Source: Eledone cirrhosa
Taxonomy: Eukaryota
Reading direction: 5' to 3'
NCBI GenBank assembly: GCA_964016885.1
Contig: OZ024742.1
Span: forward strand, 166,222,001 to 166,286,000
DNA: 64,000 bases
The notes under the pieces were generated by a model. That model had not been told where the DNA came from. It worked only from the letters and a program-made list of their open reading frames with translations, and did not search any database. The number at the start of each line of letters is the position of its first letter. Within the stretch, counting starts at the first letter, position 1. A program made the translations under genes and the position numbers. Shown here one piece after another: positions 1 through 64,000 of this stretch.

Positions 1-62
1 AAAAAATCAGGGGGAGATAATTTGTAAAAAAAAAATCAGGGGGAGATAATTTGTAAAAAAAA

Positions 63-3000
63 TCAGGGGTAGATAATTTGTAAAAAAAAATCAGGGGGAG
101 ATAATTTGTAAAAAAAAATCAGGGGGAGATAATTTCTAAAAAAATCAAGGGGAGATAATATGCAGCCGTCCAAGGGGAGATAATTTTCAGCCGTCCAAGG
201 AGAGGTAATTTCTAGCCGTCCAAGGGGAGATAATTTCCAGCCGTCCAAGGGGAGATAATTTCCAGCCGTCCAAGGGGAGATAGTTTTTTTAAAAAAATCA
301 GGCGGAGATAATTTGTAAAAAAAAAATCAGGGGGAGATAATTTGTAAAAAAAAATCAGGGGGAGATAATTTGTAAAAAAAAATCAGGGGGAGATAATTTG
401 TAAAAAAAATCAGGGGGAGATAATTAGTAAAAAAAATCAAGGGGAGATAATTTCCAGCCGTCCAAGGGGAGGTAATATCTAGCCGTCCAAGGGGAGATAA
501 TTTCCAGCCGTCCAAGGGGAGATAATTTCCAGCCGTCCAAGGGTAGATAATATCCAGCCGTCCAAGTAGACATATTTTCCAGCCGTCCAAGGAGAGGTAA
601 TTTCTAGCCGTCCAAGGGGAGATAAATTCCAGCCTCCAAGGGGAGATAATTTCCAGCCAGCCAAGGGGAGATAATTTGTAAAAAAATCAGGGGGAGATAA
701 TTTGTAAAAAAAATCAGGGGGAGATAATTTGTAAAAAAAAATCAGGGGGAGATAATTTGTAAAAAAAAATCAGGGGGAGATAATTTGTAAAAAAAATCAA
801 GGGGAGATAATTTGTAAAAAAAAATCAGGGGGAGATAATTTGTAAAAAAAAATCAGGGGGAGATAATTTGTAAAAAAAAATCAGGGGGAGATAATTTGTA
901 AAAAAAATCAAGGGGAGATAATTTCCAGCCGTCCAAGGAGAGATAATTTTAAAAAAAAATCAGGCGGAGATAATTTGTAAAAAAAAATCAGGGGGAGATA
1001 ATTTGTAAAAAAAAATCAGGGGGAGATAATTTGTAAAAAAAATCAAGGGGAGATAATTTCCAGCCGTCCAAGGGGAGATAATTTCCAGCCGTCCAAGGGG
1101 AGATAATTTTTTTAAAAAAATCAGGCGGAGATAATTTGTAAAAAAAATCAGGGGGAGATAATTTGTAAAAAAAAATCAGGGGGAGATAATTTGTAAAAAA
1201 AAATCAGGGGGAGATAATTTCCAGCCGTCCAAGGTAAGATAATTTCCAGCCCTCCAAGGGGCTATAATTTCCAGCCGTCCAAGGGTAGATAATATCCAGC
1301 CGTCCAAGTAGACATATTTTCCAGCCGTCCAAGGAGAGGTAATTTCTAGCCGTCCAAGGGGAGATAAATTCCAGCCTCCAAGGGGAGATAATTTCCAGCC
1401 AGCCAAAGGGAGATAATTTGTAAAAAAATCAGGGGGAGATAATTTGTAAAAAAAATCAGGGGGAGATAATTTGTAAAAAAAAATCAGGGGGAGATAATTT
1501 GTAAAAAAAAATCAGGGGGAGATAATTTGTAAAAAAAAATCAGGGGGAGATAATTTGTAAAAAAAATCAAGGGGAGATAATTTCCAGCCGTCCAAGGGGA
1601 GATAATTTTCAGCCGTCCAAGGGGAGATAATTTCCAGCCGTCCAAGGGGAGATAATTTCCATCCTTCCAAGGGGAGATAATTTCCAGCCGTCCAAGGGGA
1701 GATAATTTTCAGCCGTCCAAGGGGAGATAATTTCCCGCCAGCCAAGGGAAGATAATATTTTAAAAAATCAGGCGGAGATAATTTGTAAAAAAAATCAGGG
1801 GGAGATAATTTGTAAAAAAAAAATCAGGGGGAGATAATTTGTAAAAAAAATCAGGGGGAGATAATTTGTAAAAAAAAATCAGGGGTAGATAATTTGTAAA
1901 AAAAAATCAGGGGGAGATAATTTGTAAAAAAAATCAGGGGGAGATAATTTGTAAAAAAAATCAGGGGGAGATAATTTGTAAAAAAAATCAGGGGGAGATA
2001 ATTTGTAAAAAAAAATCAGGGGTAGATAATTTGTAAAAAAAAATCAGGGGGAGATAATTTGTAAAAAAAAATCAGGGGGAGATAATTTGTAAAAAAAATC
2101 AGGGGGAGATAATTTGTAAAAAAAAATCAGGGGGAGATAATTTCCGGCCGTCCAAGGGGAGATAATTTTCAGCCGTCCAAGGGGAGATAATTTCCCGCCA
2201 GCCAAGGGAAGATAATATTTAAAAAAATCAGGCGGAGATAATTTGTAAAAAAAATCAGGGGGAGATAATTTGTAAAAAAATCAGGGGGAGATAATTTGTA
2301 AAAAAAATCAAGGGGAGATAATTTCCAGCCGTCCAAGGGGAGGTAATATCTAGCCGTCCAAGGGGAGATAATTTCCAGCCGTCCAAGAGGAGATAATTTC
2401 CAGCCGTCCAAGGGTAGATAATATCCAGCCGTCCAAGGAGACATATTTTCCAGCCGTCCAAGGAGAGGTAATTTCTAGCCGTCCAAGGGGAGATAAATTC
2501 CAGCCTCCAAGGGGAGATAATTTCCAGCCAGCCAAGGGGAGATAATTTGTAAAAAAAATCAGGGGGAGATAATTTGTAAAAAAAATCAGGGGGAGATAAT
2601 TTGTAAAAAAATCAGGGGGAGATAATTTGTAAAAAAAAAATCAGGGGGAGATAATTTGTAAAAAAAATCAGGGGGAGATGATTTGTAAAAAAAAATCAGG
2701 GGTAGATAATTTGTAAAAAAAAATCAGGGGGTGATAATTTGTAAAAAAAAATCAGGGGGAGATAATTTGTAAAAAAAATCAAGGGGAGATAATTTCCAGC
2801 CGTCGAAGGGAAGATAATTTCCAGCCCTCCAAGGGGCTATAATTTCCAGCGTCCAAGGGGAGATAATTTCCAGCCGTCCAAGGGGAGATAATTTCCAGCC
2901 GTCCAAGGGTAGATAATATCCAGCCGTCCAAGTAGACATTTTCCAGCCGTCCAAGGAGAGGTAATTTCTAGCCGTCCAAGGGGAGATAAATTCCAGCCTC

Positions 3001-4354
3001 CAAGGGGAGATAATTTCCAGCCAGCCAAGGGGAGATAATTTGTAAAAAAATCAGGGGGAGATAATTTGTAAAAAAAATCAGGGGGAGATAATTTGTAAAA
3101 AAAAATCAGGGGGAGATAATTTGTAAAAAAAATCAGGGGGAGATAATTTGTAAAAAAAATCAGGGGGAGATAATTTGTAAAAAAAATCAAGGGGAGATAA
3201 TTTCCAGCCGTCCAAGGGGAGATAATTTTCAGCCGTCCAAGGGGAGATAATTTCCAGCCGTCCAAGGGGAGATAATTTCCATCCTTCCAAGGGGAGATAA
3301 TTTCCAGCCGTCCAAGGGGAGATAATTTTCAGCCGTCCAAGGGGAGATAATTTCCCGCCAGCCAAGGGAAGATAATATTTTAAAAAATCAGGCGGAGATA
3401 ATTTGTAAAAAAAATCAGGGGGAGATAATTTGTAAAAAAATCAGGGGGAGATAATTTGTAAAAAAAAAATCAGGGGGAGATAATTTGTAAAAAAAATCAG
3501 TGGGAGATAATTTGTAAAAAAAAATCAGGGGTAGATAATTTTTAAAAAAAAATCAGGGGGAGATAATTTGTAAAAAAAAAATCAGGGGGAGATAATTTGT
3601 AAAAAAAATCAAGGGGAGATAATTTCCAGCCGTCCAAGGAGAGATAATTTTTAAAAAAAATCAGGCGGAGATAATTTGTAAAAAAAAATCAAGGGGAGAT
3701 AATTTGTAAAAAAAAATCAAGGGGAGATAATTTGTAAAAAAAATCAAGGGGAGATAATTTCCAGCCGTCCAAGGGAAGATAATTTCCAGCACTCCAAGGG
3801 GCTATAATTTCCAGTGTCCAAGGGGAGATAATTTCCAGCCAGCGAAGGGGAGATAATTTTTTTAAAAAAATCAGGGGGAGATATGTAAAAAAAATCAGAG
3901 GGAGATAATTTCTAAAAAAAATCAAAGGGAGATAATTTCCAGCCGTCCAAAGAGAGATAATTTCTAGCCGTCCAAGGGGAGATAATTTCCAGCCAAGGGG
4001 AGATAATTTCCAGCCGTCCAAGGGGAGATAATTATTTAAAAAATCAGGTGGAGATAATTTGTAAAAAAAATCAGGGGGAGATAATTTGTAAAAACAAAAT
4101 CAAGGGCAGATAATTTCCAGCTGTCCAAGGGGAGATAATTTCCAGCCGTGCAAGGGGAGATAATTTCCAGCCGTCCAAGGGGAGATAATTTCCATCCTTC
4201 CAAGGGGAGATAATGTCCAGCCGTCCAAGGGGAGATAATTTCCCGCCAGCCAAGGTAAGATAATTTTTAAAAAAATCAGGCGGAGATTGTAAAAAAAATC
4301 AGGGGGAGATAATTTGTAAAAAAAAAATCAGGGGGAGATAATTTGTAAAAAAAA
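63..4354 (+). repeat. HOR family I unit (~4.29 kb)
   Basis: The marker block containing GATAATATGCAGCC starts at 63 and recurs at 4355 (4292 bp). The order of variant monomers (ATTAGT, GGTAAGAT, CCGGCCG, GGGTGAT, GTCGAAGG, GCACTCC, ATGTCC) matches the units at 22277, 26572 and 52290. Confidence 0.88.
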
Positions 4355-6305
4355 TCAGGGGTAGATAATTTGTAAAAAAAAATCAGGGGGAGATAATTTG
4401 TAAAAAAAAATCAGGGGGAGATAATTTCTAAAAAAATCAAGGGGAGATAATATGCAGCCGTCCAAGGGGAGATAATTTTCAGCCGTCCAAGGAGAGGTAA
4501 TTTCTAGCCGTCCAAGGGGAGATAATTTCCAGCCGTCCAAGGGGAGATAATTTCCAGCCGTCCAAGGGGAGATAGTTTTTTTAAAAAAATCAGGCGGAGA
4601 TAATTTGTAAAAAAAAAATCAGGGGGAGATGATTTGTAAAAAAAAATCAGGGGTAGATAATTTGTAAAAAAAAATCAGGGGGTGATAATTTGTAAAAAAA
4701 AATCAGGGGGAGATAATTTGTAAAAAAAATCAAGGGGAGATAATTTCCAGCCGTCGAAGGGAAGATAATTTCCAGCCCTCCAAGGGGCTATAATTTCCAG
4801 CGTCCAAGGGGAGATAATTTCCAGCCGTCCAAGGGGAGATAATTTCCAGCCGTCCAAGGGTAGATAATATCCAGCCGTCCAAGTAGACATTTTCCAGCCG
4901 TCCAAGGAGAGGTAATTTCTAGCCGTCCAAGGGGAGATAAATTCCAGCCTCCAAGGGGAGATAATTTCCAGCCAGCCAAGGGGAGATAATTTGTAAAAAA
5001 ATCAGGGGGAGATAATTTGTAAAAAAAATCAGGGGGAGATAATTTGTAAAAAAAAATCAGGGGGAGATAATTTGTAAAAAAAATCAGGGGGAGATAATTT
5101 GTAAAAAAAATCAGGGGGAGATAATTTGTAAAAAAAATCAAGGGGAGATAATTTCCAGCCGTCCAAGGGGAGATAATTTTCAGCCGTCCAAGGGGAGATA
5201 ATTTCCAGCCGTCCAAGGGGAGATAATTTCCATCCTTCCAAGGGGAGATAATTTCCAGCCGTCCAAGGGGAGATAATTTTCAGCCGTCCAAGGGGAGATA
5301 ATTTCCCGCCAGCCAAGGGAAGATAATATTTTAAAAAATCAGGCGGAGATAATTTGTAAAAAAAATCAGGGGGAGATAATTTGTAAAAAAATCAGGGGGA
5401 GATAATTTGTAAAAAAAAAATCAGGGGGAGATAATTTGTAAAAAAAATCAGGGGGAGATAATTTGTAAAAAAAAATCAGGGGTAGATAATTTGTAAAAAA
5501 AAATCAGGGGGAGATAATTTGTAAAAAAAAAATCAGGGGGAGATAATTTGTAAAAAAAATCAAGGGGAGATAATTTCCAGCCGTCCAAGGAGAGATAATT
5601 TTTAAAAAAAATCAGGCGGAGATAATTTGTAAAAAAAAATCAAGGGGAGATAATTTGTAAAAAAAAATCAAGGGGAGATAATTTGTAAAAAAAATCAAGG
5701 GGAGATAATTTCCAGCCGTCCAAGGGAAGATAATTTCCAGCACTCCAAGGGGCTATAATTTCCAGTGTCCAAGGGGAGATAATTTCCAGCCAGCGAAGGG
5801 GAGATAATTTTTTTAAAAAAATCAGGGGGAGATATGTAAAAAAAATCAGAGGGAGATAATTTCTAAAAAAAATCAAAGGGAGATAATTTCCAGCCGTCCA
5901 AAGAGAGATAATTTCTAGCCGTCCAAGGGGAGATAATTTCCAGCCAAGGGGAGATAATTTCCAGCCGTCCAAGGGGAGATAATTATTTAAAAAATCAGGT
6001 GGAGATAATTTGTAAAAAAAATCAGGGGGAGATAATTTGTAAAAACAAAATCAAGGGCAGATAATTTCCAGCTGTCCAAGGGGAGATAATTTCCAGCCGT
6101 GCAAGGGGAGATAATTTCCAGCCGTCCAAGGGGAGATAATTTCCATCCTTCCAAGGGGAGATAATGTCCAGCCGTCCAAGGGGAGATAATTTCCCGCCAG
6201 CCAAGGGAAGATAATTTTTAAAAAAATCAGGCGGAGATTGTAAAAAAAATCAGGGGGAGATAATTTGTAAAAAAAAAATCAGGGGGAGATAATTTGTAAA
6301 AAAAA
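4355..6305 (+). repeat. Truncated HOR family I unit (1951 bp)
   Basis: Markers at 2724/2837/3078/3689/4071/4355 recur at 4675/4788/5029/5640/6022/6306, a constant offset of 1951. Junction near 4620. Confidence 0.88.
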
Positions 6306-9300
6306 TCAGGGGTAGATAATTTGTAAAAAAAAATCAGGGGGAGATAATTTGTAAAAAAAAATCAGGGGGAGATAATTTCTAAAAAAATCAAGGGGAGATA
6401 ATATGCAGCCGTCCAAGGGGAGATAATTTTCAGCCGTCCAAGGAGAGGTAATTTCTAGCCGTCCAAGGGGAGATAATTTCCAGCCGTCCAAGGGGAGATA
6501 ATTTCCAGCCGTCCAAGGGGAGATAGTTTTTTTAAAAAAATCAGGCGGAGATAATTTGTAAAAAAAAAATCAGGGGGAGATAATTTGTAAAAAAAAATCA
6601 GGGGGAGATAATTTGTAAAAAAAATCAGGGGGAGATAATTAGTAAAAAAAATCAAGGGGAGATAATTTCCAGCCGTCCAAGGGGAGGTAATATCTAGCCG
6701 TCCAAGGGGAGATAATTTCCAGCCGTCCAAGGGGAGATAATTTCCAGCCGTCCAAGGGTAGATAATATCCAGCCGTCCAAGTAGACATATTTTCCAGCCG
6801 TCCAAGGAGAGGTAATTTCTAGCCGTCCAAGGGGAGATAAATTCCAGCCTCCAAGGGGAGATAATTTCCAGCCAGCCAAGGGGAGATAATTTGTAAAAAA
6901 ATCAGGGGGAGATAATTTGTAAAAAAAATCAGGGGGAGATAATTTGTAAAAAAAAATCAGGGGGAGATAATTTGTAAAAAAAAATCAGGGGGAGATAATT
7001 TGTAAAAAAAATCAGGGGGAGATAATTTGTAAAAAAAAATCAGGGGGAGATAATTTGTAAAAAAAAATCAGGGGGAGATAATTTGTAAAAAAAAATCAGG
7101 GGGAGATAATTTGTAAAAAAAATCAGGGGGAGATAATTTGTAAAAACAAATCAAGGGGAGATAATTTCCAGCCGTCCAAGGGGAGATAATTTTCAGCCGC
7201 CCAAGGGGAGATAATTTCCCGCCAGCCAAGGGAAGATAATATTTAAAAAATCAGGCGGAGATAATTTGTAAAAAAAATCAGGGGGAGATAATTTGTAAAA
7301 AAATCAGGGGGAGATAATTTGTAAAAAAAAAATCAGGGGGAGATAATTTGTAAAAAAAATCAGGGGGAGATGATTTGTAAAAAAAATCAGGCGTAGATAA
7401 TTTGTAAAAAAAAATCAGGGGGAGATAATTTGTAAAAAAAAATCAGGGGGAGATAATTTGTAAAAAAAATCAAGAGGAGATAATTTCCAGCCGTCCAAGG
7501 GGAGATAATTTTCAGCCGTCCAAGGGGAGATAATTTCCAGCCGTCCAAGGGGAGATAATTTCCATCCTTCCAAGGGGAGATAATTTCCAGCCGTCCAAGG
7601 GGAGATAATTTCCCGCCAACCAAGGGAAGATAATTTTTAAAAAAATCAGGCGGAGATTGTAAAAAAAATCAGGGGGAGATAATTTGTAAAAAAATCAGGG
7701 GGAGATAATTTGTAAAAAAAAAATCAGGGGGAGATAATTTGTAAAAAAAATCAGGGGGAGATAATTTGTAAAAAAAAATCAAGGGGAGATAATTTGTACA
7801 AAAAATCAGGGGTATATAATTTGTAAAAAAAAATCAGGGGGAGATAATTTGTAAAAAAAAATCAGGGGGAGATAATTTGTAAAAAAAATCAAGGGGAGAT
7901 AATTTGCAGCCGTCCAAGGGGAGATAATTTTCAGCCGTCCAAGGAGAGGTAATTTCTAGCCGTCCAAGGTGAGATAATATCCAGCCGTCCAAGGGGAGAT
8001 AATTTCCAGCCGTCCAAGGGGAGATAATTTTAAAAAAAAAACAGGCGAAGATAATTTGTAAAAAAAAAATCAGGGGGAGATAATTTGTAAAAAAAAATCA
8101 GGGGGAGATAATTTGTAAAAAAAATCAGGGGGAGGTAATTTGTAAAAAAAATCAAGGGGAGATAATTTCCAGCCGTCCAAGGGAAGATAATTTCCAGCCC
8201 TCCAAGGGGCTATAATTTCCAGCGTCCAAGGGGAGATAATTTCCAGCCAGCGAAGGGGAGATAATTTTTTTTTTTTTAAATCAGGGGGACATAATTTGTA
8301 AAAAAAAATCAGGGGGAGATAATTTGTAAAAAAAATCAAGGGGAGATAATTTGTAAAAAAAAATCAGGGGGAGATAATTTGTAAAAAAAAATCAGGGGGA
8401 GATAATTTGTAAAAAAAATTAAGGGGAGATAATTTGTAAAAAAAAATCAAGGGGAGATAATTTCCAGCCGTCCAAGGAGAGGTAATTTCTAGACGTCCAA
8501 GGGGAGATAATTTCCAGCCGTCCAAGGGGAGATAATTTCCAGCCGTCCAAGGGTAGATAATATCCAGCCGTCCAAGGAGACATATTTTCCAGCTTTCCAA
8601 GGAGAGGTAATTTCTAGCCGTCCAAGGGGAGATAAATTCCAGCCTCCAAGGGGAGATAATTTCCAGCCAGCCAAGGGGAGATAATTTGTAAAAAAAATCA
8701 GGGGGAGATAATTTGTAAAAAAAATCAGGGGGAGATAATTTGTAAAAAAAATCAGGGGGAGATAATTTCCAGCCGTCCAAGGGGAGATAATTTTCAGCCG
8801 TCCAAGGGGAGATAATTTCCCGCCAGCCAAGGGAAGATAATATTTAAAAAATGAGGCGGAGATAATTTGTAAAAAAATCAGGGGGAGATAATTTGTAAAA
8901 AAAAAATCAGGGGGAGATAATTTGTAAAAAAAATCAGGGGGAGATAATTTGTAAAAAAAAATCAGGGGTAGATAATTTGTAAAAAAAAATCAGGGGGAGA
9001 TAATTTGTAAAAAAAATCAGGGGGAGATAATTTATAAAAAAAATCAAGGGGAGATAATTTCCAGCCGTCCAAGGGAAGATAATTTCAAGCCCTCCAAGGG
9101 GCTATAATTTCCAGTGTCCAAGGGGAGATAATTTCCAGCCAGCGAAGGGGAGATAATTTTTTTTTAAAAATCAGGGGGAGATTTGTAAAAAAAATCAGGG
9201 GGAGATAATTTGTAAAAAAAATCAAAGGGAGATAATTTCCAGCCGTCCAAAGAGATAATTTCTAGCCGTCCAAGGGGAGATAATTTCGAGCCAAGGGGAG

Positions 9301-10635
9301 ATAATTTCCAGCCGTCCAAGGGGAGATAATTTTTTAAAAAATCAGGTGGAGATAATTTGTAAAAAAAATCAGGGGGAGATAATTTGTAAAAACAAAATCA
9401 AGGGGAGATAATTTCCAGCTGTCCAAGGGGAGATAATTTCCAGCCGTGCAAGGGGAGATAATTTCCAGCCGTCCAAGGGGAGATAATTTCCATCCTTCCA
9501 AGGGGAGATAATTTCCAGCCGTCCAAGGGGAGATAATTTCCCGCCAGCCAAGGGAAGATAATTTTTTAAAAAATCAGGCGGAGATTGTAAAAAAAATCAG
9601 GGGGAGATAATTTGTAAAAAATCAGGGGGAGATAATTTGTAAAAAAATCAAGGGGAGATAATTTCCAGCTGTCCAAGGGGAGGTAATATCTAGCCGTCCA
9701 AGGGGAGATAATTTCCAGCCGTCCAAGGGGAGATAATTTCCAGCCGTCCAAGGGTAGATAATATCCAGCCGTCCAAGGAGACATATTTTCCAGCCGTCCA
9801 AGGAGAGGTAATTTCTAGCCGTCCAAGTGGAGATAAATTCCAGCCTCCAAGGGGAGATAATTTCCAGCCAGCCAAGGGGAGATAATTTGTAAAAAAATCA
9901 GGGGGAGATAATTTGTAAAAAAAATCAGGGGGAGATAATTTGTAAAAAAAAATCAGGGGGAGATAATTTGTAAAAAAAATCAGGGGGAGATAATTTGTAA
10001 AAAAAATCAAGGGGAGATAATTTCCAGCCGTCCAAGGGGAGATAATTTTCAGCCGTCCAAGGGGAGATAATTTCCCGCCAGCCAAGGGAAGATAATATTT
10101 AAAAAATGAGGCGGAGATAATTTGTAAAAAAAAATCAGGGGTAGATAATTTGTAAAAAAAATCAGGGGGAGATAATTTGTAAAAAAAATCAAGGGGAGAT
10201 AATTTCCAGCCGTCCAAGGAGAGATAATTTTTAAAAAAAATCAGGCGGAGATAATTTGTAAAAAAAAAATCAGGGGGAGATAATTTGTAAAAAAAAATCA
10301 GGGGGAGATAATTTGTAAAAAAAATCAAGGGGAGATAATTTCCAGCCGTCCAAGGGGAGATAATTTTCAGCCGTCCAAGGGGAGATAATTTCCAGCCGTC
10401 CAAGGGGAGATAATTTAAAAAAAAAATCAGGCGGAGATAATTTGTAAAAAAAATCAAGGGGAGATAATTTGCAACCGTCCAAGGGGACATAATTTTCAGT
10501 CGTCCAAGGAGAGGTAATTTCTAGCCGTACAAGGGGAGATAATTTCCAGCCGTCCAAGGGGAGATAATTTCCAGCCGTCCAAGGGGAGATAATTTTTTTT
10601 TAAAAATCAGGCGGAGATAATTTGTAAAAAAAAAA
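6306..10635 (+). repeat. HOR family II unit (~4.33 kb)
   Basis: Carries variants absent from family I: CCGCCAACC, TGTACAAAA, GGGTATAT, ACAGGCGAAG, T13-AAA, CTAGACGTCC, CAGCTTTCC, ATGAGGCGG, TTTCGAGCC, GCAACCGT, CCGTACAA. Confidence 0.85.
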
Positions 10636-13600
10636 TCAGTGGGAGATAATTTGTAAAAAAAAATCAGGGGGAGATAATTTGTAAAAAAAAATCAGGGGGA
10701 GATAATTTCTAAAAAAATCAAGGGGAGATAATATGCAGCCGTCCAAGGGGAGATAATTTTCAGCCGTCCAAGGAGAGGTAATTTCTAGCCGTCCAAGGGG
10801 AGATAATTTCCAGCCGTCCAAGGGGAGATAATTTCCAGCCGTCCAAGGGGAGATAGTTTTTTTTTAAAAATCAGGCGGAGATAATTTGTAAAAAAAAAAT
10901 CAGGGGGAGATAATTTGTAAAAAAAAATCAGGGGGAGATAATTTGTAAAAAAAAATCAGGGGGAGATAATTTGTAAAAAAAATCAGGGGGAGATAATTAG
11001 TAAAAAAAATCAAGGGGATATAATTTCCAGCCGTCCAAGGGGAGGTAATATCTAGCCGTCCAAGGGGAGATAATTTCCAGCCGTCCAAGGGGAGATAATT
11101 TCCAGCCGTCCAAGGGTAGATAATATCCAGCCGTCCAAGTAGACATATTTTCCAGCCGTCCAAGGAGAGGTAATTTCTAGCCGTCCAAGGGGAGATAAAT
11201 TCCAGCCTCCAAGGGGAGATAATTTCCAGCCAGCCAAGGGGAGATAATTTGTAAAAAAATCAGGGGGAGATAATTTGTAAAAAAAATCAGGGGGAGATAA
11301 TTTGTAAAAAAAAATCAGGGGGAGATAATTTGTAAAAAAAAAATCAGGGGGAGATAATTTGTAAAAAAAATCAGGGGGAGATAATTTGTAAAAACAAATC
11401 AAGGGGAGATAATTTCCAGCCGTCCAAGGGGAGATAATTTTCAGCCGCCCAAGGGGAGATAATTTCCCGCCAGCCAAGGGAAGATAATATTTAAAAAATC
11501 AGGCGGAGATAATTTGTAAAAAAAATCAGGGGGAGATAATTTGTAAAAAAATCAGGGGGAGATAATTTGTAAAAAAAAAATCAGGGGGAGATAATTTGTA
11601 AAAAAAATCAGGGGGAGATGATTTGTAAAAAAAATCAGGGGTAGATAATTTGTAAAAAAAAATCAGGGGGAGATAATTTGTAAAAAAAAATCAGGGGGAG
11701 ATAATTTGTAAAAAAAATCAAGAGGAGATAATTTCCAGCCGTCCAAGGGGAGATAATTTTCAGCCGTCCAAGGGGAGATAATTTCCAGCCGTCCAAGGGG
11801 AGATAATTTCCATCCTTCCAAGGGGAGATAATTTCCAGCCGTCCAAGGGGAGATAATTTCCCGCCAACCAAGGGAAGATAATTTTTAAAAAAATCAGGCG
11901 GAGATTGTAAAAAAAATCAGGGGGAGATAATTTGTAAATAAATCAGGGGGAGATAATTTGTAAAAAAAAAATCAGGGGGAGATAATTTGTAAAAAAAATC
12001 AGGGGGAGATAATTTGTAAAAAAAAATCAAGGGGAGATAATTTGTACAAAAAATCAGGGGTATATAATTTGTAAAAAAAAATCAGGGGGAGATAATTTGT
12101 AAAAAAAAATCAGGGGGAGATAATTTGTAAAAAAAATCAAGGGGAGATAATTTGCAGCCGTCCAAGGGGAGATAATTTTCAGCCGTCCAAGGAGAGGTAA
12201 TTTCTAGCCGTCCAAGGTGAGATAATATCCAGCCGTCCAAGGGGAGATAATTTCCAGCCGTCCAAGGGGAGATAATTTTTAAAAAAAAACAGGCAAAGAT
12301 AATTTGTAAAAAAAAAATCAGGGGGAGATAATTTGTAAAAAAAAATCAGGGGGAGATAATTTGTAAAAAAAATCAGGGGGAGGTAATTTGTAAAAAAAAT
12401 CAAGGGGAGATAATTTCCAGCCGTCCAAGGGAAGATAATTTCCAGCCCTCCAAGGGGCTATAATTTCCAGCGTCCAAGGGGAGATAATTTCCAGCCAGCG
12501 AAGGGGAGATTTTTTTTTTAAATCAGGGGGACATAATTTGTAAAAAAAAATCAGGGGGAGATAATTTGTAAAAAAAATCAAGGGGAGATAATTTGTAAAA
12601 AAAAATCAGGGGGAGATAATTTGTAAAAAAAAATCAGGGGGAGATAATTTGTAAAAAAAATTAAGGGGAGATAATTTGTAAAAAAAAATCAAGGGGAGAT
12701 AATTTCCAGCCGTCCAAGGAGAGGTAATTTCTAGACGTCCAAGGGGAGATAATTTCCAGCCGTCCAAGGGGAGATAATTTCCAGCCGTCCAAGGGTAGAT
12801 AATATCCAGCCGTCCAAGGAGACATAGTTTCCAGCTTTCCAAGGAGAGGTAATTTCTAGCCGTCCAAGGGGAGATAAATTCCAGCCTCCAAGGGGAGATA
12901 ATTTCCAGCCAGCCAAGGGGAGATAATTTGTAAAAAAAATCAGGGGGAGATAATTTGTAAAAAAAATCAGGGGGAGATAATTTGTAAAAAAAATCAGGGG
13001 GAGATAATTTCCAGCCGTCCAAGGGGAGATAATTTTCAGCCGTCCAAGGGGAGATAATTTCCCGCCAGCCAAGGGAAGATAATATTTAAAAAATGAGGCG
13101 GAGATAATTTGTAAAAAAAATCAGGGGGAGATAATTTGTAAAAAAATCAGGGGGAGATAATTTGTAAAAAAAAAATCAGGGGGAGATAATTTGTAAAAAA
13201 AATCAGGGGGAGATAATTTGTAAAAAAAATCAGGGGTAGATAATTTTTAAAAAAAAATCAGGGGGAGATAATTTGTAAAAAAAATCAGGGGGAGATAATT
13301 TATAAAAAAAATCAAGGGGAGATAATTTCCAGCCGTCCAAGGGAAGATAATTTCAAGCCCTCCAAGGGGCTATAATTTCCAGTGTCCAAGGGGAGATAAT
13401 TTCCAGCCAGCGAAGGGGAGATAATTTTTTTTTAAAAATCAGGGGGAGATTTGTAAAAAAAATCAGGGGGAGATAATTTGTAAAAAAAATCAAAGGGAGA
13501 TAATTTCCAGCCGTCCAAAGAGATAATTTCTAGCCGTCCAAGGGGAGATAATTTCGAGCCAAGGGGAGATAATTTCCAGCCGTCCAAGGGGAGATAATTT

Positions 13601-14322
13601 TTTAAAAAATCAGGTGGAGATAATTTGTAAAAAAAATCAGGGGGAGATAATTTGTAAAAACAAAATCAAGGGCAGATCATTTCCAGCTGTCCAAGGGGAG
13701 ATAAATTCCAGCCGTGCAAGGGGAGATAATTTCCAGCCGTCCAAGGGGAGATAATTTCCATCCTTCCAAGGGGAGATAATTTCCAGCCGTCCAAGGGGAG
13801 ATAATTTCCCGCCAGCCAAGGGAAGATAATTTTTTAAAAAATCAGGCGGAGATTGTAAAAAAAATCAGGGGGAGATAATTTGTAAAAAAATCAGGGGGAG
13901 ATAATTTGTAAAAAAATCAACGGGAGATAATTTCCAGCTGTCCAAGGGGAGGTAATATCTAGCCGTCCAAGGGGAGATAATTTCCAGCCGTCCAAGGGGA
14001 GATAATTTCCAGCCGTCCAAGGGTAGATAATATCCAGCCGTCCAAGGAGACATATTTTCCAGCCGTCCAAGGAGAGGTAATTTCTAGCCGTCCAAGGGGA
14101 GATAATTTCCAGCCGTCCAAGGGGAGATAATTTAAAAAAAAATCAGGCGGAGATAATTTGTAAAAAAAATCAAGGGGAGATAATTTGCAACCGTCCAAGG
14201 GGACATAATTTTCAGTCGTCCAAGGAGAGGTAATTTCTAGCCGTACAAGGGGAGATAATTTCCAGCCGTCCAAGGGGAGATAATTTCCAGCCGTCCAAGG
14301 GGAGATAATTTTTTTTTAAAAA
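10636..14322 (+). repeat. HOR family II unit, shortened (~3.7 kb)
   Basis: Family II markers recur about 4.24-4.27 kb after the previous unit (7387->11635, 8364->12606, 9369->13637), with an internal deletion near 14.1 kb. Confidence 0.8.
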
Positions 14323-17300
14323 TCAGGCGGAGATAATTTGTAAAAAAAAAATCAGGGGGAGATAATTTGTAAAAAAAAATCAGGGGGAGATAATTTGTAA
14401 AAAAAAATCAGGGGGAGATAATTTGTAAAAAAAATCAAGGGGAGATAATTTCCAGCCGTCCAAGGGAAGATAATTTCCAGCCCTCCAAGGGGCTATAATT
14501 TCCAGCGTCCAAGGGGAGATAATTTCCAGCCAGCGAAGGGGAGATAATTGTTTTAAAAAAATCATTGGGAGATTTGTAAAAAAAATCAGGGGGAGATAAT
14601 TAATAAAAAAAATCAAGGGGAGATAATTTCCAGCCGTCCAAGGGGAGGTAATATCTAGCCGTCCAAGGGGAGATAATTTCCAGCCGTCCAAGGGGAGATA
14701 ATTTCCAGCCGTCCAAGGGTAGATAATATCCAGCCGTCAAAGGAGACATATTTTCCCGCCGTCCAAGGAGAGGTAATTTCTAGCCGTCCAAGGGGAGATA
14801 AATTCCAGCCTCCAAGGGGAGATAATTTCCAGCCAGCCAAGGGGAGATAATTTGTAAAAAAATCAGGGTGAGATAATTTGTAAAAAAAATCAGGGGTAGA
14901 TAATTTGTAAAAAAAAATCAGGGGGAGATAATTTGTAAAAAAAAATCAGGGGGAGATAATTTGTAAAAAAAATCAAGGGGAGATAATTTCCAGCCGTCCA
15001 AGGAGAGATAATTTAAAAAAAAAATCAGGCGGAGATAATTTGTAAAAAAAAATCAGGGGGAGATAATTTGGAAAAAAAAATCAGGGGGAGATAATTTGTA
15101 AAAAAAATCAAGGGGAGATAATTTCCAGCCGTCCAAGGGGAGATAATTTCCAGCCGTCCAAGGGGAGATAATTTTTTAAAAAAAATCAGGCGGAGATAAT
15201 TTGTAAAAAAAATCAGGGGGAGATAATTTGTAAAAAAAAATCAGGGGGAGATAATTTGTAAAAAAAAATCAGGGGGAGATAATTTCCAGCCGTCCAAGGT
15301 AAGATAATTTCCAGCCCTCCAAGGGGCTATAATTTCCAGCCGTCCAAGGGTAGATAATATCCAGCCGTCCAAGTAGACATATTTTCCAGCCGTTCAAGGA
15401 GAGGTAATTTCTAGCCGTCCAAGGGGAGATAAATTCCAGCCTCCAAGGGGAGATAATTTCCAGCCAGCCAAGGGGAGATAATTTGTAAAAAAATCAGGGG
15501 GAGATAATTTGTAAAAAAAATCAGGGGGAGATAATTTGTAAAAAAAAATCAGGGGGAGATAATTTGTAAAAAAAAATCAGGGGGAGATAATTTGTAAAAA
15601 AAAATCAGGGGGAGATAATTTGTAAAAAAAATCAAGGGGAGATAATTTCCAGCCGTCCAAGGGGAGATAATTTTCAGCCGTCCAAGGGGAGATAATTTCC
15701 AGCCGTCCAAGGGGAGATAATTTCCATCCTTCCAAGGGGAGATAATTTCCAGCCGTCCAAGGGGAGATAATTTTCAGCCGTCCAAGGGGAGATAATTTCC
15801 CGCCAGCCAAGGGAAGATAATATTTTAAAAAATCAGGCGGAGATAATTTGTAAAAAAAATCAGGGGGAGATAATTTGTAAAAAAATCAGGGGGAGATAAT
15901 TTGTAAAAAAAAAATCAGGGGGAGATAATTTGTAAAAAAAATCAGGGGGAGATAATTTGTAAAAAAAAATCAGGGGTAGATAATTTGTAAAAAAAAATCA
16001 GGGGGAGATAATTTGTAAAAAAAAATCAGGGGGAGATAATTTGTAAAAAAAATCAGGGGGAGATAATTTGTAAAAAAAAATCAGGGGGAGATAATTTCCG
16101 GCCGTCCAAGGGGAGATAATTTTCAGCCGTCCAAGGGGAGATAATTTCCCGCCAGCCAAGGGAAGATAATATTTAAAAAAATCAGGCGGAGATAATTTGT
16201 AAAAAAAATCAGGGGGAGATAATTTGTAAAAAAATCAGGGGGAGATAATTTGTAAAAAAAATCAAGGGGAGATAATTTCCAGCCGTCCAAGGGGAGGTAA
16301 TATCTAGCCGTCCAAGGGGAGATAATTTCCAGCCGTCCAAGTGGAGATAATTTCCAGCCGTCCAAGGGTAGATAATATCCAGCCGTCCAAGGAGACATAT
16401 TTTCCAGCCGTCCAAGGAGAGGTAATTTCTAGCCGTCCAAGGGGAGATAAATTCCAGCCTCCAAGGGGAGATAATTTCCAGCCAGCCAAGGGGAGATAAT
16501 TTGTAAAAAAAATCAGGGGGAGATAATTTGTAAAAAAAATCAGGGGGAGATAATTTGTAAAAAAATCAGGGGGAGATAATTTGTAAAAAAAAAATCAGGG
16601 GGAGATAATTTGTAAAAAAAATCAGGGGGAGATGATTTGTAAAAAAAAATCAGGGGTAGATAATTTGTAAAAAAAAATCAGGGGGTGATAATTTGTAAAA
16701 AAAAATCAGGGGGAGATAATTTGTAAAAAAAATCAAGGGGAGATAATTTCCAGCCGTCGAAGGGAAGATAATTTCCAGCCCTCCAAGGGGCTATAATTTC
16801 CAGCGTCCAAGGGGAGATAATTTCCAGCCGTCCAAGGGGAGATAATTTCCAGCCGTCCAAGGGTAGATAATATCCAGCCGTCCAAGTAGACATTTTCCAG
16901 CCGTCCAAGGAGAGGTAATTTCTAGCCGTCCAAGGGGAGATAAATTCCAGCCTCCAAGGGGAGATAATTTCCAGCCAGCCAAGGGGAGATAATTTGTAAA
17001 AAAATCAGGGGGAGATAATTTGTAAAAAAAATCAGGGGGAGATAATTTGTAAAAAAAAATCAGGGGGAGATAATTTGTAAAAACAATCAGGGGGAGATAA
17101 TTTGTAAAAAAAATCAGGGGGAGATAATTTGTAAAAAAAATCAAGGGGAGATAATTTCCAGCCGTCCAAGGGGAGATAATTTTCAGCCGTCCAAGGGGAG
17201 ATAATTTCCAGCCGTCCAAGGGGAGATAATTTCCATCCTTCCAAGGGGAGATAATTTCCAGCCGTCCAAGGGGAGATAATTTTCAGCCGTCCAAGGGGAG

Positions 17301-18308
17301 ATAATTTCCCGCCAGCCAAGGGAAGATAATATTTTAAAAAATCAGGCGGAGATAATTTGTAAAAAAAATCAGGGGGAGATAATTTGTAAAAAAATCAGGG
17401 GGAGATAATTTGTAAAAAAAAAATCAGGGGGAGATAATTTGTAAAAAAAATCAGGGGGAGATAATTTGTAAAAAAAAATCAGGGGTAGATAATTTGTAAA
17501 AAAAAATCAGGGGGAGATAATTTGTAAAAAAAAAATCAGGGGGAGATAATTTGTAAAAAAAATCAAGGGGAGATAATTTCCAGCCGTCCAAGGAGAGATA
17601 ATTTTTAAAAAAAATCAGGCGGAGATAATTTGTAAAAAAAAATCAAGGGGAGATAATTTGTAAAAAAAAATCAAGGGGAGATAATTTGTAAAAAAAATCA
17701 AGGGGAGATAATTTCCAGCCGTCCAAGGGAAGATAATTTCCAGCACTCCAAGGGGCTATAATTTCCAGTGTCCAAGGGGAGATAATTTCCAGCCAGCGAA
17801 GGGGAGATAATTTTTTTAAAAAAATCAGGGGGAGATATGTAAAAAAAATCAGAGGGAGATAATTTCTAAAAAAAATCAAAGGGAGATAATTTCCAGCCGT
17901 CCAAAGAGAGATAATTTCTAGCCGTCCAAGGGGAGATAATTTCCAGCCAAGGGGAGATAATTTCCAGCCGTCCAAGGGGAGATAATTATTTAAAAAATCA
18001 GGTGGAGATAATTTGTAAAAAAAATCAGGGGGAGATAATTTGTAAAAACAAAATCAAGGGCAGATAATTTCCAGCTGTCCAAGGGGAGATAATTTCCAGC
18101 CGTGCAAGGGGAGATAATTTCCAGCCGTCCAAGGGGAGATAATTTCCATCCTTCCAAGGGGAGATAATGTCCAGCCGTCCAAGGGGAGATAATTTCCCGC
18201 CAGCCAAGGGAAGATAATTTTTAAAAAAATCAGGCGGAGATTGTAAAAAAAATCAGGGGGAGATAATTTGTAAAAAAAAAATCAGGGGGAGATAATTTGT
18301 AAAAAAAA
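14323..18308 (+). repeat. HOR variant Ib unit (~3.99 kb; distinct TCATTGGG/AATTAATAAA head, family I body)
   Basis: Head markers GATAATTGTTTT, ATCATTGGGAG and AATTAATAAA at ~14545-14610. Body markers CCGTTCAAG, CCAAGTGG and AAAACAATC. The same unit occurs at +20947/8 and +27079. Confidence 0.8.
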
Positions 18309-21300
18309 TCAGGGGTAGATAATTTGTAAAAAAAAATCAGGGGGAGATAATTTGTAAAAAAAAATCAGGGGGAGATAATTTCTAAAAAAATCAAGGGGAG
18401 ATAATATGCAGCCGTCCAAGGGGAGATAATTTTCAGCCGTCCAAGGAGAGGTAATTTCTAGCCGTCCAAGGGGAGATAATTTCCAGCCGTCCAAGGGGAG
18501 ATAATTTCCAGCCGTCCAAGGGGAGATAGTTTTTTTAAAAAAATCAGGCGGAGATAATTTGTAAAAAAAAAATCAGGGGGAGATAATTTGTAAAAAAAAA
18601 TCAGGGGGAGATAATTTGTAAAAAAAAATCAGGGGGAGATAATTTGTAAAAAAAATCAGGGGGAGATAATTAGTAAAAAAAAATCAAGGGGAGATAATTT
18701 CCAGCCGTCCAAGGGGAGGTAATATCTAGCCGTCCAAGGGGAGATAATTTCCAGCCGTCCAAGGGGAGATAATTTCCAGCCGTCCAAGGGTAGATAATAT
18801 CCAGCCGTCCAAGTAGACATATTTTCCAGCCGTCCAAGGAGAGGTAATTTCTAGCCGTCCAAGGGGAGATAAATTCCAGCCTCCAAGGGGAGATAATTTC
18901 CAGCCAGCCAAGGGGAGATAATTTGTAAAAAAATCAGGGGGAGATAATTTGTAAAAAAAATCAGGGGGAGATAATTTGTAAAAAAAAATCAGGGGGAGAT
19001 AATTTGTAAAAAAAATCAAGGGGAGATAATTTGTAAAAAAAAATCAGGGGGAGATAATTTGTAAAAAAAAATCAGGGGGAGATAATTTGTAAAAAAAAAT
19101 CAGGGGGAGATAATTTGTAAAAAAAATCAAGGGGAGATAATTTCCAGCCGTCCAAGGAGAGATAATTTAAAAAAAAAATCAGGCGGAGATAATTTGTAAA
19201 AAAAATCAGGGGGAGATAATTTGTAAAAAAAAATCAGGGGGAGATAATTTGTAAAAAAAAATCAGGGGGAGATAATTTCCAGCCGTCCAAGGTAAGATAA
19301 TTTCCAGCCCTCCAAGGGGCTATAATTTCCAGCCGTCCAAGGGTAGATAATATCCAGCCGTCCAAGTAGACATATTTTCCAGCCGTTCAAGGAGAGGTAA
19401 TTTCTAGCCGTCCAAGGGGAGATAAATTCCAGCCTCCAAGGGGAGATAATTTCCAGCCAGCCAAGGGGAGATAATTTGTAAAAAAATCAGGGGGAGATAA
19501 TTTGTAAAAAAAATCAGGGGGAGATAATTTGTAAAAAAAAATCAGGGGGAGATAATTTGTAAAAAAAAATCAGGGGGAGATAATTTGTAAAAAAAAATCA
19601 GGGGGAGATAATTTGTAAAAAAAATCAAGGGGAGATAATTTCCAGCCGTCCAAGGGGAGATAATTTTCAGCCGTCCAAGGGGAGATAATTTCCAGCCGTC
19701 CAAGGGGAGATAATTTCCATCCTTCCAAGGGGAGATAATTTCCAGCCGTCCAAGGGGAGATAATTTTCAGCCGTCCAAGGGGAGATAATTTCCCGCCAGC
19801 CAAGGGAAGATAATATTTTAAAAAATCAGGCGGAGATAATTTGTAAAAAAAATCAGGGGGAGATAATTTGTAAAAAAATCAGGGGGAGATAATTTGTAAA
19901 AAAAAAATCAGGGGGAGATAATTTGTAAAAAAAATCAGGGGGAGATAATTTGTAAAAAAAAATCAGGGGTAGATAATTTGTAAAAAAAAATCAGGGGGAG
20001 ATAATTTGTAAAAAAAAATCAGGGGGAGATAATTTGTAAAAAAAATCAGGGGGAGATAATTTGTAAAAAAAAATCAGGGGGAGATAATTTCCGGCCGTCC
20101 AAGGGGAGATAATTTTCAGCCGTCCAAGGGGAGATAATTTCCCGCCAGCCAAGGGAAGATAATATTTAAAAAAATCAGGCGGAGATAATTTGTAAAAAAA
20201 ATCAGGGGGAGATAATTTGTAAAAAAATCAGGGGGAGATAATTTGTAAAAAAAATCAAGGGGAGATAATTTCCAGCCGTCCAAGGGGAGGTAATATCTAG
20301 CCGTCCAAGGGGAGATAATTTCCAGCCGTCCAAGTGGAGATAATTTCCAGCCGTCCAAGGGTAGATAATATCCAGCCGTCCAAGGAGACATATTTTCCAG
20401 CCGTCCAAGGAGAGGTAATTTCTAGCCGTCCAAGGGGAGATAAATTCCAGCCTCCAAGGGGAGATAATTTCCAGCCAGCCAAGGGGAGATAATTTGTAAA
20501 AAAAATCAGGGGGAGATAATTTGTAAAAAAAATCAGGGGGAGATAATTTGTAAAAAAATCAGGGGGAGATAATTTGTAAAAAAAAAATCAGGGGGAGATA
20601 ATTTGTAAAAAAAATCAGGGGGAGATGATTTGTAAAAAAAAATCAGGGGTAGATAATTTGTAAAAAAAAATCAGGGGGTGATAATTTGTAAAAAAAAATC
20701 AGGGGGAGATAATTTGTAAAAAAAATCAAGGGGAGATAATTTCCAGCCGTCGAAGGGAAGATAATTTCCAGCCCTCCAAGGGGCTATAATTTCCAGCGTC
20801 CAAGGGGAGATAATTTCCAGCCGTCCAAGGGGAGATAATTTCCAGCCGTCCAAGGGTAGATAATATCCAGCCGTCCAAGTAGACATTTTCCAGCCGTCCA
20901 AGGAGAGGTAATTTCTAGCCGTCCAAGGGGAGATAAATTCCAGCCTCCAAGGGGAGATAATTTCCAGCCAGCCAAGGGGAGATAATTTGTAAAAAAATCA
21001 GGGGGAGATAATTTGTAAAAAAAATCAGGGGGAGATAATTTGTAAAAAAAAATCAGGGGGAGATAATTTGTAAAAACAATCAGGGGGAGATAATTTGTAA
21101 AAAAAATCAGGGGGAGATAATTTGTAAAAAAAATCAAGGGGAGATAATTTCCAGCCGTCCAAGGGGAGATAATTTTCAGCCGTCCAAGGGGAGATAATTT
21201 CCAGCCGTCCAAGGGGAGATAATTTCCATCCTTCCAAGGGGAGATAATTTCCAGCCGTCCAAGGGGAGATAATTTCCTGCCAGCCAAGGGAAGATAATAT

Positions 21301-22276
21301 TTTAAAAAATCAGGCGGAGATAATTTGTAAAAAAAATCAGGGGGAGATAATTTGTAAAAAAATCAGGGGGAGATAATTTGTAAAAAAAAAATCAGGGGGA
21401 GATAATTTGTAAAAAAAATCAGGGGGAGTTAATTTGTAAAAAAAAATCAGGGGTAGATAATTTGTAAAAAAAAATCAGGGGGAGATAATTTGTAAAAAAA
21501 AAATCAGGGGGAGATAATTTGTAAAAAAAATCAAGGGGAGATAATTTCCAGCCGTCCAAGGAGAGATAATTTTTAAAAAAAATCAGGCGGAGATAATTTG
21601 TAAAAAAAAATCAAGGGGAGATAATTTGTAAAAAAAAATCAAGGGGAGATAATTTGTAAAAAAAATCAAGGGGAGATAATTTCCAGCCGTCCAAGGGAAG
21701 ATAATTTCCAGCACTCCAAGGGGCTATAATTTCCAGTGTCCAAGGGGAGATAATTTCCAGCCAGCGAAGGGGAGATAATTTTTTTAAAAAAATCAGGGGG
21801 AGATATGTAAAAAAAATCAGAGGGAGATAATTTCTAAAAAAAATCAAAGGGAGATAATTTCCAGCCGTCCAAAGAGAGATAATTTCTAGCCGTCCAAGGG
21901 GAGATAATTTCCAGCCAAGGGGAGATAATTTCCAGCCGTCCAAGGGGAGATAATTATTTAAAAAATCAGGTGGAGATAATTTGTAAAAAAAATCAGGGGG
22001 AGATAATTTGTAAAAACAAAATCAAGGGCAGATAATTTCCAGCTGTCCAAGGGGAGATAATTTCCAGCCGTGCAAGGGGAGATAATTTCCAGCCGTCCAA
22101 GGGGAGATAATTTCCATCCTTCCAAGGGGAGATAATGTCCAGCCGTCCAAGGGGAGATAATTTCCCGCCAGCCAAGGGAAGATAATTTTTAAAAAAATCA
22201 GGCGGAGATTGTAAAAAAAATCAGGGGGAGATAATTTGTAAAAAAAAAATCAGGGGGAGATAATTTGTAAAAAAAA
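18309..22276 (+). repeat. HOR family I unit, short form (3968 bp)
   Basis: Marker spacings 18309->22277 and 17643->21611 both equal 3968. Private variant GGAGTTAAT at ~21427. Confidence 0.85.
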
Positions 22277-25200
22277 TCAGGGGTAGATAATTTGTAAAAA
22301 AAAATCAGGGGGAGATAATTTGTAAAAAAAAATCAGGGGGAGATAATTTCTAAAAAAATCAAGGGGAGATAATATGCAGCCGTCCAAGGGGAGATAATTT
22401 TCAGCCGTCCAAGGAGAGGTAATTTCTAGCCGTCCAAGGGGAGATAATTTCCAGCCGTCCAAGGGGAGATAATTTCCAGCCGTCCAAGGGGAGATAGTTT
22501 TTTTAAAAAAATCAGGCGGAGATAATTTGTAAAAAAAAAATCAGGGGGAGATAATTTGTAAAAAAAAATCAGGGGGAGATAATTTGTAAAAAAAAATCAG
22601 GGGGAGATAATTTGTAAAAAAAATCAGGGGGAGATAATTAGTAAAAAAAATCAAGGGGAGATAATTTCCAGCCGTCCAAGGGGAGGTAATATCTAGCCGT
22701 CCAAGGGGAGATAATTTCCAGCCGTCCAAGGGGAGATAATTTCCAGCCGTCCAAGGGTAGATAATATCCAGCCGTCCAAGTAGACATATTTTCCAGCCGT
22801 CCAAGGAGAGGTAATTTCTAGCCGTCCAAGGGGAGATAAATTCCAGCCTCCAAGGGGAGATAATTTCCAGCCAGCCAAGGGGAGATAATTTGTAAAAAAA
22901 TCAGGGGGAGATAATTTGTAAAAAAAATCAGGGGGAGATAATTTGTAAAAAAAAATCAGGGGGAGATAATTTGTAAAAAAAAATCAGGGGGAGATAATTT
23001 GTAAAAAAAATCAAGGGGAGATAATTTGTAAAAAAAAATCAGGGGGAGATAATTTGTAAAAAAAAATCAGGGGGAGATAATTTGTAAAAAAAAATCAGGG
23101 GGAGATAATTTGTAAAAAAAATCAAGGGGAGATAATTTCCAGCCGTCCAAGGAGAGATAATTTAAAAAAAAAATCAGGCGGAGATAATTTGTAAAAAAAA
23201 ATCAGGGGGAGATAATTTGTAAAAAAAAATCAGGGGGAGATAATTTGTAAAAAAAATCAAGGGGAGATAATTTCCAGCCGTCCAAGGGGAGATAATTTCC
23301 AGCCGTCCAAGGGGAGATAATTTTTTTAAAAAAATCAGGCGGAGATAATTTGTAAAAAAAATCAGGGGGAGATAATTTGTAAAAAAAAATCAGGGGGAGA
23401 TAATTTGTAAAAAAAAATCAGGGGGAGATAATTTCCAGCCGTCCAAGGTAAGATAATTTCCAGCCCTCCAAGGGGCTATAATTTCCAGCCGTCCAAGGGT
23501 AGATAATATCCAGCCGTCCAAGTAGACATATTTTCCAGCCGTCCAAGGAGAGGTAATTTCTAGCCGTCCAAGGGGAGATAAATTCCAGCCTCCAAGGGGA
23601 GATAATTTCCAGCCAGCCAAGGGGAGATAATTTGTAAAAAAATCAGGGGGAGATAATTTGTAAAAAAAAATCAGGGGGAGATAATTTGTAAAAAAAAATC
23701 AGGGGGAGATAATTTGTAAAAAAAAATCAGGGGGAGATAATTTGTAAAAAAAAATCAGGGGGAGATAATTTGTAAAAAAAATCAAGGGGAGATAATTTCC
23801 AGCCGTCCAAGGGGAGATAATTTTCAGCCGTCCAAGGGGAGATAATTTCCAGCCGTCCAAGGGGAGATAATTTCCATCCTTCCAAGGGGAGATAATTTCC
23901 AGCCGTCCAAGGGGAGATAATTTTCAGCCGTCCAAGGGGAGATAATTTCCCGCCAGCCAAGGGAAGATAATATTTTAAAAAATCAGGCGGAGATAATTTG
24001 TAAAAAAAATCAGGGGGAGATAATTTGTAAAAAAATCAGGGGGAGATAATTTGTAAAAAAAAAATCAGGGGGAGATAATTTGTAAAAAAAATCAGGGGGA
24101 GATAATTTGTAAAAAAAAATCAGGGGTAGATAATTTGTAAAAAAAAATCAGGGGGAGATAATTTGTAAAAAAAATCAGGGGGAGATAATTTGTAAAAAAA
24201 ATCAGGGGGAGATAATTTGTAAAAAAAAATCAGGGGGAGATAATTTGTAAAAAAAAATCAGGGGTAGATAATTTGTAAAAAAAAATCAGGGGGAGATAAT
24301 TTGTAAAAAAAAATCAGGGGGAGATAATTTGTAAAAAAAATCAGGGGGAGATAATTTGTAAAAAAAAATCAGGGGGAGATAATTTCCGGCCGTCCAAGGG
24401 GAGATAATTTTCAGCCGTCCAAGGGGAGATAATTTCCCGCCAGCCAAGGGAAGATAATATTTAAAAAAATCAGGCGGAGATAATTTGTAAAAAAAATCAG
24501 GGGGAGATAATTTGTAAAAAAATCAGGGGGAGATAATTTGTAAAAAAAATCAAGGGGAGATAATTTCCAGCCGTCCAAGGGAAGGTAATATCTAGCCGTC
24601 CAAGGGGAGATAATTTCCAGCCGTCCAAGAGGAGATAATTTCCAGCCGTCCAAGGGTAGATAATATCCAGCCGTCCAAGGAGACATATTTTCCAGCCGTC
24701 CAAGGAGAGGTAATTTCTAGCCGTCCAAGGGGAGATAAATTCCAGCCTCCAAGGGGAGATAATTTCCAGCCAGCCAAGGGGAGATAATTTGTAAAAAAAA
24801 TCAGGGCGAGATAATTTGTAAAAAAAATCAGGGGGAGATAATTTGTAAAAAAATCAGGGGGAGATAATTTGTAAAAAAAAAATCAGGGGGAGATAATTTG
24901 TAAAAAAAATCAGGGGGAGATGATTTGTAAAAAAAAATCAGGGGTAGATAATTTGTAAAAAAAAATCAGGGGGTGATAATTTGTAAAAAAAAATCAGGGG
25001 GAGATAATTTGTAAAAAAAATCAAGGGGAGATAATTTCCAGCCGTCGAAGGGAAGATAATTTCCAGCCCTCCAAGGGGCTATAATTTCCAGCGTCCAAGG
25101 GGAGATAATTTCCAGCCGTCCAAGGGTAGATAATATCCAGCCGTCCAAGTAGACATTTTCCAGCCGTCCAAGTAGAGGTAATTTCTAGCCGTCCAAGGGG

Positions 25201-28200
25201 AGATAAATTCCAGCCTCCAAGGGGAGATAATTTCCAGCCAGCCAAGGGGAGATAATTTGTAAAAAAATCAGGGGGAGATAATTTGTAAAAAAAATCAGGG
25301 GGAGATAATTTGTAAAAAAAAATCAGGGGGAGATAATTTGTAAAAAAAATCAGGGGGAGATAATTTGTAAAAAAAATCAGGGGGAGATAATTTGTAAAAA
25401 AAATCAAGGGGAGATAATTTCCAGCCGTCCAAGGGGAGATAATTTTCAGCCGTCCAAGGGGAGATAATTTCCAGCCGTCCAAGGGGAGATAATTTCCATC
25501 CTTCCAAGGGGAGATAATTTCCAGCCGTCCAAGGGGAGATAATTTTCAGCCGTCCAAGGGGAGATAATTTCCCGCCAGCCAAGGGAAGATAATATTTTAA
25601 AAAATCAGGCGGAGATAATTTGTAAAAAAAATCAGGGGGAGATAATTTGTAAAAAAATCAGGGGGAGATAATTTGTAAAAAAAAAATCAGGGGGAGATAA
25701 TTTGTAAAAAAAATCAGTGGGAGATAATTTGTAAAAAAAAATCAGGGGTAGATAATTTTTAAAAAAAAATCAGGGGGAGATAATTTGTAAAAAAAAAATC
25801 AGGGGGAGATAATTTGTAAAAAAAATCAAGGGGAGATAATTTCCAGCCGTCCAAGGAGAGATAATTTTTAAAAAAAATCAGGCGGAGATAATTTGTAAAA
25901 AAAAATCAAGGGGAGATAATTTGTAAAAAAAAATCAAGGGGAGATAATTTGTAAAAAAAATCAAGGGGAGATAATTTCCAGCCGTCCAAGGGAAGATAAT
26001 TTCCAGCACTCCAAGGGGCTATAATTTCCAGTGTCCAAGGGGAGATAATTTCCAGCCAGCGAAGGGGAGATAATTTTTTTAAAAAAATCAGGGGGAGATA
26101 TGTAAAAAAAATCAGAGGGAGATAATTTCTAAAAAAAATCAAAGGGAGATAATTTCCAGCCGTCCAAAGAGAGATAATTTCTAGCCGTCCAAGGGGAGAT
26201 AATTTCCAGCCAAGGGGAGATAATTTCCAGCCGTCCAAGGGGAGATAATTATTTAAAAAATCAGGTGGAGATAATTTGTAAAAAAAATCAGGGGGAGATA
26301 ATTTGTAAAAACAAAATCAAGGGCAGATAATTTCCAGCTGTCCAAGGGGAGATAATTTCCAGCCGTGCAAGGGGAGATAATTTCCAGCCGTCCAAGGGGA
26401 GATAATTTCCATCCTTCCAAGGGGAGATAATGTCCAGCCGTCCAAGGGGAGATAATTTCCCGCCAGCCAAGGGAAGATAATTTTTAAAAAAATCAGGCGG
26501 AGATTGTAAAAAAAATCAGGGGGAGATAATTTGTAAAAAAAAAATCAGGGGGAGATAATTTGTAAAAAAAATCAGGGGTAGATAATTTGTAAAAAAAAAT
26601 CAGGGGGAGATAATTTGTAAAAAAAAATCAGGGGGAGATAATTTCTAAAAAAATCAAGGGGAGATAATATGCAGCCGTCCAAGGGGAGATAATTTTCAGC
26701 CGTCCAAGGAGAGGTAATTTCTAGCCGTCCAAGGGGAGATAATTTCCAGCCGTCCAAGGGGAGATAATTTCCAGCCGTCCAAGGGGAGATAGTTTTTTTA
26801 AAAAAATCAGGCGGAGATAATTTGTAAAAAAAAAATCAGGGGGAGATAATTTGTAAAAAAAAATCAGGGGGAGATAATTTGTAAAAAAAAATCAGGGGGA
26901 GATAATTTGTAAAAAAAATCAGGGGGAGATAATTAGTAAAAAAAATCAAGGGGAGATAATTTCCAGCCGTCCAAGGGGAGGTAATATCTAGCCGTCCAAG
27001 GGGAGATAATTTCCAGCCGTCCAAGGGGAGATAATTTCCAGCCGTCCAAGGGTAGATAATATCCAGCCGTCCAAGTAGACATATTTTCCAGCCGTCCAAG
27101 GAGAGGTAATTTCTAGCCGTCCAAGGGGAGATAAATTCCAGCCTCCAAGGGGAGATAATTTCCAGCCAGCCAAGGGGAGATAATTTGTAAAAAAATCAGG
27201 GGGAGATAATTTGTAAAAAAAATCAGGGGGAGATAATTTGTAAAAAAAAATCAGGGGGAGATAATTTGTAAAAAAAAATCAGGGGGAGATAATTTGTAAA
27301 AAAAATCAAGGGGAGATAATTTGTAAAAAAAAATCAGGGGGAGATAATTTGTAAAAAAAAATCAGGGGGAGATAATTTGTAAAAAAAAATCAGGGGGAGA
27401 TAATTTGTAAAAAAAATCAAGGGGAGATAATTTCCAGCCGTCCAAGGAGAGATAATTTAAAAAAAAAATCAGGCGGAGATAATTTGTAAAAAAAAATCAG
27501 GGGGAGATAATTTGTAAAAAAAAATCAGGGGGAGATAATTTGTAAAAAAAATCAAGGGGAGATAATTTCCAGCCGTCCAAGGGGAGATAATTTCCAGCCG
27601 TCCAAGGGGAGATAATTTTTTTAAAAAAATCAGGCGGAGATAATTTGTAAAAAAAATCAGGGGGAGATAATTTGTAAAAAAAAATCAGGGGGAGATAATT
27701 TGTAAAAAAAAATCAGGGGGAGATAATTTCCAGCCGTCCAAGGTAAGATAATTTCCAGCCCTCCAAGGGGCTATAATTTCCAGCCGTCCAAGGGTAGATA
27801 ATATCCAGCCGTCCAAGTAGACATATTTTCCAGCCGTCCAAGGAGAGGTAATTTCTAGCCGTCCAAGGGGAGATAAATTCCAGCCTCCAAGGGGAGATAA
27901 TTTCCAGCCAGCCAAGGGGAGATAATTTGTAAAAAAATCAGGGGGAGATAATTTGTAAAAAAAATCAGGGGGAGATAATTTGTAAAAAAAAATCAGGGGG
28001 AGATAATTTGTAAAAAAAAATCAGGGGGAGATAATTTGTAAAAAAAAATCAGGGGGAGATAATTTGTAAAAAAAATCAAGGGGAGATAATTTCCAGCCGT
28101 CCAAGGGGAGATAATTTTCAGCCGTCCAAGGGGAGATAATTTCCAGCCGTCCAAGGGGAGATAATTTCCATCCTTCCAAGGGGAGATAATTTCCAGCCGT

Positions 28201-30890
28201 CCAAGGGGAGATAATTTTCAGCCGTCCAAGGGGAGATAATTTCCCGCCAGCCAAGGGAAGATAATATTTTAAAAAATCAGGCGGAGATAATTTGTAAAAA
28301 AAATCAGGGGGAGATAATTTGTAAAAAAATCAGGGGGAGATAATTTGTAAAAAAAAAATCAGGGGGAGATAATTTGTAAAAAAAATCAGGGGGAGATAAT
28401 TTGTAAAAAAAAATCAGGGGTAGATAATTTGTAAAAAAAAATCAGGGGGAGATAATTTGTAAAAAAAATCAGGGGGAGATAATTTGTAAAAAAAATCAGG
28501 GGGAGATAATTTGTAAAAAAAAATCAGGGGGAGATAATTTGTAAAAAAAAATCAGGGGTAGATAATTTGTAAAAAAAAATCAGGGGGAGATAATTTGTAA
28601 AAAAAAATCAGGGGGAGATAATTTGTAAAAAAAATCAGGGGGAGATAATTTGTAAAAAAAAATCAGGGGGAGATAATTTCCGGCCGTCCAAGGGGAGATA
28701 ATTTTCAGCCGTCCAAGGGGAGATAATTTCCCGCCAGCCAAGGGAAGATAATATTTAAAAAAATCAGGCGGAGATAATTTGTAAAAAAAATCAGGGGGAG
28801 ATAATTTGTAAAAAAATCAGGGGGAGATAATTTGTAAAAAAAATCAAGGGGAGATAATTTCCAGCCGTCCAAGGGAAGGTAATATCTAGCCGTCCAAGGG
28901 GAGATAATTTCCAGCCGTCCAAGAGGAGATAATTTCCAGCCGTCCAAGGGTAGATAATATCCAGCCGTCCAAGGAGACATATTTTCCAGCCGTCCAAGGA
29001 GAGGTAATTTCTAGCCGTCCAAGGGGAGATAAATTCCAGCCTCCAAGGGGAGATAATTTCCAGCCAGCCAAGGGGAGATAATTTGTAAAAAAAATCAGGG
29101 GGAGATAATTTGTAAAAAAAATCAGGGGGAGATAATTTGTAAAAAAATCAGGGGGAGATAATTTGTAAAAAAAAAATCAGGGGGAGATAATTTGTAAAAA
29201 AAATCAGGGGGAGATGATTTGTAAAAAAAAATCAGGGGTAGATAATTTGTAAAAAAAAATCAGGGGGTGATAATTTGTAAAAAAAAATCAGGGGGAGATA
29301 ATTTGTAAAAAAAATCAAGGGGAGATAATTTCCAGCCGTCGAAGGGAAGATAATTTCCAGCCCTCCAAGGGGCTATAATTTCCAGCGTCCAAGGGGAGAT
29401 AATTTCCAGCCGTCCAAGGGGAGATAATTTCCAGCCGTCCAAGGGTAGATAATATCCAGCCGTCCAAGTAGACATTTTCCAGCCGTCCAAGTAGAGGTAA
29501 TTTCTAGCCGTCCAAGGGGAGATAAATTCCAGCCTCCAAGGGGAGATAATTTCCAGCCAGCCAAGGGGAGATAATTTGTAAAAAAATCAGGGGGAGATAA
29601 TTTGTAAAAAAAATCAGGGGGAGATAATTTGTAAAAAAAAATCAGGGGGAGATAATTTGTAAAAAAAATCAGGGGGAGATAATTTGTAAAAAAAATCAGG
29701 GGGAGATAATTTGTAAAAAAAATCAAGGGGAGATAATTTCCAGCCGTCCAAGGGGAGATAATTTTCAGCCGTCCAAGGGGAGATAATTTCCAGCCGTCCA
29801 AGGGGAGATAATTTCCATCCTTCCAAGGGGAGATAATTTCCAGCCGTCCAAGGGGAGATAATTTTCAGCCGTCCAAGGGGAGATAATTTCCCGCCAGCCA
29901 AGGGAAGATAATATTTTAAAAAATCAGGCGGAGATAATTTGTAAAAAAAATCAGGGGGAGATAATTTGTAAAAAAATCAGGGGGAGATAATTTGTAAAAA
30001 AAAAATCAGGGGGAGATAATTTGTAAAAAAAATCAGTGGGAGATAATTTGTAAAAAAAAATCAGGGGTAGATAATTTTTAAAAAAAAATCAGGGGGAGAT
30101 AATTTGTAAAAAAAAAATCAGGGGGAGATAATTTGTAAAAAAAATCAAGGGGAGATAATTTCCAGCCGTCCAAGGAGAGATAATTTTTAAAAAAAATCAG
30201 GCGGAGATAATTTGTAAAAAAAAATCAAGGGGAGATAATTTGTAAAAAAAAATCAAGGGGAGATAATTTGTAAAAAAAATCAAGGGGAGATAATTTCCAG
30301 CCGTCCAAGGGAAGATAATTTCCAGCACTCCAAGGGGCTATAATTTCCAGTGTCCAAGGGGAGATAATTTCCAGCCAGCGAAGGGGAGATAATTTTTTTA
30401 AAAAAATCAGGGGGAGATATGTAAAAAAAATCAGAGGGAGATAATTTCTAAAAAAAATCAAAGGGAGATAATTTCCAGCCGTCCAAAGAGAGATAATTTC
30501 TAGCCGTCCAAGGGGAGATAATTTCCAGCCAAGGGGACATAATTTCCAGCCGTCCAAGGGGAGATAATTATTTAAAAAATCAGGTGGAGATAATTTGTAA
30601 AAAAAATCAGGGGGAGATAATTTGTAAAAACAAAATCAAGGGCAGATAATTTCCAGCTGTCCAAGGGGAGATAATTTCCAGCCGTGCAAGGGGAGATAAT
30701 TTCCAGCCGTCCAAGGGGAGATAATTTCCATCCTTCCAAGGGGAGATAATGTCCAGCCGTCCAAGGGGAGATAATTTCCCGCCAGCCAAGGTAAGATAAT
30801 TTTTAAAAAAATCAGGCGGAGATTGTAAAAAAAATCAGGGGGAGATAATTTGTAAAAAAAAAATCAGGGGGAGATAATTTGTAAAAAAAA
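22277..30890 (+). repeat. Two tandem full HOR family I units (4295 and 4319 bp)
   Basis: Markers at 22277, 26572 and 30891. Both units share private variants AAGGGAAGGTAAT (~24578, ~28871) and AAGTAGAGGTAAT (~25170, ~29489). Confidence 0.88.
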
Positions 30891-33800
30891 TCAGGGGTAG
30901 ATAATTTGTAAAAAAAAATCAGGGGGAGATAATTTGTAAAAAAAAATCAGGGGGAGATAATTTCTAAAAAAATCAAGGGGAGATAATATGCAGCCGTCCA
31001 AGGGGAGATAATTTTCAGCCGTCCAAGGAGAGGTAATTTCTAGCCGTCCAAGGGGAGATAATTTCCAGCCGTCCAAGGGGAGATAATTTCCAGCCGTCCA
31101 AGGGGAGATAGTTTTTTTAAAAAAATCAGGCGGAGATAATTTGTAAAAAAAAAATCAGGGGGAGATAATTTGTAAAAAAAAATCAGGGGGAGATAATTTG
31201 TAAAAAAAAATCAGGGGGAGATAATTTGTAAAAAAAATCAGGGGGAGATAATTAGTAAAAAAAATCAAGGGGAGATAATTTCCAGCCGTCCAAGGGGAGG
31301 TAATATCTAGCCGTCCAAGGGGAGATAATTTCCAGCCGTCCAAGGGGAGATAATTTCCAGCCGTCCAAGGGTAGATAATATCCAGCCGTCCAAGTAGACA
31401 TATTTTCCAGCCGTCCAAGGAGAGGTAATTTCTAGCCGTCCAAGGGGAGATAAATTCCAGCCTCCAAGGGGAGATAATTTCCAGCCAGCCAAGGGGAGAT
31501 AATTTGTAAAAAAATCAGGGGGAGATAATTTGTAAAAAAAATCAGGGGGAGATAATTTGTAAAAAAAAATCAGGGGGAGATAATTTGTAAAAAAAAATCA
31601 GGGGGAGATAATTTGTAAAAAAAATCAGGGGGAGATAATTTGTAAAAAAAAATCAGGGGGAGATAATTTGTAAAAAAAAATCAGGGGGAGATAATTTGCA
31701 AAAAAAAATCAGGGGGAGATAATTTGTAAAAACAAATCAAGGGGAGATAATTTCCAGCCGTCCAAGGGGAGATAATTTTCAGCCGTCCAAGGAGAGGTAA
31801 TTTCTAGCCGTCCAAGGGGAGATAATTTCCAGCCGTCCAAGGGGAGATAATTTCCCGCCAGCCAAGGGAAGATAATATTTAAAAAATCAGGCGGAGATAA
31901 TTTGTAAAAAAAATCAGGGGGAGATAATTTGTAAAAAAATCAGGGGGAGATAATTTGTAAAAAAAAAATCAGGGGGAGATAATTTGTAAAAAAAATCAGG
32001 GGGAGATGATTTGTAAAAAAAATCAGGGGTAGATAATTTGTAAAAAAAAATCAGGCGGAGATAATTTGTAAAAAAAAATCAGGGGGAGATAATTTGTAAA
32101 AAAAATCAAGAGGAGATAATTTCCAGCCGTCCAAGGGGAGATAATTTTCAGCCGTCCAAGGGGAGATAATTTCCAGCCGTCCAAGGGGAGATAATTTCCA
32201 TCCTTCCAAGGGGAGATAATTTCCAGCCGTCCAAGGGGAGATAATTTCCCGCCAACCAAGGGAAGATAATTTTTAAAAAAATCAGGCGGAGATTGTAAAA
32301 AAAATCAGGGGGAGATAATTTGTAAAAAAATCAGGGGGAGATAATTTGTAAAAAAAAAATCAGGGGGAGATAATTTGTAAAAAAAATCAGGGGGAGATAA
32401 TTTGTAAAAAAAAATCAAGGGGAGATAATTTGTACAAAAAATCAGGGGTATATAATTTGTAAAAAAAAATCAGGGGGAGATAATTTGTAAAAAAAATTCA
32501 GGGGGAGATAATTTGTAAAAAAAATCAAGGGGAGATAATTTGCAGCCGTCCAAGGGGAGATAATTTTCAGCCGTCCAAGGAGAGGTAATTTCTAGCCGTC
32601 CAAGGTGAGATAATATCCAGCCGTCCAAGGGGAGATAATTTCCAGCCGTCCAAGGGGAGATAATTTTAAAAAAAAAACAGGCGAAGATAATTTGTAAAAA
32701 AAAAATCAGGGGGAGATAATTTGTAAAAAAAAATCAGGGGGAGATAATTTGTAAAAAAAATCAGGGGGAGGTAATTTGTAAAAAATATCAAGGGGAGATA
32801 ATTTCCAGCCGTCCAAGGGAAGATAATTTCCAGCCCTCCAAGGGGCTATAATTTCCAGCGTCCAAGGGGAGATAATTTCCAGCCAGCGAAGGGGAGATAA
32901 TTTTTTTTTTTTTAAATCAGGGGGACATAATTTGTAAAAAAAAATCAGGGGGAGATAATTTGTAAAAAAAATCAAGGGGAGATAATTTGTAAAAAAAAAT
33001 CAGGGGGAGATAATTTGTAAAAAAAAATCAGGGGGAGATAATTTGTAAAAAAAATTAAGGGGAGATAATTTGTAAAAAAAAATCAAGGGGAGATAATTTC
33101 CAGCCGTCCAAGGAGAGGTAATTTCTAGACGTCCAAGGGGAGATAATTTCCAGCCGTCCAAGGGGAGATAATTTCCAGCCGTCCAAGGGTAGATAATATC
33201 CAGCCGTCCAAGGAGACATATTTTCCAGCTTTCCAAGGAGAGGTAATTTCTAGCCGTCCAAGGGGAGATAAATTCCAGCCTCCAAGGGGAGATAATTTCC
33301 AGCCAGCCAAGGGGAGATAATTTGTAAAAAAAATCAGGGGGAGATAATTTGTAAAAAAAATCAGGGGGAGATAATTTGTAAAAAAAATCAGGGGGAGATA
33401 ATTTCCAGCCGTCCAAGGGGAGATAATTTTCAGCCGTCCAAGGGGAGATAATTTCCCGCCAGCCAAGGGAAGATAATATTTAAAAAATGAGGCGGAGATA
33501 ATTTGTAAAATAAATCAGGGGGAGATAATTTGTAAAAAAATCAGGGGGAGATAATTTGTAAAAAAAAAATCAGGGGGAGATAATTTGTAAAAAAAATCAG
33601 GGGGAGATAATTTGTAAAAAAAAATCAGGGGTAGATAATTTTTAAAAAAAAATCAGGGGGAGATAATTTGTAAAAAAAATCAGGGGGAGATAATTTATAA
33701 AAAAAATCAAGGGGAGATAATTTCCAGCCGTCCAAGGGAAGATAATTTCAAGCCCTCCAAGGGGCTATAATTTCCAGTGTCCAAGGGGAGATAATTTCCA

Positions 33801-35270
33801 GCCAGCGAAGGGGAGATAATTTTTTTTTAAAAATCAGGGGGAGATTTGTAAAAAAAATCAGGGGGAGATAATTTGTAAAAAAAATCAAAGGGAGATAATT
33901 TCCAGCCGTCCAAAGAGATAATTTCTAGCCGTCCAAGGGGAGATAATTTCGAGCCAAGGGGAGATAATTTCCAGCCGTCCAAGGGGAGATAATTTTTAAA
34001 AAAATCAGGTGGAGATAATTTGTAAAAAAAATCAGGGGGAGATAATTTGTAAAAACAAAATCAAGGGCAGATAATTTCCAGCTGTCCAAGGGGAGATAAT
34101 TTCCAGCCGTGCAAGGGGAGATAATTTCCAGCCGTCCAAGGGGAGATAATTTCCATCCTTCCAAGGGGAGATAATTTCCAGCCGTCCAAGGGGAGATAAT
34201 TTCCCGCCAGCCAAGGGAAGATAATTTTTTAAAAAATCAGGCGGAGATTGTAAAAAAAATCAGGGGGAGATAATTTGTAAAAAAATCAGGGGGAGATAAT
34301 TTGTAAAAAAATCAAGGGGAGATAATTTCCAGCTGTCCAAGGGGAGGTAATATCTAGCCGTCCAAGGGGAGATAATTTCCAGCCGTCCAAGGGGAGATAA
34401 TTTCCAGCCGTCCAAGGGTAGATAATATCCAGCCGTCCAAGGAGACATATTTTCCAGCCGTCCAAGGAGAGGTAATTTCTAGCCGTCCAAGTGGAGATAA
34501 ATTCCAGCCTCCAAGGGGAGATAATTTCCAGCCAGCCAAGGGGAGATAATTTGTAAAAAAATCAGGGGGAGATAATTTGTAAAAAAAATCAGGGGGAGAT
34601 AATTTGTAAAAAAAAATCAGGGGGAGATAATTTGTAAAAAAAATCAGGGGGAGATAATTTGTAAAAAAAATCAAGGGGAGATAATTTCCAGCCGTCCAAG
34701 GGGAGATAATTTTCAGCCGTCCAAGGGGAGATAATTTCCCGCCAGCCAAGGGAAGATAATATTTAAAAAATGAGGCGGAGATAACTTGTAAAAAAAAATC
34801 AGGGGTAGATAATTTGTAAAAAAAATCAGGGGGAGATAATTTGTAAAAAAAATCAAGGGGAGATAATTTCCAGCCGTCCAAGGAGAGATAATTTTTAAAA
34901 AAAATCAGGCGGAGATAATTTGTAAAAAAAAAATCAGGGGGAGATAATTTGTAAAAAAAAATCAGGGGGAGATAATTTGTAAAAAAAATCAAGGGGAGAT
35001 AATTTCCAGCCGTCCAAGGGGAGATAATTTTCAGCCGTCCAAGGGGAGATAATTTCCAGCCGTCCAAGGGGAGATAATTTAAAAAAAAAATCAGGCGGAG
35101 ATAATTTGTAAAAAAAATCAAGGGGAGATAATTTGCAACCGTCCAAGGGGACATAATTTTCAGTCGTCCAAGGAGAGGTAATTTCTAGCCGTACAAGGGG
35201 AGATAATTTCCAGCCGTCCAAGGGGAGATAATTTCCAGCCGTCCAAGGGGAGATAATTTTTTTTTAAAAA
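30891..35270 (+). repeat. HOR family II unit (~4.38 kb)
   Basis: Same family II marker series as 6306-10635 (7387->32023, 8364->33000, 9690->34354). Confidence 0.85.
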
Positions 35271-38200
35271 TCAGGCGGAGATAATTTGTAAAAAAAAAAT
35301 CAGGGGGAGATAATTTGTAAAAAAAAATCAGGGGGAGATAATTTGTAAAAAAAAATCAGGGGGAGATAATTTGTAAAAAAAATCAAGGGGAGATAATTTC
35401 CAGCCGTCCAAGGGAAGATAATTTCCAGCCCTCCAAGGGGCTATAATTTCCAGCGTCCAAGGGGAGATAATTTCCAGCCAGCGAAGGGGAGATAATTGTT
35501 TTAAAAAAATCATTGGGAGATTTGTAAAAAAAATCAGGGGGAGATAATTAATAAAAAAAATCAAGGGGAGATAATTTCCAGCCGTCCAAGGGGAGGTAAT
35601 ATCTAGCCGTCCAAGGGGAGATAATTTCCAGCCGTCCAAGGGGAGATAATTTCCAGCCGTCCAAGGGTAGATAATATCCAGCCGTCCAAGGAGACATATT
35701 TTCCAGCCGTCCAAGGAGAGGTAATTTCTAGCCGTCCAAGGGGAGATAAATTCCAGCCTCCAAGGGGAGATAATTTCCAGCCAGCCAAGGGGAGATAATT
35801 TGTAAAAAAATCAGGGGGAGATAATTTGTAAAAAAAATCAGGGGTAGATAATTTGTAAAAAAAAATCAGGGGGAGATAATTTGTAAAAAAAAATCAGGGG
35901 GAGATAATTTGTAAAAAAAATCAAGGGGAGATAATTTCCAGCCGTCCAAGGAGAGAAAATTTAAAAAAAAAATCAGGCGGAGATAATTTGTAAAAAAAAA
36001 TCAGGGGGAGATAATTTGTAAAAAAAAATCAGGGGAAGATAATTTGTAAAAAAAATCAAGGGGAGATAATTTCCAGCCGTCCAAGGGGAGATAATTTCCA
36101 GCCGTCCAAGGGGAGATAATTTTTTAAAAAAAATCAGGCGGAGATAATTTGTAAAAAAAATCAGGGGGAGATAATTTGTAAAAAAAAATCAGGGGGAGAT
36201 AATTTGTAAAAAAAAATCAGGGGGAGATAATTTCCAGCCGTCCAAGGTAAGATAATTTCCAGCCCTCCAAGGGGCTATAATTTCCAGCCGTCCAAGGGTA
36301 GATAATATCCAGCCGTCCAAGTAGACATATTTTCCAGCCGTTCAAGGAGAGGTAATTTCTAGCCGTCCAAGGGGAGATAAATTCCAGCCTCCAAGGGGAG
36401 ATAATTTCCAGCCAGCCAAGGGGAGATAATTTGTAAAAAAATCAGGGGGAGATAATTTGTAAAAAAAATCAGGGGGAGATAATTTGTAAAAAAAAATCAG
36501 GGGGAGATAATTTGTAAAAAAAAATCAGGGGGAGATAATTTGTAAAAAAAAATCAGGGGGAGATAATTTGTAAAAAAATCAAGGGGAGATAATTTCCAGC
36601 CGTCCAAGGGGAGATAATTTTCAGCCGTCCAAGGGGAGATAATTTCCAGCCGTCCAAGGGGAGATAATTTCCATCCTTCCAAGGGGAGATAATTTCCAGC
36701 CGTCCAAGGGGAGATAATTTTCAGCCGTCCAAGGGGAGATAATTTCCCGCCAGCCAAGGGAAGATAATATTTTAAAAAATCAGGCGGAGATAATTTGTAA
36801 AAAAAATCAGGGGGAGATAATTTGTAAAAAAATCAGGGGGAGATAATTTGTAAAAAAAAAATCAGGGGGAGATAATTTGTAAAAAAAATCAGGGGGAGAT
36901 AATTTGTAAAAAAAAATCAGGGGTAGATAATTTGTAAAAAAAAATCAGGGGGAGATAATTTGTAAAAAAAAATCAGGGGGAGATAATTTGTAAAAAAAAT
37001 CAGGGGGAGATAATTTGTAAAAAAAAATCAGGGGGAGATAATTTCCGGCCGTCCAAGGGGAGATAATTTTCAGCCGTCCAAGGGGAGATAATTTCCCGCC
37101 AGCCAAGGGAAGATAATATTTAAAAAAATCAGGCGGAGATAATTTGTAAAAAAAATCAGGGGGAGATAATTTGTAAAAAAATCAGGGGGAGATAATTTGT
37201 AAAAAAAATCAAGGGGAGATAATTTCCAGCCGTCCAAGGGGAGGTAATATCTAGCCGTCCAAGGGGAGATAATTTCCAGCCGTCCAAGTGGAGATAATTT
37301 CCAGCCGTCCAAGGGTAGATAATATCCAGCCGTCCAAGGAGACATATTTTCCAGCCGTCCAAGGAGAGGTAATTTCTAGCCGTCCAAGGGGAGATAAATT
37401 CCAGCCTCCAAGGGGAGATAATTTCCAGCCAGCCAAGGGGAGATAATTTGTAAAAAAAATCAGGGGGAGATAATTTGTAAAAAAAATCAGGGGGAGATAA
37501 TTTGTAAAAAAATCAGGGGGAGATAATTTGTAAAAAAAAAATCAGGGGGAGATAATTTGTAAAAAAAATCAGGGGGAGATGATTTGTAAAAAAAAATCAG
37601 GGGTAGATAATTTGTAAAAAAAAATCAGGGGGTGATAATTTGTAAAAAAAAATCAGGGGGAGATAATTTGTAAAAAAAATCAAGGGGAGATAATTTCCAG
37701 CCGTCGAAGGGAAGATAATTTCCAGCCCTCCAAGGGGCTATAATTTCCAGCGTCCAAGGGGAGATAATTTCCAGCCGTCCAAGGGGAGATAATTTCCAGC
37801 CGTCCAAGGGTAGATAATATCCAGCCGTCCAAGTAGACATTTTCCAGCCGTCCAAGGAGAGGTAATTTCTAGCCGTCCAAGGGGAGATAAATTCCAGCCT
37901 CCAAGGGGAGATAATTTCCAGCCAGCCAAGGGGAGATAATTTGTAAAAAAATCAGGGGGAGATAATTTGTAAAAAAAATCAGGGGGAGATAATTTGTAAA
38001 AAAAAATCAGGGGGAGATAATTTGTAAAAACAATCAGGGGGAGATAATTTGTAAAAAAAATCAGGGGGAGATAATTTGTAAAAAAAATCAAGGGGAGATA
38101 ATTTCCAGCCGTCCAAGGGGAGATAATTTTCAGCCGTCCAAGGGGAGATAATTTCCAGCCGTCCAAGGGGAGATAATTTCCATCCTTCCAAGGGGAGATA

Positions 38201-39255
38201 ATTTCCAGCCGTCCAAGGGGAGATAATTTTCAGCCGTCCAAGGGGAGATAATTTCCCGCCAGCCAAGGGAAGATAATATTTTAAAAAATCAGGCGGAGAT
38301 AATTTGTAAAAAAAATCAGGGGGAGATAATTTGTAAAAAAATCAGGGGGAGATAATTTGTAAAAAAAAAATCAGGGGGAGATAATTTGTAAAAAAAATCA
38401 GGGGGAGATAATTTGTAAAAAAAAATCAGGGGTAGATAATTTGTAAAAAAAAATCAGGGGGAGATAATTTGTAAAAAAAAAATCAGGGGGAGATAATTTG
38501 TAAAAAAAATGAAGGGGAGATAATTTCCAGCCGTCCAAGGAGAGATAATTTTTAAAAAAAATCAGGCGGAGATAATTTGTAAAAAAAAATCAAGGGGAGA
38601 TAATTTGTAAAAAAAAATCAAGGGGAGATAATTTGTAAAAAAAATCAAGGGGAGATAATTTCCAGCCGTCCAAGGGAAGATAATTTCCAGCACTCCAAGG
38701 GGCTATAATTTCCAGTGTCCAAGGGGAGATAATTTCCAGCCAGCGAAGGGGAGATAATTTTTTTAAAAAAATCAGGGGGAGATATGTAAAAAAAATCAGA
38801 GGGAGATAATTTCTAAAAAAAATCAAAGGGAGATAATTTCCAGCCGTCCAAAGAGAGATAATTTCTAGCCGTCCAAGGGGAGATAATTTCCAGCCAAGGG
38901 GAGATAATTTCCAGCCGTCCAAGGGGAGATAATTATTTAAAAAATCAGGTGGAGATAATTTGTAAAAAAAATCAGGGGGAGATAATTTGTAAAAACAAAA
39001 TCAAGGGCAGATAATTTCCAGCTGTCCAAGGGGAGATAATTTCCAGCCGTGCAAGGGGAGATAATTTCCAGCCGTCCAAGGGGAGATAATTTCCATCCTT
39101 CCAAGGGGAGATAATGTCCAGCCGTCCAAGGGGAGATAATTTCCCGCCAGCCAAGGGAAGATAATTTTTAAAAAAATCAGGCGGAGATTGTAAAAAAAAT
39201 CAGGGGGAGATAATTTGTAAAAAAAAAATCAGGGGGAGATAATTTGTAAAAAAAA
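35271..39255 (+). repeat. HOR variant Ib unit (~3.99 kb)
   Basis: Markers are offset by 20947-20948 from the 14323 unit (14380->35328, 16123->37070, 17643->38590). Confidence 0.82.
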
Positions 39256-41401
39256 TCAGGGGTAGATAATTTGTAAAAAAAAATCAGGGGGAGATAATTT
39301 GTAAAAAAAAATCAGGGGGAGATAATTTCTAAAGAAATCAAGGGGAGATAATATGCAGCCGTCCAAGGGGAGATAATTTTCAGCCGTCCAAGGAGAGGTA
39401 ATTTCTAGCCGTCCAAGGGGAGATAATTTCCAGCCGTCCAAGGGGAGATAATTTCCAGCCGTCCAAGGGGAGGTAATATCTAGCCGTCCAAGGGGAGATA
39501 ATTTCCAGCCGTCCAAGGGGAGATAATTTCCAGCCGTCCAAGGGTAGATAATATCCAGCCGTCCAAGTAGACATATTTTCCAGCCGTCCAAGGAGAGGTA
39601 ATTTCTAGCCGTCCAAGGGGAGATAATTTTCAGCCGTCCAAGGGGAGATAATTTCCCGCCAGCCAAGGGAAGATAATATTTAAAAAATGAGGCGGAGATA
39701 ATTTGTAAAATAAATCAGGGGGAGATAATTTGTAAAAAAATCAGGGGGAGATAATTTGTAAAAAAAAAATCAGGGGGAGATAATTTGTAAAAAAAATCAG
39801 GGGGAGATAATTTGTAAAAAAAATCAGGGGTAGATAATTTTTAAAAAAAAATCAGGGGGAGATAATTTGTAAAAAAAATCAGGGGGAGATAATTTATAAA
39901 AAAAATCAAGGGGAGATAATTTCCAGCCGTCCAAGGGAAGATAATTTCAAGCCCTCCAAGGGGCTATAATTTCCAGTGTCCAAGGGGAGATAATTTCCAG
40001 CCAGCGAAGGGGAGATAATTTTTTTTTAAAAATCAGGGGGAGATTTGTAAAAAAAATCATGGGGAGATAATTTGTAAAAAAAATCAAAGGGAGATAATTT
40101 CCAGCCGTCCAAAGAGATAATTTCTAGCCGTCCAAGGGGAGATAATTTCGAGCCAAGGGGAGATAATTTCCAGCCGTCCAAGGGGAGATAATTTTTTAAA
40201 AAATCAGGTGGAGATAATTTGTAAAAAAAATCAGGGGGAGATAATTTGTAAAAACAAAATCAAGGGCAGATAATTTCCAGCTGTCCAAGGGGAGATAATT
40301 TCCAGCCGTGCAAGGGGAGATAATTTCCAGCCGTCCAAGGGGAGATAATTTCCATCCTTCCAAGGGGAGATAATTTCCAGCCGTCCAAGGGGAGATAATT
40401 TCCCGCCAGCCAAGGGAAGATAATTTTTTAAAAAATCAGGCGGAGATTGTAAAAAAAATCAGGGGGAGATAATTTGTAAAAAAATCAGGGGGAGATAATT
40501 TGTAAAAAAATCAAGGGGAGATAATTTCCAGCTGTCCAAGGGGAGGTAATATCTAGCCGTCCAAGGGGAGATAATTTCCAGCCGTCCAAGGGGAGATAAT
40601 TTCCAGCCGTCCAAGGGTAGATAATATCCAGCCGTCCAAGGAGACATATTTTCCAGCCGTCCAAGGAGAGGTAATTTCTAGCCGTCCAAGTGGAGATAAA
40701 TTCCAGCCTCCAAGGGGAGATAATTTCCAGCCAGCCAAGGGGAGATAATTTGTAAAAAAATCAGGGGGAGATAATTTGTAAAAAAAATCAGGGGGAGATA
40801 ATTTGTAAAAAAAAATCAGGGGGAGATAATTTGTAAAAAAAATCAGGGGGAGATAATTTGTAAAAAAAATCAAGGGGAGATAATTTCCAGCCGTCCAAGG
40901 GGAGATAATTTTCAGCCGTCCAAGGGGAGATAATTTCCCGCCAGCCAAGGGAAGATAATATTTAAAAAATGAGGCGGAGATAATTTGTAAAAAAATCAAG
41001 GGGAGATAATTTCCAGCTGTCCAAGGGGAGGTAATATCTAGCCGTCCAAGGGGAGATAATTTCCAGCCGTCCAAGGGGAGATAATTTCCAGCCGTCCAAG
41101 GGTAGATAATATCCAGCCGTCCAAGGAGACATATTTTCCAGCCGTCCAAGGAGAGGTAATTTCTAGCCGTCCAAGGGGAGATAATTTCCAGCCGTCCAAG
41201 GGGAGATAATTTAAAAAAAAATCAGGCGGAGATAATTTGTAAAAAAAATCAAGGGGAGATAATTTGCAACCGTCCAAGGGGACATAATTTTCAGTCGTCC
41301 AAGGAGAGGTAATTTCTAGCCGTACAAGGGGAGATAATTTCCAGCCGTCCAAGGGGAGATAATTTCCAGCCGTCCAAGGGGAGATAATTTTTTTTTAAAA
41401 A
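39256..41401 (+). repeat. Rearranged, truncated family II unit (~2.1 kb)
   Basis: A fused B block at 39339-39665 jumps directly to the ATGAGGCGG module of family II. A CAGCTGTCC-GGAGGTAATATC block is repeated at 485 bp spacing (~40511, ~40996). Confidence 0.75.
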
Positions 41402-44400
41402 TCAGGCGGAGATAATTTGTAAAAAAAAAATCAGGGGGAGATAATTTGTAAAAAAAAATCAGGGGGAGATAATTTGTAAAAAAAAATCAGGGGGAGATAA
41501 TTTGTAAAAAAAATCAAGGGGAGATAATTTCCAGCCGTCCAAGGGAAGATAATTTCCAGCCCTCCAAGGGGCTATGATTTCCAGCGTCCAAGGGGAGATA
41601 ATTTCCAGCCAGCGAAGGGGAGATAATTGTTTTAAAAAAATCATTGGGAGATTTGTAAAAAAAATCAGGGGGAGATAATTAATAAAAAAAATCAAGGGGA
41701 GATAATTTCCAGCCGTCCAAGGGGAGGTAATATCTAGCCGTCCAAGGGGAGATAATTTCCAGCCGTCCAAGGGGAGATAATTTCCAGCCGTCCAAGGGTA
41801 GATAATATCCAGCCGTCCAAGGAGACATATTTTCCCGCCGTCCAAGGAAAGGTAATTTCTAGCCGTCCAAGGGGAGATAAATTCCAGCCTCCAAGGGGAG
41901 ATAATTTCCAGCCAGCCAAGGGGAGATAATTTGTAAAAAAATCAGGGGGAGATAATTTGTAAAAAAAATCAGGGGTAGATAATTTGTAAAAAAAAATCAG
42001 GGGGAGATAATTTGTAAAAAAAAATCAGGGGGAGATAATTTGTAAAAAAAATCAAGGGGAGATAATTTCCAGCCGTCCAAGGAGAGATAATTTAAAAAAA
42101 AAATCAGGCGGAGATAATTTGTAAAAAAAAATCAGGGGGAGATAATTTGGAAAAAAAAATCAGGGGGAGATAATTTGTAAAAAAAATCAAGGGGAGATAA
42201 TTTCCAGCCGTCCAAGGGGAGATAATTTCCAGCCGTCCAAGGGGAGATAATTTTTAAAAAAAAATCAGGCGGAGATAATTTGTAAAAAAAATCAGGGGGA
42301 GATAATTTGTAAAAAAAAATCAGGGGGAGATAATTTGTAAAAAAAAATCAGGGGGAGATAATTTCCAGCCGTCCAAGGTAAGATAATTTCCAGCCCTCCA
42401 AGGGGCTATAATTTCCAGCCGTCCAAGGGTAGATAATATCCAGCCGTCCAAGTAGACATATTTTCCAGCCGTTCAAGGAGAGGTAATTTCTAGCCGTCCA
42501 AGGGGAGATAAATTCCAGCCTCCAAGGGGAGATAATTTCCAGCCAGCCAAGGGGAGATAATTTGTAAAAAAATCAGGGGGAGATAATTTGTAAAAAAAAT
42601 CAGGGGGAGATAATTTGTAAAAAAAAATCAGGGGGAGATAATTTGTAAAAAAAAATCAGGGGGAGATAATTTGTAAAAAAAAATCAGGGGGAGATAATTT
42701 GTAAAAAAAATCAAGGGGAGATAATTTCCAGCCGTCCAAGGGGAGATAATTTTCAGCCGTCCAAGGGGAGATAATTTCCAGCCGTCCAAGGGGAGATAAT
42801 TTCCATCCTTCCAAGGGGAGATAATTTCCAGCCGTCCAAGGGGAGATAATTTTCAGCCGTCCAAGGGGAGATAATTTCCCGCCAGCCAAGGGAAGATAAT
42901 ATTTTAAAAAATCAGGCGGAGATAATTTGTAAAAAAAATCAGGGGGAGATAATTTGTAAAAAAATCAGGGGGAGATAATTTGTAAAAAAAAAATCAGGGG
43001 GAGATAATTTGTAAAAAAAATCAGGGGGAGATAATTTGTAAAAAAAAATCAGGGGTAGATAATTTGTAAAAAAAAATCAGGGGGAGATAATTTGTAAAAA
43101 AAAATCAGGGGGAGATAATTTGTAAAAAAAATCAGGGGGAGATAATTTGTAAAAAAAAATCAGGGGGAGATAATTTCCGGCCGTCCAAGGGGAGATAATT
43201 TTCAGCCGTCCAAGGGGAGATAATTTCCCGCCAGCCAAGGGAAGATAATATTTAAAAAAATCAGGCGGAGATAATTTGTAAAAAAAATCAGAGGGAGATA
43301 ATTTGTAAAAAAATCAGGGGGAGATAATTTGTAAAAAAAATCAAGGGGAGATAATTTCCAGCCGTCCAAGGGGAGGTAATATCTAGCCGTCCAAGGGGAG
43401 ATAATTTCCAGCCGTCCAAGTGGAGATAATTTCCAGCCGTCCAAGGGTAGATAATATCCAGCCGTCCAAGGAGACATATTTTCCAGCCGTCCAAGGAGAG
43501 GTAATTTCTAGCCGTCCAAGGGGAGATAAATTCCAGCCTCCAAGGGGAGATAATTTCCAGCCAGCCAAGGGGAGATAATTTGTAAAAAAAATCAGGGGGA
43601 GATAATTTGTAAAAAAAATCAGGGGGAGATAATTTTTAAAAAAATCAGGGGGAGATAATTTGTAAAAAAAAATCAGGGGGTGATAATTTGTAAAAAAAAA
43701 TCAGGGGGAGATAATTTGTAAAAAAAATCAAGGGGAGATAATTTCCAGCCGTCGAAGGGAAGATAATTTCCAGCCCTCCAAGGGGCTATAATTTCCAGCG
43801 TCCAAGGGGAGATAATTTCCAGCCGTCCAAGGGGAGATAATTTCCAGCCGTCCAAGGGTAGATAATATCCAGCCGTCCAAGTAGACATTTTCCAGCCGTC
43901 CAAGGAGAGGTAATTTCTAGCCGTCCAAGGGGAGATAAATTCCAGCCTCCAAGGGGAGATAATTTCCAGCCAGCCAAGGGGAGATAATTTGTAAAAAAAT
44001 CAGGGGGAGATAATTTGTAAAAAAAATCAGGGGGAGATAATTTGTAAAAAAAAATCAGGGGGAGATAATTTGTAAAAACAATCAGGGGGAGATAATTTGT
44101 AAAAAAAATCAGGGGGAGATAATTTGTAAAAAAAATCAAGGGGAGATAATTTCCAGCCGTCCAAGGGGAGATAATTTTCAGCCGTCCAAGGGGAGATAAT
44201 TTCCAGCCGTCCAAGGGGAGATAATTTCCATCCTTCCAAGGGGAGATAATTTCCAGCCGTCCAAGGGGAGATAATTTTCAGCCGTCCAAGGGGAGATAAT
44301 TTCCCGCCAGCCAAGGGAAGATAATATTTTAAAAAATCAGGCGGAGATAATTTGTAAAAAAAATCAGGGGGAGATAATTTGTAAAAAAATCAGGGGGAGA

Positions 44401-47400
44401 TAATTTGTAAAAAAAAAATCAGGGGGAGATAATTTGTAAAAAAAATCAGGGGGAGATAATTTGTAAAAAAAAATCAGGGGTAGATAATTTGTAAAAAAAA
44501 ATCAGGGGGAGATAATTTGTAAAAAAAAAATCAGGGGGAGATAATTTGTAAAAAAAATCAAGGGGAGATAATTTCCAGCCGTCCAAGGAGAGATAATTTT
44601 TAAAAAAAATCAGGCGGAGATAATTTGTAAAAAAAAATCAAGGGGAGATAATTTGTAAAAAAAAATCAAGGGGAGATAATTTGTAAAAAAAATCAAGGGG
44701 AGATAATTTCCAGCCGTCCAAGGGAAGATAATTTCCAGCACTCCAAGGGGCTATAATTTCCAGTGTCCAAGGGGAGATAATTTCCAGCCAGCGAAGGGGA
44801 GATAATTTTTTTAAAAAAATCAGGGGGAGATATGTAAAAAAAATCAGAGGGAGATAATTTCTAAAAAAAATCAAAGGGAGATAATTTCCAGCCGTCCAAA
44901 GAGAGATAATTTCTAGCCGTCCAAGGGGAGATAATTTCCAGCCAAGGGGAGATAATTTCCAGCCGTCCAAGGGGAGATAATTATTTAAAAAATCAGGTGG
45001 AGATAATTTGTAAAAAAAATCAGGGGGAGATAATTTGTAAAAACAAAATCAAGGGCAGATAATTTCCAGCTGTCCAAGGGGAGATAATTTCCAGCCGTGC
45101 AAGGGGAGATAATTTCCAGCCGTCCAAGGGGAGATAATTTCCATCCTTCCAAGGGGAGATAATGTCCAGCCGTCCAAGGGGAGATAATTTCCCGCCAGCC
45201 AAGGGAAGATAATTTTTAAAAAAATCAGGCGGAGATTGTAAAAAAAATCAGGGGGAGATAATTTGTAAAAAAAAAATCAGGGGGAGATAATTTGTAAAAA
45301 AAATCAGGGGTAGATAATTTGTAAAAAAAAATCAGGGGGAGATAATTTGTAAAAAAAAATCAGGGGGAGATAATTTCTAAAAAAATCAAGGGGAGATAAT
45401 ATGCAGCCGTCCAAGGGGAGATAATTTTCAGCCGTCCAAGGAGAGGTAATTTCTAGCCGTCCAAGGGGAGATAATTTCCAGCCGTCCAAGGGGAGATAAT
45501 TTCCAGCCGTCCAAGGGGAGATAGTTTTTTTAAAAAAATCAGGCGGAGATAATTTGTAAAAAAAAAATCAGGGGGAGATAATTTGTAAAAAAAAATCAGG
45601 GGGAGATAATTTGTAAAAAAAAATCAGGGGGAGATAATTTGTAAAAAAAATCAGGGGGAGATAATTAGTAAAAAAAAATCAAGGGGAGATAATTTCCAGC
45701 CGTCCAAGGGGAGGTAATATCTAGCCGTCCAAGGGGAGATAATTTCCAGCCGTCCAAGGGGAGATAATTTCCAGCCGTCCAAGGGTAGATAATATCCAGC
45801 CGTCCAAGTAGACATATTTTCCAGCCGTCCAAGGAGAGGTAATTTCTAGCCGTCCAAGGGGAGATAAATTCCAGCCTCCAAGGGGAGATAATTTACAGCC
45901 AGCCAAGGGGAGATAATTTGTAAAAAAATCAGGGGGAGATAATTTGTAAAAAAAATCAGGGGGAGATAATTTGTAAAAAAAAATCAGGGGGAGATAATTT
46001 GTAAAAAAAATCAAGGGGAGATAATTTGTAAAAAAAAATCAGGGGGAGATAATTTGTAAAAAAAAATCAGGGGGAGATAATTTGTAAAAAAAAATCAGGG
46101 GGAGATAATTTGTAAAAAAAATCAAGGGGAGATAATTTCCAGCCGTCCAAGGAGAGATAATTTAAAAAAAAAATCAGGCGGAGATAATTTGTAAAAAAAA
46201 TCAGGGGGAGATAATTTGTAAAAAAAAATCAGGGGGAGATAATTTGTAAAAAAAAATCAGGGGGAGATAATTTCCAGCCGTCCAAGGTAAGATAATTTCC
46301 AGCCCTCCAAGGGGCTATAATTTCCAGCCGTCCAAGGGTAGATAATATCCAGCCGTCCAAGTAGACATATTTTCCAGCCGTTCAAGGAGAGGTAATTTCT
46401 AGCCGTCCAAGGGGAGATAAATTCCAGCCTCCAAGGGGAGATAATTTCCAGCCAGCCAAGGGGAGATAATTTGTAAAAAAATCAGGGGGAGATAATTTGT
46501 AAAAAAAATCAGGGGGAGATAATTTGTAAAAAAAAATCAGGGGGAGATAATTTGTAAAAAAAAATCAGGGGGAGATAATTTGTAAAAAAAAATCAGGGGG
46601 AGATAATTTGTAAAAAAAATCAAGGGGAGATAATTTCCAGCCGTCCAAGGGGAGATAATTTTCAGCCGTCCAAGGGGAGATAATTTCCAGCCGTCCAAGG
46701 GGAGATAATTTCCATCCTTCCAAGGGGAGATAATTTCCAGCCGTCCAAGGGGAGATAATTTTCAGCCGTCCAAGGGGAGATAATTTCCCGCCAGCCAAGG
46801 GAAGATAATATTTTAAAAAATCAGGCGGAGATAATTTGTAAAAAAAATCAGGGGGAGATAATTTGTAAAAAAATCAGGGGGAGATAATTTGTAAAAAAAA
46901 AATCAGGGGGAGATAATTTGTAAAAAAAATCAGGGGGAGATAATTTGTAAAAAAAAATCAGGGGTAGATAATTTGTAAAAAAAAATCAGGGGGAGATAAT
47001 TTGTAAAAAAAAATCAGGGGGAGATAATTTGTAAAAAAAATCAGGGGGAGATAATTTGTAAAAAAAAATCAGGGGGAGATAATTTCCGGCCGTCCAAGGG
47101 GAGATAATTTTCAGCCGTCCAAGGGGAGATAATTTCCCGCCAGCCAAGGGAAGATAATATTTAAAAAAATCAGGCGGAGATAATTTGTAAAAAAAATCAG
47201 GGGGAGATAATTTGTAAAAAAATCAGGGGGAGATAATTTGTAAAAAAAATCAAGGGGAGATAATTTCCAGCCGTCCAAGGGGAGGTAATATCTAGCCGTC
47301 CAAGGGGAGATAATTTCCAGCCGTCCAAGTGGAGATAATTTCCAGCCGTCCAAGGGTAGATAATATCCAGCCGTCCAAGGAGACATATTTTCCAGCCGTC

Positions 47401-50400
47401 CAAGGAGAGGTAATTTCTAGCCGTCCAAGGGGAGATAAATTCCAGCCTCCAAGGGGAGATAATTTCCAGCCAGCCAAGGGGAGATAATTTGTAAAAAAAA
47501 TCAGGGGGAGATAATTTGTAAAAAAAATCAGGGGGAGATAATTTGTAAAAAAATCAGGGGGAGATAATTTGTAAAAAAAAAATCAGGGGGCGATAATTTG
47601 TAAAAAAAATCAGGGGGAGATGATTTGTAAAAAAAAATCAGGGGTAGATAATTTGTAAAAAAAAATCAGGGGGTGATAATTTGTAAAAAAAAATCAGGGG
47701 GAGATAATTTGTAAAAAAAATCAAGGGGAGATAATTTCCAGCCGTCGAAGGGAAGATAATTTCCAGCCCTCCAAGGGGCTATAATTTCCAGCGTCCAAGG
47801 GGAGATAATTTCCAGCCGTCCAAGGGGAGATAATTTCCAGCCGTCCAAGGGTAGATAATATCCAGCCGTCCAAGTAGACATTTTCCAGCCGTCCAAGGAG
47901 AGGTAATTTCTAGCCGTCCAAGGGGAGATAAATTCCAGCCTCCAAGGGGAGATAATTTCCAGCCAGCCAAGGGGAGATAATTTGTAAAAAAATCAGGGGG
48001 AGATAATTTGTAAAAAAAATCAGGGGGAGATAATTTGTAAAAAAAAATCAGGGGGAGATAATTTGTAAAAACAATCAGGGGGAGATAATTTGTAAAAAAA
48101 ATCAGGGGGAGATAATTTGTAAAAAAAATCAAGGGGAGATAATTTCCAGCCGTCCAAGGGGAGATAATTTTCAGCCGTCCAAGGGGAGATAATTTCCAGC
48201 CGTCCAAGGGGAGATAATTTCCATCCTTCCAAGGGGAGATAATTTCCAGCCGTCCAAGGGGAGATAATTTCCCGCCAGCCAAGGGAAGATAATATTTTAA
48301 AAAATCAGGCGGAGATAATTTGTAAAAAAAATCAGGGGGAGATAATTTGTAAAAAAATCAGGGGGAGATAATTTGTAAAAAAAAAATCAGGGGGAGATAA
48401 TTTGTAAAAAAAATCAGGGGGAGTTAATTTGTAAAAAAAAATCAGGGGTAGATAATTTGTAAAAAAAAATCAGGGGGAGATAATTTGTAAAAAAAAAATC
48501 AGGGGGAGATAATTTGTAAAAAAAATCAAGGGGAGATAATTTCCAGCCGTCCAAGGAGAGATAATTTTTAAAAAAAATCAGGCGGAGATAATTTGTAAAA
48601 AAAAATCAAGGGGAGATAATTTGTAAAAAAAAATCAAGGGGAGATAATTTGTAAAAAAAATCAAGGGGAGATAATTTCCAGCCGTCCAAGGGAAGATAAT
48701 TTCCAGCACTCCAAGGGGCTATAATTTCCAGTGTCCAAGGGGAGATAATTTCCAGCCAGCGAAGGGGAGATAATTTTTTTAAAAAAATCAGGGGGAGATA
48801 TGTAAAAAAAATCAGAGGGAGATAATTTCTAAAAAAAATCAAAGGGAGATAATTTCCAGCCGTCCAAAGAGAGATAATTTCTAGCCGTCCAAGGGGAGAT
48901 AATTTCCAGCCAAGGGGAGATAATTTCCAGCCGTCCAAGGGGAGATAATTATTTAAAAAATCAGGTGGAGATAATTTGTAAAAAAAATCAGGGGGAGATA
49001 ATTTGTAAAAACAAAATCAAGGGCAGATAATTTCCAGCTGTCCAAGGGGAGATAATTTCCAGCCGTGCAAGGGGAGATAATTTCCAGCCGTCCAAGGGGA
49101 GATAATTTCCATCCTTCCAAGGGGAGATAATGTCCAGCCGTCCAAGGGGAGATAATTTCCCGCCAGCCAAGGGAAGATAATTTTTAAAAAAATCAGGCGG
49201 AGATTGTAAAAAAAATCAGGGGGAGATAATTTGTAAAAAAAAAATCAGGGGGAGATAATTTGTAAAAAAAATCAGGGGTAGATAATTTGTAAAAAAAAAT
49301 CAGGGGGAGATAATTTGTAAAAAAAAATCAGGGGGAGATAATTTCTAAAAAAATCAAGGGGAGATAATATGCAGCCGTCCAAGGGGAGATAATTTTCAGC
49401 CGTCCAAGGAGAGGTAATTTCTAGCCGTCCAAGGGGAGATAATTTCCAGCCGTCCAAGGGGAGATAATTTCCAGCCGTCCAAGGGGAGATAGTTTTTTTA
49501 AAAAAATCAGGCGGAGATAATTTGTAAAAAAAAAATCAGGGGGAGATAATTTGTAAAAAAAAATCAGGGGGAGATAATTTGTAAAAAAAAATCAGGGGGA
49601 GATAATTTGTAAAAAAAATCAGGGGGAGATAATTAGTAAAAAAAATCAAGGGGAGATAATTTCCAGCCGTCCAAGGGGAGGTAATATCTAGCCGTCCAAG
49701 GGGAGATAATTTCCAGCCGTCCAAGGGGAGATAATTTCCAGCCGTCCAAGGGTAGATAATATCCAGCCGTCCAAGTAGACATATTTTCCAGCCGTCCAAG
49801 GAGAGGTAATTTCTAGCCGTCCAAGGGGAGATAAATTCCAGCCTCCAAGGGGAGATAATTTCCAGCCAGCCAAGGGGAGATAATTTGTAAAAAAATCAGG
49901 GGGAGATAATTTGTAAAAAAAATCAGGGGGAGATAATTTGTAAAAAAAAATCAGGGGGAGATAATTTGTAAAAAAAAATCAGGGGGAGATAATTTGTAAA
50001 AAAAATCAAGGGGAGATAATTTGTAAAAAAAAATCAGGGGGAGATAATTTGTAAAAAAAAATCAGGGGGAGATAATTTGTAAAAAAAAATCAGGGGGAGA
50101 TAATTTGTAAAAAAAATCAAGGGGAGATAATTTCCAGCCGTCCAAGGAGAGATAATTTAAAAAAAAAATCAGGCGGAGATAATTTGTAAAAAAAAATCAG
50201 GGGGAGATAATTTGTAAAAAAAAATCAGGGGGAGATAATTTGTAAAAAAAATCAAGGGGAGATAATTTCCAGCCGTCCAAGGGGAGATAATTTCCAGCCG
50301 TCCAAGGGGAGATAATTTTTTTAAAAAAATCAGGCGGAGATAATTTGTAAAAAAAATCAGGGGGAGATAATTTGTAAAAAAAAATCAGGGGGAGATAATT

Positions 50401-52289
50401 TGTAAAAAAAAATAAGGGGGAGATAATTTCCAGCCGTCCAAGGTAAGATAATTTCCAGCCCTCCAAGGGGCTATAATTTCCAGCCGTCCAAGGGTAGATA
50501 ATATCCAGCCGTCCAAGTAGACATATTTTCCAGCCGTCCAAGGAGAGGTAATTTCTAGCCGTCCAAGGGGAGATAAATTCCAGCCTCCAAGGGGAGATAA
50601 TTTCCAGCCAGCCAAGGGGAGATAATTTGTAAAAAAATCAGGGGGAGATAATTTGTAAAAAAAATCAGGGGGAGATAATTTGTAAAAAAAAATCAGGGGG
50701 AGATAATTTGTAAAAAAAAATCAGGGGGAGATAATTTGTAAAAAAAAATCAGGGGGAGATAATTTGTAAAAAAAATCAAGGGGAGATAATTTCCAGCCGT
50801 CCAAGGGGAGATAATTTTCAGCCGTCCAAGGGGAGATAATTTCCAGCCGTCCAAGGGGAGATAATTTCCATCCTTCCAAGGGGAGATAATTTCCAGCCGT
50901 CCAAGGGGAGATAATTTTCAGCCGTCCAAGGGGAGATAATTTCCCGCCAGCCAAGGGAAGATAATATTTTAAAAAATCAGGCGGAGATAATTTGTAAAAA
51001 AAATCAGGGGGAGATAATTTGTAAAAAAATCAGGGGGAGATAATTTGTAAAAAAAAAATCAGGGGGAGATAATTTGTAAAAAAAATCAGGGGGAGATAAT
51101 TTGTAAAAAAAAATCAGGGGTAGATAATTTGTAAAAAAAAATCAGGGGGAGATAATTTGTAAAAAAAATCAGGGGGAGATAATTTGTAAAAAAAATCAGG
51201 GGGAGATAATTTGTAAAAAAAAATCAGGGGGAGATAATTTGTAAAAAAAAATCAGGGGTAGATAATTTGTAAAAAAAAATCAGGGGGAGATAATTTGTAA
51301 AAAAAAATCAGGGGGAGATAATTTGTAAAAAAAATCAGGGGGAGATAATTTGTAAAAAAAAATCAGGGGGAGATAATTTCCGGCCGTCCAAGGGGAGATA
51401 ATTTTCAGCCGTCCAAGGGGAGATAATTTCCCGCCAGCCAAGGGAAGATAATATTTAAAAAAATCAGGCGGAGATAATTTGTAAAAAAAATCAGGGGGAG
51501 ATAATTTGTAAAAAAATCAGGGGGAGATAATTTGTAAAAAAAATCAAGGGGAGATAATTTCCAGCCGTCCAAGGAGAGATAATTTTTAAAAAAAATCAGG
51601 CGGAGATAATTTGTAAAAAAAAATCAAGGGGAGATAATTTGTAAAAAAAAATCAAGGGGAGATAATTTGTAAAAAAAATCAAGGGGAGATAATTTCCAGC
51701 CGTCCAAGGGAAGATAATTTCCAGCACTCCAAGGGGCTATAATTTCCAGTGTCCAAGGGGAGATAATTTCCAGCCAGCGAAGGGGAGATAATTTTTTTAA
51801 AAAAATCAGGGGGAGATATGTAAAAAAAATCAGAGGGAGATAATTTCTAAAAAAAATCAAAGGGAGATAATTTCCAGCCGTCCAAAGAGAGATAATTTCT
51901 AGCCGTCCAAGGGGAGATAATTTCCAGCCAAGGGGAGATAATTTCCAGCCGTCCAAGGGGAGATAATTATTTAAAAAATCAGGTGGAGATAATTTGTAAA
52001 AAAAATCAGGGGGAGATAATTTGTAAAAACAAAATCAAGGGCAGATAATTTCCAGCTGTCCAAGGGGAGATAATTTCCAGCCGTGCAAGGGGAGATAATT
52101 TCCAGCCGTCCAAGGGGAGATAATTTCCATCCTTCCAAGGGGAGATAATGTCCAGCCGTCCAAGGGGAGATAATTTCCCGCCAGCCAAGGGAAGATAATT
52201 TTTAAAAAAATCAGGCGGAGATTGTAAAAAAAATCAGGGGGAGATAATTTGTAAAAAAAAAATCAGGGGGAGATAATTTGTAAAAAAAA
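41402..52289 (+). repeat. HOR units Ib (~3.9 kb), I-short (3968 bp) and a deleted family I unit (3018 bp)
   Basis: Markers at 41459, 45304, 49272 and 52290. Colinear with 14.3-26.6 kb at offsets 27079, then 26995, then 25718. Confidence 0.82.
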
Positions 52290-55200
52290 TCAGGGGTAGA
52301 TAATTTGTAAAAAAAAATCAGGGGGAGATAATTTGTAAAAAAAAATCAGGGGGAGATAATTTCTAAAAAAATCAAGGGGAGATAATATGCAGCCGTCCAA
52401 GGGGAGATAATTTTCAGCCGTCCAAGGAGAGGTAATTTCTAGCCGTCCAAGGGGAGATAATTTCCAGCCGTCCAAGGGGAGATAATTTCCAGCCGTCCAA
52501 GGGGAGATAGTTTTTTTAAAAAAATCAGGCGGAGATAATTTGTAAAAAAAAAATCAGGGGGAGATAATTTGTAAAAAAAAATCAGGGGGAGATAATTTGT
52601 AAAAAAAAATCAGGGGGAGATAATTTGTAAAAAAAATCAGGGGGAGATAATTAGTAAAAAAAATCAAGGGGAGATAATTTCCAGCCGTCCAAGGGGAGGT
52701 AATATCTAGCCGTCCAAGGGGAGATAATTTCCAGCCGTCCAAGGGGAGATAATTTCCAGCCGTCCAAGGGTAGATAATATCCAGCCGTCCAAGTAGACAT
52801 ATTTTCCAGCCGTCCAAGGAGAGGTAATTTCTAGCCGTCCAAGGGGAGATAAATTCCAGCCTCCAAGGGGAGATAATTTCCAGCCAGCCAAGGGGAGATA
52901 ATTTGTAAAAAAATCAGGGGGAGATAATTTGTAAAAAAAATCAGGGGGAGATAATTTGTAAAAAAAAATCAGGGGGAGATAATTTGTAAAAAAAAATCAG
53001 GGGGAGATAATTTGTAAAAAAAATCAAGGGGAGATAATTTGTAAAAAAAAATCAGGGGGAGATAATTTGTAAAAAAAAATCAGGGGGAGATAATTTGTAA
53101 AAAAAAATCAGGGGGAGATAATTTGTAAAAAAAATCAAGGGGAGATAATTTCCAGCCGTCCAAGGAGAGATAATTTAAAAAAAAAATCAGGCGGAGATAA
53201 TTTGTAAAAAAAAATCAGGGGGAGATAATTTGTAAAAAAAAATCAGGGGGAGATAATTTGTAAAAAAAATCAAGGGGAGATAATTTCCAGCCGTCCAAGG
53301 GGAGATAATTTCCAGCCGTCCAAGGGGAGATAATTTTTTTAAAAAAATCAGGCGGAGATAATTTGTAAAAAAAATCAGGGGGAGATAATTTGTAAAAAAA
53401 AATCAGGGGGAGATAATTTGTAAAAAAAAATCAGGGGGAGATAATTTCCAGCCGTCCAAGGTAAGATAATTTCCAGCCCTCCAAGGGGCTATAATTTCCA
53501 GCCGTCCAAGGGTAGATAATATCCAGCCGTCCAAGTAGACATATTTTCCAGCCGTCCAAGGAGAGGTAATTTCTAGCCGTCCAAGGGGAGATAAATTCCA
53601 GCCTCCAAGGGGAGATAATTTCCAGCCAGCCAAGGGGAGATAATTTGTAAAAAAATCAGGGGGAGATAATTTGTAAAAAAAATCAGGGGGAGATAATTTG
53701 TAAAAAAAAATCAGGGGGAGATAATTTGTAAAAAAAAATCAGGGGGAGATAATTTGTAAAAAAAAATCAGGGGGAGATAATTTGTAAAAAAAATCAAGGG
53801 GAGATAATTTCCAGCCGTCCAAGGGGAGATAATTTTCAGCCGTCCAAGGGGAGATAATTTCCAGCCGTCCAAGGGGAGATAATTTCCATCCTTCCAAGGG
53901 GAGATAATTTCCAGCCGTCCAAGGGGAGATAATTTTCAGCCGTCCAAGGGGAGATAATTTCCCGCCAGCCAAGGGAAGATAATATTTTAAAAAATCAGGC
54001 GGAGATAATTTGTAAAAAAAATCAGGGGGAGATAATTTGTAAAAAAATCAGGGGGAGATAATTTGTAAAAAAAAAATCAGGGGGAGATAATTTGTAAAAA
54101 AAATCAGGGGGAGATAATTTGTAAAAAAAAATCAGGGGTAGATAATTTGTAAAAAAAAATCAGGGGGAGATAATTTGTAAAAAAAATCAGGGGGAGATAA
54201 TTTGTAAAAAAAATCAGGGGGAGATAATTTGTAAAAAAAAATCAGGGGGAGATAATTTGTAAAAAAAAATCAGGGGTAGATAATTTGTAAAAAAAAATCA
54301 GGGGGAGATAATTTGTAAAAAAAAATCAGGGGGAGATAATTTGTAAAAAAAATCAGGGGGAGATAATTTGTAAAAAAAAATCAGGGGGAGATAATTTCCG
54401 GCCGTCCAAGGGGAGATAATTTTCAGCCGTCCAAGGGGAGATAATTTCCCGCCAGCCAAGGGAAGATAATATTTAAAAAAATCAGGCGGAGATAATTTGT
54501 AAAAAAAATCAGGGGGAGATAATTTGTAAAAAAATCAGGGGGAGATAATTTGTAAAAAAAATCAAGGGGAGATAATTTCCAGCCGTCCAAGGGGAGGTAA
54601 TATCTAGCCGTCCAAGGGGAGATAATTTCCAGCCGTCCAAGAGGAGATAATTTCCAGCCGTCCAAGGGTAGATAATATCCAGCCGTCCAAGGAGACATAT
54701 TTTCCAGCCGTCCAAGGAGAGGTAATTTCTAGCCGTCCAAGGGGAGATAAATTCCAGCCTCCAAGGGGAGATAATTTCCAGCCAGCCAAGGGGAGATAAT
54801 TTGTAAAAAAAATCAGGGGGAGATAATTTGTAAAAAAAATCAGGGGGAGATAATTTGTAAAAAAATCAGGGGGAGATAATTTGTAAAAAAAAAATCAGGG
54901 GGAGATAATTTGTAAAAAAAATCAGGGGGAGATGATTTGTAAAAAAAAATCAGGGGTAGATAATTTGTAAAAAAAAATCAGAGGGTGATAATTTGTAAAA
55001 AAAAATCAGGGGGAGATAATTTGTAAAAAAAATCAAGGGGAGATAATTTCCAGCCGTCGAAGGGAAGATAATTTCCAGCCCTCCAAGGGGCTATAATTTC
55101 CAGCGTCCAAGGGGAGATAATTTCCAGCCGTCCAAGGGGAGATAATTTCCAGCCGTCCAAGGGTAGATAATATCCAGCCGTCCAAGTAGACATTTTCCAG

Positions 55201-56578
55201 CCGTCCAAGGAGAGGTAATTTCTAGCCGTCCAAGGGGAGATAAATTCCAGCCTCCAAGGGGAGATAATTTCCAGCCAGCCAAGGGGAGATAATTTGTAAA
55301 AAAATCAGGGGGAGATAATTTGTAAAAAAAATCAGGGGGAGATAATTTGTAAAAAAAAATCAGGGGGAGATAATTTGTAAAAAAAATCAGGGGGAGATAA
55401 TTTGTAAAAAAAATCAGGGGGAGATAATTTGTAAAAAAATCAAGGGGAGATAATTTCCAGCCGTCCAAGGGGAGATAATTTTCAGCCGTCCAAGGGGAGA
55501 TAATTTCCAGCCGTCCAAGGGGAGATAATTTCCATCCTTCCAAGGGGAGATAATTTCCAGCCGTCCAAGGGGAGATAATTTTCAGCCGTCCAAGGGGAGA
55601 TAATTTCCCGCCAGCCAAGGGAAGATAATATTTTAAAAAATCAGGCGGAGATAATTTGTAAAAAAAATCAGGGGGAGATAATTTGTAAAAAAATCAGGGG
55701 GAGATAATTTGTAAAAAAAAATCAGGGGGAGATAATTTGTAAAAAAAATCAGTGGGAGATAATTTGTAAAAAAAAATCAGGGGTAGATAATTTTTAAAAA
55801 AAAATCAGGGGGAGATAATTTGTAAAAAAAAAATCAGGGGGAGATAATTTGTAAAAAAAATCAAGGGGAGATAATTTCCAGCCGTCCAAGGAGAGATAAT
55901 TTTTAAAAAAAATCAGGCGGAGATAATTTGTAAAAAAAAATCAAGGGGAGATAATTTGTAAAAAAAATCAAGGGGAGATAATTTCCAGCCGTCCAAGGGA
56001 AGATAATTTCCAGCACTCCAAGGGGCTATAATTTCCAGTGTCCAAGGGGAGATAATTTCCAGCCAGCGAAGGGGAGATAATTTTTTTAAAAAAATCAGGG
56101 GGAGATATGTAAAAAAAATCAGAGGGAGATAATTTCTAAAAAAAATCAAAGGGAGATAATTTCCAGCCGTCCAAAGAGAGATAATTTCTAGCCGTCCAAG
56201 GGGAGATAATTTCCAGCCAAGGGGAGATAATTTCCAGCCGTCCAAGGGGAGATAATTATTTAAAAAATCAGGTGGAGATAATTTGTAAAAAAAATCAGGG
56301 GGAGATAATTTGTAAAAACAAAATCAAGGGCAGATAATTTCCAGCTGTCCAAGGGGAGATAATTTCCAGCCGTGCAAGGGGAGATAATTTCCAGCCGTCC
56401 AAGGGGAGATAATTTCCATCCTTCCAAGGGGAGATAATGTCCAGCCGTCCAAGGGGAGATAATTTCCCGCCAGCCAAGGTAAGATAATTTTTAAAAAAAT
56501 CAGGCGGAGATTGTAAAAAAAATCAGGGGGAGATAATTTGTAAAAAAAAAATCAGGGGGAGATAATTTGTAAAAAAAA
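52290..56578 (+). repeat. HOR family I unit (4289 bp)
   Basis: Markers at 52290 and 56579. Variant order is the same as in 63-4354 and 26572-30890. Confidence 0.87.
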
Positions 56579-59500
56579 TCAGGGGTAGATAATTTGTAAA
56601 AAAAAATCAGGGGGAGATAATTTGTAAAAAAAAATCAGGGGGAGATAATTTCTAAAAAAATCAAGGGGAGATAATATGCAGCCGTCCAAGGGGAGATAAT
56701 TTTCAGCCGTCCAAGGAGAGGTAATTTCTAGCCGTCCAAGGGGAGATAATTTCCAGCCGTCCAAGGGGAGATAATTTCCAGCCGTCCAAGGGGAGATAGT
56801 TTTTTTAAAAAAATCAGGCGGAGATAATTTGTAAAAAAAAAATCAGGGGGAGATAATTTGTAAAAAAAAATCAGGGGGAGATAATTTGTAAAAAAAAATC
56901 AGGGGGAGATAATTTGTAAAAAAAATCAGGGGGAGATAATTAGTAAAAAAAATCAAGGGGAGATAATTTCCAGCCGTCCAAGGGGAGGTAATATCTAGCC
57001 GTCCAAGGGGAGATAATTTCCAGCCGTCCAAGGGGAGATAATTTCCAGCCGTCCAAGGGTAGATAATATCCAGCCGTCCAAGTAGACATATTTTCCAGCC
57101 GTCCAAGGAGAGGTAATTTCTAGCCGTCCAAGGGGAGATAAATTCCAGCCTCCAAGGGGAGATAATTTCCAGCCAGCCAAGGGGAGATAATTTGTAAAAA
57201 AATCAGGGGGAGATAATTTGTAAAAAAAATCAGGGGGAGATAATTTGTAAAAAAAAATCAGGGGGAGATAATTTGTAAAAAAAAATCAGGGGGAGATAAT
57301 TTGTAAAAAAAATCAGGGGGAGATAATTTGTAAAAAAAAATCAGGGGGAGATAATTTGTAAAAAAAAATCAGGGGGAGATAATTTGTAAAAAAAAATCAG
57401 GGGGAGATAATTTGTAAAAAAAATCAGGGGGAGATAATTTGTAAAAACAAATCAAGGGGAGATAATTTCCAGCCGTCCAAGGGGAGATAATTTTCAGCCG
57501 CCCAAGGGGAGATAATTTCCCGCCAGCCAAGGGAAGATAATATTTAAAAAATCAGGCGGAGATAATTTGTAAAAAAAATCAGGGGGAGATAATTTGTAAA
57601 AAAATCAGGGGGAGATAATTTGTAAAAAAAAAATCAGGGGGAGATAATTTGTAAAAAAAATCAGGGGGAGATGATTTGTAAAAAAAATCAGGGGTAGATA
57701 ATTTGTAAAAAAAAATCAGGGGGAGATAATTTGTAAAAAAAAATCAGGGGGAGATAATTTGTAAAAAAAATCAAGAGGAGATAATTTCCAGCCGTCCAAG
57801 GGGAGATAATTTTCAGCCGTCCAAGGGGAGATAATTTCCAGCCGTCCAAGGGGAGATAATTTCCATCCTTCCAAGGGGAGATAATTTCCAGCCGTCCAAG
57901 GGGAGATAATTTCCCGCCAACCAAGGGAAGATAATTTTTAAAAAAATCAGGCGGAGATTGTAAAAAAAATCAGGGGGAGATAATTTGTAAAAAAATCAGG
58001 GGGAGATAATTTGTAAAAAAAAAATCAGGGGGAGATAATTTGTAAAAGAAATCAGGGGGAGATAATTTGTAAAAAAAAATCAAGGGGAGATAATTTGTAC
58101 AAAAAATCAGGGGTATATAATTTGTAAAAAAAAATCAGGGGGAGATAATTTGTAAAAAAAAATCAGGGGGAGATAATTTGTAAAAAAAATCAAGGGGAGA
58201 TAATTTGCAGCCGTCCAAGGGGAGATAATTTTCAGCCGTCCAAGGAGAGGTAATTTCTAGCCGTCCAAGGTGAGATAATATCCAGCCGTCCAAGGGGAGA
58301 TAATTTCCAGCCGTCCAAGGGGAGATAATTTAAAAAAAAAAACAGGCGAAGATAATTTGTAAAAAAAAAATCAGGGGGAGATAATTTGTAAAAAAAAATC
58401 AGGGGGAGATAATTTGTAAAAAAAATCAGGGGGAGGTAATTTGTAAAAAAAATCAAGGGGAGATAATTTCCAGCCGTCCAAGGGAAGATAATTTCCAGCC
58501 CTCCAAGGGGCTATAATTTCCAGCGTCCAAGGGGAGATAATTTCCAGCCAGCGAAGGGGAGATAATTTTTTTTTTTTTAAATCAGGGGGACATAATTTGT
58601 AAAAAAAATCAAGGGGAGATAATTTGTAAAAAAAAATCAGGGGGAGATAATTTGTAAAAAAAAATCAGGGGGAGATAATTTGTAAAAAAAATTAAGGGGA
58701 GATAATTTGTAAAAAAAAATCAAGGGGAGATAATTTCCAGCCGTCCAAGGAGAGGTAATTTCTAGACGTCCAAGGGGAGATAATTTCCAGCCGTCCAAGG
58801 GGAGATAATTTCCAGCCGTCCAAGGGTAGATAATATCCAGCCGTCCAAGGAGACATATTTTCCAGCTTTCCAAGGAGAGGTAATTTCTAGCCGTCCAAGG
58901 GGAGATAAATTCCAGCCTCCAAGGGGAGATAATTTCCAGCCAGCCAAGGGGAGATAATTTGTAAAAAAAATCAGGGGGAGATAATTTGTAAAAAAAATCA
59001 GGGGGAGATAATTTGTAAAAAAAATCAGGGGGAGATAATTTCCAGCCGTCCAAGGGGAGATAATTTTCAGCCGTCCAAGGGGAGATAATTTCCCGCCAGC
59101 CAAGGGAAGATAATATTTAAAAAATGAGGCGGAGATAATTTGTAAAAAAAATCAGGGGGAGATAATTTGTAAAAAAATCAGGGGGAGATAATTTGTAAAA
59201 AAAAAATCAGGGGGAGATAATTTGTAAAAAAAATCAGGGGGAGATAATTTGTAAAAAAAAATCAGGGGTAGATAATTTGTAAAAAAAAATCAGGGGGAGA
59301 TAATTTGTAAAAAAAATCAGGGGGAGATAATTTATAAAAAAAATCAAGGGGAGATAATTTCCAGCCGTCCAAGGGAAGATAATTTCAAGCCCTCCAAGGG
59401 GCTATAATTTCCAGTGTCCAAGGGGAGATAATTTCCAGCCAGCGAAGGGGAGATAATTTTTTTTTAAAAATCAGGGGGAGATTTGTAAAAAAAATCAGGG

Positions 59501-60936
59501 GGAGATAATTTGTCAAAAAAATCAAAGGGAGATAATTTCCAGCCGTCCAAAGAGATAATTTCTAGCCGTCCAAGGGGAGATAATTTCGAGCCAAGGGGAG
59601 ATAATTTCCAGCCGTCCAAGGGGAGATAATTTTTTAAAAAATCAGGTGGAGATAATTTGTAAAAAAAATCAGGGGGAGATAATTTGTAAAAACAAAATCA
59701 AGGGGAGATAATTTCCAGCTGTCCAAGGGGAGATAATTTCCAGCCGTGCAAGGGGAGATAATTTCCAGCCGTCCAAGGGGAGATAATTTCCATCCTTCCA
59801 AGGGGAGATAATTTCCAGCCGTCCAAGGGGAGATAATTTCCCGCCAGCCAAGGGAAGATAATTTTTTAAAAAATCAGGCGGAGATTGTAAAAAAAATCAG
59901 GGGGAGATAATTTGTAAAAAAATCAGGGGGAGATAATTTGTAAAAAAATCAAGGGGAGATAATTTCCAGCTGTCCAAGGGGAGGTAATATCTAGCCGTCC
60001 AAGGGGAGATAATTTCCAGCCGTCCAAGGGGAGATAATTTCCAGCCGTCCAAGGGTAGATAATATCCAGCCGTCCAAGGAGACATATTTTCCAGCCGTCC
60101 AAGGAGAGGTAATTTCTAGCCGTCCAAGTGGAGATAAATTCCAGCCTCCAAGGGGAGATAATTTCCAGCCAGCCAAGGGGAGATAATTTGTAAAAAAATC
60201 AGGGGGAGATAATTTGTAAAAAAAATCAGGGGGAGATAATTTGTAAAAAAAAATCAGGGGGAGATAATTTGTAAAAAAAATCAGGGGGAGATAATTTGTA
60301 AAAAAAATCAAGGGGAGATAATTTCCAGCCGTCCAAGGGGAGATAATTTTCAGCCGTCCAAGGGGAGATAATTTCCCGCCAGCCAAGGGAAGATAATATT
60401 TAAAAAATGAGGCGGAGATAATTTGTAAAAAAAAATCAGGGGTAGATAATTTGTAAAAAAAATCAGGGGGAGATAATTTGTAAAAAAAATCAAGGGGAGA
60501 TAATTTCCAGCCGTCCAAGGAGAGATAATTTTTAAAAAAAATCAGGCGGAGATAATTTGTAAAAAAAAAATCAGGGGGAGATAATTTGTAAAAAAAAATC
60601 AGGGGGAGATAATTTGTAAAAAAAATCAAGGGGAGATAATTTCCAGCCGTCCAAGGGGAGATAATTTTCAGCCGTCCAAGGGGAGATAATTTCCAGCCGT
60701 CCAAGGGGAGATAATTTAAAAAAAAAATCAGGCGGAGATAATTTGTAAAAAAAATCAAGGGGAGATAATTTGCAACCGTCCAAGGGGACATAATTTTCAG
60801 TCGTCCAAGGAGAGGTAATTTCTAGCCGTACAAGGGGAGATAATTTCCAGCCGTCCAAGGGGAGATAATTTCCAGCCGTCCAAGGGGAGATAATTTTTTT
60901 TTAAAAATCAGGCGGAGATAATTTGTAAAAAAAAAA
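56579..60936 (+). repeat. HOR family II unit (4358 bp)
   Basis: Family II marker series at +50273 to +50301 from 6306-10635. Confidence 0.85.
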
Positions 60937-63900
60937 TCAGGGGGAGATAATTTGTAAAAAAAAATCAGGGGGAGATAATTTGTAAAAAAAAATCAGGGGG
61001 AGATAATTTCTAAAAAAATCAAGGGGAGATAATATGCAGCCGTCCAAGGGGAGATAATTTTCAGCCGTCCAAGGAGAGGTAATTTCTAGCCGTCCAAGGG
61101 GAGATAATTTCCAGCCGTCCAAGGGGAGATAATTTCCAGCCGTCCAAGGGGAGATAGTTTTTTTAAAAAAATCAGGCGGAGATAATTTGTAAAAAAAAAA
61201 TCAGGGGGAGATAATTTGTAAAAAAAAATCAGGGGGAGATAATTTGTAAAAAAAAATCAGGGGGAGATAATTTGTAAAAAAAATCAGGGGGAGATAATTA
61301 GTAAAAAAAATCAAGGGGAGATAATTTCCAGCCGTCCAAGGGGAGGTAATATCTAGCCGTCCAAGGGGAGATAATTTCCAGCCGTCCAAGGGGAGATAAT
61401 TTCCAGCCGTCCAAGGGTAGATAATATCCAGCCGTCCAAGTAGACATATTTTCCAGCCGTCCAAGGAGAGGTAATTTCTAGCCGTCCAAGGGGAGATAAA
61501 TTCCAGCCTCCAAGGGGAGATAATTTCCAGCCAGCCAAGGGGAGATAATTTGTAAAAAAAATCAGGGGGAGATAATTTGTAAAAAAAATCAGGGGGAGAT
61601 AATTTGTAAAAAAAATCAGGGGGAGATAATTTCCAGCCGTCCAAGGGGAGATAATTTTCAGCCGTCCAAGGGGAGATAATTTCCCGCCAGCCAAGGGAAG
61701 ATAATATTTAAAAAATGAGGCGGAGATAATTTGTAAAATAAATCAGGGGGAGATAATTTGTAAAAAAATCAGGGGGAGATAATTTGTAAAAAAAAAATCA
61801 GGGGGAGATAATTTGTAAAAAAAATCAGGGGGAGATAATTTGTAAAAAAAAATCAGGGGTAGATAATTTTTAAAAAAAAATCAGGGGGAGATAATTTGTA
61901 AAAAAAATCAGGGGGAGATAATTTATAAAAAAAATCAAGGGGAGATAATTTCCAGCCGTCCAAGGGAAGATAATTTCAAGCCCTCCAAGGGGCTATAATT
62001 TCCAGTGTCCAAGGGGAGATAATTTCCAGCCAGCGAAGGGGAGATAATTTTTTTTTAAAAATCAGGGGGAGATTTGTAAAAAAAATCAGGGGGAGATAAT
62101 TTGTAAAAAAAATCAAAGGGAGATAATTTCCAGCCGTCCAAAGAGATAATTTCTAGCCGTCCAAGGGGAGATAATTTCGAGCCAAGGGGAGATAATTTCC
62201 AGCCGTCCAAGGGGAGATAATTTTTAAAAAAATCAGGTGGAGATAATTTGTAAAAAAAATCAGGGGGAGATAATTTGTAAAAACAAAATCAAGGGCAGAT
62301 AATTTCCAGCTGTCCAAGGGGAGATAATTTCCAGCCGTGCAAGGGGAGATAATTTCCAGCCGTCCAAGGGGAGATAATTTCCATCCTTCCAAGGGGAGAT
62401 AATTTCCAGCCGTCCAAGGGGAGATAATTTCCCGCCAGCCAAGGGAAGATAATTTTTTAAAAAATCAGGCGGAGATTGTAAAAAAAATCAGGGGGAGATA
62501 ATTTGTAAAAAAATCAGGGGGAGATAATTTGTAAAAAAATCAAGGGGAGATAATTTCCAGCTGTCCAAGGGGAGGTAATATCTAGCCGTCCAAGGGGAGA
62601 TAATTTCCAGCCGTCCAAGGGGAGATAATTTCCAGCCGTCCAAGGGTAGATAATATCCAGCCGTCCAAGGAGACATATTTTCCAGCCGTCCAAGGAGAGG
62701 TAATTTCTAGCCGTCCAAGTGGAGATAAATTCCAGCCTCCAAGGGGAGATAATTTCCAGCCAGCCAAGGGGAGATAATTTGTAAAAAAATCAGGGGGAGA
62801 TAATTTGTAAAAAAAATCAGGGGGAGATAATTTGTAAAAAAAAATCAGGGGGAGATAATTTGTAAAAAAAATCAGGGGGAGATAATTTGTAAAAAAAATC
62901 AAGGGGAGATAATTTCCAGCCGTCCAAGGGGAGATAATTTTCAGCCGTCCAAGGGGAGATAATTTCCCGCCAGCCAAGGGAAGATAATATTTAAAAAATG
63001 AGGCGGAGATAACTTGTAAAAAAAAATCAGGGGTAGATAATTTGTAAAAAAAATCAGGGGGAGATAATTTGTAAAAAAAATCAAGGGGAGATAATTTCCA
63101 GCCGTCCAAGGAGAGATAATTTTTAAAAAAAATCAGGCGGAGATAATTTGTAAAAAAAAAATCAGGGGGAGATAATTTGTAAAAAAAAATCAGGGGGAGA
63201 TAATTTGTAAAAAAAATCAAGGGGAGATAATTTCCAGCCGTCCAAGGGGAGATAATTTTCAGCCGTCCAAGGGGAGATAATTTCCAGCCGTCCAAGGGGA
63301 GATAATTTTAAAAAAAAATCAGGCGGAGATAATTTGTAAAAAAAATCAAGGGGAGATAATTTGCAACCGTCCAAGGGGACATAATTTTCAGTCGTCCAAG
63401 GAGAGGTAATTTCTAGCCGTACAAGGGGAGATAATTTCCAGCCGTCCAAGGGGAGATAATTTCCAGCCGTCCAAGGGGAGATAATTTTTTTTTAAAAATC
63501 AGGCGGAGATAATTTGTAAAAAAAAAATCAGGGGGAGATAATTTGTAAAAAAAAATCAGGGGGAGATAATTTGTAAAAAAAAATCAGGGGGAGATAATTT
63601 GTAAAAAAAATCAAGGGGAGATAATTTCCAGCCGTCCAAGGGAAGATAATTTCCAGCCCTCCAAGGGGCTATAATTTCCAGCGTCCAAGGGGAGATAATT
63701 TCCAGCCAGCGAAGGGGAGATAATTGTTTTAAAAAAATCATTGGGAGATTTGTAAAAAAAATCAGGGGGAGATAATTAATAAAAAAAATCAAGGGGAGAT
63801 AATTTCCAGCCGTCCAAGGGGAGGTAATATCTAGCCGTCCAAGGGGAGATAATTTCCAGCCGTCCAAGGGGAGATAATTTCCAGCCGTCCAAGGGTAGAT

Positions 63901-64000
63901 AATATCCAGCCGTCCAAGGAGACATATTTTCCAGCCGTCCAAGGAGAGGTAATTTCTAGCCGTCCAAGGGGAGATAAATTCCAGCCTCCAAGGGGAGATA
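60937..64000 (+). repeat. Truncated family II unit followed by the start of a Ib unit (from ~63499)
   Basis: Markers 62153/62582/63556 equal 33925/34354/35328 + 28228. TCATTGGG head at ~63738. Confidence 0.8.

What the first reader, a model, noticed from the sequence alone, without database searches (positions are those of the whole stretch)
1..64000. Binary satellite: two interleaved monomers sharing a 13-bp core but with unrelated tails (A-tract vs GC-rich)
Seen: GGGGAGATAATTT recurs every 25-29 bp and is followed by either GT(A)7-10TCAG or CCAGCCGTCCAA. The two types alternate in runs of about 1-14, so the array reads as a two-letter string. The tails are too different to be ordinary point-mutation variants, while the core is shared. 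Inference: the core is constrained, for example as a protein-binding site, and the array is a centromeric or heterochromatic satellite. I do not recognise the family and cannot confirm it is undescribed.
Basis: partly seen in the sequence, partly recalled or inferred. Interest (0 to 1): 0.75.

Follow-up and report, generated by a model that had tools for sequence, protein, structure and literature searches.

The report
Two-unit satellite with fossil edge layers
This window is part of a real, megabase-scale repeat in a likely octopus genome, built from alternating short runs of two 25-28-base units whose shared core varies as much as their tails, so the pattern likely records an old joining of two related repeats that was then copied many times, and a centromere role is possible but untested.

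Summary
Observation confirmed: 2,455 units (1,268 A-tract, 1,187 GC-rich) tile 63,991 of 64,000 bases on one strand. The window lies in an array of about 2 Mb on a 379-Mb chromosome of a mollusc, likely an octopod. The family is estimated at 17 Mb. It sits mostly mid-chromosome on the four giant chromosomes, with small arrays on C5, C21 and C27.

The A/B string is not a free code. Most junctions carry founder marks (691 of 792 A-to-B junctions against 75 of 3,424 A-to-A), and the string repeats in 2-4.3-kb higher-order segments.

Array edges keep likely ancestors: a 19-bp unit inside a composite repeat found beside telomere-like tracts, then a pure 25-bp layer. An A-only array lies on C5. A centromere role is open (about 25%). 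I found no published description. The scan reported this family before on other pieces of this genome (e1-10323831, e1-10328835). Verdict: new member of a known kind.

The parts
1..64000 (+). Uninterrupted A/B satellite; part of an array of about 2.0 Mb (G000:C3 about 165.873-167.893 Mb)
   Evidence: array ends read; interior sampled, not read through
885..911 (+). Example A unit (13-bp core, GT, A-tract, TCA); here the last unit of a run, ending in AA, the founder mark of A-to-B junctions
912..936 (+). Example B unit, the modal 25-mer (364 exact copies in the window)
149..273 (+). First B run (5 units); the A unit starting at 274 is a T-rich first-of-run variant, the mark of B-to-A junctions
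140..4431 (+). One higher-order segment of 4,292 bp, defined by exact recurrence of 140-260 at 4,432
22354..30967 (+). Two consecutive higher-order segments of 4,295 and 4,319 bp

Best explanation
The window is a non-coding satellite whose two units share a core likely because both descend from one short repeat, and whose A/B pattern likely comes from copying a founding run-of-A plus run-of-B block by unequal exchange, not from a protein reading the core. Shown: the tiling, the equal variability of core and tails, the junction marks, the higher-order segments, and the order of related layers at the array edge. Inferred history: (1) a 19-bp unit arose inside a composite repeat (27-bp palindromic unit, 32-bp unit, AT tract) whose other copies lie beside interior telomere-like tracts; (2) small insertions gave a 25-bp unit, B', amplified with a shortened AT island; (3) one base change gave B; (4) an A-tailed sibling, also present as a pure array on C5, was joined to B through the shared core in one or a few events; (5) the block was amplified, run lengths drifted by whole-unit gains and losses, kilobase segments were re-duplicated, and patches moved between chromosomes. 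The core then works as a register for misaligned exchange, which makes a minority of new junctions. The array likely behaves as pericentromeric heterochromatin; CENP-A binding is untested.
For: Core no better kept than tails in AB-A, AB-B, B' layers and the A-only array. Junction marks in 20 samples: the A unit ends in AA in 691 of 792 A-to-B junctions vs 75 of 3,424 A-to-A; the next A is non-canonical, mostly T-rich, in 595 of 794 B-to-A vs 211 of 3,424 A-to-A; the last B has the AGC(C/G)AA end in 521 of 794 B-to-A vs 59 of 3,234 B-to-B. Secondary junctions exist: 96 G-ended A-to-B copies in 35 contexts, and 19 plain B to canonical A copies in 12 contexts. Layers in order with no gap at C3:165.860-165.874 Mb: 19-mer composite, B' with island, then AB (no N in these loci). 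B' layers also lie at C1:252.13-252.21 Mb and C21:17.716 Mb. The B' tail occurs 4 times and the B tail 2,093 times in AB samples. 21-bp units of intermediate form occur in AB arrays (45 copies). The A-only array at C5:64.25-64.30 Mb has 0 B-like tails in 295 units and 11.6% divergence vs 4.1-7.2% in the five AB samples measured. 100-mer sharing is 0.22-0.53 within sub-arrays of C1, C2 and C3 vs 0.01-0.21 between chromosomes. No Rfam match in 1-20,000.
Against: The 11-bp stem survived in four unit types while the tails changed, which selection could also explain. Site counts are small, so weak constraint is not excluded; T8, A9 and T13 of B vary in only 0.5% of copies, as do the last two tail positions (0.8%, 0.3%). 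Direction is inferred from position and divergence, not dated. The C5 A-only array also holds junction-type variants (20 T-rich, 21 GCGG/GTGG-start, 10 CAA-ended of 363), so it may be derived from AB rather than a parent. The 21-mers may be deletion products. The source of the A tail is unresolved. C4 samples share only 0.07-0.15 of 100-mers with each other, and some C2 and C3 pairs share 0.01-0.13, so homogenisation is by sub-array and not by chromosome.
Confidence: 0.68

Rival explanations
1. The arrays are the functional, CENP-A-bearing centromeres of the giant chromosomes (compatible with the history above).
For: Megabase arrays at 57% and 63% (C1), 59-60% (C2), 43-45% (C3), 37% and 54% (C4) of chromosome length; small arrays at 48% (C5) and 50% (C21). 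Young, homogenised, with higher-order repeats and older flanking layers. Sub-nucleosomal centromere candidates are known (32 of 263 families under 100 bp; 10.64898/2026.09.17.752431, section 6).
Against: Two arrays 27 Mb apart on C1 and 65 Mb apart on C4. The C3 region is a mosaic of at least five other satellites. Unchecked notes name other candidates (e1-10311123, e1-10347674). A+B block length is 286 +/- 93 bp, with no nucleosome-sized unit.
Confidence: 0.25
2. The core is a protein-binding box under selection, and the tails are free spacers. The core holds AGATAA, like a GATA-factor site (likeness recalled, no call).
For: Stem shared by 19-mer, B', B and A. AGATAA is intact in 92% of A units.
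Against: Exact core in only 66% of A and 60% of B units; AGATAA intact in 79% of B. Core and tail vary equally at matched bases in four data sets; in the B' layers the core is the more variable part.
Confidence: 0.1
3. A and B are freely interchanged at every core, so the string is a continually rewritten two-letter code.
For: Secondary junctions exist in at least 35 and 12 distinct contexts; run lengths vary from 1 to 22 across samples.
Against: 87% of A-to-B and 75% of B-to-A junctions carry founder marks; 222 blocks reduce to 45 types in repeated order.
Confidence: 0.05
4. The inverted blocks mark centric fusions that made the giant chromosomes.
For: Minus-strand arrays lie left of plus-strand arrays on C1, C2 and C3. 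The karyotype is bimodal, four of 379-443 Mb and then 136 Mb or less. Octopods typically have 30 chromosomes and further fusions are reported (PMC12682272, passages).
Against: Both C3 minus blocks end at 200-N scaffold gaps (165.654 and 168.747 Mb) and share 0.40-0.42 of 100-mers, so order and orientation there rest on scaffolding. The opposed C2 blocks are one lineage (0.30-0.53). Unplaced C123 carries both C1 array types on one strand. Synteny was not tested.
Confidence: 0.1

Closest known systems
Meloidogyne box-containing satellites (PMC3694981: abstract and section 13 read; PMC13404089: abstract read)
   Same: Unlike monomers share a short motif; they occur in simple arrays and in mixed higher-order arrays; transitions lie at the motif, which is proposed to promote rearrangement.
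   Different: There the box is less variable than the rest and (PMC13404089 abstract) marks CenH3 centromeres. Here the core is half the unit, is not less variable, and most junctions descend from founders. No homology is claimed.
Intermixed ditypic satellites with heterogeneous higher-order repeats (10.64898/2026.09.17.752431: abstract, section 6 and passages read)
   Same: Two related families intermixed in one region; irregular higher-order repeats; similarity higher within than between arrays.
   Different: Named examples have 92-193-bp monomers. Here the units are 25-28 bp and alternate every 1-15 units. The main text has no hit for octop, cephalopod or mollusc; its Supplementary Table 2 was not seen.
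Layered primate alpha satellite (PMC2729386: abstract read)
   Same: Older relatives flank a young homogenised array, and layers are shared between chromosomes.
   Different: Unrelated sequence; layers were seen on one side of each array only; the outer layers here are composites with AT islands; none is shown to be a former centromere.
Minisatellite variant-repeat codes such as human MS32 (recalled, no call)
   Same: An array that reads as a two-letter string.
   Different: Those variants differ by single bases in kilobase arrays; here whole tails differ and arrays are megabases.

Membership tests
Satellite DNA with heterogeneous higher-order repeats | Long head-to-tail array of a short non-coding unit | tested here: met
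   about 2.0-Mb array by end mapping and sampling
Satellite DNA with heterogeneous higher-order repeats | Multi-unit segments re-duplicated at irregular spacing | tested here: met
   spacings of about 1.95, 3.0, 4.0 and 4.3 kb; 89% of 120-mers repeated
Centromeric satellite (CAP criteria of 10.64898/2026.09.17.752431) | Long, homogenised arrays | tested here: met
   4.1-7.2% mean divergence in five samples; 100-mer sharing
Centromeric satellite (CAP criteria of 10.64898/2026.09.17.752431) | Shared by multiple chromosomes, one region each | tested here: inconclusive
   7 of about 27 chromosomes; two regions on C1 and C4; rare-variant searches can miss small arrays
Centromeric satellite (CAP criteria of 10.64898/2026.09.17.752431) | Gene-poor, transposon-rich surroundings | not tested
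   flank probes show other satellites and retroelement-like pieces, not quantified
Centromeric satellite | CENP-A occupancy or location at the constriction | not testable with these tools
   needs CUT&Tag, ChIP or FISH
Meloidogyne-type box satellites | Short motif shared by otherwise unlike monomers | tested here: met
   11-bp stem in 19-mer, B', B and A
Meloidogyne-type box satellites | Motif less variable than the rest of the monomer | tested here: not met
Meloidogyne-type box satellites | Transitions between monomer types lie at the motif | tested here: met
   type switches fall between whole units, at the shared block; most carry founder marks
Meloidogyne-type box satellites | Likeness to the CENP-B box | not tested
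   no call supplied the box sequence
Layered satellite centromere (alpha-satellite type) | Older related layers at array edges, shared between chromosomes | tested here: met
   C3, C1 and C21 edges
Layered satellite centromere (alpha-satellite type) | Layers symmetric about an active centromere | tested here: not met
   the 3' end of the C3 array runs straight into an AT-rich 9-mer satellite
A described satellite (Dfam, Repbase, nt) | Sequence match to a named family | not testable with these tools
   those libraries are not held; full-text motif searches gave 0 papers on either strand

The most novel reading that the evidence does not exclude
A telomere-adjacent composite repeat gave birth, through steps still visible in order at the array edge (19-mer, 25-mer with AT island, two-unit array), to the satellite that now forms the working centromeres of four giant, fusion-derived octopod chromosomes, while the small chromosomes use another repeat: a subtelomere-to-centromere conversion with a complete fossil record.
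Probability: 0.12. Interest if true: 0.75.

Novelty: new member of a known kind. Interest (0 to 1): 0.36.

Why it matters
My searches listed no paper whose title or abstract start names a cephalopod centromeric satellite, so a young 17-Mb family in the middle of the giant chromosomes is a ready probe for FISH and CENP-A mapping. It is also a clean example of how a two-letter satellite can arise without selection on the shared motif, with likely ancestors preserved beside it. The mechanism itself (box-mediated joining, unequal exchange, layered expansion) is already known from nematodes and primates.

Tried and rejected
Cross-species conservation: not established. 20 of 24 listed runs hold words of the stretch. 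Laid on one A+B stretch, summed depth peaks at about 6,250,000 in X1 (organism A), 19,500 in X5, 6,700 in X7, 160-260 in X6, X8 and X11, and 0 in X21. The low holders are near-identical at about 0.003-0.004% of X1, which cross-contamination by a very high-copy repeat would also give. X5 and X7 may be relatives with small arrays. 8 of 24 runs were laid.

Centric-fusion symmetry: set aside because both C3 minus blocks end at scaffold gaps.

Coding or structured RNA: the longest stop-free stretches are 57-75 codons on + and 241-276 on -, as a repeat can give; no Rfam match in the first 20 kb of 64.

Phased bending: A-tracts are 27.3 bp apart, 2.6 helical turns, so bends would largely cancel (inference).

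Nucleosome-sized unit: blocks are 286 +/- 93 bp.

Dispersed element carrying the core: only 7 of 70 hits of core plus odd tail lie outside arrays or edge layers, at 6 places; 5 were fetched and are isolated matches.

An A13 variant search gave 0 hits.

Origin of the A tail: three 10-12-bp look-alikes (inverted 32-bp unit of the composite, the neighbouring AT-rich 11-13-mer, the C5 20-mer) cannot be told apart or from chance.

A founder context inside the B' layer was sought and not supported (2 of 242 and 0 of 770 pairs).

A search of earlier findings by sequence gave two unrelated virus notes; 'near' gave none.
Full report
1. Observation. The window is one uninterrupted satellite. A two-template decomposition gives 2,455 units, 1,268 A and 1,187 B, over 63,991 of 64,000 bases, with 153 distinct sequences. 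The exact 13-mer occurs 1,551 times on + and never on -. Runs are A 2-15 and B 1-13, means 5.7 and 5.3. Switches number 447 against 1,226 for random order. Both tails end in CA(A/G), so the shared block is about 16 bp. Raw reads of another sample with the same species label hold the A-to-B junction (X22), so it is not an assembly artefact.

2. Setting. The window is G000:C3:166.222-166.286 Mb in a 3.0-Gb assembly. The mollusc hemocyanin domain PF14830 matches 39 times, and the translated exon matches only hemocyanins in the PDB (14 of 14). Two C1 clusters have seven domain hits each, which fits an octopod (unit count recalled, no call). C1-C4 are 443, 416, 379 and 379 Mb; the next are 136 and 135 Mb.

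3. Extent. A 52-bp B-B word has 13,465 matches in the genome and 51 in the window, giving about 17 Mb; its density varies from 0.12 to 1.25 per kb among samples, so this is rough. Probes place arrays as follows. C3: about 162.7-165.654 Mb (-), 165.873-167.893 (+), 168.747-169.1 (-). C2: about 245.6-251.1. C1: 251.19-252.2 and 279.2. C4: 205.47-206.4 and 140.1. C21: 17.542-17.717. C27: about 1.68, at least 1.5 kb. C5: 64.25-64.30, A only. Unplaced: C123, with single hits on C134, C1453 and C1499. By my sum these come to about 16 Mb, so little is left for other chromosomes. Interiors were sampled, not read through. Three rare-variant searches were listed in full (61, 70 and 43 hits) and one in part (100 of 315), so small arrays can be missed.

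4. Is the core constrained? In the window, distinct-variant variability in B is 0.108 core and 0.106 tail. In 8,284 units from 20 samples it is 0.055 vs 0.079 (B, p=0.41) and 0.041 vs 0.037 (A; p=0.024, with the core the higher). Common alleles per site are 1.15 vs 1.42 and 0.92 vs 0.93. The exact core is in 60% of B and 66% of A units. Matched by base, core vs tail: AB-B G/C 0.077 vs 0.078, A/T 0.038 vs 0.052; AB-A G/C 0.062 vs 0.121, A/T 0.011 vs 0.008; A-only array G/C 0.132 vs 0.133, A/T 0.040 vs 0.044; B' layers G/C 0.091 vs 0.064, A/T 0.077 vs 0.036. No distinct-variant test is significant. One class (AB-A G/C, 3 tail sites, two of them junction marks) leans towards a quieter core. Copies are not independent and sites are few, so weak constraint stays possible; strong constraint is not seen.

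5. How the string is built. 222 A+B blocks (286 +/- 93 bp) form 45 types that recur in ordered strings, with spacings near 1.95, 3.0, 4.0 and 4.3 kb. Junction units carry marks in all arrays pooled: AA-ended A in 691 of 792 A-to-B junctions vs 75 of 3,424 A-to-A; non-canonical next A in 595 of 794 B-to-A vs 211 of 3,424; AGC(C/G)AA-ended last B in 521 of 794 vs 59 of 3,234. Free exchange at the core would not give this, so most junctions are inferred to be copies of founders. A minority lack the marks (96 copies in 35 contexts; 19 in 12), as new crossovers in the core would give. 100-mer sharing is high within sub-arrays and lower between chromosomes. Still, 5,241 of 8,284 units are variants seen in all six array groups, so the family spread after the variants arose.

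6. Edge layers. At C3:165.860-165.874 Mb, with no gap, three layers follow in order. Layer I has runs of a 19-bp unit with the first 11 bases of the core, inside a composite of a 27-bp palindromic unit, a 32-bp unit and AT tracts. Layer II has runs of a 25-bp unit, B', one base from B, separated by a shortened AT island. Layer III is the AB array. B' layers also lie at C1:252.13-252.21 and C21:17.716 Mb. The 19-mer dimer occurs only at C2:192.18 and C3:165.86 Mb (10 hits). The composite without the 19-mer occurs at eight further places among the top matches (40 of 954 candidates scored), of which I fetched eight stretches on six chromosomes. Six of these adjoin degenerate TTAGGG tracts, one adjoins a related 6-bp tract, and one is a plain 27-bp array. 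The A-only array on C5 is the most diverged member (11.6%) but holds junction-type variants, so parent or offshoot is undecided. The source of the A tail is unresolved.

7. Centromere? Position, size, youth and layering fit; restriction to 7 of about 27 chromosomes, double sites on C1 and C4, and the mosaic of other satellites count against a general centromere. The apparent inverted symmetry on C3 rests on two 200-N gaps. I put CENP-A occupancy at about 25%.

8. Other species. Inconclusive; depths outside organism A are 0.3% of X1 or less and may be contamination.

9. Literature. Motif searches on both strands gave 0 papers. Topic searches were seen as listings only and show no title on this family. 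Read: PMC3694981 (abstract, section 13), PMC13404089 (abstract), PMC2729386 (abstract), PMC12682272 (passages), 10.64898/2026.09.17.752431 (abstract, section 6, passages; supplements not seen, and its family table could hold this repeat). Dfam, Repbase and nt could not be searched.

10. Earlier notes. e1-10323831 reached the same reading on another piece of this genome, and e1-10328835 described an edge composite. They are not independent support. My tests agree with them. I had seen the junction marks before reading the first, and read the second before fetching the edges.

11. Verdict. Real, apparently undescribed in print, ordinary in mechanism: a new member of the mixed, higher-order satellites. 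It works like the Meloidogyne box satellites but fails their low-variability test. Interest 0.36.

Noticed in passing
L172-L178 (G000 C14:23.92, C3:150.93, C2:229.95, C8:31.03 and 30.88, C13:26.39, C4:101.48 Mb): The composite repeat sits beside interior telomere-like tracts. On C8, C13 and C14 these lie at 51-56% of chromosome length, so they may mark centromere regions or old fusions.
   Followed up: partly
L154:8260 (G000:C3:167.893 Mb); L171; L139:1-1950; L113, L157: An AT-rich 9-mer satellite abuts AB arrays on C3 (joined inside the core at a shared AATT) and on C21; an 11-13-mer AT satellite follows on C3 and lies beside the C2 array.
   Followed up: partly
L081-L083 (G000:C123) vs L064-L066 (C1): Unplaced C123 carries both C1 array types (251 Mb and 279 Mb) on one strand. 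This suggests the two C1 arrays are adjacent in one haplotype, or that the 27 Mb between them is inverted or mis-scaffolded.
   Followed up: no
L186:4112-4311 and L188:6925-7124: 200-N scaffold gaps at the ends of both C3 minus-strand blocks, which are one lineage and may be contiguous.
   Followed up: partly
L181:1940 onward, L162-L164 (G000:C5:64.30-64.60 Mb): A 20-21-bp satellite with an A-tract and a G-run lies head to head with the A-only array; the junction looks like a short fold-back.
   Followed up: no
L021, L084 (G000:C3:162.5-162.6 Mb); L090, L091, L132:3600-4920: Other satellites (23 bp, 55 bp, 57 bp, about 80 bp) flank or separate the C3 arrays.
   Followed up: no
L166-L168 (G000:C4:139.9-140.6 Mb): The second C4 array is embedded in a 7-bp-type satellite whose orientation flips across it.
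   Followed up: no
pooled A units: A-tract length is tightly held at 7-10 (3,160 of 3,185 scored), with 61 genome-wide hits for A12 and none for A13 in the contexts searched.
   Followed up: partly
G000:C1:173.75-173.91 Mb, C26:21.93-22.02 Mb, C27:0.06 Mb: Several multi-domain hemocyanin gene copies on three chromosomes; the two on C26 are on opposite strands.
   Followed up: no

What the first reader, a model, noticed from the sequence alone, without database searches (positions are those of the whole stretch)
63..61500. ~4.0-4.3 kb higher-order repeats of about 150-165 tiny monomers, in two diverged families
Seen: the GATAATATGCAGCC marker block recurs at 63, 4355, 6306, 10636, 18309, 22277, 26572, 30891, 39256, 45304, 49272, 52290, 56579 and 60937, with modal spacing of 3.97-4.36 kb. 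Family I and family II units carry different sets of diagnostic variants. They share homologous modules, e.g. 3745-4290 vs 9045-9590, both with CCAGTGTCC/CAGCGAAG/CAAAGGG/CAGGTGG/AAAACAAAA/CGTGCAAG in the same order. Established: HORs are typical of primate alpha satellite, where they comprise far fewer and longer (171 bp) monomers. Such a high monomer count per HOR is unusual.
Basis: partly seen in the sequence, partly recalled or inferred. Interest (0 to 1): 0.7.

Follow-up and report, generated by a model that had tools for sequence, protein, structure and literature searches.

The report
Nested two-monomer satellite in a cephalopod
The window is part of a multi-million-base repeat near the middle of a cephalopod chromosome, in which two short sister repeats (25 and about 28 bases) are nested into real but irregular units of about 4,000 bases, likely built by repeated unequal copying as in known human and plant satellites; a centromere role is possible but untested.

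Summary
The repeats are real. The window is an unbroken satellite of 2,456 monomers of two types (A 27-29 bp, B 25 bp) in alternating runs. 30% of 100-mers recur 3.9-4.4 kb away, against at most 7% in shuffles. Units of 152-168 monomers split into two groups (23 I, 11 II over 464 kb).

This is not a regimented alpha-satellite-type repeat. Only 34 of 82 marker-to-marker units have that size, at most three alike lie in a row, and I and II are differently ordered mosaics of shared blocks, likely two shortcuts through one 8.3-kb cycle. Young 8-55 kb duplications overlie them, and the 4-kb period fades elsewhere.

The genome is a cephalopod's. The satellite lies mid-chromosome on six chromosomes, with about 5 Mb on this one, in two opposed arms. 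High monomer counts have a precedent: human DYZ1 is a 3.6-kb unit of a 5-bp repeat. Searches found the sequence in no paper. The scan noted similar nested satellites, of other sequence, elsewhere in this genome.

Verdict: a new member of a known kind, probably pericentromeric heterochromatin; centromere odds about 25%.

The parts
1..64000 (+). Unbroken one-orientation satellite of 2,456 monomers: 1,268 type A (27-29 bp, A-tract tail) and 1,188 type B (25 bp), sharing a 14-base head, in 224 A-run+B-run blocks (median 295 bp). Part of the ~2-Mb plus arm of an array at G000 C3 162.7-167.9 Mb
147..271 (+).
439..662 (+). Block P (nine B monomers); related copies occur four times in unit I and three times in unit II, and its three-monomer core also occurs on C1 and C123
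147..4438 (+). Type I unit (Ia), 4,292 bp, 164 monomers; other Ia copies at 22361-26655, 26656-30974, 52374-56662
3746..4251 (+). Module R, type I allele
4439..6389 (+). Shortened type I unit, 1,951 bp, 75 monomers, with an in-register internal deletion
6390..10719 (+). Type II unit, 4,330 bp, 166 monomers; second full copy at 56663-61020
9046..9549 (+). Module R, type II allele (97.4% identical to type I, 12 diagnostic columns)
14437..14974 (+). Linker L, leading from the end of II into the body of I; its diagnostic monomers are in neither 4-kb unit; also at 35385, 41516 and 63613
18393..22360 (+). Type I sub-variant Ib, 3,968 bp, 152 monomers; second copy at 45388-49355
30975..39339 (+). Full 8,365-bp cycle (M, II body, linker, I body), 321 monomers; inferred parent of both 4-kb units
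16680..24576 (+). 7.9-kb segment repeated at 43675-51570 (shift 26,995; 4 point differences)
10873..64000 (+). First copy (runs to 65,257) of a 54.7-kb tandem duplication; the second copy lies just downstream of the window (15 point differences, 3 monomer-level indels)

Best explanation
This is a non-coding satellite of two sister monomers nested at four levels (monomer, 0.1-0.5-kb run blocks, 4- and 8-kb units, 8-55-kb duplications), likely produced by repeated in-register unequal exchange or template switching inside satellite-rich, probably pericentromeric heterochromatin. Shown: the levels, their falling divergence, whole-monomer breakpoints, a fixed order of blocks, and arrays of the same monomers with other block orders on six chromosomes. 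Inferred, step 1: A-only and B-only ancestors were mixed through their shared 14-base head in very few events, and the mixed blocks were then copied. Step 2: an 8.3-kb cycle (M, II body, linker, I body) formed locally. Step 3: crossovers between its internal P-like and M-like blocks cut out either half and left the 4-kb I and II units. Step 4: larger duplications now copy mixed strings of these units. The 4-kb length is a historical accident of this array segment, not a selected unit.
For: Divergence falls with level: A versus B 43%; within a type 10-12%; blocks inside a unit 1.3-2.5%; module R I versus II 2.6%; unit copies 0.07-0.3%; large duplications 0-0.07%. Only 3 of 17,822 monomers in 464 kb fall outside 21-31 bp, two of them at the ends of the stretch, so rearrangements keep register. 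Of 1,651 B-to-A junctions, 1,239 pass through a T-rich hybrid monomer and 399 follow one B variant; both classes recur in 10 of 10 samples from C1, C2 and the other C3 arm. An A-only array lies at C5 64.29 Mb (390 of 390 monomers), and a B-like layer without A runs lies at the inner edge of this arm. Token parse between -102 and +190 kb: 26 pure I, 8 pure II, 10 full cycles and 11 other strings of 55. The linker's diagnostic monomers are in neither pure unit, which favours deletion from the cycle. Tandem or near-tandem duplications with shifts of 54.7, 28.4, 21.4, 17.4 and 8.3 kb. The share of 200-mers whose next copy lies at 3.5-4.5 kb is 15-21% within -100..+200 kb, 3% at -200..-100 kb, and 5-10% in four other 100-kb stretches. 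Unequal exchange is the explanation given for DYZ1 and for HORs generally.
Against: No crossover was observed directly; unequal crossover, break-induced replication and rolling-circle steps cannot be told apart here. The direction (cycle first, halves later) rests on the linker argument alone. The A-only and B-like arrays could be derived rather than ancestral. A 30-kb stretch on C21 also has its periods at 3.6 and 4.1 kb. The heterochromatin state is inferred from position and neighbouring satellites, not measured. One 17.4-kb duplication has no difference at all and may be an assembly product.
Confidence: 0.78

Rival explanations
1. The array is the working centromere of this chromosome (and perhaps of C2): CENP-A would sit on the young, homogenised I/II segment, which would then correspond to an active HOR core. 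This is compatible with the best explanation's mechanism and adds a function.
For: All arrays found on chromosome-scale contigs lie at 0.37-0.63 of the length: C1 251-252 and 279 of 443 Mb, C2 247-250.8 of 416, C3 162.7-167.9 of 379, C4 140.1 of 379, C5 64.3 of 135, C21 17.6-17.7 of 35. By hand, six chromosomes in roughly the middle third is about 1 in 700, post hoc. The arrays are megabases long, with array-specific block orders (at most 8% of 150-mers shared with the window outside this arm). Octopod C-bands are mostly centromeric (PMC6160780, passages).
Against: Seen on only 6 of 27-29 chromosome-scale contigs in four pattern searches (two of them listed only the first 100 hits). The C4, C5 and C21 arrays are small (flanking samples 0.1-0.2 Mb away are other sequence). 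C1 has two arrays 28 Mb apart. At least five other tandem repeats sit beside or between the C3 arms. The monomers are far below the usual 100-200 bp, though 32 of 263 candidate families are under 100 bp. An unchecked note names a 196-bp repeat as the stronger general candidate.
Confidence: 0.25
2. The long-range structure is partly an assembly product: long-read assembly laid alleles or repeated paths in tandem and made the large duplications.
For: The 17.4-kb duplication has 0 differences in 668 monomers. A 2.9-Mb unplaced contig, C123, holds the same satellite.
Against: No N in 464 kb. The other duplications differ by 4-17 point changes plus monomer indels. The 4-kb units are shorter than a long read and carry fixed diagnostic columns. 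Four runs of two samples hold 61-79% of the sampled words of 3700-4700, but they may be the assembly's source.
Confidence: 0.1
3. About 4 kb is a selected or mechanistically preferred unit length (chromatin loop or circle size) that arrays of this family reach independently.
For: Dominant offsets of 3.4-4.8 kb in several 10-kb samples from the other C3 arm, C1, C4, C21 and C123; periods of 3.6 and 4.1 kb on C21.
Against: 10-kb samples favour offsets near 5 kb by geometry. In four unrelated 100-kb stretches only 5-10% of 200-mers have their next copy at 3.5-4.5 kb, and the top bins are 7.0, 4.5, 31.7 and 7.9 kb.
Confidence: 0.06

Closest known systems
Human DYZ1 (HSat3, Yq12); 10.1101/2022.12.01.518724, passages read
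   Same: Kilobase nested unit built from a tiny monomer (~3.6 kb from a 5-bp unit), units over 98% identical, overlaid by iterative tandem duplications ascribed to unequal exchange.
   Different: One monomer type and one main unit length; here there are two sister monomers in alternating runs, mosaic units of variable length, and arrays on several chromosomes.
Heterogeneous (Arabidopsis-like) HORs of the Darwin Tree of Life centromere atlas; 10.64898/2026.09.17.752431, section 6 and passages read
   Same: Abundant HOR blocks without strict long-range period; arrays more alike within than between chromosomes; sub-nucleosomal monomers occur (32 of 263 families).
   Different: Those are centromere candidates chosen by a pipeline. 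The main text names no cephalopod or mollusc; its supplementary table was not seen.
Human alpha-satellite HORs and superHORs; PMC8336445, passages read,
   Same: Nested tandem repeat, shortened HOR variants, hybrid monomers at junctions, strings of HORs repeated as superHORs.
   Different: 171-bp monomers, 2-46 per HOR, canonical HOR in runs of up to hundreds; here 25-29-bp monomers, 150-320 per unit, runs of at most three.
Tribolium madens intermingled major and minor satellites with macro-dyad symmetry; PMC13081366, passages read
   Same: Two related satellites intermingled in megabase regions; arrays in opposed orientation.
   Different: There the inversions are frequent, tens of kb long, with conserved inversion sites. 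Here none was seen in 464 kb, and the opposed megabase arms on C3 and C2 are separated by about 0.2-0.3 Mb of other sequence that differs between the two.
Bovine 1.706 satellite (recalled, no call; search found nothing)
   Same: Recalled as a ~2.3-kb unit made of segments of two related ~23-bp repeats.
   Different: Not checked here; a lead only.

Membership tests
Nested / higher-order satellite repeat (general) | Higher-order units more alike than neighbouring monomers | tested here: met
   Monomers differ by 10-12% within a type; unit copies by 0.07-0.3% point differences.
Nested / higher-order satellite repeat (general) | Long off-diagonals above shuffled controls | tested here: met
   17.2% of 300-mers recur at 3.9-4.4 kb against at most 0.8% in 60 shuffles.
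Regimented alpha-satellite-type HOR | One canonical unit repeated in long regular runs | tested here: not met
   34 of 82 units are of canonical size; longest same-type run is 3.
Regimented alpha-satellite-type HOR | ~171-bp monomers, 2-46 per HOR | tested here: not met
   25-29-bp monomers, 151-168 per canonical unit; alpha range.
Heterogeneous HOR array | Abundant paired blocks with heterogeneous spacing, no long-range period | tested here: met
   57-77% of 200-mers have a later copy in each of eight 100-kb stretches, at distances from 1 to over 50 kb.
Heterogeneous HOR array | Greater similarity within than between arrays | tested here: met
   150-mers shared with the window: 22-72% in five samples further along this arm (but 2% and 7% near its two edges), 0-8% in the other arm and on C1, C2, C4, C5, C21, C123.
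Centromeric satellite | One array on every chromosome | tested here: inconclusive
   Found on 6 of 27-29 chromosome-scale contigs, twice on C1; the sampling was by rare variants and incomplete.
Centromeric satellite | CENP-A occupancy and primary constriction | not testable with these tools
   No chromatin or cytogenetic data.
Tribolium-type macro-dyad satellite | Frequent inverted subarrays with conserved inversion sites | tested here: not met
   No reverse-strand monomer core in 464 kb; the gaps between the opposed arms of C3 and C2 hold different sequence in 20 samples.

The most novel reading that the evidence does not exclude
This A/B satellite is the working centromere of at least one giant chromosome of an octopod-type cephalopod. 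The young I/II segment is its active core, and the opposed megabase arms on C3 and C2 mark the centromere. The conserved alternation of a GC-richer B run with an AT-rich run (A runs now, a low-complexity AT spacer in the old edge layer) is a maintained chromatin pattern rather than a relic. It would be a sequence-defined cephalopod centromere candidate, which my searches did not find in print.
Probability: 0.15. Interest if true: 0.6.

Novelty: new member of a known kind. Interest (0 to 1): 0.27.

Why it matters
As an architecture it is a clear but ordinary case of nested satellite growth. Its value is modest and practical. It records almost every step of how a complex satellite is assembled: two sister monomers, a few founding junctions, blocks, an 8.3-kb cycle with two shortcuts, and young duplications. 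It also gives probes for a mid-chromosome candidate in a group for which my searches found no described centromere sequence. If CENP-A sat on it, cephalopod centromere position and the origin of the four giant chromosomes could be tested directly.

Tried and rejected
Preferred 4-kb length across arrays: suggested by 10-kb samples, not borne out by 100-kb stretches.

Shared core between the opposed arms: the C3 gap holds 55-, 56-, 48- and 88-bp repeats and dispersed sequence; the C2 gap holds microsatellites and a 469-bp repeat (20 samples, output partly cut).

Coding or RNA role: 12 ATG frames of 80 aa or more, all minus-strand copies of two repeat-derived frames; no Rfam match in bases 1-15000, the only part scanned.

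GATA-site constraint: 87% of monomers hold GATAA and some head positions are nearly invariant, but the A and G of the site vary in 12% and 6% of B monomers, so this is inconclusive.

Literature: five monomer motifs gave 0 papers; two searches gave 0; some searches gave listings with no title on a cephalopod satellite. Subscription journals are missing, and the atlas preprint's supplementary table of 263 families was not seen and may list this family.

One search stopped at a script error after printing its first results; the rest was rerun. Species, sample and study were not determined.
Full report
1. What is in the window. All 64 kb is one satellite on one strand. A two-template decomposition gives 2,456 monomers with 155 distinct sequences: 1,268 of type A (mostly 27-28 bp, ending in an A tract) and 1,188 of type B (mostly 25 bp). 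The two share a 14-base head and differ in the tail; mean edit fractions are 0.10 within A, 0.12 within B and 0.43 between them. They alternate in runs of 1-15, giving 224 A+B blocks of median 295 bp. No Rfam family matched the first 15 kb, and the only ATG frames of 80 aa or more are 12 copies of two repeat-derived frames.

2. Checking the observation. Eight of 13 marker-to-marker units are 3,968-4,358 bp with 152-167 monomers. 30.3% of 100-mers and 17.2% of 300-mers have an exact copy 3.9-4.4 kb away; the highest values in 60 shuffles of three kinds were 7.0% and 0.8%. The six motifs lie in the stated order in both modules.

With 200 kb added on each side (464 kb, no N, 17,822 monomers), the 34 canonical-size units split 23 to 11 without overlap. 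Module R forms two clades at 100/99 support with 12 diagnostic columns. That tree used 98 of 124 extracted modules; 26 rearranged ones, mostly far upstream, were dropped, and the bootstrap had not fully settled.

3. Where the reading fails. Only 34 of 82 units (31% of the bases) have the canonical size, 13 are 7.6-8.8 kb, and at most three canonical units of one type lie in a row. I and II are not collinear homologues. Their whole-unit distance is 0.189, against 0.224 +/- 0.015 for block-shuffled II and minima of 0.188-0.229 for pieces of other arrays. Yet their first 763 bp are 99.9% identical, module R is 97% identical, and 97 of 165 monomers of I lie in short segments that are 96.9-99.9% identical to parts of II, partly in another order. 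Each unit also repeats itself internally (708 bp at 98.7% and 550 bp at 97.5% in I; 414 and 399 bp at about 98% in II).

4. The block order. Parsed by diagnostic monomers, the region from -102 to +190 kb consists of 26 pure I strings, 8 pure II strings, 10 full cycles (marker, II body, linker, I body; about 8.3 kb) and 11 other strings. The linker (14437-14974) carries monomers found in neither pure unit. I infer that the cycle came first and that crossovers between its repeated P-like or M-like blocks removed one half or the other; this direction rests on the linker alone.

On top lie young duplications, mostly tandem, with shifts of 54.7 kb (covering most of the window; 15 point differences), 28.4 kb (17), 21.4 kb (4), 17.4 kb (0) and 8.3 kb (6). 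Only 3 of 17,822 monomers fall outside 21-31 bp, two of them at the ends of the stretch, so breakpoints keep monomer register, as homology-guided exchange would.

5. Origin of the A/B mix. Of 1,651 B-to-A junctions, 1,239 go through a T-rich hybrid monomer and 399 follow one particular B variant; both classes are found in 10 of 10 samples from other arrays. An A-only array exists on C5. The inner edge of this arm is a layer of at least 11.5 kb of B-like runs alternating with an AT-rich low-complexity spacer, with a sharp switch to the present A/B form. The simplest inference is that two sister satellites were joined a few times through their common head and the joints were then copied.

6. Genome context. 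The window is G000 C3 166,222,001-166,286,000 in a 3.0-Gb genome. A hemocyanin gene family is present, in clusters of about seven units, and its last unit matches squid and octopus chains best (655 and 644 bits against 457 for the next single unit). The animal is therefore a cephalopod; that seven units point to an octopod, and which species these PDB chains come from, is recalled knowledge. Four contigs are 379-443 Mb, the next is 135 Mb, and 27-29 are chromosome-scale.

On C3 the satellite was sampled on the minus strand from 162.74 to 165.64 Mb and on the plus strand from 165.86 to 167.89 Mb, with other repeats between and beyond, and once more at 169.1 Mb. Continuity between samples is assumed. 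It also occurs on C1 (251-252 and 279 Mb), C2 (minus 247.1-248.3, plus 248.6-250.8 Mb), C4 (140.1), C5 (64.3), C21 (17.6-17.7) and unplaced contigs. A two-monomer pattern has 13,465 matches in the genome and 51 in the window, which scales roughly to 17 Mb. Other arrays use the same monomers and some of the same blocks in other orders and share at most 8% of 150-mers with the window.

7. Is 4 kb special? No. The share of 200-mers whose next copy is 3.5-4.5 kb away is 15-21% from -100 to +200 kb, 3% from -200 to -100 kb, and 5-10% in four 100-kb stretches of the other arm, C123, C2 and C1. The small C21 array is an exception, with periods of 3.6 and 4.1 kb.

8. Comparison with what is known. Human alpha HORs hold 2-46 monomers; plants and animals show both regimented and heterogeneous HORs, and 32 of 263 candidate families have monomers under 100 bp (10.64898/2026.09.17.752431, section 6 read; no cephalopod or mollusc in its main text; supplements not seen). 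DYZ1 is a ~3.6-kb nested repeat of a pentamer with iterative duplications (10.1101/2022.12.01.518724, passages), so the monomer count is not exceptional. Hybrid monomers and superHORs are described for alpha satellite (PMC8336445, passages), and intermingled sister satellites in opposed arrays for Tribolium (PMC13081366, passages). The array works like a DYZ1-type nested, heterogeneous HOR satellite and fails the test for a regimented alpha-type HOR. The monomer motifs were found in no paper of the library.

9. Function. The mid-chromosome position on six chromosomes, the megabase size and the crowd of neighbouring satellites fit centromere-region heterochromatin; octopod C-bands are mostly centromeric (PMC6160780, passages). 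Against being the centromere repeat: it was seen on 6 of 27-29 chromosomes, three of the arrays are small, C1 has two, and unchecked notes of this scan name other candidates. I put the odds that this array carries the kinetochore at about 25%.

10. Verdict. A real, well-preserved nested satellite and a new member of a known kind; interest 0.27.

Noticed in passing
L113 1-10000 and L114 1-1530 (G000 C3 165.862-165.8735 Mb): Old edge layer: runs of 18-35 B-like monomers alternate with 200-400-bp AT-rich low-complexity spacers (unit about 0.8-1.2 kb). It is preceded by a 19-bp shortened monomer run and a ~300-bp GC-rich patch of short self-complementary repeats, and switches sharply to the A/B form.
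   Followed up: partly
L128 (G000 C5 64.29-64.30 Mb): Diverged A-only array with a 5.7-kb period.
   Followed up: partly
G000 C3 162.7-167.9 Mb and C2 247.1-250.8 Mb: On both chromosomes a minus-strand megabase arm is followed by a plus-strand arm; C1 also has a minus array (251) and a plus array (279). The gaps differ in content.
   Followed up: partly
L105-L110, L006, L007 (G000 C3 165.65-165.85 Mb): The gap between the arms holds a 55-bp AT-rich satellite, a 56-bp satellite over at least 75 kb, and 48-bp and 88/146-bp repeats.
   Followed up: no
L101, L102, L019, L139, L141 (G000 C3 162.68 and 167.94-168.3 Mb): Very AT-rich (17-19% GC) short-unit repeats flank the array on both outer sides; 11-14-bp units at 168.0-168.3 Mb.
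   Followed up: no
L125-L127 (G000 C4 139.9-140.6 Mb): The small C4 array sits inside a large 8-bp-unit satellite that changes orientation between samples.
   Followed up: no
G000 contig lengths: Four giant chromosomes (443, 416, 379, 379 Mb) against 135 Mb or less for the rest; possibly fusion products.
   Followed up: no
G000 C26 21.93-22.02 Mb and C1 173.74-173.91 Mb: Hemocyanin genes: an inverted pair on C26 and three tandem copies on C1, about seven functional units each; further units on C27.
   Followed up: partly
window coordinates 136759-172144 (downstream, L045-L049 region): A 17.4-kb tandem duplication with no difference in 668 monomers: very recent or an assembly product.
   Followed up: partly
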